A stretch of 64,000 bases of DNA from Amoeboaphelidium protococcarum X5 (taxonomy: Eukaryota; Fungi; Aphelidiomycota). Positions 1 to 64,000 of the stretch are shown in pieces. Position 1 is the first letter of the stretch. Each line of letters begins with the position of its first letter. The DNA lies in assembly GCA_023515725.1 (NCBI GenBank), contig JALDTO010000275.1:1-64000 (forward strand). The letters run 5' to 3'. A program made the position numbers and the translations under genes. Below the pieces are notes generated by a model, which searched no databases, was not told the origin of the DNA, and worked only from the letters and a program-made list of their open reading frames with translations.

Positions 1-150
1 GATGTAGTGAACTTTGCTAACAATGCATTCCCCCTATTGCCTAATTAAGAAGTTCGAGTGAAGTTGTTACCTATCATTGACTCTAATGTTCAAGTAAATC
101 CTAATGATATCAAGATTTGGACGCTGTATGATCTATACAATGAAATGTGA
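1..150 (+). CDS. 3' end of a gene entering from the left; possibly the C-terminus of a GH2 beta-mannosidase-like protein
   Basis: Frame 1 reads DVVNFANNAFPLLPNQEVRVKLL...IKIWTLYDLYNEM-TGA with TAA=Gln. The 'F.NNAF.LLP' and 'TLYD' segments resemble beta-mannosidase C-termini. Only 49 codons are visible. Confidence 0.4.
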
Positions 151-296
151 TTGTTTAGTGTCACGCGCGTCACGCTCTGATTTGCCAATTGGAATTTTAC
201 CTTTTGAATTTAAAGCGATTAAATCTTCTCACATTATCATCATCCTTTTTACATCAGCTTATTTATTTTAGCTAAATCAATCTTTTGACGCGAATT

Positions 297-1658
297 ATGA
301 GACAATATAAAAAGTAATAATACATTGGATTGGGAGTCGCTTTGGGTGTCCTTATAGCGCTGGTGCTATATTCAAGGTCCCTGTACTATCACCCGGGCCA
401 TTATGATCACCACCACCACCATCCTCATGTTGAGAGTAATCGCGCTAAATCTTAAGCAGTAGATTCTGCGCCTATTAATACTAACGGCCGTGATAAATAA
501 TAGCTTTTGACCAATGCTCTATCCGCGGTGCATCCTGACTTGACTGTAAACGAAGTTTAAGAATCTCTGGGCATTAATCTCCAGATGGGAAATGATTAAA
601 TTTGCGCTTCTGGTCTCAGCGAGTCCAAATATCCTAATACTGACTATTGCTATCCAACAGAGGTTCATGCAACTGATAAAGATCAATTGGTGTTATATGG
701 TCAGGTTATACCACCAGGACTCTATGTGAAGATGGATTTCCAGACTGGAATTAGATCAGTGCGACTACTCAATGACAGCGATAGATCACCAACAAAGCAT
801 GGTGATAATGCAGCAATGACTGAGGACTTGATTGTATCGCCTGATTAAACTAATACCGACAACGATCGCCAGGATTTATCTCATCTACCAAAAGCTTAAT
901 AGCTCTACATCAGCCTTTAGCAATCATAGTAAAGCAATAGTAATGCTGATGAACAACTTGATATTCTAGATAAACTGGAAGAAGCTGTGCATGATTATAA
1001 AGTTGGCGTTGAATTTGCCAAAGTTCCGAATGCCATCCAGAGCCTTCTCAAAATGGCATCCAGTATCAAGTCAAAGGGTGTTTAGGAGTAAGGTGACGGC
1101 GAATCTTCAACCAAGATCAGATAAAAGTTGTACCTGATTATGGGAGTGATGTGTGAGAATAATCAAAAAGTACAAGACTTGATAACTGCACAGATACCTG
1201 ATTATCTTGATTAGTTACTCAAAGAGATTGGTGATAAATCAGTGCAAGATGAAGTGATATTTGCCATTTCTAACTATGTGCGTGGGAATACAGATTCTAT
1301 ACAGAATGTTGCCGTCTCTGCCGTAAGCTCTTAGATTGGCAGGTAGATTGACAATGGCGAATCCTCTTAACGATACAACAGACGCGTCGTGGAATTGATG
1401 CAAGATTTGCTCTTTAGTCAGATGGAGAAGTCACTTGTTGAAGATTCCTCAGATTCTAACGGCTTTGATGCTAATAATTAGGACGTAGTATCTTCATATT
1501 GGTGCGACATTATCAAAAAAGTTTACTCTATATCTGGTGAGGATTCTGCAGTGGTTAAGGATGCTGCAAAGGCCACCGCTAATACTCTAAACGACTACTT
1601 TGCCTCGCGTCGGTCATCCTCCTCAATAAGCGATATAAAGACTTGTGACTTGCATTGA
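297..1658 (+). CDS. SIL1: SIL1-like BiP nucleotide exchange factor (ER)
   Basis: Table-6 ORF of about 453 aa with an N-terminal hydrophobic segment, CYP...GQVIPPGLYVKMDFQTG (SIL1 motif GQ.iP.GLHVR.nlqTG) and LDKLEEAVHDYKVGVEF. Ends in TGA. Confidence 0.8.
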
Positions 1659-1943
1659 TCTTAATATCTAACTATAGTATATAATTATCATTTTGAATTT
1701 AGATGAAGTGATTATCTTATTTTTCTACTTATAACCTTTATAACAGAGGAACTTTCGCTGTTACTTCTCTCCGCTCTTCTCTTTCTCTGAATTGCACAAC
1801 GGTTGATTGGGCAGATTATATTACTTTACCGCATTACAGTTTTATATCTATCTGTTAACTTTATTAATATAAAAAGAGAATATCTTTTCTTTATAGAAAA
1901 GTAATAAAGCTAGTCTGTGGCGATACTGAATAGAAAAGTTGAA

Positions 1944-3650
1944 ATGACTAAAACTTAGGTGGAGTAACATTTGTAGAGCCATTACCCGGTGAATATGCCC
2001 AGCACTGATCCTAGGTACTACACTTTGTACGCAGAGCTACCCGGCATATGTAAGACTGTATTCGATCTGGACTTGCTGGACATTATGCATCCAAATGGTC
2101 ATCTCTGCGCCGTGTTGTTGAATTGCTAGGTGAACTTGTCCTATGAGATGCCTCAGATTGATCAACTGGCATAACAGCAATAGCCGCAGTCTAACTAGGG
2201 TGGTCAATTTGTTGATTATAAATAAAGCTAGTACAATGCACAATACTAGTCTAGAATGCATATGAAGTAGATGGTCAATATGAAGGAGCGATTGAATCTG
2301 ATGGAGTACTTCTTGTATCAGTTGTTAATGTATCCCCAGTTGAAGGCCGCTAGTGGACAGAAGTTGAGTGGTCAATACGCGCCAACTATGCAAGAGTATC
2401 TGATCAAACTGTCGCCAGAATCTTCAATGTATGGTTCATTTCTTCATATCATGCTATGGTTGGTCTATGTTAGTGCTCTGTCCGATGGTGGACGTCGTTT
2501 TCAGTAATCTCATTCTCTAATTGCCACAGAGATGTTGCGCATATTGACGCATGGGGAGAAGCATCTATTCAGTATTGATTTTGGACAGAGCGATATAGTG
2601 CAGATGTATTTCGTTAGATACTTGAAGGATTTGGTGCATTATAGTCTGTCGCATGATCTGGATAGTGGTCTGCAGGAACTATGTATTGATTTATATGTAC
2701 GCTACTTGATGAGATTAAACTCTAAAGGTATTGGTGGAATTGATATGGCACGGGACGGAGACTTTTATACTACTCTGTATATGCTTTATCTTTAGAAGGT
2801 GCATTCTATTATTCCAACTTAGTTACTACTAACTCGTATTAGTACTGGATTGGATCCCACTATACCACATTCTCAATTCTCAGAGATGGAACTGTTTTTG
2901 GATGTATTGAGTCTATTCGATACGGCATTGATTGAAAAAATCAAGTCTTTATAAGCCAGTACCAAGAAGCAGTTTAATTATGACCATTTGGTTGAGAGTA
3001 TATAGAGAATTTGCAAAAAGTTGTGCATTGTAGAATAGTGTTAGGAATTGTATCTCACTCGTAATTCTTCCATGGCTAGTGGAGAATCTTAATCCTAGAA
3101 ATAGAGTGTTAGCGTGACTGCGCAATAGTCTATCAGATCAGTGTAAAGTGAATTGAAGATTGTGCAGTAGGTATTGATCAAGATTGCGGAGTTGTATTGC
3201 CAGCAGCAGTAGATTGACCTGAATACGCTGAGACAGTATGCCAGCTAGCAGTTGAGTCTTGCAATGAGACATTCAGCTGATAGTGGAGAGCCGGAGTAGG
3301 ATTTTAGGTAGCGATTGACCAGTAGAGGCAGGCGAGAGATTCTATCTGGTATGAAGAAGTGTAGTATCCGCAGTGTAGAGCCGGTGTTTGATCCTCGTAA
3401 TCCTGATACTCTCAAGATCAATGAAGTGAGATTTCTAGTGTTGATTGCACTGTGGATTGGTACGAGATTGACTTATTATCATAATTTGTACGTTGTATAG
3501 AGTTCTCTGGGTCAGTAGGTGTTACCACAATCCTTAAAGCAATTGAGATTTGAAGGCTTTGTGCGCACCTGCTTTCAAGTTAACAATCTAATATTTATAC
3601 TGCTCTCTTGTTTCATATTAAGATTCATATTGAGAATCATATTATGGTGA
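1944..3650 (+). CDS. Sphingomyelin phosphodiesterase 4 (nSMase3)-like protein with C-terminal membrane anchor
   Basis: Joins track ORFs 2271, 2532 and 3315 in one frame. LNLMEYFLY resembles SMPD4 LNPFEYY; LTSRGRREILSGMKKC...NEVRFLV resembles LTPLGRYQIINGLRRF...YEIASLV. Hydrophobic C-terminus. Confidence 0.65.
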
Positions 3651-3786
3651 TAACATTGAATAAAGTAATAAGGATAATCAAGACGTGAATGTATGCAAAA
3701 TGTTCATTTTACTATTTCATTGTATTCATTACAAGCAAACTACTACCACGAAAAGTCTACATAATAGATCAAGATTCACCGCGATA

Positions 3787-4032
3787 TCAATACTGCATGG
3801 AACTCATACTGGGCACCAATCCAGCACCACTAAACAAAGAAGATGTTCCAGTAGAGCTTTGATACAACCAGTAGCTAGTCATTGCACCAATTGTGCTAAT
3901 AAACATCAACACTAATGGTATCTGGCACGTACACAGAGGCCAGCAGATGGCTGATAGAGGACACAATGGAATAATAACCATCAAGAGACTCAGCGCAACC
4001 AAAGTGCCCACAATTGTGAATATATCCATCAT
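3787..4032 (-). CDS. Small hypothetical two-TM, Cys-containing membrane protein (81 aa)
   Basis: ATG to TGA ORF with two hydrophobic stretches flanking CPLSAICWPLCTC. No family recognised. Confidence 0.45.
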   Translation of the reverse strand: MMDIFTIVGTLVALSLLMVIIPLCPLSAICWPLCTCQIPLVLMFISTIGAMTSYWLYQSSTGTSSLFSGAGLVPSMSSMQY

Positions 4033-4296
4033 TTTCAGGTGACAACTCTTTTAATACTAATAATAATCAATAACAATTAAAATAGCAGATACAGTTGCAG
4101 ATAAACAGAGATAACGAAGGGTGTAATTAGTCAAATCCAGTCATTGATAAACTCAAGTGATGCATCAGCGCAAAATCATAGCGACTCATCATCAATTGAC
4201 AGCCAGAATAACAACGATCAGTATAACAATCAAACTGGTTCAGCAAAATAGCTATACTAGATCTCAATATCATCATTAGAATCAACACATTCTATT

Positions 4297-7200
4297 TCAC
4301 TACTTTAAAAAGTCAAATTTTGACAATGATAATTAGATTTAGCGGAGCTGAGATGATGCAATAGATTCGTCAAAGTTATCACGAAGCCAATCTCGAACTT
4401 TGCACAGATATTCCATATTACCAAGAACCGCCGCATCTGATATTGTATTGTCCACACTGCTCAACACTTGAGTGTAATCTTACTCCAAATGCGCGGTCCA
4501 GGCAGCCAACGTAAGATCAATATCAAAATCTAATGGTTCACTTTGACTTTGTTACAATCCCATCACAGAACCGAGACTTTATAATGGGAACGCCCGATCA
4601 TCCTGCGTAAAATTAATCATGTGCGACACTTTATCATCGTTGACAGTTTGATCTTTCTTCAACTCATTCGATAGAACAGAACTTTATAACAGCAGCTAAC
4701 GTTTCTACTGCTTGACACCATCTGTTGGCGATGATACGTCAATATTACGTCTTTTGACACCTTTCGTAGGAGACACGTATTCCAACACTTCATTCCGAAT
4801 GTCTGATGGTAATTCCTTCATGACATCCCAATCCAGCTGAGATTCTGTATACATCTAAGGCTACTATGGAGCATTAACTTTGTTTACAGAACTTTACTGC
4901 GCAACTTTCTTATCCAAGTACTATGATTAATGCAGCATGTCTTAGTCAGTAGACTCAACAATGTCGCGTTGAAGCTCAGGTATAGATTTTCGGAGAGAAG
5001 AGTCTTGAGTAGCGGCTTTATATATCTGACTAAACTAGATGCCAATACCGCGAAGATCACGCAGAAATATACGAGACTAAGCAGCAGATTCGGACTCTTA
5101 GACAGAACCGACAGAAGCTGCCTATTCTACCATCCATACTTCATTACGACCAATAGATTACCACCACAATTATCGCATTTGCCCCATCAAACAATCTTGC
5201 TAATTTTACTACTTTAGTTATTGCAATTATAATGAGGAACCCCGCTCATCGTCATTAAGAGAATGAAGAATATCAAAGCATTGCATCAAACTGAAATTAT
5301 CCGGCACTTTTAAAGACTTTGAAAATGGGACATGCATTCCGCAGCCAAGAGACTTATGTGAAGGCTCCAATTCAGCACCAGGATGTCTCATTCGAAGCTT
5401 TAGCGTAATCTACTTAAACCTCAAGTCCTGCGGCAGACTGTGGGCAAGATAATCCATCACTTACTAGCGACTAAATGTATCAATCTTATCCTGCTGAGTC
5501 TTGCATAATCGCTAACACACTTCTGCATATAGAGAAAGCATAAAAGTATCCAATTGCTGGTAACTCTCAAATCTAATTCCCCAATTGATTTCTGCAGATA
5601 CAGTTTTGGCCACAGAGAGACAATCTTCAGCCACTTGATGACTACTCAACACTCCTACCAGATCACCTTTAGTATTACTGTTCAAATTGCTTGAGGTACT
5701 TTACACCGCACGGCTATTCTTCTATTATTACTAAAAGAAGGAATATAATCCACGTTCCTGAACACTTTCATATCCATGCAACATTGCAAATAACTTTAAT
5801 CCAGTCTTTTCGCCGATAATCTTTTTCAAACAATCAAGACACTTGGTATTAAAACTATTCTATGACTATTTAAGTAAATGAGGATTAGAAGCTGAAGCTG
5901 ATGACGATGTATGCCTAGTAAGAGCCATTCTTAAATCCCGAACGTGAATTGACTATTCATCATTCTTCTACATGTATTGATTGAGAGGAGATTTCTTCAG
6001 CTTATCAACTATTGAGTAACCAATCTGTTGCAAATCTTCAATCTTGAAATCATCCATGAATTACTAAATACGACTATGATCATTATCATCAGTCATCGTA
6101 GTGATAAAGATACCATGAGGTTTAGATTTACGCGTAGCCTGACGTGCCAACAACATTGACGGCCCAACGCCTATAGAAGCATCTACTCCAACAGACTCCA
6201 CAACATTCTTCTGCAACTTTAACGCTACTTATAACACAGTATCTTTGCCTACAATGTCTCTATCATAATATTCACTAGCTATCCTCCTAAATTAATTATT
6301 TCCAGGTTGCGATAACTATTTATTATTCACCACTGAGGACTATTACTACTAAACCATAGAAGTACAGTCAAGGTAAGCCTCATCACAGGACACACCTTAA
6401 AGCGCGTCAAACTACAAACCATTAAACTCGAAGGAGGATAGACATTCATAGAATCTCAACATGGCAGACTCATAAGCATCAAAATCATAAGGTAACATTA
6501 CCAGGTGTGGACATAACTATTTACACTTTCTTAAATACATTCCGTTGTGAATGCCAAACTATCGAGCAGCATAATTACAAGATGCAATCTCAGAACCACC
6601 TTTCCCAATAGATGAACTTGTAGAAGGACCACTCTTTGATTACTCTTGTGATTGATTATGATGACAAATTACCACTGGCTTATCCTTCAACTCTGGATAC
6701 TTTAAGAGGGACACAGATGCAAAGAAACAGTCTAAATCAATATGAATGATACACCGTTCACTAGTACTAGTTGACTCTAATTATTTACTGATAGCACTAG
6801 AAGACTATTTGCCGTCCTAGTTCTAAATCCTAGAGAAAGAATACTCTAATATCTTCTATTTCCATGTAGATAAATAATGTAAACGAGATTGACTGTAGAA
6901 CTGGGACACAAATTCTGCATTCATACTAGAATTCTACCGTTTCCATTAATCTGAACTCTACTACTGCTATTGATTAGATTTCTATTATTATTACTTAACA
7001 CTAGACTGACTAGATGAATCTCCCATCTGTAAACTTTAATCACCAGCACTTTTAGAATCTACAAATTTATTATTATTACCACTGATCTATAGCATGGAAT
7101 GAACATTAGTCTACGCAGAAGGAGCAGAAGACCATTGAGGTATATCGCTCTCTTGTATGGGCAATACTTTACCAGACTCTATACATTTCAATAACCAAGA

Positions 7201-7581
7201 GGGCTTAATTACGGAGGGAGATGATGATTTAATCTACTTTGAATGAGAGGAGGAGGAGGAGGACACCTTGCTCTGTTTCGATTTAAATTTCTGCGGGAAC
7301 AGTTGACGGTACCGAGAGAAGGACAGAGACTGGGCAATGATGTGCGTCACTTGAGAAGTCTCATAATTACTAAACACCCCTCCATTGAGTATAATTAATT
7401 ATTTGATATCATCAGTACCGCGTCCATCAATAGAAATATTGCCCGTTGCATAGAACACGCATCCTCTGAAAGTGTCAGACTGCTTCGACTCTCGCAGTAT
7501 ATCACCATACTGACTCTACTGTTGTTCCATCAGTTTTTACTGCTTAATTTGCATGTACTCACCAAAACCATTATATGCCAT
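4297..7581 (-). CDS. REV1: REV1 translesion deoxycytidyl transferase (BRCT + Y-family polymerase)
   Basis: Table-6 ORF of about 1094 aa: MAYNGFGEYMQIK, BRCT segment (VTHIIA), IIHIDLDCFFASV, EIASCNYAARQFG, SCDEAYLD. Confidence 0.93.
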
Positions 7582-8053
7582 ATTAAATCAGTAAAAAGAT
7601 TATTAGTAATTAAATTTTAAATCACCTTAATTTATAGATCAAATCGCTTTTAATGATACTGGTTCAGCAGTAAGAGAGGTTTAAGACTTCAAAAAGTATG
7701 AAAGCGCCGAGTGACACGCCCTTTTGACACATACCCTGCCCTGTTGAAATGAACTCCCAAATGTTATGGTGGATGTTTCGTAAATGTTTAAGTTATACTT
7801 TCAGTTTTTATATATGAAATAATCTCTAGGCATGTAAATATAGTTTGTTGGCACGAAACCTAACAGAGGCACTGTACATGTGTAATATATATACAGTACT
7901 GTACCTGGATCGCGTATGCTGTAACATCTACCCATGTCAATAAGCGCGTTACAAAAAAACGTCAACTTGGCGCCTTAATCTGATAGCAAAAAAGTAATTT
8001 AAAAGTGATTAGTTAATTCTCATATTTATTTATTTCAGTTATAAAACCTCAAT

Positions 8054-9326
8054 TCACTTCTCTATTCCACTGAAAAACAAGCAGAATTTCTCCATCGGCT
8101 CCGGTACTCCGAGTAGAGGATGGGGAGCAGAATCACTACCCAGTCTTATTATACGCACAGCTTCCTTAAGAGACTTGCCATTCTCCAGTGTCTCAGCTCT
8201 CAATTGTTACATCTGTTGTGGAGAAGAAAAAGGACAATTCAAAACGGATGCAATGAGCTCCGGCATAAGTGCTTTATAAGCCGCAGGGACCAGTTCAAAA
8301 ATCCAATCACGTTTATGAGATAGCTGTAGGAGAACCTCCCTATTATGAGGACTCATATGGTTATCAATAAAGAAAAAAGGACTATCACTGTGGATGGACG
8401 GGAACATGAGCTTATTCTATCCAATAAATTTCCACATTGCAGTATTCCATCTGGTAAACAAGTGGGCCCAGACAGACCAGGTTAGTCTAGAATAGTATCT
8501 GTCCTTTGGAGATACCAAGTTTGCTTTTAATACCACATCCAGTGCAGTCACATTTTCCATGGGCACATGAATCCAATAGCTGAGGCGTAGATCAACGGAA
8601 CGACTTATCTAATATGGTATCTACTAAAATGTTAAACAATACGCTAGAGCCTATTGCCGGTGACCTGTTACAAAAACAGCGCCATTTCCTTTGCAAGGGA
8701 TGCCCGGCAAGAGTCAGAATTCTCATAAGGCAGTAGAGATTTCTTGACACGGGCCATTGTAATATAATTTTCTTCCTGTGACAATGATGCAGTTACAAAG
8801 CAAGAAGTTAAATAATCTAAAGGTACTCGTTCCTCTCCAAAGCTTCCCATAGGGAAAGCGTCCACATGTCCTAAAACTTTTTAGGAGTATAGACGCATAT
8901 GTATCGTACCATGCTCAGGTTCTCTTGATCAACGTACTTACCATTATTTTACCACAATTCCCAAGCTTTGTCATAATTGCCCTCTGACACGTACTTTTCA
9001 AGCATCTCTGTAAAATTATTGGATCTACCAGGCAAATTTTAGGAAGATACTAACTTTTACTATTACATACTCTGCGTGGTGCTGAATCTTCTTCTGGCCA
9101 GGACAATTTACGTGTCATCAACCTCGCCATAAACGCTTCTCTACAAATAATCATAGACGCCTTAGCCGGAAGAGGAATCCAATGAAGTCATTAATTAACC
9201 AACTCTAGATTACGCAGCTACTTTATAGCACTTAGCATCACCAAGTCCGCATGTCGACTCGCCAGAAGCTTTGCCATAACCAAACAAAGTTAACCATGAC
9301 AAATACAGCATCGAGGTGGCAATCAT
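8054..9326 (-). pseudogene. Putative secreted protein gene interrupted by about two frameshifts (pseudogene or assembly error)
   Basis: Starts MIATSMLYLSWLTLFGYGKA (signal-peptide-like). Protein-like reading passes through three frames (about 9326-8800, 8800-8630 and 8630-8054), with one shift at a short T run (cattttagtag on the minus strand). Ends FSGIEK-TGA. Confidence 0.5.
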
Positions 9327-10235
9327 TTCGTAGGTTTGAAATGATTTGATATGAGGATAAGTTGTTGATGATGAAGTGACTGAAGGGGCGGCTACATGTC
9401 GTTTTTTCAAGTCGCAAATTGCTCTGTAAGCGTCGTGATCACTTCAACGCAGCGAAGCCCCTCAGCCACCCCTACTGCAAGGGACCTGTATTCAGCACGT
9501 AAATAGCTAAAAGGAATCACAATTTAGTGTAATAGTCAATTTTATCTGAAACTTTTAAGCTGTTTAGAAGAATTCATTAGATGCGGAAGTGTTAATAATA
9601 TCGTTGCTAATTATTGTACTGCGGAGCAATTGAATCTTGCTGATCAAGAAGGTCATGCGTTTTACCATGCTTCTTTGAAACTTTTACAAAATTGAGATTT
9701 ATCGAGCATATCATCATTAACTAGCACCATATTTCATGAAAAATTTCGAGCTGATAAGTATAAGTCTATTCAGCGTTGGGTGGGCAGCGAATTAGAGTAG
9801 CTAAACCAAAAGAGACGCGCTGATTCAAGTTAACACTGCGATTTAAGTGTATCATTCCCGCAGGAAAGAACTTTATATTTGACCGTCTTTATGATAGATT
9901 TTTATGCCTAGCAAAGAAATATGGACTAGGCTCTTCATACCGACACTGTATTAAGTGAGTTTTTTATACTAGATTAGCTCAACAGATTTCTGATAGTTCC
10001 TTGCATTTGATCTTAAAAAGCTGTCCGCTACATCAATAGACTGCTTCAGGAGAATAATGCAAAAGTATTCACATAATAATAATACTAAAAGCAGCTTCAC
10101 ACAAAGAGCAAGGAGCGTCATTAGGTGATTTATGTGCCGTATCCTCGTCGCCCCGTAAAGCAGCGTTCAATTGTAGTTCTAGATGATAAATGTAATCCCT
10201 TTAAGATGATAGACTTCGAAAAGATCAACCTTAAT

Positions 10236-11669
10236 TCAATTCACTTTACTTTACAATTTACGTTCCAATAAGCTTTTAATTTTGTTGGCAATAAGATAAT
10301 CATTTCCGCAAACTTCGCACAGAGCTCTCCAGCAAAACCTCTTCAGTTTTTTGTCATAGTAAGAAGGTCTCCAATCAAGACTAATCTTCTCTATGGCAGA
10401 TGAAGCCAATTCTTCTTAAGTAAGTATCTCAAATAACTTAACCAATGCAGAATCTTCAGCGCACTGAGCCACCATCAACAGCATCTGGTTATGTCTAGAA
10501 TAATTATGGAGGATCGCAACTGACTATTTTAAATATTCAGTAAACTCCCCATTGGTGCAATCAGCTTTCTAAAGTAACCATAAATCAATGACATCGTTAA
10601 ATTTCGAGATGTTAAAGGGATCCCTCATCTTATTAAGATCGACTTTATACTTTTGAAACATCGCTGTCAAATCTTCAGGAACTACGGAATTTTACATTGC
10701 ATTAAAGAATACAGAAGACAGCGTTTCTCTCTACAAATACTTGTTGATCAACTATTGTTCCTTATCCTTCTTGTCCGATGAATTTGGCGCTTCAGAAGGA
10801 ATACTATTGGGCAAGAGATGATAGTGAAATGTTTTGCCTAATATCTAGAACTTCTTCGTCTTGTACTCACTAAATGCACGCAACCCATCGATAGAGTCAA
10901 TTTACAATCGAACTTTCAAAATTCTCTTTGCTCTACAAACATAGTGATCTCTAGATTTTTTGTATTTCTCATCAGATTCTAGTTCTAAAGAGCATTGACA
11001 TCTAGTATCATACAAGAATGGAACTCTATTGACCAACACTAGTTACTTTTTCTCCAATTTAATAAGAGTCGATAATAACGCCTTCTCGTCAGAGTTTTAA
11101 GCAGCAAATCTAAGAAAATCATGTGCTGCATCCTTCAGCTCATTTTCTCCATAACCATACTCCTCTACTAACATGTGGCTCCAAAGATGATTACCGATTG
11201 TCAACATCGTTACAATATTATCTACAGATTTACCCATACAAGTTTGGTCCAGAATTCTCAGAAATCTCAGAGATACGGTGTTTGCAAGCTTTTATTACTG
11301 CACACTATCAAAAGGGATTTTATCAAAAGTCTCCTCCACCTCATACTGCAAAGCTTTCAAAGAGGGGACTGCCGCATAAAAGCGCTCACTTATCTTCTTC
11401 ACTGATTCCTTAAACCAGTTATATTTGTCAGGATTCTTAAAATCAAAATGCCCAGAGACACTTGCTATAGTGTACTTCTTTTTATCAGTTATTTCAGCAG
11501 TTGCAGACTTACGTTTAAAAGAGATACATATATCCAAAAAGCCAACACATTTATTTTGAAGTTTGTCTTAATCAAAAAGAGCAATAGCATTATTATTTTT
11601 TAAACTCTGGTGAACATCTTACACAGTGGTAAATTGAATCTCAGGACATGGAAACTAAGCTATAGACAT
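10236..11669 (-). CDS. Hypothetical 477-aa protein with possible Zn-dependent deaminase signature
   Basis: Uninterrupted table-6 ORF. N-terminal YTIASVSG; C-terminal QCAEDSAL followed 48 aa later by LCEVC. The ORF is well supported; the function is speculative. Confidence 0.7.
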
Positions 11670-12825
11670 TGCAACTCGAATTATACAGTAATAAATCAGA
11701 GAAGAATAAACAACCGCGATTGTAATTTTAACAAATTCGATGAGTAATGTTTCGAATGCAGTTTAGAGCCATTCTTTGCAATCTGCGAAGAGACGGTAGA
11801 TCTTTCGCACTGTAAATGGCGATCGCACTATTTTTGCAAAATGCGGCGAGAGCAGGCACGGCCGTAACTATATAGGCTACCAATATTGCCAAACCCTGAG
11901 ATTCTTGATATTTATCACGCTCCGAATTGAAGGCCTCTATGAAACTTGTGATTGCAGACGGTCTGTCTCAAAAAAAGATGAAATATGACTTTATGCTAAG
12001 GGCATAATGTGCAAAAAAGCAACGCGATACTTAGTATAGATATTGACAGTGTACTCAATCCGGATATCTATCGTTTTTAAAAAGGCGCATAATGAACTGC
12101 GACATGGACATGTAAGACTCAAAAGTATTGATGAGCCTGAAAAGACGGTACGAATTTCGACAACGAAGACTCTGGGACTTTTTTCATCGTTTCGTATCTT
12201 ACCATCTTAAATGGGGCCCCGGTAAAAGCTTTGCAATATTCTGTGATCACTATTTATAGAAGGACACTCCGCACGTTTCTGTAGTACGCCGATTGGCAAT
12301 TGGTTTAAAGTACAGTATATTTTAGTCCGTGCGTCCGTTGTTCTTTGGCACTATTGGAAGCCATGAGTTCCAATGATGCAATTCCGATCCTCGATATTGT
12401 TAGAATTCAATAGAAAGATGTATAGTGGATTAGATGTAAATGTATTTAAAGCTACCGAAAAGAAATGGATCACTGTTCAATCAAGACTTTATCGTGACGT
12501 GGAGGAGCATGCATGTGAAGCTAACCAATGAGAATCCTCATAGAGCAACACGTCAGTTCACGCTTTTCCAGCTCCAATCACGCATCAGCCACCAACAATA
12601 TTGTCGATTCCACCGGATATGTCTGTCTAGCAGAAGTAGTATATGCCTACGAAATAGTATAAGATGTTCTTATTATGTTTTAAAATTAATGAGATTTCTA
12701 TGCCAAAGCCCCTAGAGTTTACGTAATCACATCATATCTTTTTCTCAACCATTTCTCCCACTTCCTACTTTACTCAAACTTTGTTGACACAAACTATCTT
12801 TTAAAACTCTTTTTAACAGTTCTGT

Positions 12826-13506
12826 ATGTAGGATATTTTGAACGACACTGCTGATTAAAGCGGTGGAGATGCTGTGAAAGGACAAAAATGGAATAAATTG
12901 TACGAAGTTGAGGTGACACCCTGGAACTTGCGTAAACCATCTCCTCTGTTGATACTTGCGTTGGAGAAGGCAGACAGCAATGATCAAGTCGCGATTGACT
13001 TTACGCGTTCGGTTGTACCCGGCTGTGGAGAGGGATTTGATGTTTCTTTTCTCGCAGCTAAACCAGGTGCCATTCAGTCAGTTGGCTTAGATATATCTGA
13101 ACTGGCCGTGCAATAGGCACAAAAATTGAATGGGAATGTTAAAGGTGCCAGCTTCCAAGTTGCCAACTTCTTCGAGTACACGCCCGAAGCAAAGTTCACG
13201 TTGGCATTTGACTACACATTCTTCTGTGCCATTCATCCGTCTTTGCGCCAGAAATGGGCAGAGACATATGCTCGCATCATCGCTCCTGGTTCTCTACTAA
13301 TTACTGGTATATTCCCAATAACTTATGATCGTGAAACTCTGGAAGCAATGGTAGGACCGCCGTATCCTCTCAACTTTGACAGCTATACTTAGATGCTGAA
13401 ACCGGTCGGATTTGAGTGTGTACTCGGCCCTGTCGATGTTCCCAAAGATATAAGTACTCCTCACCGTGCCGGTCGTGAGTAGATTGCCATCTGGAAATTG
13501 AACTGA
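12826..13506 (+). CDS. TPMT / thiol (methyl halide) methyltransferase family SAM-dependent methyltransferase
   Basis: TPWNLRKPSP, SVVPGCGEGFDV, GLDISELA, FDYTFFCAIHPSLRQKWA, GPPYPL, GREQI. Confidence 0.92.
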
Positions 13507-13711
13507 TTGAAAGATGAAAACATTATTCAATATTATATTAATAGCTATAGCAATACTATACTAGTGTTTGGCTAGCACTTTATCCCGGTAAAAGTATCGA
13601 TAATTTATCTAGCAATATCGAGCTCATGTGACTGCCGACGCATGATCATCACTGAACACCTCACCTGCCTCACAACGCGCCATCGCCTGATTTTTGTTAT
13701 TTTCTCTCGCG

Positions 13712-13728
13712 CTCTCTCTCTCTCTCTC
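13712..13728. repeat. (CT)n microsatellite in the intergenic region upstream of synaptobrevin
   Basis: ctctctctctctctctc. Confidence 0.8.
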
Positions 13729-13969
13729 CCGTTTTCTTTCCTTACCAACCGCTCTACCCATCCATCATCTTGTTGTTGTGGTTCTGGCTATAAATATTAC
13801 CTATATTCATTCATTGAAAACACTTCTATTAGGCCGACAAGATTTACTGTACGTTGTCCTATCTTAAAGCTGCTAAATATTGAGAGAGCTACCCATTTAG
13901 CATAACTGAAATCTGAATTTAAAGCCAATCTAGTAATTGAATTGAAAGTGTAAATACAAAGTTAAAAGA

Positions 13970-14299
13970 ATGTCTTCATCATCTAGACCGAATAATGACA
14001 AGACTGCACAGGTGCAGCAAGAAGTTGATGCCGTCGTTGGTATAATGCATGATAATATTCACAAAGTCATGGACAGAGGCGAGAAGCTGGACTCTTTGCA
14101 GACCAAGACTGATGATCTGTAGTAGGGTGCTCTGCAATTCAAGCGTGGTGCCAGCCGAGTCAGATAGCAAATGTGGTGGAAGAATATGAAGTTGAATGCT
14201 ATCATCTGTATTGTGGTGATTATCATCCTCTTAATCATTATTGTGCCTATAGTTACCACTGTGCAGAAGAATAATAACAACAACAACAATGGACAATGA
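13970..14299 (+). CDS. Synaptobrevin/VAMP R-SNARE (Snc1-like)
   Basis: [58 protein letters not shown] followed by a TM helix. Needs TAG=Gln and is absent from the ORF track. Confidence 0.96.
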
Positions 14300-14550
14300 T
14301 GATCATCGTTTATCCACCATATGAATCTTACTTAGGTGAAGTTGAATATAAATAATTTGAATTTTACACTTACCATTATTGAAACTTTACTTTATTTCAT
14401 TGTAATTAAGGCATACAACCACCTAAAGGCTTCGTCATTACCATACTAAAACCTTTTCACTTGGCGCCCCTGACTTGATCCGCTGTGACCGGCAGTGAAT
14501 GAGCAGCTTTCCTTGCCGTCCATCGACCGTCCGTCAGCACTTTCTAAGAA

Positions 14551-16284
14551 ATGGTTCAAGCAATGATGAATGTAAAAGTTATCGCGTCGTAGAGTGTAGC
14601 ATTACTATCTTGCGATAGATGTACATCTAATATTTTAGCAGAATTAGAAGCGAGTGATATTATTAATGGGAATCAGATTTAAATCTAGTGTCCTAGCTGC
14701 GGGTCTTCCATCAAGGCATCGCTGAGTTTACTGAGTCAATCAACGCGCAAAGGCGGGGACGATCAGCAGCTCAGAATCTATCACGCGACTTCCATTGAGT
14801 CACACCTCCCTACTAACACTCAATCATCGGGCGATAATCTCTATTCTTAGAATTATAATAATAATTAGAACGCTAATAATTATACGAAATCAACAGCAAA
14901 TATGACAGTATAGCCAGGTGAAAGTAACGGTAATTTGAATAGAAAGGACTATTACAAGATTCTGGGATTCCGCTCGCCACTGACTGGGGAGGCTACGATT
15001 GAAGAGCTGGAGCAGACTGTGAAGGCATCGGATATCAAAAAGTCTTACCACAAGCTAGCACTCAAGTATCATCCTGATAAAATGATTAACCCAACTGCGG
15101 GCGATGCTCAGTCTCAGGATGCCCAGGCTTCGTTCTTACTACAGCTGGGCAGTGTTGATGAGGTGTTCAAGATCATATGCGAGGCGTACTCTGTGCTGGG
15201 TGAGGAGAGCAAACGCGCCAACTATCATCGCATGGTCAAGGTTGGCGCTCTGGACGAGGTTGGCGATGGAGGAGATTCCGCTATGGCAAAGGCAATGTCT
15301 AATCCTGAAGAGTTCTTTCAATCTCTGTTTGGTGGTGAACGGTTTGTGGATGTGATTGGTGAGATTTAGTTGGCACGTGAGTTTGGCAATGCAATGTATG
15401 AATCTCAGTTAGAATAACAGTAGTAATAGGATGGCGCAACGGTCTAGGATAAAGCCAAGCTGAGAGAGAAGTAAAAGCAGATGGATGAAGAGCGTGAGAA
15501 GAGACATAAGGAGCGCGTCAAGAAACTGCAGTCCACATTGTTGTCTACGTTATCTTACTACGTTGATCATAATCTGCACAGTGTGTCGTCTCTGGATTAG
15601 ACCAACCAGTTGGAGATAAAGAACGCTGGCAGAGTCATTGAGGAAGAGTTTGCCAAAAGAGTTGCAGATCAGGCTGAGGAGTTGAAGTATGAATCGTACG
15701 GTGTGGAGATCTTGAATGCAGTCGGGTACATGTATGAGTTGAAGGGATCATAATACCTGGCGAAAGAGGATTCTTTTCTCGGTCTGGGTGGGCTCGCTGC
15801 GAACTTCAAAGAACGTGGACACTTTATTAGTAGTACATTCAGCACTATTAAGTCTGCTGTGTAGTTGCAGAGTACTTTGCAGAAGCTGTCTCTTGATGAG
15901 TAGTTGAGTAGTGAAGAGTAGTAGGCTTAATTGCAAGACGCACCTCTAGATGGCAAAGACCATAAGAAGAAACATGGTAAGAAGTAGCCGGTTAAGCTTA
16001 CACCTGAAGAGCGATAGAGATTGGAATTGCATGCTGCGGAGAAGGGTTTGGATGCTATCTGGCGTGGATGCAAGATGGAAATATAGTGCACTGTGCGCGA
16101 TGTTTGTGATGGTCTCCTCAATCCAAAAGATGTGTCAGCCAGCGGCAGCCTCACCAGTGTTTCTTCCCTGTCTGAACTGCCTCCAAATGCTCAAGTTAAA
16201 GAGCTGTTGAGAAGACGTGCGAAAGCTTTAGTTATCATTGGTAAAGTGTATCAATCCATCAAGAAGGATCCTGACATGGCTTGA
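14551..16284 (+). CDS. DnaJ protein of Djp1/Caj1 type (J domain + X domain) with N-terminal CxxC-CxxC extension
   Basis: DYYKILG...LALKYHPDK, PEEFFQSLFGGERFVDVIGEI, LKYESYGVEILNAVGYMY, RRRAKALVIIGKVY. Confidence 0.9.
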
Positions 16285-16345
16285 TCAGGTATCGTCCAAA
16301 GTCGTTGAACATGAAGTGAATAATAAAAACTTATCATCTATACCA

Positions 16346-16375
16346 TTTATCAGCGCTCATTTTATCAGCGCTCAT
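16346..16375. repeat. Perfect 15-bp tandem duplication spanning the stop codon of the Sec7 gene
   Basis: tttatcagcgctcat x2. Confidence 0.9.
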
Positions 16376-19300
16376 TCTTAATTACCTAACACTTGCAGCA
16401 CTTGGTCGCAAACCAGAATCTATTTCTCCAATCGAAGAAGCTCAATACGCGCCAGATCAAGTTTAACTTCAAGCTTGACAATATCTTTCGCTATCTTGTC
16501 TTTAGTGGGAATTGTACTTCGCATCATTACAACACTACTAATACTTCTCATTGACATGGCCATAGAGACGTGCGAGGCGCGACTCATTGCAGTTGTTGGA
16601 CGTTCGTCCCTGTAATGACAGACTACGGCAACATTCTACCCATTCCCAGATACCTTGTTATTCGCAAGGGCAGACTGTTAATTCAGAGTCGCTATTCTAC
16701 TACGTCTATTAGCAGTGCCTGGCTGATAGGATGGAGCAGAGATGTTGATATTGCTATTTCCAATTGCAGCAATGTTATCAAAAACTTCATCAATATCAAT
16801 ATCTTCGCACTTGCGCGATTATTTGGCCACCGACTGTAAAGTAGATAGATCAGACATTGCTTATAAAGACATTTCCATTTGATTTAGCTGTCTTGTCAAA
16901 ATGTCGATGCTCTTCTCCTATTGAGTTTTCAATTAATTATAGTTTGCACTCATAAAACTAGTCAAAACATTGTGCAACGCCATGGCAGATTTAAGTGAAT
17001 CTTCAGCGTTAACGCAAGAGATTGCACGCAATACGGATTCCACAAGTCTCTGCACTTTCTAATCTTCTTCATTTTGACTGAGGATTTACAGCCAAAAACC
17101 AGAATCCATTATTTGCGATTAAAACTTTACAGCAGCAGACACTCTCCGCTTTCCGTGAACGACATTGCCTTGAACAAATTCTCTAATCTTGTGCAGCAGC
17201 GATTCAAACGATCCGCGGCATTCATTTAGAAGGGATTGAGTATCTTTCAACACCGTTGAAGCCGCAGAAGACATGTTAATGATATACTCCATATGCCATA
17301 TATAGGAGTTGATAAACTTTCCAGTGACTACTTGCTTACTCTTGCTCATTTCCTAGGTGAATCTAGTGCCAAACATCACGCCTTGTAGAGACGATGCTGC
17401 AAACATAGTCTACAACTTGTCACGACTGTTCAAACTCAAAGCAGATTCGAGACTGTTGTTTAAAGTCGGGGTCACAGCAGTTACTCCGGACTGATCGGGT
17501 GTGACTAGAAGATAATGTTGAGTTTTATTGGCTGTCGCTTGTACACAAAACGTGAGAGCATTAGCAATCTTCTCGTATGACTGATCTATATAAGTACAGC
17601 AATTCTGCAAAGGAATCACCTGACTAGGAGCAGGTAATCTTGGCATCTTGCTTAATAAGTGCTTCAACAGCTTGCTTTTATCTTCAGCTTTTATTTGCAA
17701 AGAGTCTAGGGTAGATGGACAAAGACTGAAGCCGTATTCGCTGCACAACTTCTAGTATTCGACCAACCACTTATGAACTTCACCAATCTAGTTCTTGTCA
17801 AAAAACTTCAATTAAAACTACCTACTACCAGCAGTTATTAGGACCAATCCGGCTTACCAACTCCTATCACGCGGCTTGGTAACCTCTGTACCAACAATTT
17901 CATACTGCAACTTTTTCATCGCTGGCCCACTGAACAAAATCAGTTCATACTAATCACTAACTATCTCATGGTATTGTAGTAGACTAGTCAGATAATCAGG
18001 CTATCTTATCATATCCAGTAAGAGATGCTGACTGTCCAGCAGTTCAACTTTAGACTTAAATTAGCAATCAGGCAAAGTTCTACGCTCTTCTACAGGATTT
18101 AACTACTAGCTTTTCAACATTAAAGCGAGATTAAACCACGGCTTAGATTATAAAGAGTCTGCAAGTTTATAAAGCGCGCTTATATCAGATTTAGCCAATG
18201 AGAACTCTGGATAATATGAACCACTGTAATCCGGCGTATTCAAAAGAGGAGCATAAACTTTATTGCTACCATCTGGCTTCTTCCATATTTGATCACCGCT
18301 GGTACTTACCTCTGACTAAGCATCTTCAAGTAATCTTTAAATATCGTTAGCCACTAAACCAGTTCCCAATTTCACAGCTTTCCTATTACTCTATTCAGTG
18401 GCGGATGCAGATTGAAGGCCGGGCTTACCTCTCAGATGAGTATTTAATTTGAATCCATAAGTAGTGAGATGATCAGCCAAGTTCTAGTTCATCACGTAGA
18501 CATTCTCCCACATACCATAGCATCTCTAAATAGCATCTTGATTGAATACGGAACGTTTCATAATGTGCTACAGAGGAGCAGCCTAATATAAAGTGTGGGC
18601 ATCAAATAGCGATTGAAATCCAGCTGCAGCTTTTACGTCAACCATATCGTCATTACAATATGCAACTTGGGGCCATTTGGTATTCACGTGATCAACATCG
18701 GTCCTCTGCATGTAATTGAGAAAAGACATTGGATCATCACCGTTAATTAACGGACCGGACTAAATGGAACATGTCTTAAGCTCTGACTGCACAAGTTTGA
18801 TAAAACTCTCATCAAAATAGTCTTCCAACTTGCACCCACGATACCCATTCACTGCAAACTAATCTTGCAAGTATATCCAAATGCTCTGCTTCTCAATAGC
18901 ACTCTTACCCATCATTCTCTTGGCAGCAGCATTATGAAACAGGGTATGACAATGCATCACAGAATAGAACAAGTACTGAGTTAATTTTAAATCACCAAAT
19001 GTATTCGGATTCTAACGTTGATACTCTTCAGCCAACACATCAAGTACGCGCTCCTTCTCTCTCTGCTCGTCGGGCATCTGAATTTAGTTTAGCATAATCC
19101 GCATCACTGTAACAATGGGTAAGTTGCGCAAGTCTACAGATTAGAACACGGCATGACACAAAGAGTTCCAGAAAGGATGGTCTCTGCCAATTACGCCAGC
19201 CAAATTTGATTTCTTTAGCGAAAACTTCATTCTCTGAAAATAGAAGCTAGCACTCTCTCCGACATTTGGTGGTGTTTGAGGATGATTAGTAGACTGTTTT

Positions 19301-19599
19301 TTAATCGCCTTCTCTACCAATTTCACTTCAGTCTCAGTTGCCACAATATCATCACTTATTCTTTATATTGCGATCGGAGCGGTAGATATTTCAGAAGCAG
19401 AACCGACACTAGACTTTTAAGTTTGATCAGTATCAGTTGTTACGATATGCAGTAGCTCTTCTCGGTTCTGTAGATCTTGGGTAACCAGAACAGAGTTGAC
19501 GGATTTTCGTTACTTCTCCAAAAAACTGTAGTCAACCTGCAAACTATCGCTACTTGGCTGTTAAATACAAAAACTCTTTAACTTTTACTCTAAAGACAT
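16372..19599 (-). CDS. Divergent Sec7-domain ARF-GEF-like protein with PH-like domain (Syt1/EFA6-like architecture)
   Basis: ORF of about 1075 aa. MRIMLNQIQMPDEQREKERVLDVLAEEYQRQNPNTF...YSVMHCHTLFHN resembles Sec7 LR.FL..F.LPGEAQKIDR.ME.FA.RY...NP..F...MLNTDLHN. Later SGPAMKK...KPRDRSWQAGLVLITAG...LKFFD looks like a PH N-terminus. Confidence 0.7.
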
Positions 19600-20263
19600 T
19601 ATAACTTTATATTTATATTCTCGTTTATTATCAGTGAGATGATGTGAATGGTTAATCAATTTGGGCGCTTTAAAACAAGTTGTCTGAAGCGATCAATCTA
19701 TCCATCTCCATGGCAACGGCCGCACTGATCGTTTCTACTCTCCCTTTGTCTGGTGCGGAACACGCGAATATCTGTCTTCTAGCTATTATTTACTGCAAGG
19801 AAATACAACGCATGCTTTGCTTTTAGTTGATATCAGAAATGAAAGCAATAAGCTGAGGAATCTTGTTCACAAGTGGTGGAAGAAAAGACTTTCATTGAGA
19901 TGGATGGGGAATATTAATCTGCATGTGGAGATTCGGTCAGCTTTGTTCGGGCTCCAGAGACGGCTATGGGACGATATGCAACTAATGCCCATGCTCATGT
20001 TGAATGCGAGACGTTGGACGGTCAAGAAGTATTGTATTTTAAATATTTCTCATTGGCAGAGAACTGATGCGGCTGCGCCATGATCGGTGTAGTATTTTAC
20101 CGTCAACATGTACATTGAAAGTAGAAGATGGCCCTTTATATGTAGTGCATCGTTCAAAATATATACGGGTACATTTTCGCATTTGTTATATATGTATTTT
20201 GAGGGTTATTTACTTGTAAACAAAATTATGACTTGATTTAAGTAGATTTCAGCCTTGCAGTCT

Positions 20264-21871
20264 ATGATAAGTTTAGCAAAGTGTCGCTTACCAAAGGAGT
20301 ACTACAATTTGAGTTTTCGCTCTTTTGGAAATTTCTATGAATCTGATGCCACAATAACAATGACAAACTGTGATAGTCTCGATATGCTAGCAGATTATTT
20401 GAATAAACCAGCGAAAGATGCGAATAGCACAATTGATGCTTCTGATTAAAAATATTTACGCGTCATTTATCATGATAAGAGTTAGTGTGGATTGATCAAT
20501 GTCGAGTCAATCTTTAAAGATACCTTTGCCATTCAACTGCGGTAAGCTTTATAGTACTTGGAATGGTAGGAGAGGAGTAATGATCTATATCACTTTTATT
20601 AATCGACAGATTTTAAGCATTTGGATAGGAGCGATCCTAATTTATAACCTCTATGTCAGTTGCATAGCTTGATCAAGTGCAACACTAAAGAGTTTGTGAA
20701 GTTTTTATTGGATTTAAATGGTATTAGCGGAGATAGTAGCGATGACACATACAGTTTTAAGTACGATACTTTGATAGAAGGCAAATTTGATATGGCTGCT
20801 CAGAGATATGATCCCGGTAATTATCTACTCTGCCACGATGATGATATTGCAGAGAGTGATGGTACTGTGAGAAAGTTGGCGTTTGTGATATACCTGGTGT
20901 CGGATGATTATGCTCCGGATGGTGACGCTACAGGAGAGAGTTGTAATGGTAAGCTCAAGTTTTATGGCAATAGAGTCGATCAAGTCAGTTAGAGATTAGT
21001 CCCTGTGGATGTTGTTCAATCTGTGGTGTATCCGCGCTTTAATTCCATTGTAATGTTTGAAGTTGGTAGGAGTAGCTTTCATTGTGTTGATACCATGCCT
21101 TCTACTCCGGATACGCGTTCAAGATATTCAATTTCTGGTTGGTTCTACGCGTCATAGACTGCCGATTAACCTTAGATGACTGCAACTGGTATATTTAGTA
21201 ATGACAGTAGCTAGAAATTGATATCGCCAGCTTATTGCAATGACAAGTTGTAGATTTAGATTTAGGACAAGTTTATGAACGAGTCTGTAGTGTAACTGAA
21301 CGAGTTCTTTAGCGCTGATGCTATGAAGGTTTTATATGAGTAGATACATAAAGCTGCTCTGTATAAGCCAATTACTTTGGATGTTAGTAGATCAAAGTAT
21401 CACTTGTTCGATCCACAATCAGCCGCTGGTTAATCTGTAAAATCGATTGAGTAGTATTTTAAGGATGATAGTTTTATTGAAACTCTGTAGAAGCTTTCGG
21501 GCTTGTAGATTCTTAAAGACACTGTTAATGTGGAATATAAAGTGTTCTGCATTGAAAACTATTAAATGATTGATAGTAGTAAAATGTCAACTGGGGACTG
21601 TCTCGATCTATACTATTTTGTGGATTGCTCTGACAATGAACATCTTTCAGGTGATAGCGAAAACGCTTCTTCCGATAATACAAGCTGTACAGTGGTTTAT
21701 GTTAGTGGAGAACAAACGTTAGTTCAGTTGTGCCCTCCTAGTAATACGTTAGTTCTTGTGTACAATACGGGTGTCGAGTAGGACTTTGTGAGGCTGATAA
21801 AGAATAAGTCATCCGCCGTTGTATTTAAAGCCACTTATGTGTTGTAAGAAGATGACGACGACGAAGAATGA
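20264..21871 (+). CDS. TPA1: Prolyl 3-hydroxylase OGFOD1/Tpa1 (2OG-Fe(II) oxygenase); start may be ATG 20360
   Basis: ERSNDLYHFYQS, YLLCHDD, RKLAFVIYLV, SFHCV, RYSISGWF, plus a second degenerate oxygenase domain. Confidence 0.88.
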
Positions 21872-21920
21872 TATCTAGTATATAAATGCTAAACGAATCC
21901 ATAAAAGAGATATAATTTAT

Positions 21921-23651
21921 TCACATCACTTGGTATTTATGCTTCCATATCCATCGCATGTACGCGTCAGGAACTTGGTATCCAAGGGAGAAAGCTTTTC
22001 TAAAATACTTGGCCGCCATCACCTTGTCCCTCTTGACATCATTCGGAATTAGATTCTTCATAGACTTATCATGCAGATATCCTTGGGCTAATGTAAAGCA
22101 ATATGAGGCCTTAGGCATGGTGGAGTGATCAGCTATACATTCCAAGTAATCCCAGTGGATAGACTTGAGACCATCAGGTAGTCCCGCGGCATCTCTATGA
22201 ATCAGTAGTTGAAGATCGCTTTCATTAAGCAGATTCTCATTCTGCAATTCGACCATAGAGCGGTACCAATACTCTAGTGAGATGAGACTGAGAATGTCGT
22301 CATTAAGAGCAAGTCGGCGGATATCATTTTCCCATAGCATCCAACTTTAGTACTACTTTAGCGACACCACAAGAAACTAGGCCAAATCATAAGATCCGCA
22401 TATACTACAAGCAATCTCTACAAGCAAAAGCGCAATCTAGTTTGAAGATTTAACACTGCTCCGTTACCCAGAAATGGAAGACTCGACGTATTCTTGCAAA
22501 AACACAGAGTCAGCCTTTCTATGATTCATGAACTCTTCAGATATCTACTAGGTGATGTCCTTGATATTGAATGTATGATAGTATAGCGATTTGGGATCTC
22601 CAAGAACTGATTACAGAGATGAGCCAGTCTCTAACATGATCAACGCCTTTAGGATTAGTGATCGAGCAACTGGCAGTTTGTGTTGCCTTTAGATCGAAGC
22701 AATAGGCGATGACTGTTTAGCATTATCCATTTAAATGCTATTTCTGCTTGATCCCATCACACCGTACGCCACTACATTATCGGATACTTATGCGACGGGC
22801 AGATCACTCACTCCACTTAAATTAAACTGACGCGAGTCTAGCGACAAGGTTCGCGTCTTACCGCGTCCGTCTACCGATGGATTAGTTACGCTGAATATCG
22901 ACTCCACCACAGACCATCTTCTTTCCCTATTGACAGACAACGTACGCGTCAACTCTTTCTTTTAAGAATGATTGAGGCTGCTATCGCCATTAGAAAGCGT
23001 AAAAGAGTGACTGTGATGACGACGATGACCAGACTGCTTCTTTATGGAATTACTTCTTTTCAGCGACAATGAACTCCCAGCACTGTTCAAGCTGTCATCG
23101 GCAGTAGTATCAACAAGACCGAGTACCTGAGAAAGTTTTCGCCTGGACCTGACATCAATATTATCATTGGTAGATATCAAGCTTTAATCTGCCTTACCAG
23201 TGTTATACGGTGAGGATGACTAAACATCTTTAGACACGCTCTACTGCCTCCAGAGATTTCTAAACTGCTGAGTAATAGTTGTGGACTATCTCGCCCGAAT
23301 CTTTCCCTGCGGACAATCCTCTTCATGCGGCTGCGACAAGAGCGACATGAAACTTGATTTTCTCTACTTACGGGCGTCCTTCTTCATATGGGCAAAATAA
23401 TCATTTCGCAGGTGCTCAAGTGCCAGGGAGACGACTTGGCTCAGAGGGAGAGTGAAATTCTGCCATTCTTCATTCAGATTGATCTTATAAGGAATCTTAT
23501 TCTTCTGTGAGCCGCCTCCGTTGTCTTCACCGCTATCAGCAGTTGTGTAAAATGTGGTTGATTTACTATGATTTATTTTCCGTATAGGCTGCCCATTCGC
23601 GCCCATAAATTACTCTCCATCCTCCAAAATTGTGTCAATGTACGTCATCAT
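21921..23651 (-). CDS. Dsf2/Nif1-like protein with C-terminal Sel1-like repeat
   Basis: Joins track ORFs 23364, 22962 and 21921 in one frame. C-terminus VKRDKVMAAKYFRKAFSLG...WIWKHKY matches the fungal Dsf2/Nif1 terminal motif. Confidence 0.6.
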
Positions 23652-24064
23652 ATATACACACTATATAATTCTTTTATAAATTTAAATTAATAGACACGAA
23701 AAATATTATAAATGGATAATGAATGTGAGAGACAATTGAAGAATCAACAACGAAATTCACACGACGCATCATCCCTTGTTTTTGGTGTTCCTTTGGTGTT
23801 AAAGTTCGCAATGTTACATGCCACTCGATCACACGACTTTGCACATGACGAATCAACGATAAGCCTGCTTGTAGTAAAGAATTTCTTGTTACAGTAAAGC
23901 CCAAGTGTAGTCTTTAATTTTGAATTCGTTTAAATGCGGATATAATATTGTATATTAAAGGATAACGATTTTGGATCTATTGATCGCAAGCTTTAGGTAA
24001 CACAAAAGTCGACAAGTATCAATGAAAAGCCAATTCATTCAATAAAAGATACAATTTCTCACTC

Positions 24065-25544
24065 TCAATTCATTAGCTCCCTTAGCCTGGAGCCAACTTC
24101 GTTTATATGAGGCCTATCGGTCGCATCGGCAGCCCACATCTCCTAGATAAGCGAGGCCAATTTAGGTGGACACTTTCTGTGAGTGGGAAGACTTGGTCGA
24201 AAGTTCTACTTGCCCACGCGCTCATATATCTAAAAGTCAGACATTTCATTAAACGGGTAATCCTGTGCCCAAGTCATAATTTCCCAGAAAATGAGGCCAC
24301 AGCTGTACACATCAACCTTCTCATCGTATTGAGGATCATTCTACCACATCTCCGGTGCCTGCCAGTTGATAGTCCCTACTACACTATGCATCAACAAACC
24401 ACGCATATTCTTACCATTGCCATACAAAATCTTGGCAAGTCCGAAATCTGCAATCTTGGCACGGTGGTTAGAGTCAATCAAAATGTTTATAGATTTGAGA
24501 TCGCGATGGATCACCACTGGTCTTCTTCCGTGTAGATAACTCAAACCGAATGCAATATCATACATCAGCTAAAGCTACCTCTGCAACGCCTCTCCTTGAT
24601 TATGCGGAAGTTTCTGAGATCTCATATAGTCAGACAAGTCTCCATACTCACAAAATTCGGTCACTACGCACAGCTTAGAATAAGGCAAAGCAGGTGATTA
24701 TTATTTATGACCGCTACGTGGTGTCTACATGATTTTACTGATCCCAATTAGCCGGACGATATTATCATGTCGCAACTGCTGTAGTAACTACGCCTCTCGT
24801 TCAATCTCTTCAAGGTCGGCATTCTTCAACACTTCAACATTGATAATACCAACAGCTACATCTTCACCATTTAATACGCCTCTGTAGACATCTTTATAGC
24901 CACCTTTAGCCAGGTGATTACCCATTTAGATGGCTTCAAAGGGTATTTCGCCATTTTCATTCAGCTAAACCGGAGAATTGAATCGACTGCTTGTCGACGC
25001 GTCCGCATCAAATACCAGATGACCTGGAGACGAGGACTGTGACTTTTTCTAAGAGCCAGTCGAATCGGAGGCTGCTTAATACGGTGTCTGAGGTCTCGAG
25101 GCTTGAGGAGATAGAAATGAAATCAGAGTGAGATCAGGAATTGATCCAATGTACTGCAAAGCTTCTGGCGGTAAAGCAAACTTGCGCCAGTTGAGAAGAG
25201 CCTCTACCAAGTCACCTTTCTTGCAATTACCACTGTTTAATCCTCGAGTCTCACACATAGTAACCAGCCTAGCTTTGGTCATTCTCCCGAGCGTCTGAGC
25301 ATCCTCTTTATCCAGATACCAGTCATTCAATTTAGTTGCAGGTGATATCGCCGCAGCTTACGATGATGATGATGATGTAGCTTATTGAACATGCCTCCTC
25401 AGTTGTTTCAAACGCGTCGGAGTCGTTTGAATCTAAACGTGTAATTTGCCTTTATAGTTTTATCGTCTAGTCTTCTACACACACACACACGGATATATAA
25501 ATGATATCTTGAATCATATTACTACTGTAATTTGCACTTACCAT
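24065..25544 (-). CDS. Tyrosine-kinase-like (TKL) protein kinase with N-terminal SAP/HeH-like motif; exons 25544-25542 (ATG) and 25474-24065
   Basis: [69 protein letters not shown]-like [18 protein letters not shown]...[10 protein letters not shown]. Confidence 0.9.
25475..25541 (-). other. 67-nt GT-AG spliceosomal intron immediately after the kinase start codon
   Basis: Minus strand reads ATG|gtaagt...gtgtgtgtgtgtgtag|AAG ACT AGA. Splicing puts the ATG in frame with the kinase ORF, which is otherwise closed upstream by an in-frame TGA. Confidence 0.8.
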
Positions 25545-25913
25545 TTATCGCAAGGTGTATTTAGAATTATAAGAAAAGTTGTCTAAAGAGAATGAACTAA
25601 ATGAAGGATGTGTTTGATTTGAACGAAATTGTATTTTTAGCCTCAATCCAATTGGATTTCTCAATGAAACGGTAACTTTCAATCATGTATGATGACAAAT
25701 ATGTAGTCAAAAGTTATGGAATTGAGGCGATTTTGTTGAATAACAATTTAAAGTTATTTAAACGCGTTAATAAACTCTATAACTAGTTTGAAATATAGCC
25801 AATAGTTCATCACGAATCTCGTTTGTATTCTCGTCCTCTCATGCTTCTCCCTTCACATTTCTTGCCACCTTCTTAGAACTTTAAAGCAATAATCATCTTC
25901 AATAGTCATAATA

Positions 25914-27275
25914 ATGAGTCTAAAAAACTTGGTGAATAATGTAGTTAAAACAGTCTAAAGTGGGGATAGAATCTACATGCATTCAGTAGCCTCATTCCCG
26001 TAAATGCTCATGAATGCATTGGCGGATCGTGCCCGCTAAGAGCCAGATTTGACCAATCTAAAATTTATTCATCTGCACATTGAGGGACAGTTGCCATTTG
26101 AAGAAGATGAGCAGCTGCGAAAGTAGGGCGAGAGTGTACATCTATTCGTTGGACATGGCTCACGTAAGTATGTTAATTAAGGCGTCGGTTCGTACCTTCC
26201 CTGCTTCCTCTCTGATATTCCGATGCTGTTTCAGACTCGCACCGTACCGATCGACTGGGCATTCCTCAATGTGTCTCCACCTGACAGGCATGGCTATTGC
26301 TCTCTTGGTCCAGAGGTTTGTGCCGCGCTCAGTGCCGCTCAAGTTGCGCGTAAAGGAGTTATAGCTCTGATAAATCCCGCGGTTCCTCGCTGCTTGGGTA
26401 ATTCGTTCATTCACATGTCCTAGATTACGCATCCGGTAGATTTGCAGCAGGAATCACTGCCTCTTGCGTGTGTTGAGCATCATGAGCAAAAATCTTCTGA
26501 TTATGTGCATTAGACTGGAGAAAGTAGTAAGGATGTACAGTCCGTGTAGTAGAGAATTGGATCTATACTCAGTACTCTGATACCGGACCGGGCTTGTTTG
26601 CAGGTAGGAATTGGATCTGTCCCCGATGCTGTGCTATAAGCTTTGGGTGGACATTAGGATTTGGGTCTTCACTCTGAGATGATTAGTGACGGCGTTATGC
26701 AGTTGATGCAAAAAGGTGTTATAACTAATAGGTTCAAATCTATCCAGCCGGGAAAGTCGGTAACTTCATTCATGCTAGGCAGTTAATCACTATATGATTT
26801 TGCGCATGATAATCCAGCCATACACATGGACAGCGCCGCAATGACTAATAATCCTAGAATTATTGCATAGAACGATCGTGTCGTGGCGATTAACAGTGCT
26901 ATCGAAGTTGACATTACAGGCCAGGTGTGCGCCGACAGTATTGGCAAGAAGTTCATTAGTGGCGTAGGTGGTCAGTTGGATTTTGAACGCGGTGCAGCAC
27001 TATCTAACGGAGGAATGCCTGTGATATGTCTGCCATCTCTGAAAATCACCAAACAAGGCCCCGCATCATCCATAGTGTCCACCCTTCCCGGTGGGAGCGG
27101 AGTCACAACTACGCGGTACCACTCTCACTGGATAGTGACTGAGAATGGTGCCGTGAACCTGTGGGGACTTACGATGCCAGAACGTGCACGTAAACTTATC
27201 TTTATCGCACATCAATCAGCTCAAGAGGAGCTGGCTGCTGCTGCATATGAACGGTACAAATTACTTATTAACTGA
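25914..27275 (+). CDS. Acetyl-CoA hydrolase/transferase family protein (4-hydroxybutyrate CoA-transferase-like)
   Basis: VSPPDRHGYCSLG, LQVGIGSVPDAV, DLGLHSEMISDG, AINSAIEVDITGQVCADSIG, SGVGGQLDF, VTENG. Confidence 0.95.
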
Positions 27276-27713
27276 CATTGATAATTGCGTTTCTTCAATG
27301 TTAAAATTTTACATGGACTGGTTGAATACCTGCCAAAAACACGCCTGTGATGTTACAAATCAAATTCCACCACGTTTAGAGTCATGACGGAAGCTAAACA
27401 TTTCTAACCTTACAATACTTGATAAATCAGAAAACAGTAGTGTCAATTTCAATGTGTTAAATGGAGTAATAGAAAATTTAGGAAATTGAATTATCTGCGC
27501 AAGATTAAAACCATCTGGTAAATTCTGATAGCACTATTGACTCTGTCGAGATGCCTCAATCTAACAATCAAAATGAGGTACACTTGAAATCGCAGTAGGC
27601 AACAACCTTTGCGCGCTGGAGTCTGAGTATTTTCAGTTTAGAATATAATACTGAATTACTAAGTATATTTCTTAGCCAGCCAATTAAGTAAAAAATTCAA
27701 TTAGTATGCAAAA

Positions 27714-29006
27714 TCACTCTGCAGAGATATCAACATCACTGCGGACTGTATAGTAGTCATTCAGATATTAAGTGAGCATTTAGCGGATGCCGTCATTTGA
27801 AGTCGCCTCAATGGCTTCCCAAACAATGGCGGGCGGGAATCGGATCAACGAGATCAAATTCTGAACATTTGCTTACACTCCATAATAAGATTACCTTAGC
27901 AAAGCAGTATTACATTCAATACTTTCTTTAGCTCCGTGTTACTTCAGAAATTCAAAGATGGCACTATTACCTCTTTTAGCTGCTTCTATCAAAGCACTGT
28001 CCATAGCCTACTGCGACAAACTATCCCGATAAGACTAGATCAAGTAACGAACCACTGGAAATTATTCACTGGAACCAGACGCATTAATCAAACAGGCGTC
28101 ACCATGTTGATATAAGTCCAGGCCATACTAAACGAGTATTCGAAATGTCTAATAATTCGCTTACTGGGCGATCAATGGAGGTGAACATCTGTTAACATTC
28201 GCTCCATAACTTAGCAATATTCGGATTATTGGTAGATTACTAGTGTAACTAGCTCTACGTAATGCGAACCCATTACCGGTTTCTATTGATGCACCTTGAA
28301 GCAGATACTTTTCCATATCCTTAATATTGAAGGAAATCACACTTTCTTCAAATTACCTATTCAGTTCACTCAATACATTAGCCGCATTTAAAGCACCGCT
28401 GGCATCACAGCGCGTTTAAATATCAGAAAACTCCTCTGCAAACTCCTCCTTTATTCTAATATCCAGTGACAAGATCCATTCTACAGCTTCACTATTGCAA
28501 ACCATTTACTTGCGCTTCAAAGGAAATCTAAGTACCTTATAGTCAGCGCCCGGTAGTTGAATGATGGTACGTATTATCATCGCGTTAACATCTTTGCCAT
28601 TGATGTCAGGCAGACCAGGACGCGTTTAAATTTACCCAAAACCAAACGCTCTATCAACAGCCAGCATTAGTTTGTAATTCAACAAATTACTTTCATAAGT
28701 CTTGCCTACTAAGGATACGATAAACGGACTCTACGCGCTTGCAATTGCATACTCCAGCGAATAAAAACCATATCTTTGCAAATTAGGCAAATCATTCACA
28801 AGCTCACCAGCACGGACATCAGATACTTTACGTAAGAGGTGACTACTCAATCTGGTATTGCGCAGAGTATCAGCATCTAGCCAATTGCCAATGATTTCGA
28901 AAGCATCATCAGGTAAGGATCTCGCAGCCTTAGCAGTATTGGACGTGCAAGCAATCAGAGGCAATACAACTAAAAAGCAACAGTAGCAGCTGAATATAAT
29001 CCTCAT
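27714..29006 (-). CDS. Signal peptide + F-box + ankyrin-repeat protein, copy A (430 aa)
   Basis: MRIIFSCYCCFLVVLPLIAC (signal-like); SLPDDAFEIIGNWLDADTLRNTRLSSHLLRKV (F-box); ankyrin-like GFALRRAS...IIRILLSYGANVN and ALIEAAKRGNSAIFEFLKQHGA. Confidence 0.82.
28512..28868. repeat. 357-bp gap-free inverted duplication of 49863-50219 (within the F-box/ankyrin paralogues)
   Basis: Manual alignment gave about 28 mismatches in 357 nt (about 92% identity). Confidence 0.92.
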
Positions 29007-29327
29007 TAAAGAATAAGAATCGCAGATAATGAGACCAAAATACGTCAAATAAGAGTAAAATATAATTTGATAAAGCTGCAGGAGAAAGCGACTGAGGTAT
29101 TTAAAAACTCTCACGTTTGACTCCTGAGTGATCACAACCCCTTTCGTAAATTACTTCATGTTCTATGTACAGTATAAAAAAAATAAGATCGTGAAAATTG
29201 TTCGCAACTATAGAGGGCGGGGCTCGATTTACGTTTTCATTGTCGGCTCTTGGTTGTACTCGTAATACATTTTATTCTGCTTTAACATCAACATTGCGTC
29301 TACTTCCTATCTGTAATATTAAATTTT

Positions 29328-30881
29328 ATGGCACTGCATATCCCCTTCTTTGGCCGACTGTCAGTGTCTGATTACTAGCGACTGTTCTTCACCTGGACCT
29401 TCTTGGTGGTGAATAGTATCATCGAATTAATTCTGTCTGTAATTCCTGTTTAGCTTGGGAGTAATCTACTATCAAAGTGGTATTAGCGATTGTATAAGCA
29501 CCTGTTTGGCGAAGTCAAAGACAAGGATTTTGACTCCTTTAAGGCTGCAAAGTAATAACATCCTATTGCCCTTGCTTAAAGTGTCCCAGAGTTGTGTAAT
29601 TACTTTGGATATCGCTGCGACGAATTTACCACTCGTACCAGCGATGGATTTTATCTTGTGGCGCATCGTATATTCAAGGGAGACAGACGATCTATTAGTG
29701 GTAGTCCGGTGCTATTGCAACATGGTTTCATGATGAACTCTGAAGTCTGGGTATGTCATCCTGAGCACAATCTGGCACTTGCACTTGTCGAGGCTGGTTA
29801 TGATGTCTGGCTGGGAAATGTGCGCGGTAACAAATATTCATGTAAGCATTTCCGCCTGAATACCACAGATATCAAGTATTGGGATTTCTCATTGGATGAA
29901 CATGCGTTGATTGATCTACCTGCCACAGTTGATCTGGTGCTCTCTGTTACTGGCAGATCTAGTCTGTCTTACATTGGATTCTCTCAAGGTACCACTATAT
30001 GTTTTGCTGCTCTGAGTTCACTACCGTAGTTTAGAAGTAAAATCAATTTATTCATCGCCTTGGCACCTTCGATGACTCCGCATGGATTGACAAATAAGTT
30101 TGTATAATCTGCTGCGAGATCTTCTCCAGAGTTGATCTACCTGCTGTTTGGAAGGCGTTCTCTACTTTCGTCTGCTCTTATGTACTCTTAATTATGTCCA
30201 CCTGCGATGCTTAGATTCCTGGTAGATACTGCTTGCAACATTTTGTTTGCGTGGAACTTTATCTCGATGAGTAATGCCACCAAGGAGGTTGTTTATACAA
30301 AGATTTATAGCCTATGCAGTGTCAAGTTGATGGTGCATTGGTTCTAATTGATTGGTAATAGCAAATTTTAGATGTATGATGATCTTGGGGCTTCCAACAT
30401 GTACAAGTAGAACACTGATAGTGGTAAAGATGGAAAGACTGGTAATTCTGCTAATGGATACAATTTGAATGGTGTCTCCGTTCCTCAATATCCCACAAAG
30501 TAGATCCAAGACGTTCCAATTGCTGTATTTTATGGTGGCATTGACTCTCTATTAAATATGCGCGGTCTATTGGAAGGTTTAAATGCTGGCAATATTCATG
30601 CTCCTGTGTACAGAGATAACACTGCCAAAAATGTTACAGTGAATGGAAATGCTTTGAATACCGTGGATGAACAGAGTCACGTTATATTTGACTCTTCAAC
30701 TGGCAAGAAATTGCTGGACAAAGATTCTCCACTTGTCTATTTGAAGTGTATCCACCACTATGAACATTTATGCTTCCTCTGGGCTGATGATCTCGCTTAG
30801 AACGTGTCTCCAGATGTAATGAAGCTCCTAAAGAAGTACAACTAAACGTCTGATAATGTTGAAACATTGCCAGGTAATTGA
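29328..30881 (+). CDS. AB-hydrolase lipase / steryl ester hydrolase (Tgl1/LIPA-like)
   Basis: TSDGFYLVAHRI, PVLLQHG, GYDVWLGNVRGNKYS, nucleophile GFSQG, YEHLCFLW; N-terminal IPFFGRL plus TM segment as in Tgl1. Confidence 0.93.
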
Positions 30882-31319
30882 AATTATTATTCGATCGATG
30901 AAAATTTTGCCTCTCCGTACTGATTGTCTATACCTTTATTCGCTTAACTTTGTGTATATTTGAGTAGAACAATACCTTTCTTATTCGATTTAAGGACAGC
31001 TCGCCAAGTGTAGATGATGATCATTTTTAAGAACGAGTTTCCTGAACCACATTCCAACCTTTGCTTCAATTCACTCTTACACTCCGAAATGAGGCGTAAA
31101 TGGGAACCATAGCAACTCAGTTTCGAGAAATAGCATTTAATGGTGGTGCAATCATGAGGATGCTTAAAAATATCTCGGCCAAATGGCTCCATTTGGGCCC
31201 CATTTGCACTCCTCAACTTTACTCCTTGAAACAACAACTCTAACTATAATACCGCGTATATATCGCTACTAATCCAGAGTAAACTAATAATAACTTTGAA
31301 AGCTAAACCAATTACCAGT

Positions 31320-32147
31320 ATGATTGCATTACGTATCAAGTCTGCCATTAAGCGCGTAACCAAGTTTGCCAAGCGCGTGTTTGGCTCGAAGAAGGCTCAA
31401 GTTGCTAAGCAAGAGCAGCCGTCTTTTGAAGATATCATGTCTGTTGTTCTGAACCGTCCGTCTCTTTCTCCATCTTATGCTGCCAAGTCTCCAGTGATGA
31501 TGGTGAAGCAAGATTCTTTGTTGAAGTCTGAAGTTCAAGGTCCAAGAAGAATGCCTGTATTTAAGAGTGCCTCTGTTTCAAGCCCTGCTGTGTCCTACCC
31601 TTCTGACAATCTGGTGAGTCCGACTGTTGCTCTAATTGCAGAGTATCCTACTCCGTCTGCTTCAGTTATCTCTGCAGATGAAGTGTCTGATGTGATGTAG
31701 GTCTCTGGCTCTGCTAATCAGTTTGAGTCCACTCAGTCTCGCCGCTCCAGTCTTGAGCATGAAGTCAAGGAGGCTGATGCGAAGAAGGCTAAAAATAGCC
31801 CAACTGAAGCACCTGCTGTAGTTGATGTGACTGAGCAGCGTAAGAAGGAGATAGATGAAGCCATCAAAGAGGTGGCTGCTGTTGGAGCTAGTCAAGATAT
31901 CTAGCAGGAAATTGAACTTGCTTTCCAAAGATTGAAGAAGACAATAGAAGAGGTTGAGAAGAATTAGGCCTTAAGAGTGGCAAAGCGCGTCAAGAGGGGC
32001 CAGCACATTAACTTTATCGATGGTATTGAGAAAGCTAAAGTTATGTCTATTGAAGAGTATAATGCTACTCGTCGTATTTAGTAGTAGAAGTAGTGCGCAT
32101 TATGTAATTGTAAGTAGTAGTTGAATTAAGTATTGACTAGTAATTGA
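31320..32147 (+). CDS. Hypothetical low-complexity/coiled-coil protein (275 aa)
   Basis: Continuous table-6 ORF MIALRIKSAIKRVTKFAKRVFG... ending in TGA. Basic amphipathic N-terminus; no family recognised. Confidence 0.65.
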
Positions 32148-32490
32148 GCATGGAGATTATGGCTTTTATGATAGCCTATCCAGTTGCACTTGTACAAATT
32201 GTTGAAATTGAAGATAATGATGAGATTTAAAGTTTGAATAGATGATATGAGTTAAGCTTTTAGTTTTAATTTTAACTCTTTTAGCATTTAACATTGACAA
32301 AGCGTTTGAGGTGATGAACAGTTTGGAATATTCAATGGAGAAATTTAAAAAAGCTTGAACTAATAATATTATAATCTATTAGTAGTTTCATTTATATAGT
32401 AATAATGCAGAATAAAAAATCGACAGACGACTTAAAGTTGTCCAACGCAAAAACTTCTGCACATACTACTGATAAAACAACAGGATGATC

Positions 32491-33504
32491 TCAAATACTA
32501 CCAGCAAGCTTTGACAGCACCGCCTTTAATCTGTCTCTACGGAACTGCAATTGTTATCTCTCAGCTTAAATGTTGAAGTCCTCCATCAAGTACTCATCCA
32601 CTTGACTTTGTGAGAATTCTGCCACTGCCTTGATCAAAACCTTCTACAAGCGCTTTGGAAAGCTTTAAACCAAGTGATAATCTAGGGCCAAACAGATGTT
32701 ATCGACGTATCGTTTGTAGGCAGTACGCCAATAAGAACCGACAATAGCCATCACTTCTATTGCTTCAAGATCATCTTTAGATTCTTCGACCGGTGTAGTC
32801 TTTTCAGTATAAGTTCTATACGCACTGTCATAAATTTTTTCAACTTTGTCGGGAAACAGCTTCTCTTTCAACACCTTGACTTCCTCCGTTCTTAATTTGG
32901 TGATATAATGATCATTCAGCGTTATAAAGCAATTCAACTCCGCTTCAAACATCTGACAGCAAGCCAACTCACACTCTTTACCCACCCTGTCCAGGAAACT
33001 AACACTCAAATCCATAATAGCTTGGCCAAATTCTTCAAATCTACCAGCTATTTCCGTTACAGTGTCCTGAAGCTTATCCTTGATAAACACGAGCAATTAC
33101 TCTTAGCATTCTTCAACGGGAGAGTGCCAATCCTCGATACAAGAAGTCAGAAGCTTTCTAATAACACTTTCAGGTAGCAGTCCAGGCAAGACACGACCTT
33201 TAGAACTGGCAATCTGCTGCTTCACCGACTCTAATGTCAAGCAAGATCCAGGTAAAGATGCTTTGCCATTTTTGTCAACAAATTCATCATCTTCAGAAAT
33301 TGCACACCCAGACTTGAAGAATTCGTTTTTCAACCAAAGTTTCGTATTGCGAATCTCCGTACGAAGTACCTTGAACATCTCTAACTCCTCATTCCAGAAC
33401 TGCTCACCTTCCACACCAGAACATATCTACTTCATTTCCTGGCAAACAGAGCCCGCTAAAGCAATCAACTCAGCAACGGAATTCTCCAGCTACTGGGAAG
33501 TGGG
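32491..33504 (-). pseudogene. Mx/dynamin-like stalk + GED fragment lacking the GTPase domain (first in-frame ATG at 33435)
   Basis: SKGRVLPG...IEDWHSPVEEC (cf. Mx SRGRELPG) and GED MAIVGSYWRTAYKRYVDNICLALDYHLV...LMED...ERQQL. In-frame TGA at 33505-33507 and no GTPase motifs upstream. Confidence 0.75.
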
Positions 33505-34243
33505 TCACCCGCCTATTGCAGAGCTTAACAGTTCGGCATGCGCCACATAAACATTGAGCCCTCCCGAAGTTAATCAGTCGGATGTTGATGCAGCATGCGC
33601 TCAAACAGTAAGATGCAGCCTTGGCCCGTAGACAGCCAACCCGTAGGATGTCAAGGCAATAGGCCGAACACGATAAACACAAACTACATATACACACAAA
33701 TAACTCTGCGTAGAAAATCTGCTTTAAACTTACCGCTGCATGCTTATTAATCTATCTATAAACCAAATCTTTAGAATAGCCATTCAAAGCAGTTAACCAG
33801 AAGACCATTGTATATAATCCGATAAATAATGAGATTCTACTTGTACAGATACGAGATCAAAAGCAGAGAAGAAAGCGGCTGGCGATATCAAACTTTTATT
33901 GAGACTGATACATCACACTGAACACTCATCACAACCAGTTGTTACACACGCGAATCACAAAGTGACGTGGTCAACAGGCACAAATCATAGCAGACACACA
34001 CATAATACAAACACTTTTAATGGACGTATTCATAAAAAACTTTATTCGTTAAGAATAATATAAGTCCTTTATAGTCTATTAGCACACTAATGATTATAAG
34101 GCGTGGACGGGTCAAAATTCAGTTAATCTCAAGTGACAAAGAGATCGCGTTATTTGCTAAAGCTATCTCAACTTGAACGCGACGTCTATCTCTTTTGCTT
34201 TTACATCACCCAACACACGAGCAATTGTAATCGATTATCAAAA

Positions 34244-34522
34244 ATGAATATGTTTGGCGCGGCTTAGAATTAATAAATGCAGTAGATACGTATGGCGCAG
34301 GCTGAAATGGAATTAGAAATGATGACTGATACATTTAATCATATTCTGTGGACGTGTCATAAAAAGTGCATCCCACCCAAGTATCATGAAGGCGATCTGA
34401 ACAAGGGCGAGGCTGTATGCATTGATCGCTGCGTGGTTAAATACATGACTTCCTTTTAGAAAATTGGTAAACTTATGAACGACATGGGCTAATAACGGAT
34501 GCAATAAGAATAATAATAGTGA
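34244..34522 (+). CDS. TIM10: Mitochondrial small Tim chaperone Tim10
   Basis: AEMELEMMTDTFNHILWTCHKKCIPPKYHEGDLNKGEAVCIDRCVVKY (twin CX3C). Confidence 0.96.
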
Positions 34523-34761
34523 TGGTCTATAAATATATTGATCGTTCCTGTGATATTTGGCTTAATTTATATCTTGAGAGCCATTGTCTTACGGTATTTA
34601 GCGTGTGTCACTATTGTTTCTCTCTCATTTGATCGCGACGCGCTGCTTGAAAACTTCTCAACCGGAAAATTCTTTTTCTTGCCGTGATAACTAACACTCA
34701 GCAGTGATTTTAATATATTCTACAGTATACTGAACGCTTTACTTTATCTACAATTTTAGAA

Positions 34762-36408
34762 ATGGAAACATTAGTGGTATTGTTGAGAACTATTTCAAGA
34801 ATGTTCTATGCACCAAAGCAGGTGATAGCGTTGGATCTTCTGTCTTAGAATCTGGCTAACAGCGAACATCCGGAGGGAGTGGGTAGCAATGGTGTTGTGC
34901 CTGAAGAGGAATTGGCTTTCATAATGCGGATGCCCGTGAGCCAACTACGGCGACTGCTGGCCAAGTGTAGGAGCGAAGGATTGATCAAGGTGGAGTAGAG
35001 GAGCTATGCAAGATAGAGCTAGTATGAGCCGAAATTCCAAGGTTAAAAGTAGAAATTCTCTCATCGCTCTTACTATTACGTGGACTATTAGGCACTGTAT
35101 GCCCTGGTGAAGTACAAAGTTTGGAAAATTACATCTCATCTCAGGTAGAATCCAACGATTGCGCTGAATAATAAATAATCACAAGGAGGTAAATCTTAGC
35201 CAGCCAATTCTACACTGATCAGTTCTCGCGGTGGATCATCAGAGAAGGATGTCATGTATGAGTGTCCGAAATGCAAAATGTAATTCAGTATGGTGGAAGC
35301 GACTAAATATATACAACCACCCAATTATCTCTTTATATGTCCTTATCATCGTGAGGATGAACAGAATGAGCTACAGCTGATCCAGGCGCGCGTTGATGCA
35401 GCACTATCAGAATCTGGATACTTGAAGCAATGGTCCGAGCTGATGAACAGTATGGGTATTGTAAATATGCTCAAATCTTTGGAGGGATATGTTATACCTC
35501 GACCGAACTTGGATAAAGAGATTGCGCGTATTATCAAGAAGCGTGAGTTGGCGGAAGCTTAGATGTTGAAGTAGAAGGGTATCTCTGGTGCATAATTTTA
35601 GGCTGGTGATGGGCGCAGAGGTAGCAAAGGAGGAGTTGTTGTGTTGGATTCTGATGCGTCAGGTGACAAGTAGATGTAAGGTGGTGATGATGGTGGTGTT
35701 CAAGTTGAAATTTAGAATGGAGACGAGTTGATGATTGGCGATAATTAATAGCTGACAGCAAAGGAACTGGCTGATAAAGAAAAGGTTAGAATGCAGAATA
35801 TCATGCCGTTCTGGCACTAAAAATCAACTGTATCTGGTGCTGATGAGTTGCGTAATGCATAGAATGATAAATAGAAGAAATAGTTATAGTAGTAGTAGTA
35901 GTAATTCTAAAGCAAAGATGGAGTCAGATCGGCAATGGACGAGTATGGTACCACTGTGGGGACACAGGTTGGTGCTCCTGCTAGCACATTCTTTGGTGAA
36001 GGTGATTATGTCACTGGAATGGGTGAGCAAAGTCAGGAGTAGGATATAATGAATTTCTATGAACAGTATTATGCATCTCAGTTGAGATCTTCCTCAGATC
36101 ATGGCAGTGAAGATGAGCATGAAGCAGATGTGTCGGCCACAATGAAGAATGGTGTTACCTGTGGTACAGCAGTCAATGTAGAAGAGTTTAATGATGATAA
36201 TGAAGAAGATGACGATGAAGAGTTTGAAGAAGTTGATGTGGATGCTCAACTGCTAGCTCTTAATAATGAACCGATGCTGCCTACTAAAAGGGCTCTTGAA
36301 TCTGATTAGGATGATTTTAATGAAAGTTAAACTGATGGATTTTTAGCTAAGAAGTCGAAGCAAGTGCAGGACTCTGAATTTGAAGACGAAAGCTTTGAAG
36401 CTGTATGA
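34762..36408 (+). CDS. TFA1: Transcription initiation factor TFIIE alpha subunit
   Basis: LLRTISRMFY, YYYVDY...VKYKVWKI, zinc ribbon YECPKC...FICPYH, MPFWHQKSTVSG, acidic tail EEFEEV. Confidence 0.88.
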
Positions 36409-36595
36409 TCAGTTATGCATAAGCTCAATCACAAAAGTGAAAGTTGCGTAATCTACTGCATATTTGAAGTATCTGCAAAATTCATTCTATTCTTACTTCT
36501 TATCATCATTTATTACTGCAAATTTAACTTAATGTCATCCTAGTTCACCTTTTTGTAATCATCCCTAATCATTGTCATTATCATAGAGTTCTGTA

Positions 36596-38167
36596 TCATA
36601 TGCCTTGCTTGGTCAAAAATTTGACAAATCTCTTGGCATAGGCAGATGGACTGGCACACGATATTCCACTACCTTTAATCGTTCCATAAATCACTCGCTC
36701 ACCTCTCTTCTTCACATTGTAACTTGAGAATATATCAATAATCTTGCCATTAAAGTAGCCAGACATTTCACTGTATCCGCACAGGAAGGAGTAATCAGTG
36801 AGATTGTGCTCCTGCAAGAATTCGACGTCTTTCATCAATTGCAGACGCCACTCAACTTTATTATTATTCTGCAATGGTAGCGTTAACTGGAGTCCCATGC
36901 TGAGGAAGTCTTGGTCTTTATATACAGTCTCATCGGGCTTCTTGAATCTACCCACAGAGCTACCTTTGAGATCGAAAACCATATCGTAGCTTTGTTCACT
37001 AGGAGAGCCAAGAGCGTTCTTCATTACGATATAATGGCGAGGGAAAATCTCATCCTGGTGAGCAATCTTGATCAGTGCCACGTACTCAACCAGTAAAGAA
37101 CCAAGATTGTTGTCCACATATTGTAGATAATCAGGCAAAACTTACTTGATGGTCTTCAGTTCTAATGCAGTTACAGACTTGGCGATAAACTTCTTATCAG
37201 ATGTCCACAGTAGATGACAACCAGATTTTCCGGCGCTAGTCACTTTCAAAGGGCCTTGGAAGGATTCATACAGATCTTGAAGGTAGACGCGTTCTGTCCA
37301 GATGTGATAGGCGAATAAACTGGCATAGTACACTTTGATATCAGTTGTGCCAGTTTAGGTATTCATTTGGTATTCTAGCTAGTCGCGGTCATTCACCATA
37401 GGCAGAGATTTCAAATTGTCAAGTTCATAAATTGCTTTTCTCAGAGCAGGGATCACATGAGGTGGTAAACTGGCGGTGTTGTCTGCTATGGACTCGGATT
37501 GCACCATTGGGAGCATTGTTTATTCAAGCGGTGCAGTCTAAGTTCCCATATCACACTTGATCACTTAAGGAGTATATACAGGAGGTAAACTCTATGCACT
37601 ATTGACCAAATGTCCATTTGCAGTACTCTCTATTACCGTCACGTCCTGAGAAGATGTGGCAAGGCTATTTTTAAGATCCATACCGCTCATCTTAAAAATA
37701 GCCTTACTGATTGAGGAGCCACGCGATATCAAAGACACAAACTTGGATGTGGAAGAAGACACTGATGGACGGTGAGATTTGCTCACTTCTTGCGAAGGCT
37801 GTAGGAAGCTTTATCTTGTAACAACTATAGTGGCATCAGATGATTGAGAGGCAGTCCTTGTTCTCGACATTGCATCACCAGCAGTAACAGCGGGTGTTGG
37901 GCCTTCCCACAGTGTCATCACATTTGACTTGGTGATCTACTGACTACCCGCGGTGTATGCTTGAGTATTAGACACATTCATTGCAGTAGGATCACTGGTA
38001 TAGCAGCAAGGGTAATCTTCTTTCAGCTAATTTTGTTTGGATGTTGACGCAATCGCTCCTTCTTTCTTCACGCGCGCGCGACCAAGTGAAACAATAACTT
38101 TCTTCTTGAATTTCTGAAACATGCTCTTTAAAGTTGACGCCTGTTGAGGTGCAACTTCAGTGGTCAT
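36596..38167 (-). CDS. Phosphatidylinositol-phosphate kinase (PIP5K family)
   Basis: SAGKSG...TSDKKFIAKSV, IVMKN, FDLKGSS, KDQDF, DYSFL, IIDI, YAKRFVKFL. Confidence 0.9.
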
Positions 38168-38636
38168 ATAACAAACTTGAATTTAATTTTTATTGTTGAT
38201 TTACTTCTTTTTAAATGTCTATCTATACTTGTATAGAGACTATATGTTTTATCGCTTTCGAGATTTTGTTGTGTTGTTGATGGAAGAGATGAGTACTTTT
38301 GTCTGGGTTATTTTTAAGATTGATAAAGTGTTGAATTATCATAATCTATCATTGGCCCATAATTTAACGTAAGCCACACTTTTAAATTCATAAGTTATGA
38401 GAGGTGATAATTACGAAAGGGCAATACAAATTGGTGTTCTGGTTGGACCTACATCTTTTACGTACGTACAGTACTAGTTTGCATGCATCATCCTTAATGT
38501 CGCGAACTTTGTAAATCGTTATAACGACAACTGCATGGCTGCACTATGCAAGATCAATGACTGCAAACCATCATTTAATTATAAGCCATTTCAAAACGCG
38601 ATAAAATTAAAACGATCAAGTATGAACCATTTTTAT

Positions 38637-41108
38637 TCATTCCAAGTCAACTTTAACAATTCTTAGTGAGTAATCGTCAGAGGAGATAGCCAATTTTAAT
38701 GGTAAAGTTCCGCTTTCAATTGGTCTCCATTTAACAGAAGTGACGCTTTTCTTGGGACAATCAGATTCTGTTAATCTCTTCGCAATCTTCCATTCATTGA
38801 TTTTATCGCAACCAGCGCAAAATATCTCGATAGTACCATCTTCATACCCGACGGCAGCGATTAACTTTCCGTCACACGAACTGCCATAAACATCCACAGA
38901 CATTGGAACTTTGGCAACTTTCACGGTCTGAATACATTGCCACAAATTAGTGGTGGAATCCAAAGACCACACTTTAAGGCTCTTGTCACGCGCTATAGTC
39001 ATAAACTCAGTGTTGGTCGGCAGCCAACTGCAATCCCAAATCATTCGAGAGTGAGCATTCTGGCATACTTGCTGTACACTGTAAGAATTGAACGCGTGTT
39101 CGTACACTGTCCATTGTCTGTCTCTTCCCACAGTTACTATAAATCTATCATCGGGACTGAACTGAATACTGCACACAGTCTATTTATGAGTTTTAAAAGA
39201 TTCCAAGCGTTTAATCTTTCCACTAACACCATCTATTCGCCACAAGATCAGAGAGCCACTCTTTGTATCAACATCATTCAGAGATGCACGACATACATTT
39301 GCACTCATCATGTATGCATAATTGTTGGCGACTGCTAGCGTATATAAATCATCCCCATGTGCATATAACTTGTCAATTTCAGTCCACAACGTAATTGATG
39401 ACAAATGATTCTCCATAGGTATGATGGCAGATTCACTTTAAAACTCGTCTAGATGCGAAAGATCATCCTTGTTCTCAATATTAGCTTTATTGGACAATCC
39501 AAGCGCTGGAAGGGTTGAGGCCTTCTGCACCTCCCAGAAATCCTAATGAGATTCTGCAGCATTGGACACCGTAGATGGAAGAGATTTAAGTGACATGAGC
39601 TTCTTACACAGTGGAGATGCCTCAAATACTCTAATCACCTTCTCTCCCTCAGAGCAAGAGACAAACCTCAATCCATCCTGAGTGGTAAACGCTGCACGAA
39701 GCAGAGGATATCCATGTATTTGTGGACGATTCAACTCTAGCCAGCGAGGAGTGCCATCAACTTTAACTTCTGTCCAAATTCTAGTAGTTTTATCCAGGGA
39801 GGTTGATAAAAGCATCTGTCCATCATGACTCCATGTGCATCCTTTTACAGAATCAAAGTGACCCGTCTGGGCAGGCAAAGTCGTCCACTTACTGTCGTCA
39901 ATCTCCCTGCCCATTTCCAATTGCCAAAATTACACAGCTCCTGCATAGGATTATCCAAGAAGAAGCAATCCATCTTCACGATGCAACACATGTGCCCAAT
40001 AGAATCCACAAGAACCTGCACCGCCATTACCACTCGCGGAAGGACTATTAACTGTGTTGGCACCAGAATCACCGCCAATATTGCCATTCAAAGCCATAGA
40101 CAGATCATAGAATCTGTTTAAAATCTACCAAGACGCGTCACTATCCATTGAATCCCTTCCCCAGAGACATATCGATTTATCAGCAGACGCGGACACCAGG
40201 TAATCAACTTGGTTGTAACTAAACCATCTAACAGAATGGACCCAATCTTCATGCCCAGAAAGTACTGCATCAAGTTGCACTTATAAAACTCTATCCTGAT
40301 CAAGATTAGCTTCATATAATTTAGTTGCTAGCTGAGACTCTAATTTCTATTGCAGCAATGACTGATTCTACTAGCGATTGCGACGATCAGATTAACTACA
40401 AATCTTAATCTTGAACAGTTTGATGTACTTATCTAACGAAGCTGTAGCTAACATCCATTAGTTATTATCACCCGAAGATAAAGACTTTAATTCCATATCC
40501 TTGATCCAGTCTGAATGAGCTGGCAATGATAGAATCATCTTCACTTGAGATTAATTAGACGCGTCAACATCAAGACATAGAACAGTTAGCTTAGAATCTG
40601 TAGTAGCGGCAAGAATTAACAGCTTCTATAAGCAGTCGCCATCACAAAGAGGTAGTACTTAAACGCAAGTAGCTACTTTGCCTTTATCAAGCTTGTATTG
40701 GACTTGGTTCGCAGCGATACTCTATTGTGATGGAGAAAATTACAAAATCATAAGCATTCCATCGCTAAAGGACACCGCAATCCAGTATTGATCATCATCA
40801 CCATTCACTCCACACACTGAGATATTCAAAATAGATGTTCCATCACGTCGTGTTGAGTGCAATAGCTAACCATTAAGAGTGCAAATATTAAATTAGCCAC
40901 TAGAGTCTCCAGCACTATAAAGATCACGAGATATCCATTTCAATGCAGTGATCATTGAGAAAGAAGGCACTATCAACTAAACTGGATCCGACATGACGTC
41001 CTAGCCAGTATTCTTCACATAAATATTCACATCAGACGCGTAAATTAATTGGCCCAACTCATTAACGCTAGACACATTAGGCTTCTATTAGATTGCTGCT
41101 TTGAGCAT
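38637..41108 (-). CDS. ELP2: Elongator complex protein 2 (WD40)
   Basis: RPQIHGY, EKVIRVF, PALGLSNKA, HLSSITLWTEIDKLYAHG, AHSRMIWDCSW. Confidence 0.93.
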
Positions 41109-41278
41109 TTTTGCAATTTTTCTATTGTGATTTCTTCAATGCAGGAAAGTGAAAGGGATTAGCTGTAAGGAGACCGATTCGTAAAAAAGTTAACCATTGA
41201 GCTGATAAAGATATATTTCAAAAGGAAAGATTAAAATGTTCAAACTAATACAATATATTTTTGGCCTTACAGGACTTT

Positions 41279-43183
41279 TCAAATGGAACTTATTTCTTGC
41301 ACAACTTAATTCTCCTTATCATCACCATCGCTCAGTAATCGTCGCCTCTTGGGGGAATGACTTTCGAGTTCAACCAGATCAGTGTCACTCAATACTCCTT
41401 CACTATTCTCGTCAACTTCACCGGCGCTTCTATCACTGAGGGACTCTTTACGTGATGAGGATTGTTATTAATTGAACATTTCATCATCACCATCATCATT
41501 ATATTCCATTTTTTACTATCCTTGTGAGTCTGCAGTTGGCTCTTCGAGATCGTCGCCTAAAACAGCGACTGCGCTATGATCAACAATCATGCTCTCTCTA
41601 GGATCAGGGGAGTGGAGCATGTCAGCCTGAGTGAATTCAGTATCTAAAGCATTCGGCTCCAAGTCCAGAGAAGATATACTGCCAGTGTCTTCAGCAGTAG
41701 GAGATGTCTCTACGTCTTGCATACCACGACTGTAATCATTATCATCAGTCTTGTCATCTTCATCCTGCATCTATTTGATAGAGTCATCATCGACACTCAT
41801 GACCATAGAATCACGCACGTACTTGTGCTCTTCAGGAGGCGCGGATCGAGAGGCCATTGCACCTACTGCAGCAGCTCCGGCTAAACCAGCTACCGCGGCA
41901 CCTGCAGCTACAGGAGCATTTGATTTAACTGCGTCAGAGCCTGCAACAGAAGCATCTTAAGACAGCATTTCCTGAGTCACAGACTATTCAGCACCGCCAC
42001 TCAGAGCATCTTCGTCCTCAGCAAACGCTAAAGAGGCCAACGCCGTTTCCTTGTCATTATCGTCAAATTCCATTGATGTGATACGAGAATTATTATCAGA
42101 ATTAGTTGTCAGATTTTTCCCGTTATCGGCCATCACCTCTTCACCTTTAGCTCTTTCAGATGAGGATGGACTGATGATAGGAGGAGGTGGGATAACAAGT
42201 GGCGGCTCTTACGACGATCTATACATTTCAGACTAATTCTATTACTACTAGCTAGACTGTTCATCATCACCATCATCATCGCCATTAGAGCGTCTTCTAC
42301 CGGCCATGGCAGCTGCTCCAATAGCACCGGCTGCTACACCAGCGGCCGCACCAGCTCCGACGCCAAATCCGGATCCAGCTGCAGATTCTCCAGTAGAGGG
42401 AAGAGCTTTGTCCATGTACGAGATGGCCTATGACGCGTCAGGTCTGTAATACTACTGCTATTGTAAAGACCGAGGGTAGACTTCGGGTGCGCCCATGTTA
42501 CCGTTGCCTGCTCCATAACCAGCAGCAGGTGCAGATTAACCATAGCCACCTTCTACATCATCGTCATCATCAGTCTTATCGTGTCTTCGCGACAATTTTC
42601 TCAAGATGACAAACGCGACTATACTAGCAACGAGGGCGGCAATTACAATTCCAGCGATAGCACCAGGCGTCAAATTTGGACCTTGCGATGAACTGCCATC
42701 TGACTGATTATCTGATGGTCTATTCGTCGGGCTTGACGTGGAGGTTGTCCTTGTTCTTGTTGATGAGGAGGAGGATGGAGATGCACTGGAAGATGCAGTC
42801 GGAGAGGGGGAGCTACTAGAAGTAGGTGACTCTGGCGAGGATGGAGGCTGTTGGCCCTGAGGGATATTCGGCGGAGTCTTGCCAGGATTTTACGCGAGCC
42901 ATTGATCTAAATATGGATCAGGCGGAGGTGCGGCTTATACAGGCGGATTGAGCGGCTATCCAGAGAAAAATGCAGCCTATCCCACCTGGCCTACAGAGCC
43001 AACGCTGCCAGGATCATCGGGGCCTAATGTACCAGCAGGCCGTCCAGGAGTGGCGCCTACATTAGGAGTAGCGGGCACAATATTTTGTGGCGTTGAAACA
43101 ACGTTAATCACGAGTATTTCTATCAATTAAATCGCTACAATCAGATTGAATAATTTCCTTTGTTTCAAATTCCAAATTATCAT
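41279..43183 (-). CDS. Single-pass surface protein: signal-like N-terminus, Pro/Ser/Thr-rich ectodomain, TM helix, long acidic tail (Mid2/Wsc-like architecture)
   Basis: 634-aa table-6 ORF with a Ser/Thr tract followed by GAIAGIVIAALVASIVAFVILRK. Confidence 0.7.
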
Positions 43184-43665
43184 GATTGTTTCAATGTTTT
43201 CTGCTTTCAATAGTTTTTACAATGTATACGAATTCCCAATATATCAATATCAGTATTGAAAGATACTATTATAGAGAATAAATGATAAGATAATATATCT
43301 ATCTAAGAAAAGACTGTTAATAAAGTCACGTTAGACAAAAGAGTCATGAAATCCTAGTCTCGTGTAACTGTTCCTCCCATTCGACCAATCAGAACGTCCA
43401 CACAAGTGACTTTGTGATCTCCGTCTGCTGATTGGCCATCCGAATGACTTTTCTTGGCTGATTAGGCCCCTCATTCGAGAGAATTTTGATTTGTTCAGTA
43501 GATCTAACAAAGTACTGGCATGGTGCTTGTGTATCTAAAAGTATATGAAGGTTAACCGTGATATTTGTAATTAAACATTGTTTTTCGACCATTGCACTGG
43601 TTTATGGACTGCTGGTAAGACATCTCTTGATCTTCTAACCATTTTTGTTACACCAAATTATCAAA

Positions 43666-44490
43666 ATGATCAAAACATTGAATCAAATTCCTTCTCATAT
43701 CATTCGCCCGTATTACGTTACGCAGCCTTTGCGTGAACGGACTCTTAATCTCAAGAATGCGACAGATATAGTAAAATTGCGTGAGTCTTGCGTTATAGCT
43801 AGAGATACTCTAGATCATTTGAAGAAGTTTGTTGTACCGGGTACTTCAACGTTTTAGATTGACGCGATGGCAAGAGAGTATATCACGCGTCAGAACGCTT
43901 ATCCTTCTCCGCTCATGTACAACAAATTCCCAGGTAGTGTTTGTACAAGTGTAAATGAAGTTGCTGTCCATGGTATACCATCTGAAGATATTATTCTGCA
44001 AGACGGTGATGTGATTTCTATTGATGTTACTGTCTTTAAAAATGGATTTCATGGTGATACATGTGCAACTTTTACTGTTGGCAAATGCTCAGAAGATTCT
44101 AAATAATTTGTATAAAAGTCGCGTATGTGTACTATGGATGCCATCAAAAATATTGAGGTGAATGGCCCTCTGAATAGAATAGGATTAGCTATCGATCGGT
44201 TTTGTTCAGCCAACTCAGTTACTAGTCTTTAAGCATTCTACGGTCATGGAATAGGAGCTGATTTTCACGAGCTTCCGTATGTCTCTCATTTCACAGATCA
44301 GGATTGTAATGATGTAGTTCGTGAAGGTATGGTATTCACAGTGGAACCTGTGATAACACGGTCCACGTCGCAAGATTTAGAAATGTGGGAAGACGAGTGG
44401 ACTATCGCTACTGCAGATGGGCAGATTTGTGCATAGACTGAGCATACCGTGGCCATTACTCACAATGGAGTTGAAATTTTGACTTTATGA
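43666..44490 (+). CDS. Methionine aminopeptidase type I (no N-terminal zinc finger; MetAP1D/bacterial-like)
   Basis: AYPSPLMY..FP.SVCTSVNEVAVHGIP, DGDVISIDVT, HGDTCATF, GHGIG, FTVEP, AQTEHT. Confidence 0.95.
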
Positions 44491-44800
44491 ATGACCATTT
44501 TATTGATCACTACTGCATTTTTGTTTACAATGAAGAAGATTTGCAGTATACATTTTATGCGGCAAATAAAGCTCTTTGTGGTGAACTAGAAGTCGAAGGC
44601 TGTCGAGATTATGGACTGAAAATTGTTGCCCATTCAAGCTTTTCTGACTTTCATGTTTCTGACAATCACATAATTATCTTGCGTCGTACCGTATTAAGAG
44701 GGAAATTCAATTTTTTTTGAAACGAGCGGCGCGCTCGTCCTTTCTTTCTTCTCTCCTCTAAACTTTAAAATCCGCCCGCCACTATAGTCAACACGCGCAC

Positions 44801-47800
44801 ATGGAGAATTAATTCAGTGCTATGAATAGTGGAGGTTAGAGTAGTAGTACTGGCGATGGAAAGTCTATGAAAGCTGTGGATAAAACTGTGAATGCTAGTT
44901 TGCCTGGTGCTGGTGTTTAAAAGAGCACTGATGGTATTGAGAATGTATTCAGGAGTAGTAGTGAACCTGTGTAAAGCCGTGCCACCCCGTCTTAATAAGG
45001 GAATTAGTAGCAGTAGTAATAGTAACAGTCGTAGTCTTAGAAGTAGTAGCATTAGCAAAAGTTATAGGAATAGCCACCTTCAGGATCATCAAAGTTGAAT
45101 GCTAGTGATTTTTTGGCTAATTTGAAGAGGAATGCCTTTAACAGTCCTATAGTCTCTGCCAGTGTTGTGTAGAGTGCCGTTCAGTAGACATCGGTGTCAG
45201 CTTTTAGTTCTGTTGTGAAGTCTAGTTAGTCAACTGCATTGAAAAAGTCCTCCAGTATGAAGAGTGATCTGCCGAGGTCTGTTCCTCTTTCCTCTCCTTC
45301 ACCTGCATACCATAAAGAGACAGTGACCGCATAGCTGAATATTATGAGTGAAAAGGTGGTTAGAAAGGTGTCCACAGAGTCTTTGTAGAGTGAGGAGGAC
45401 ACATAGCCGCATTTGAGACTGAGCAATGTACGTCCTTAGTTGTAAGAAGTTCATTAAACATCTGGAAAGTAACAGCATTATCATCATCATCTACAGCAGC
45501 GTTAGAGCGCGTCGAAGTTGGGCACTCAGTATCCTTAAATGATGCCTCCCGCTGTCACTAATCGTCCTACTTGTCCACCTAATGATTAGTCAAAGTAGCG
45601 TTTAAAGCCTATTTCTTCTGCAAATGCGGCAGACTAATCGGTAGATGTCATAACTATTGATACTAGCTCGGATAGGAGTTCTGAGATGCTGCCGTCATTG
45701 AGTTCTATTCTATGTCCTCAGCGTCCAAGACTGCCTCCTATGGTATAGTCCAACAGTTAGGCTGCGACCAAGTAGGCAAGTACGTAGTAGTAGTAACAGT
45801 AGTAGTCATCTTCATAGCAAAGAAGATCGAATGCGGAGTTGACACGATCTGGAATAAGTGTTAGGTAGTACAGTGTACCTCAATTTGACACTTCTTTGAC
45901 TTCACCTGATGTTACCTCGCCTGATGTAGTTATTCGTTAGTACAGTAAGCCTTCGTAAGAAGTATAGTCATCTTAGATTTCGGAGTCTGCATCTTCTTAG
46001 CAATAAACAGGAAGTTAGGTACGTTCGTCTCAAGCGCCAGTTTAATAAGCTCCGTCAGCTACTCCTGTTATTGAAAGTGCTGTCTAGTCTAATAATTCTC
46101 CATAGTAAAAGTATTAATAGCCGTAATCGCTTGATTCGTCTCAGGAACAGTCTTAAAGAGCAGTTCAGTAGCCGCTATAGAAGGAGTAGAATGAGCTGAA
46201 TCATGGTGTGAATGTGGACAAGCCATAGAAGGATACCATGCTCTTGAAGCAATCTACTATTCCAACAGTTCAAGCTCCGATTGTTTAGGATTAGAAATCG
46301 CAGTTGATCAAGTTGAAGACTCCAAAGAAGCGCAAGCCTGCAAGTGAACTTTTAAAAGATTTGAAAAATAGCCCGAAGAGTATTCTGAAGAGCAGTTCTA
46401 AGCGTTAGAACAAGTATAATTTGGTGGATCCGGATGGAGGTAGAACGAAGTTGTAGAAGATTGTTAGAAGATCCGCTATTGATGAGCTCTAGTAAGCTCT
46501 TCTCGGACCTGATAATACCCACTTTGATGTGGATGTTACTCTGTCTGATTCGGATAACTCTAACTGCTTCCACTTTGCGTTGTATAGGGGCAATGCTAGA
46601 ATCTTGGAATTTCTTATTGAATACTAGGAGTGCAAGAGTAGTAAGATGATAAGCACACTTATGGACGAGATTTGGAAAACTCCATCAGTGTTGAAATCCA
46701 ATCATAAATGGGATCTCGACTATAGTTTAGCCTTCAGTTTGCACCAGCGTGCATTTGGTAGCGGTGATAGTCCAATGCATGATCTCATAAACGGACTTTA
46801 TGACGTAATTTGCCGAGCTGTTGAAGATACTGATAGTTTGCGTAGAGGCTTCACTTCTGATGATTTGCAATTTGAGGAGTGTTGTCGCTTAATTCTGAGC
46901 AAAGGTTATAATGTGCAACTTAAGAACAAAAATGGGCAGAATCCTGTCTAATTGATGGACTTTTATGGAGATTTGTTGAAGAAGCACAATGATTATCTCT
47001 TTCAAAATAGAACATTTGGTGCTGTGAACTAGCTGATCTCTCAGTGGACTATGGTCTCTACGTTGTTACACAATTACCAGAGCTTGCTTAGTGGATTTAC
47101 TGATGCTCCCCCACCGTCTTTGATGAATCTCTTACCTGTGTCTAGTGTGGAGAATAAGATTGAGTATTTGAATTAGATAATTCGATGTGGATTGGATCTA
47201 CGGTCTGCAGACTCTGACGGCAATAATATCTTTCACATTGCGGTGGCTGCATTTGATGTGGAGCTGGTAATGTATCTGTGCTGTATATCAAATCCTATTA
47301 AAACTACTCCGATGAAGCTGTTTTCCTCTTTGTAGAGACTGCTGAAGACTATGAGCATTGAGCCGGATAGGAATTTGTACCGTTACGACGCCAAATTGGA
47401 ACTCATTTCTACCTGTAATGCAGATGGCGATTCTCCATTTCATACTCTGATTCGTGCTGTTAATTGTGCCTCAAAAAAGTCTACCATCTCTAGCCAGTTG
47501 TAAGATAGGGTACTTTTTCTTATATAGATACTGCTAGTATTTGGACTAGATTTTATGGTTCAGAATAGAAGGGGATAAACTGCTTTGGAGACATGCGAAG
47601 ATACTCAGTTGAAATCTGTTATTGCAGACTTTTATGGCAGATACTTGGATTCCAATGACACAGAAGGTGCTTAGAGTGAATAATTGAAGTAAGAGGAACC
47701 AGTTACTAGGCGTCAGTCGGCACAGAGAGCCGGCAAGATTGCGGCATCCCAGTCTTTGTCTTCTATCGCTTCGTCTAACTAAGTATCTCCGAAAGTATCC

Positions 47801-49267
47801 TCCTCGTCCTCTTTATAATCCGCTTCTTCAAAGGCTCCGCGTGCTAATACCGATGATTAATCAGAGTCTATAAATGATGCACCTAAAGTGCGTGGTAAAA
47901 GGAAAAGGAGATTAGCGGCATCTTCATCAGGTGTTTCTACTGAAAATCGCAAGGATCGCGCTCGATCTATTGAATCTTCCAGTTCGGTCGCTACATCTGT
48001 AACGAATGCGTCCAGAACGAAGACTCCTACTGGTGGATTCCCTAAAGGCTTACATCCATTCTCTAAGGATGGTCATGGGAGGACAAAGTTGTAGATGAAG
48101 GCACGTGCTGGTATACTGAATGACGTGTAGAAATTGATAGAGCTGAGTGCGGATGTGAATGCTCGCGATCACGCTGGTTATACTCCACTTTCTGAAGCAG
48201 TGAACAATGGTCACTATGAAGTGGTGAAGGTTCTACTTGAGAATGGTGCTGATGTTAATAATCACGGCTTGGATGGCGAGACGGCTTTGCATGAGGCCGT
48301 AAAAAGATTGGATGTGGATATCATCAGTCTTCTTCTGCAGTATGGAGGAGATCCATTCTCAACTAATCACTAGGGGTAGATTGCTGTTGATTTTCTGAAA
48401 GTTGCTAGTCCACTGGCGCCATTGAAGAAGCACAAGGATGCAGTCGTCAATTAAATTAGGGAGATTCTTGATTAGTACACTGAGAATTCAATCATGCCAA
48501 TGACTAGGTAGAGAAAGAGACGCTTGACGGCTGAATCGAGTGATTCTGTTTTCAAGTCTTATTCGCCTTCTAAGAAACACCAGATTGTTAAAGACAAAGA
48601 GGAATCTCAAGAGAGCATGCAGAAGTCAGTCGATAAAGTTGCATCGTAGAAGAAGGCGTCTCCTGTTAAAGCGGAACCTGTTAAAGTTGAATAAAAAGAT
48701 AGTGCTACTGAAGCACTTGCTGCCCTTAAAAGCATATAACCCGTTGCAGCAGTGAGCGTAAAAACTGAATTTGTTAATTCACGCAAGGATTCTGCTGCAT
48801 CTTTGGCTAATTCTTCTGTTGGATCGTCTCAGAATTTGGCATTAGCGTCTCAGCAATAAGTTGCCATAGATGAGCAACTTCTTCCTTTGGTACTTTTTTC
48901 CAACCCAGAATTGTCTGGTGAACTGCTTGTAGTTGACGATTATCTGGCAAAAGTCCTTGGGTTTAATAGTACTAGCAAGATGTATCTGAAATTGGGCAAG
49001 TCTGCATTCATTCGCGATTAGCTTAGAAGTAAAAGAATTGCTGTGAGTGGCACAATGGCCTAATAACTCTTACAAATTCCCGGTAATGCTCAATGGACCA
49101 GGTATCTGGAGAGTGGTGCATAGCTTACTCAGAAATGTCATTTTATCCCCTATTCGCTGTTTTAAGATGAACTGCTGCCGTACTACGTGGAACTGACCGA
49201 TATGGACCCGTTGGATGTTTCTTCAATGTTGGATGATTCTTGCATGACTGAGGTTAAATTGAATTGA
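44801..49267 (+). CDS. Large (about 1488 aa) Gln/Ser-rich ankyrin-repeat protein (Hos4/ANKRD11-like ankyrin module)
   Basis: One table-6 frame joins track ORFs 46646, 47888 and 48134. GRTKLQ...DVNARDHAGYTPLSEAVNNGHYEVVKVLLENGADVN...GETALHEAV. Confidence 0.8.
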
Positions 49268-49721
49268 TATATTCGTTGTAAAAATTTACATATATAATTT
49301 TGTTTCGCTGTATTTTTATTGATTGACAATATCGCATGGCACCATCATCATCAAAGCATTAGCGATTTGTTGGATGAAGAATCGTATTGGATAAGTGATG
49401 ACGAATGTAGATATTTTTTGGCAAATGACATTACTATGGGCATTGGGCTGGTCCAACAGCTATTGCATTTTTCGCTACAACTCCGATCTTTAATCTGTAT
49501 CAAAACATTTAATCATAACTTAGGTATATTTAAATGATTGAATAAGTATTAACTAGAACAAATATCGGTACAGGAGATTCACAGGGGCCTCGTGTAAAGT
49601 AGTCAATCAATCTACAATTTAGGGACACCACTTTTCTAACTGTTTTCCCTATAAACTGTGATATCACTTAAGCTAGTCAGGCGTGATTATAACCGGCAAA
49701 CATATAGTGTTATTGTATTTC

Positions 49722-51038
49722 ATGAAGATTTGTTATTTATCAAGATACCTGCTCTCTTGTGCTGTCTTGCCTTTGCTTTCTTGCGCGTCAGATGTTGTCT
49801 AGGGACTAAGCGATTTAAATGCTGATGCTTTACAGAATATACTGAACAATTTGGAAGTTTCTACTCTGCGTAATACCAGATTGAGTAGTCGCCTATTACG
49901 TAAGGTATCTGATGTCCGTGCGGGTGTGCTTGTGAATGATTCGCCTAATCTGCAACGATATGGTTTTTATTCGCTAGAGTATGCAATTGCAAGCGAGTAC
50001 AGTCCGTTTATCGTATCCTTAGTAGGCAAGACTTATGAAAATAATCTTTTGAATTACAAACTAATGCTGGCTGTTGATAGAGCGTTTGGCGTTGGGTAAA
50101 TTTAAACGCGTCCTGGTCTGCCTGGCATCAACAGCAAAGATATTAACGCGTTGATAATACGTACCATCATTCATTTACCGGGCGCTGACTATAAAGTTCT
50201 TCGATTTCCATTGAAGCGCTAGTATATGCGTTGCAAAATCGACATTGTAGATTGGATCTTGTCACTGGATAATAGGCTGGCAGAGGAGTTTGCAGATGAG
50301 TTTGCAGATGAGTATGCAGATATCTAGTCGCGTTGTTCGAATGATCGTAGCGATACATCTTCACCAGCCAACATTCTAAATGAGCTGAATAGAAAATTTA
50401 AAAAAAGCATCCGTCTGCTCAATATTTCGGATATGGAGTAGTATATACTTCAAGGTGCATCCATTGATTTTGAGTAAGGGTTCGCTCTATATAGTGCAAG
50501 CTGTTTGAAAAGTAATGTGCAAATGGTCCGAGTGCTGCTTAACTATGGAGCCAATGTAAATATATGTTTACCGGCATGGGTCGCGCAGTAATGCGACTTG
50601 GAAACTTTTTAACTACATATAAAGTATGGCTTGGATTTGAATAAATATGGGGACGACCTTCTAGTAGAAGCGTCTCGTTACGTTTTTTAAATACCAGTGG
50701 TCCGCTATTTATTTGAGTCGCATCGTGATAGTTTGTCTCAATAAGGAATGGAGCGTGCTCTGGCTAGTGCAGCCGTTTAATCTAATAGTTTGACTGTTGA
50801 GTTATTGAAGAGTTTTGGAGTTCATGAAGGTATTGAATGTTAGAATGCCTTGATTTAATAAGCTCATTAAGGGTAGGAATTGGTAGTTGCGGGTTTGCTT
50901 ATATAGCTCCGTTTTCCGCTCGCCACTGTGTGGAATGCCATTCAAGTGACTGAAGATAACGACATGCGCTAAATGCTCACTTAATACTTGAATGATCATT
51001 TTTCAGTTCGCAGTGATGTTGATATCTTGGCGGAATGA
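49722..51038 (+). CDS. Signal peptide + F-box + ankyrin-repeat protein, copy B (438 aa)
   Basis: MKICYLSRYLLSCAVLPLLSCA (signal-like); LSDLNADALQNILNNLEVSTLRNTRLSSRLLRKV (F-box); ankyrin-like MVRVLLNYGANVN. Paralogue of 27714-29006. Confidence 0.82.
50286..50321 (+). repeat. 12-bp in-frame tandem repeat x3 (EFAD-EFAD-EYAD) in copy B
   Basis: gagtttgcagat gagtttgcagat gagtatgcagat; copy A has two degenerate units. Confidence 0.85.
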
Positions 51039-51152
51039 TTTTTAATTGACATGGTACCTAATAAAATGGTGTCCCTATCGATTAAGTTGAATATTTTGTC
51101 ACTGGATATTTTTACTTATTTATTACTTCTATAACAATCATATCGAGGCAGT

Positions 51153-53141
51153 ATGAGCGATCGCGTGCATCATGCCAGAAACTCAATCATAAGTCTATCA
51201 GACTGGTCTACGTCTAGTATTATGCGATATCTTTCAGGCACAATGAATGATGGTGGAGATGAATATGCTGATTGTTAATGCGATGAGTAATTATAGTAGA
51301 ATGATCGACAAAGAGATGCTGGGTAAACTCTAAATATAGAGCGCGTCGATCCATCGCTTGGCATTTAATTCGCTGTGTTGGGATACTGGAATGACGTGTT
51401 GGGGCCTTCTGTTTTATGGCAATGGTAATCTAATACTGTTGATGTAATGTAATAATCACCTGGCAGCGATCGTTGCATTGACGGAGATTATTAAACTTGG
51501 ATCAGGAATTTACTTCACATCGCTCTTAGTGGGTCACATCTAGAAAGTAGTAGTGGTGCTGATAATACTGCGGGCATTGATGAAGTGTAGGAGAATATCG
51601 CAACTTTGGACTAGTTATCACGCGTCAAAATAATTAAAGTTGGAGAAGATTAGCAGGTGTTTATTTGCATCGTTTTTTATTGTTAAATGAATGTGTCTAT
51701 GGATGGCTAAACATCTCTCCCATAAGCAGAGAGTAGTTCCAAGTAACTGGTAGCGCAATGTCTTTGCTTCTCTTTATTACCTTTTATCATGTCCTCCGAC
51801 TATTAATAGAAACTATTTATCTAATGCGCGGAGAAGGCAGCATAATCTTTACAGTTCATGCAACGTGTCGACCCTGCTACTTTACATTCTACCGGAGATG
51901 TAGAATTATCATCGTCTTATATTCGAGCCTCATCTGATGTACTGTAATCCCTGTTTGATTAGTTATAAACCGTACAGAGATAGAAGTAGTTGGTCCAATC
52001 GCTGTAGAATAGTATAAAGTAATTGCCTAAGGCCTTCTTATGTAAGTGCTTTACTGCCGCGATGATGTATGACCGATTGCCAATAGTGATAATAATGAGC
52101 GATGACTAGACAGATGCTCAAGGTTTGGCTTTGATGATTAGCTAGTTGACTGGTTCTTTGATTCTAAATCTCGACCCTGCTGTGTATAAGTAAGGTGTAT
52201 ACTATCGAATTCAGGTGACATCTCAGGTACCTGATATTTTGAGGGAACGCTAATGTGTACGAATCAATCTTTCAAAATTGTCTATTGAAGTTCCTGTGAA
52301 TATTAATAAAAGTCTCGAAAGTACTGAATAGTCGAGTGTGAATTCCCTAGTGTTATAAGGGCTTACACCGAGTGACCAAGTGGGGCACCCGTTAGTTATA
52401 TTTGAAGGCTTCAATGTGGTTTCTATATTGGTTGCTCTTTTGGTTGAACGTTGTTATGGAGAAATCTTGCTTAATTGGAGTAACGTTACAGATAAATTTC
52501 AATAGCGTCTGGAGTGCAAACGCGTCATGCTAAATGAGTATTTGGATTGCCTACTTGCGTAATAGAGTACCGATTTGACTATGAAGAGCAATTTACACTC
52601 AAGTTCTGGTTATAAGGAGAATTCTATACAAAAGTATTAATAAAAATAATAATAATTATAGTCTCGTCAATCCAATGTTCCCCAGTTTATGAAGAATCTG
52701 TGGTAAAGTGGCGATAGTCTTCAGAGATCTTAGTAGCCGGTCGATTGTGCTGATCTGATGGAGAAGCTTCAAAGTATTGTCTTTAGTTATGATACTTTAG
52801 CTCTTCAACTGCATAAGTAGAAATTAAAATCACGATAGAGTTATCATCATACGAGCACGTTGCAGGCAAGGTAACTTCTTACCAAGACTAGTCGCGCGTC
52901 GTCACACATTGGTGGTCATCATTTAAACCTCAGTGGATATAACTCTAACAGGACATCGCCTGTATTTGGCTAATAGAAACAAGCCAAGTTGAACTAGAGC
53001 TAGACAAATTAAGAAGTATTCGATGAAATTGTGAATGATCCTGATTTCGCTATACTGATATGTTCTGATGATAGTTCAAAAAGTGGAAGCCTTAATAAAA
53101 AGTATATCAAAGAGAAGATAAGACAGGTATTGTAAATATGA
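51153..53141 (+). CDS. C9orf72-like DENN-fold protein
   Basis: FAVLGYWNDVLGPSVLWQW resembles C9orf72 FAYWDNILGPRVRHIW, followed by LLHIALSG and VKIIKV...FICIVF at the expected relative positions. The rest is divergent. Confidence 0.65.
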
Positions 53142-53207
53142 TTATATATTCAATATGTACTCACTATAATCTTATTATAATCTTCATGTGCAAAAGTTTA
53201 ATAAATT

Positions 53208-56200
53208 TCAGCGACCATTACTGGAGACAGTCTTGAAAGCGTTAATAGCCTCTTGAATACCTTTATACACTACTCCTCTGAAGCGATAGCCCACATTGAT
53301 ACAAGTGATAGTCTCTGATAAAACATTATGGCCAGATCCCAGCTTGTAGATCAGGTACAACTTTCCCGGCTTATCATTAGCTAGACACATGAAATAAGGC
53401 ACACGTTAAGGATTAATCTGAATCTCCTGTTCAACCAACACTTCGACATCATCACGAGACATGGCGCGATACTTTGGATGTTTCTATGCCGCCTGTAGAT
53501 TTCTCACCATCGGATTAATGTAGAAAGATTTAATTTCATCCAAGTCTGAAAACTTTTCATTCTCAATCCACAGCTCCTTGCCAAGACCATAATCGCTCTC
53601 TTTACGTCGCTCTTTGATATCCACATGCTGATAAATACCTTCACCCACCTTCCAACTCAGCACCAGATTATCCTTACCTCTACTAGAAGGGCGAAAGACG
53701 CAATCACCGACCGGACGATTCCTGAGATAATCCTGACATTCACGGTAGGAGAAGTTAAAGAACAGAGGATGTTTAATGGTTCTCTTCAGCTGTTCATTGG
53801 TAGGACGAGCTTTGTTCAGTAAATTCAAATCTTTCGCTTCAGCATTAACGTCAAAATACTCGTCGCGTTTGATTTGACGATAGCGCTCAAATTTATCAGC
53901 AACTTCGAACACTTGCACATTCACCTAAAACTTATCCTTTTCAATACTAATAATCTTCACTCTGTATGTCTAACCCTCTTTAAAATGCTCCTACGGCCTT
54001 TAAGCAAAAGAGCCCATTGCCTAATTGGTCATATACCCATCTACTCCATTCGCCAATTTAAATGTAGCAAATTAGTCCTTCACTCTAAATGCCATTGCAG
54101 GCAAAACCATTCCAATGCGGAGACTCTAATCAGATTCCCCAGTAAGTATGGTAAACAGCTCATCCTGACTCGGCGGACTAAAAGGTTATCGAGGATCTCT
54201 GTACGGACGCTTGAGCTCTTTTCTAATGAGCTCTAGCCTGGCAGTCATGACGACACCACGCTCTTGCTTCAGCACATCAGCATACTCGTCCAGTCTGAGA
54301 GCGGACAAAGACTTGAGCGCTTCTTAATCGTGCATAAAATCAGCCACTGTCTAATCAGTTGAACTGTCAACATACTCCCTACCAAGAGCATCAAACACAA
54401 TCTTCCGCGCCACCCCGTAGTCTTCAGGATGTATGCGAGTGCTGTCCAAAACTTCGCCTTAAATCGCAGCTCTCTATCTCTTGTTACCCCGCCTATTATC
54501 ATACTCTTCGTCATCATCATCTTACTGGAACTTGAAAAAGGAACAGCAATTCTGAAAGACGACTGATGCTAGTTTTACAACACTAACCAGCTCAACACGA
54601 TTATTCAGCAGGCCACCATTCGCAACGATTCTCTATACGATCATTTACGCCTTCCTTGGGCCCAATCCGCAAACGAATTGCAATAAACTCAGAGCAGTGC
54701 TTCTCTCGATCACAGCGTTCACATCTACACCGACATCATTTACCATGGAGATCATACATCTCTCCATGCGCTTGTACAGCTAGTCTTTGGGCATAAGATC
54801 TTGCATAACATGCAACGGCAGATATAAAGCATCCTTGTCTGCATTGAACATCGCTGCGTACTCAGACAACGGATCAATAACATATCGCCCAATACCAACA
54901 CAATATCTCAGCACAGGAGGATAGATGGGAAACTCTTTCTCTGCGCGCGACGAAGACTGATAGATTCTGGCAGTCTCATCTTTGGTGTAATAGACAGGCA
55001 CTCGGATTCCCTATGCTTGCAATGTTCTAAATATATTCTCGTACAAGAACCTCGTCTAGATACTCCATCCGCTGATAGCCAGCGCTGCAAGTTGGCCGTC
55101 AGCTACCAACTCTTCCACATATTCGACTAGCTTGATCAGATCCTGTTTCTGTGCTTCTTGATTTCTGCTGTGAATTGCACTAAGTTTTATATGACCTTGA
55201 ACTGAGCCATCTTCCAAGACGAATGCTGCAAAGGCTGCAGTGCTAAAATCACCATCTCCACAAGATACGGCCAGGACGCCTCTCTTAGCAGCAATAAGAC
55301 GTCTTCTTTCATTCTAAGCCGAGGAAGAAGGCATCTAATAATTACTTCCTCTGATAAACGCCTAGTGGGGCTGCATCTTCAAACTTTTCATAAACTAATT
55401 CTCAATCTTGTCCAGAATAAAAAGGATGGATTTTTATCGATGCTACTCAATTATCCACGCCTTTGCCGACTATAACTGAAGCTACATAGCTTCCTAAAGG
55501 ACCTTTCGACGCTCCTGATTAAATAGATCGCTGTAGCTACTATACCCATTACTCAAGTACAATCGACAATACTGGTCAAATGTAGATTGAACATCACATT
55601 CAATCTTATATGTAACCAAACCTTCAGAGGTAGCTTTCATAATCCACAAAAACTGCATTTCGTCAATCTTACCAACTGGCTTTTCGCGCAAATACTTGAA
55701 CGCATAATAATCATGCTACTCATCAATATCAATCTTGCCCTTCTCGGTGGCGTAGACATTGATGATGGCACTCTTACCCAGCAACTGGCGCATTGAACTA
55801 CGAAAGGAGAGTTCAGTTGAAATTTCTCTAGCCATCAAAAATCTTGTGGCTCTCATAACACTGTCGGTAGTGAGCAATTCATCACTCAGATACTACTCTG
55901 CCAACTACCTGATATCGACATCCAGATCTTGTGGCTAAATACTAGGATACTAATCTTCTATATTTCGAGCAAATTCATGGCTCTTCAACGCAATCTAACT
56001 AGCAAACTACTAAAGATTATTTTCCAAAGCCACTGTATAAGCATCTCTCTACACTGGCCGCTTAATACCTTAACTTGTGGAGGAGTCCATCTGTTTATCA
56101 TATTACACTTTCTGCTACTTGAATTCCTCCATCTGCTTGCGATATCTTGTCTGCAAATAGTCTGTCATATCTCTAACTGCATCAAGACTTTGGATCTTGG

Positions 56201-57587
56201 ACAACTCGGATTCCAAATTAATATCCATGGCCACATGCTACCATCGACGGAGGGCATTCTTCCTCTTTTCAACCTCAACGTACTGCTCATGAAGATCCAA
56301 CACTGTCCAAATCTCGCTGTCACTTAGTTAACTCGAATACTGATCCGATCTATGTCTTTGGATAAACGGTACCTCAAAGAGTTATCGCACCATCAACTCA
56401 AGCACGTTCTCTATACAATCAAGCAGAGGCTGGTCATACAACTCTGCCGACTTCTGTCCTTATTCTTGACGCAATTCACACAGTCGCACTGCAATCCATG
56501 AAGATTCGGTCTTCAAGTCGGCATCATTCTACTCACTAAAACAACCAGACAGTTGATACCTCTCCGGCATATCAACCTGACGGATACGATCATCTCTGGC
56601 CGTGAACATTTTTTCTGCAACTTCAGCAGGCTCATAAACATCCTCAAGCTTTGACTTCTCGCCACGTCCTCGTGACTGTCTCTAAATCTGTTTCTGTAAA
56701 GTATCACCGTTCTACTCAGCCATGTCATCGTCATCTTCTTCTTACTCTCCATATTACTGCTCCGCATCTTCATCGTCAGACTGTTAAGAAGGACCTAGCG
56801 CGTAAGCATACTCTTCACCATCACCAAACATATCCTACACTTCAGCCCAGTCCTCTACTGACAATCCCAACTACTAAGCGACAGAGGAAGTCTTTTTCTA
56901 CTTTGATCTAACTGGACCTGTTGACTACTACTTGGCACTCTACTTAAATCTTTAAGAGGTAGCGCCACTACCCTGCTCTCTAGTTATAAGCCCTTCGAAA
57001 CCATCTGAATCCTCCTCTTCACCCTCTTCATCTTTTAACAGTTCCTGCTCTTCATTGGCACTAAACTTCATAACTTTCGCCTTCTTGGCCATTTGATCGT
57101 TCTGAGCACTGGCATTATGTTACGGCCCTGCTTCATCATCTTCATCAGAAAACAGATTGTTCAAATCGCCCTTATTATTTGATGATAACGATGATTTATT
57201 CTATACCGGGCTTCCTTTATTTCCAGTATCTTCAGCATCGCCATTATTACCGGTAATCTCACGCATTCGCTTCAATCTGCGCAACTCATTTCGATTACTA
57301 CTGGAGTTCTTTAATCCGTAATTTTCGGCAATCAAATCCAAATCATCCTCATCCAAATCTTCGCCATCTTCATCACTCTAAGCAGATTTATCGTCAGCGA
57401 TTTGCTCCTCTCTTTTATCTCCCGCATTGTCTTCTGATAATTATTATTGTTGTTGACCACTGCCACTATTATCCTCGTTTACAACCTCCATCGAGTCTGC
57501 CATAGAATCGCTTGAAGATCCTAAATTCTTCAATTACTATAACTCTTATTGCCCTTGCTACTCTATTCCATCGTTTTCTAAATCCAT
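53208..57587 (-). CDS. SPT6: Transcription elongation factor / histone chaperone Spt6
   Basis: LDEDDLDLIAEN, LEDVYEP, YKYLREKP-like segment, DETARIYQSS, LQFVCGLGPRKA, tandem SH2 (IKHPLF...FRPSSRG). Confidence 0.97.
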
Positions 57588-58161
57588 AGTGAAGTAATTA
57601 CTGAGATAAAAAGAATCTAAACCAAAATGTATTGATAGAAAAGAAGATGGAGAAAGGTGAGAGGGAAGAATTGAAAAAGAGAGAGAAATCAACACGCTTT
57701 TTGTACAGTGAGCGACAATGCGCGTTATATTTTGCTAGTAAAGTAAAGCAAATATTTAGCTCTTTAGGTGGAGATCTACTTACAACATTGAGGTCATTTT
57801 GAGCCTGGCTGCCATATTCTGCAACTGTACGCGGTCTGTTTAAAACGAGTAATTCGAGCATGCATGTTAGAGCCTGATCTAGGTAGGCGAAGTTTTCAAA
57901 GTTGAGAGCTCTGCGTCACATTTTACATTAAACCTCCAAATAAATAAGTGCTAACTACAATACAGTAATTGGTCGACAATTCCCTCATTTTAGATGAAAT
58001 ATTGCAGCGTCTGATCGAGAACAGGAAGTCGCGTGAGCCTTCTTGTTTCAGGCGACCATTACCGCAGTACAAGTATTATTTTACTGATCAAGAATCTTTG
58101 GGAATAAACCGACTCTATTTTTTTTTGAAGCACTTTAATTTAAATTACACGTAAATACAGA

Positions 58162-59013
58162 ATGGATTTATATAATGCAAGATTGTAAAGAATCAAGGAC
58201 ATCTTATCGTAAATAAACGCAGTGTCAGCAGATGTTGCTGAGCTCTTTGCTGCAGACATGGTGGACGTGGTCATTCCTGAAGGGCATGATGAGAGTGATT
58301 ATCTGATACAAAGGGCTTTTGAGCGTGGAATACGAACGGGAAAATTGCCTGGAAATAGTCATATTCCTGCATAAATCACTGAGTAAGTGCAATGTACTAG
58401 TCTTGGCGCGTTGTACTAAGGACTGTATGGAAAACGCGCCTCGAAACAAATCCACGTTGTTAAATCATCTCAAGATTTGAAACAACTTCATGCGGTGATT
58501 GAACAGCTGCGAAAATTGGCTGATGGCAATACTTTGTTATTTCACGGAGTGGTTAATGGTACTGTGGTCACCAAGATGATGACGAATCGCATTCAGTACG
58601 TTGGGCGCGACACTGATAATCTCAATGAACTTGGTGATGGGATTTATTGTGCATACGACTTTGACTTTGTTTACAGACACATCTCATAGTACACCAGTGG
58701 CGGATAGGCAATATTGGTATTCAACTGGAGTGCAGTGGACAGTCTGTCCAGCTTCTATGTCCACGGCGATGAATGGAAGAAAGTGGTCAAGTAAAACATC
58801 TGCTTATATGATAGCAAGAAAATGCAATAACTTGGCTATCCACCAGATTTGGCGGAATAGTATGATGTTGTTCAGGGATAAGTTACCAGAAATTATAAGG
58901 CCATACAGTCTTGTGCTGAGCCAATCAATAGTTCTGTCACTCAGGTTGTTGTGCTGAGGGATCAAGACAAGATTCTAATTCCTCGTCTATTGGCTGTTAT
59001 CTTCATTGTGTGA
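58162..59013 (+). CDS. ADP-ribosyltransferase-fold protein, DUF3990-like (283 aa)
   Basis: LLFHG...NELGDGIYCA...AILVF...DEWKKVV...YDVVQG...TQVVV follows the DUF3990 pattern LYHG/DFGxGFYxT/EWxxFV/YDxxxG/Q. Confidence 0.7.
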
Positions 59014-59745
59014 ATTATGAATATGGCGGGTACTAGTAACAATTATTGAAATCATCAAACTTTTTTCATTACTTGAAATCTTCTCCGTTGCATATATCAT
59101 AATAGAATGTTGAGATAGCCATTCTCAGAGTCCATAGACGCTCTGTGGTCAAAGTATGTAGAAACCATCAAAGCAGTTCGCATTTTAAACAAAGTGTATG
59201 TTTTAACAAAGTGCTGCATCAGACATGAGACATGGTTCAGCATACACAAGTAAAAGGTGCGGAATGTACTCACAAGTAGATGGATACGATTGCGTCAACT
59301 GTTTCTCCCGAGTGCGAACAGAAAACAGAACCTGACTGCACATCAGGGAAACGTCGCCGCGTTGCAAGCGCGCACCTACCGCACGCGAGATAAAATGTAA
59401 AAGCGCGCGTGAGTCGGAAAGCTCAACCCACCGACGGGGCCCACGCCTCCTGGAAAATCGAGATATGATTCATCGGCGCTTTTCTGAGCGATCACTGTCC
59501 ATCGCCGCCGCCCATCTTCGTATTCATCTCTCCTCAGCTGTTGCTTCTATCTGTTGCTCTTTATATCGGCATCTTTCTCAGTCATCATCGTTTATTTATA
59601 TTCAGGGAAAGACTGAGAGTCTAGAATCTGGTAAATATAGATATACTCTGCATCTGTTATCGTTTGTGTTTCTTTCAGCATCTGTATTTCGTCATTTAAT
59701 CTATTCTATTTATCTGCCTACATTAGTATATATTTATTACTGAGA

Positions 59746-62700
59746 ATGACGTCTCGCTTCAATGATCATCATCATCCTCATGGAAAGTCGGTGAAAAATG
59801 GAGTAATCGGAGATATTAGCGATTCTTTTAAAGAGTCTCGCCATGCAGTGTCCTCGCAACCTCAGTACGGTAAAGCTATTGGTAATAGTTAGGCGTATAG
59901 TCTCCCTATGAATAGTAGCGTCATCCCTGGCGGCGATTAGCAATGGTAGTAGTAGTAGTAGCAGCATGGTGGAACGCTGCACTTGAATGGTCAATAGATG
60001 TCATCATCTGCATCTTCTGTTGGGATCATGGCATCTAATGGCGGCTATCATTTATAGTCCTCATCAATGACCATTGGTGGTGGTGGTGGTATCATTGATA
60101 TCGGTGCTAGAATGTCTTAAGGGGACTCTATGCTGAATGATGGTTTTATTGGAGTTGGGCTTCATGGAACTGCAGGCACATAGATGATGTCTACGAATTC
60201 GTTGTCTCATAGCGGTCTCAACAATGGTAATAATAATCATAATAGTAGACCTGTTGTGTAAGTCAATCCTCCTTAACAGTAGTCACAGCCATAGCTTCAT
60301 TTTGATGGACAACAACTACCTCTTCCCCCTAACGCTAACAGCTACAATAGCACTAGCAATATCTATAAAACTTTCACGCCACACAGTATGTCATACAATC
60401 CATATGTAACGTCTCACCCGATATCTGCATAGTCGACATAGTCGTCGTCGCCCATTGTGTATGGTTCAGGATCGCAGTCGTAGTAGTAGTAGCAGTATAT
60501 GCGATAAGGATCCGTATAATAGTAGTAGTAGTAACAGTCACTTAATGATGGTCAGTAGTCGTATTACTCTAACCACGCGAGCTATGTCAGTTCTTAGTAG
60601 CAGTATTCTTCACTTCGCGCGTAAACTGGAGATGCTGGATCATCTAACTATGGTGTATCTGTTGCTAGTGGGCTTTACCGACCGCGTACTTCAAGTTCTT
60701 TATAATCTTAGCAGCAGTAGTAGTAGTCTTAGCCTCCGTAGATGGTTGAAGGGAGTGAAGAGTATAACGCGTAGATGGCTACGGTGCCTGAATTCATCAA
60801 GAAGATTTACAAAATGCTGGAGAGTAAAGTGTACTAGAACATCATAGATTGGACTTCTACGGGGGAATCATTTATAGTTAAGGATCCCAATGAACTGGCC
60901 AAGATGGTATTGCCCAATGTGTTTAAACATTCAAATTTCGCATCCTTTGTACGCCAATTGAACAAGTATGATTTTCATAAGGTTAAGAATGGGGAGGATT
61001 TAAAGTTGTACAATGGCATGGCGTGGGAGTTTAATCATCCCAACTTCAAGAAGGGGCGGATCGATATTCTGCATAAGGTTAGGAGAAAGTCATAAAAGAA
61101 GATTGGTGGCGGTACTTCGATGGGTAAAGACGACTAGGACGGCATGGACGATAATATTGGTGGCAGTACTGTGCATATAGGCAATAGTAATGGTAATGAG
61201 ATGTCAAGGAAATCATCAGAAGATTTTGCAGAGGTGGAAGTGCCCAAGAGTGCCAATCCGGTTTCGTTAGAATCCTCTGATTTTCAGCTGAAAGTGGATA
61301 ATCTTCTTGAATGTCAGTAGATTGTAACGTCCTAACTGCAGAGTATTACAAATAGTTACTAGCTGATGTAGAACGAGGTTGGTCTTCTTAAAAAGGCAAT
61401 ATCGTCCTAATGCTTGCTGATGACCCAGATGGCTGAGGTGATTATTAGCGGGGCTCAGTAGAAGTAGCTGACTGTCTCTGACAAGATGCTAACTTCATTG
61501 ATTAATTTCCTGTCTTCTTCTTCTTCTAATAGTGGTCAATTTGGTGTACTCCCTTAAGAGAATGGTGGTATCAATCAGTAGGGGTAGTAGCAGCAGTAAT
61601 AGATTCAGTCCGGTCTCATGTAGCCTATTCCAGCGACTGCTAATTTTGGTAATGATGGGGTGCCCGTTAATCTAGTGGCCAATTTAGTCGCTGATGCTCA
61701 GATTAGACTGCAAATGTAATAGCAGTAAAAATCCCAGCAGCAGAATGAGTAAAATGGTAACAGCTAGTAAACTTCTGGCCATGGTGCATCTGCAAATGCC
61801 GGCAAATCTGGCAATTACCATAATCACCACCATCATTAGCAATAAACTAGTGCTTAGTAAAAGCTCTCTCAGTCACATAAGAGGGAACATTCTTGGACCT
61901 CGGCGCCTAAAGTTCTGCTGGTCGAAGATGATCCTACTTGTAGGACTCTGTCTTCAAAGTTGTTGTAAATTTTTGGCTGTAAATTCGATGTTGTCACTGA
62001 CGGGCTTGCTGCTGTCAACAAGATGAATTTTGACAAGTATGATCTAGTTTTGATGGACATTATGATGCCGACTCTGGACGGTGTATCTGCGACTCATCAC
62101 ATCAGACAATTTGACAAACTCACTCCGATCATCTCAATGACTGGAAATACAACTGAACGTGACTTGAAGGTCTATCTCAACACTGGAATGACTGACATTC
62201 TACCCAAGCCTTTCTCAAAGGCCTCGCTGCTTGACATTCTGGAGAGATACTGTAGCCATTTAGTCTCTGCCAAGTTTGAGGAGAACTTTAAGAATAATCC
62301 AATGCTTTTTGATTAGAACTCGTTGTTTAGTTCGTTGCGTAGTAATCCTAATCCGTTTGATTCACTCACCTCCTTGTACTTGGGCAATATCAGTATTGAT
62401 GGTAGTATTTTGACTTTGGAAGATGATGAACAGAATGGTGTCAAGAGCGGTGATAATAAAGATAGGGATAGATCTTTATCTGAGCTCACCTCCACTTCAT
62501 TGTCGTAGCTGTTGTCTACTGTTAAAGGGTTTAATGTATTGCCGTCTAGCGGTGGTGCGACTAATCCTCCGTCACTCACTAACACTGTTACTTCCGAGTC
62601 TGAACCCAAGATTATAGAGCTGAAAGACGATGTTTTGATGGATTAATAATAAACTCATGATGCTGATTTGGAGGCGGATATGGCGTTGGACCAGCTGGCG

Positions 62701-62970
62701 TCTAATTAGAAGGGGAATCGTAGTAGTGGCTCACATAGATCCAATTCATCTGGTAGTCAGCATAGTGCGAAATCTTCCACTGGTAAGCGCCCCATTGACG
62801 ATAGTGGTGAAGTTGAAAGAAGTATGGGGAAGAGGAGTAGCTCTGCAATACAGTACTCAGAGTAATAGCCAGGCTTATAAAGTGTCAAAGGACAAGTTTA
62901 ATTTACAAATGGCAGCAGTGCGGCAAATTTAAAAGCTAATAGTCACAAGAGAAAAAAGACTAGTACGTGA
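59746..62970 (+). CDS. SKN7: Skn7/Prr1-type transcription factor (HSF DNA-binding domain + response-regulator receiver)
   Basis: PEFIKKIYKMLE...FKHSNFASFVRQLNKYDFHKV; KVLLVEDD...YDLVLMDIMMPTLDG...ILPKPF; poly-Gln tracts written as TAG/TAA/CAG. Confidence 0.95.
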
Positions 62971-63386
62971 TGAAAACAATAATAAGTAAGAGTCAATAAA
63001 ATCATTCTATTGAATACATTATTTTTATTTGAACACATCACCTACCTGCTTTCATCGATCAATCTAGCAACTCTGCAATCTTATATAAATGTTCAAGTAT
63101 TGCCTCCTTGATAGCTGGTAGTGTAAACGCGTTCATAGTACTGGACTTGGAAGTTTATATCGCGACCAAGACATACTACACACATCTCAAGACAATATTA
63201 TTATTTTAGTCTTTGATACATTCAATAATAACCTTACGTGTTGTTCAATGATGAATAAACAGTAGAGACACGAGTCACCACTCATATAAGCAGATAGAAT
63301 GTTGGCATTCTTACTTGAGGTGAATAAATCTCCTACACATCTTATTACTATTACAAGCAATGTCATAACACTGAGTGAGAGAAGAA

Positions 63387-64000
63387 TCAATACTCACCTA
63401 TCAACTTCGATGCATGATACCATTAATGAACCAGATCGGTATCAGGCATGCACATATTGATGCTGGCAGACTATTTATTGGTGGCAGTAGACGACGTGGT
63501 ATCACTCACAGTTGCCACACGGTCAGAATCTCGAGTGTTTGAACTCTTAGCGGTGCTCTTTCGCTCCGTGTTGCCCTTTTTAGGCCCGTGATATGATTTG
63601 AACTTTTCAACAACTGCACTCAATTACTGAGCCTTGTTAACGCCACCATCTTTGCGCCTGTCTGCGGGTTGTTATTGTACAGACTATTTCCCCACCAGAT
63701 CTGATCCGAGTGATCCGCAGCTAATGCCCACATTGTCACTTCCCTCCACAGCAGGTGGCAGTGAAAGAACTGTGCGAATCAGCGACTTGACATCCAAACA
63801 GATTTACTCAAGCTGCTTCTTCTTAAGAGGGGCTAATTTGTATTACTTCTTCTTGGAACTTGGTCCAAAACAGCTCGAGAACATTAGAATAAGATATATA
63901 AGTATCTGCGCAATTATATCAAAATATTAAACTAAAGCGATACAACTATAGCAATAATTGCCGAGACAATGACTCTGGACAGTACTGTAATGAAGGTGAG
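63387..64000 (-). CDS. 3' part of a hypothetical gene entering from the right; may splice on towards about 63059
   Basis: Table-6 frame open from the window edge to ...WYHASKLI, where G|GTGAGT is a strong donor candidate. Downstream exon structure could not be resolved. Confidence 0.55.

Follow-up and report, generated by a model that had tools for sequence, protein, structure and literature searches.

The 64,000-nt stretch of DNA analysed here (the window) is very probably nuclear DNA almost the same as that of the algal parasite Amoeboaphelidium protococcarum, where both TAA and TAG likely specify Gln and TGA is likely to be the sole stop (NCBI translation table 6). Its open frames run through in-frame TAA and TAG triplets. 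The observation is real and had been interpreted correctly in the initial annotation of the window; the code is also known already, being published and in use in database annotation. As it stands, the finding matters little, as the code was reported in 2013 and NCBI translates the genes accordingly.

Passages in four papers (PMC5304391, PMC6299283, PMC11687900 and PMC6394959) state that UAR specifies Gln in A. protococcarum, citing Karpov et al. 2013 (PMID 23058793); the annotation had likewise named this species as one for which the code is reported. The same paper stands in the reference lists of PMC13192750 and PMC8629427. The published code and that of the window are the same, in the same species or species complex, and no difference between them was found. 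Another aphelid, Paraphelidium tribonemae, is described in an excerpt of PMC6299283 as using the standard code, and no passage on the genetic code was found in PMC8657485.

Open frames and genes of the window

The window is gene-dense, with a GC content of 40.2%. Under the standard code, the whole of it holds 20 open frames of at least 120 codons, the longest of 181, and none of at least 200. With TGA as the sole stop, there are 19 frames of at least 500 codons, which cover 70.8% of the window and reach about 1,716 codons; second-order Markov shuffles of the window (n = 30) yielded at most one such frame under the same rule. TAG as the sole stop leaves five frames of this size, TAA as the sole stop none, and any pair of stops likewise none; TAA and TAG must therefore both be sense codons. 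When other single triplets were treated as stops as a control, CCG/CGG and GGG/CCC gave a higher cover than the one observed because they are rare (709 and 493 versus 2944 occurrences). This control being skewed by triplet rarity, we relied on the Markov shuffles instead.

Below, TAR stands for TAA or TAG, CAR for CAA or CAG, and AAR for the Lys codons. The gene set comprises 28 single-frame genes (16,350 codons; 49,134 bases, i.e., 77% of the window), all of which are open only if TAA and TAG are sense. The genes referred to in the text are:

297..1658, plus strand: SIL1-like protein; 21 TAR; exact table-6 translation present in NCBI
4297..7581, minus strand: REV1 (BRCT and IMS domains); 75 TAR
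13970..14299, plus strand: synaptobrevin; 3 TAG
20360..21871, plus strand: Tpa1/OGFOD1 hydroxylase; 24 TAR
25914..27275, plus strand: acetyl-CoA hydrolase/transferase; 13 TAR; 98.9-99.1% identity to A. protococcarum copies
29328..30881, plus strand: alpha/beta-hydrolase lipase; 15 TAR; exact table-6 translation present in NCBI
34244..34522, plus strand: TIM10; 11 TAR, three of them immediately before TGA
34762..36408, plus strand: TFIIE alpha; 34 TAR
38637..41108, minus strand: WD40 protein (presumably Elp2-like); Pfam WD40; 23 TAR; end matches homologue ends
43666..44490, plus strand: methionine aminopeptidase (MetAP); 5 TAR
44801..49267, plus strand: large ankyrin-repeat protein; 101 TAR; poly-Gln runs mixing TAR and CAR
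53208..57587, minus strand: Spt6; 68 TAR; 96.5-97.7% identity to A. protococcarum copies
59746..62970, plus strand: HSF and response-regulator protein (presumably Skn7-like); 78 TAR

Pfam identifies the protein at 38637..41108 as WD40 only, and we take it to be Elp2-like; we likewise presume that the HSF and response-regulator protein is Skn7-like. An intron of 65 bases with GT-AG borders is located on the minus strand at 63333-63397.

Each of the 28 genes contains at least three in-frame TAR. Together they hold 327 TAA, 444 TAG, 254 CAA and 307 CAG codons, i.e., 771 TAR versus 561 CAR, and every frame, housekeeping genes included, is free of in-frame TGA and of frameshifts. This is far beyond chance as judged by the 30 shuffles and bears out the earlier remark that the recognisable genes are full of in-frame TAA and TAG. 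The count given for TIM10 was also exact: with 7 TAA, 4 TAG and 3 CAR, 11 of its 14 Gln codons are TAR. Pfam domains were found at an E value of 0.001 or better in 22 of the 46 table-6 frames submitted, many of the misses being alternative frames that were submitted deliberately. In 23 of the 28 genes there is a Pfam match at this E value, two of them probably spurious, and TAA and TAG do occur in frame within conserved domains.

Seven genes of the window are 93.6-99.1% identical to 13 named A. protococcarum copies, which form two colinear blocks with locus numbers ascending in the order of the window, and a named A. protococcarum protein is the top match in all three homologue searches. The window itself constitutes a third copy that matches neither named block exactly, and probably stems from a different assembly or haplotype of A. 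protococcarum or of its species complex. The earlier assignment to an aphelid-type genome was thus right and, by identity and colinearity, can be sharpened to this species. The two blocks fit the genome-wide duplication in A. protococcarum mentioned in an excerpt of PMC10608142, whose Table 1 lists a GC content of 40.5% for this species, a value that is non-diagnostic for the window given the 39.9% of A. occidentale. A search of the window with Rfam returned no match, so that it offers no rRNA marker.

Seven of the eight window proteins tested are present at NCBI as letter-for-letter table-6 translations, all on a single contig of 85,249 bases; the exception is TFIIE alpha, perhaps through the choice of start. 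Matches at TAR to database proteins of this species are circular, the same table having been used for their translation, and were not counted as evidence on decoding. The expectation that a standard-code annotation would miss most of the genes holds in principle: the longest stop-free piece under the standard code is a median 22% of gene length in the 28 genes, and a representative library includes a 179-residue Elp2 fragment (P0261) that starts just past the last TAR. In practice, it is overtaken by NCBI already using TAR as Gln. Fragments, of which P0261 is an example, are all that pipelines recover when they process aphelid contigs with table 1 or 11.

Termination at TGA and retention of TAA and TAG

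That the 28 frames end at TGA is so by construction; the C-termini of homologues provide an independent test. The last residue of the homologue lies no more than 10 residues from the TGA in 115 of 119 cases for acetyl-CoA hydrolase, 122 of 134 for Elp2 and 20 of 22 for Tpa1. Spt6 is looser (51 of 119), its homologues often having longer tails. The claim that the genes end at TGA is thereby supported in three of four families; in MetAP, the end defined by TGA is located one residue past the aligned end of the homologues. Three gaps, one of them upstream of a dynamin fragment, were read through TGA, and none of the 15 frames obtained revealed a Pfam domain.

A reassigned codon may also keep a second function that depends on its position. 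In Condylostoma and Blastocrithidia, the signature of such a double use is a depletion of the reassigned codons before gene ends. In these organisms, UAA and UAG are sense within genes and also serve as stops (figure legend of PMC5304391); the likeness to the window ends with the former, as TGA stays the stop here and TAR are undepleted near the ends. Among the last 10 codons of the genes, 16 of 25 Gln codons are TAR, and the TAR share of Gln codons shows no trend along the genes (Spearman -0.02, p 0.55). Standard-code frames had at first seemed to cluster at gene ends, with TAR depleted near the stop, but this test of position led us to reject the impression. TIM10 and REV1 do carry TAR right before TGA, where the true stop is unreadable from DNA alone, but TAR as the last codon in two of 28 genes is about what chance predicts for codons that make up 4.7% of the total. 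Genes beyond this window could differ. Nevertheless, with TAR persisting up to the gene ends and homologue ends coinciding with TGA in three of four families, we consider it very unlikely that TAA and TAG are sense inside genes and stops near the mRNA end. In the 28 genes of this one window, where rare cases could escape, there is no sign of TAA or TAG acting as stops.

TAR could also be genuine stops, or be removed before translation, if the frames were pseudogenes, carried sequencing errors or tiny introns, or were subject to U-to-C editing. Of the 16 sequencing runs, none is on record as RNA; six were compared with the window. From these we examined 72 coding differences, taken from 40 of 1,385 and 40 of 139 differences listed, after exclusion of one and seven non-coding ones, respectively. 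They include two changes of TAR to CAR, five swaps between TAA and TAG, two AAG to TAG, one TAA to AAA and one TAG to GAG. A change of TTA to TAA in the middle of MetAP was found in all four runs of one comparison. In all, three of the 72 differences create a new mid-gene TAR, from which it follows that such codons are tolerated like missense changes.

Contigs of run X6 join across the intron at 63333-63397, a joint absent from the DNA runs alongside, and X6 is therefore probably RNA, although its library type is not on record. Single contigs of this run span 90 TAR of the large ankyrin gene and 68 TAR of the HSF gene; each of the two shows 31 differences, and no joint was seen inside either gene. 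The X6 contig for Spt6 (99 differences over 60 TAR) is uninformative on editing. Over TIM10, run X12 has 10 differences, and among the nine listed, one hits a TAR. Run X1 equals the window over 34200-36450 without any difference and may be its source, and hence carries no independent weight. In X6 and X12, the gap separating TIM10 from TFIIE is uncovered and was not counted as evidence. Runs X13 and X14, present as small shares only, were left out as regards habitat, and two scans of JGI metagenome contigs revealed no related locus (180 pattern matches, none confirmed, in one, and no match in the other).

Judged by these contigs, which come from a different strain and from a library of unrecorded type, editing or splicing-out of TAR appears unlikely. 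The samples retain their TAR, X6 being jointless in these genes even as it joins across an intron elsewhere; conservation of these genes in other copies amounts to 93.6-99.1%; and the 28 frames hold 771 TAR with neither an in-frame TGA nor a frameshift. Pseudogenes, errors, introns and editing are thus largely refuted as explanations, and we give them next to no credence.

The amino acid specified by TAA and TAG

With TAA and TAG established as sense, their meaning was approached by homologue searches in which both codons were masked as X, the resulting profiles being used to score every codon of four window genes. The profiles were built from 119 homologues for acetyl-CoA hydrolase, 119 for Spt6, 134 for the WD40 (Elp2-like) protein and 22 for Tpa1, after the A. 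protococcarum match had been dropped from each set; from the WD40 set, we also removed one near-identical fragment and 15 of 149 other matches that were outside 640-940 residues. The sites scored comprise 94 TAR (36 TAA and 58 TAG).

All 61 sense codons were recovered as in the standard code. TAA scored 22.4 for Gln versus 15.5 for Lys (Gln best in 1983 of 2000 bootstraps), and TAG 31.1 versus 24.5 (1977 of 2000), the posterior being 0.999 in either case on the assumption that columns are independent; pooled, TAR scored 53.5 for Gln versus 39.9 for Lys, and Gln was best in 2000 of 2000 bootstraps. With two genes, decoding was weaker (posteriors of 0.89 and 0.94; 58 of 61 sense codons recovered), and the signal of single genes is thin: acetyl-CoA hydrolase gave 7.7 for Gln versus 7.6 for Lys at 11 sites, and Elp2, also with 11 sites, placed Gln fourth. 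The initial proposal of a reassigned code, with TAA and TAG as Gln and TGA as stop, is backed by this masked decoding together with the homologue C-termini, and the amino acid at TAR is likely Gln as far as alignments can tell.

Lys, as the runner-up, deserves consideration: TAR stand opposite AAR at five sites of a pair of ankyrin paralogues, and three of the strain differences listed exchange TAR and AAR. Such exchanges are accounted for by changes between A and T being the commonest transversions between runs. True Lys codons, moreover, scored 114.8 for Lys versus 73.8 for Gln, whereas true Gln codons show the order of Gln, then Lys, that TAR show. Independently of any alignment, the neighbours most enriched next to TAR are TAR themselves (2.65-fold) and CAR (1.6-fold), followed by Lys codons (1.15-fold), and 10 of 11 poly-Gln runs of at least five residues combine TAR and CAR. 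As TAR also occupy an invariant Gln in both MetAP and Tpa1, a meaning of Lys (or Glu) is exceedingly improbable.

These two sites had been singled out before. In Tpa1, the TAA at 20600 (codon 81) provides the Gln of F-Y-Q-S, a position at which 22 of 22 homologues have Gln, and a Q-x-Q-x-Q stretch is aligned against human OGFOD1. In MetAP, the TAG at 44434 lies in the expected A-Q-x-E-H-T motif (A-x-T-E-H-T as read), and the residue is Gln in all of the best four of 69 matches. A third example fared less well: synaptobrevin has L-TAG-TAG-G-A at 14117, so both TAG of the proposed LQQGA are present, but the first is matched by Gln in two of the four alignments listed (both VAMP2) and the second in none of the four. 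In REV1, two TAR align with Gln of the human protein. The notion that TAR fall on conserved Gln thus applies to a few sites (MetAP, Tpa1 and two in REV1); most TAR are located at variable ones, as columns with at least 50% Gln account for five of 94 aligned TAR versus nine of 90 CAR.

This distribution raises the question of whether TAA and TAG, though mainly Gln, are second-class codons, decoded less accurately or with residual termination, so that key Gln keep CAR. Columns with at least 90% Gln have CAR in eight cases and TAR in one (binomial p 0.017, or 0.047 once the MetAP site is included). Between the two ankyrin paralogues, first-base swaps were seen at none of 13 Gln sites (TAR/CAR) versus 12 of 32 Leu sites (TTR/CTR; Fisher p 0.0096), and TAR are over-represented in Gln runs, where they make up 238 of 353 Gln codons versus 533 of 979 outside. 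All these tests are, however, post hoc and small. Against the other two-fold sites of the ankyrin pair, of which 18 of 90 differ, the absence of swaps at 13 sites is marginal (p about 0.055), and the strains do exchange TAR and CAR (two cases versus three for Leu among the differences listed). Column conservation does not differ overall between TAR and CAR sites (Mann-Whitney p 0.39). History alone, with old Gln sites retaining their ancestral codon, predicts the same pattern and is a simpler reading of the CAR bias at invariant Gln than a difference in fidelity. We therefore regard second-class decoding as unlikely, although it has a better claim than the other alternatives weighed here. If true, it would mean an unfinished reassignment in a culturable fungal relative with several sequenced strains, with TAR taking up variable sites and poly-Gln tracts and CAR retained for essential Gln.

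Decoding components and the spread of TAA and TAG

On the preferred reading, with TAA and TAG as ordinary Gln codons, the code of the window is that of NCBI table 6, which is also used by ciliates such as Tetrahymena, ulvophyte algae, Hexamita and oxymonads. The likeness consists in TAA and TAG both being Gln with TGA as the stop, and the aphelid case is of independent origin on the fungal side of the opisthokonts. Extra copies of tRNA-Gln with UUA and CUA anticodons, one base change away from the normal tRNA-Gln, would read TAR, and the UUA anticodon would read both UAA and UAG by wobble. An altered eRF1 would have lost recognition of UAR and stop translation only at UGA. Passages in PMC5304391 describe Tetrahymena tRNA-Gln with UUA and CUA anticodons and list the eRF1 motifs GTS, TASNIKS and YxCxxxF of the N-domain, and wobble is discussed in PMC11687900. 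Whereas the decoding tRNAs have been demonstrated in Tetrahymena, for this aphelid we infer both the tRNA-Gln species and a UGA-only eRF1 by precedent.

ARAGORN predicted no tRNA gene in the 64,000-nt window, and eRF1 is absent from its Pfam matches. In the literature consulted, we found no description of decoding tRNAs, of an eRF1 change or of proteomic proof for A. protococcarum, which the primary papers may cover. The supplement of PMC5304391 includes an eRF1 alignment that may bear on the mechanism.

Once freed, TAA and TAG would have spread mainly to variable sites and poly-Gln tracts, the sources of new TAR often being neighbouring codons for Lys, Glu, Leu, Tyr and Ser. Such a spread would explain both the abundance of Gln, which makes up 8.1% of residues in the 28 genes (3.4% from CAR alone), and the Lys shoulder seen on decoding. 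At 12 sites, Gln is present in the database copy and another residue in the window; in five of these, the window codon (TTA, TAT or TCA) is one step from TAR and not from CAR. The pattern points to TAR as a frequent route to new Gln, which would also explain Lys as the runner-up.

A pair of probable F-box/ankyrin paralogues

Two frames in the window encode paralogous proteins:

27714-29006, minus strand: paralogue 1, with ankyrin repeats, a hydrophobic N-terminus and an F-box-like segment
49722-51038, plus strand: paralogue 2, with ankyrin repeats, a hydrophobic N-terminus and an F-box-like segment

They share 62% identity across 430 codons, and in one stretch their DNA is 78-95% identical. 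The Pfam search identified an F-box in paralogue 2 (E = 0.00028) and gave no F-box match in paralogue 1. Judged by sequence, the pair look like secreted F-box/ankyrin proteins; it is plausible that they are host-directed proteins of this algal parasite.

Gene structures and family likenesses

Three further loci concern gene structure:

about 63070-63885, minus strand: small gene with two short introns, with joints in X6, a run from another strain
8592-9443, 8548-8928 and 8054-8713, minus strand: three overlapping frames within 8054-9443
32491-33504, minus strand: dynamin-family frame, with the GED and part of the middle domain only

The introns of the small gene, defined by the X6 joints, measure 65 and about 62 bases, both GT-AG, and once spliced, its frame terminates at TGA; the other 28 genes of the window are single-frame. 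The overlapping frames, a region with a signal-peptide-like start and without a match in the Pfam search, may constitute a single gene, either intron-containing or frameshifted. The dynamin-family frame is a pseudogene or a truncated gene; with Pfam, no GTPase domain was found upstream, even when reading through TGA.

Pfam did not corroborate the family likenesses seen in three other frames: of an N-terminal motif to the C9orf72 longin domain (51153-53141, plus strand), of C-terminal motifs to SMPD4-type neutral sphingomyelinase (1944-3650, plus strand), and of the following pattern to ADP-ribosyltransferase-fold proteins:

58162-59013, plus strand: frame of 283 residues bearing the pattern H-G ... 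G-x-G-x-Y

Metagenome relatives and TAR usage

In homologue searches, three metagenome proteins (P0002, P0003 and P0122; 55%, 55% and 36% identity, respectively) were much nearer to window proteins than any named fungus. They possibly come from other aphelids, and the genetic code of their sources could help to date the TAR (TAA/TAG) reassignment.

The fraction of Gln codons written as TAR differs from gene to gene across the set of 28, ranging from 0.27 to 0.79 (chi-square of 66.6, 27 df, p = 3e-5).
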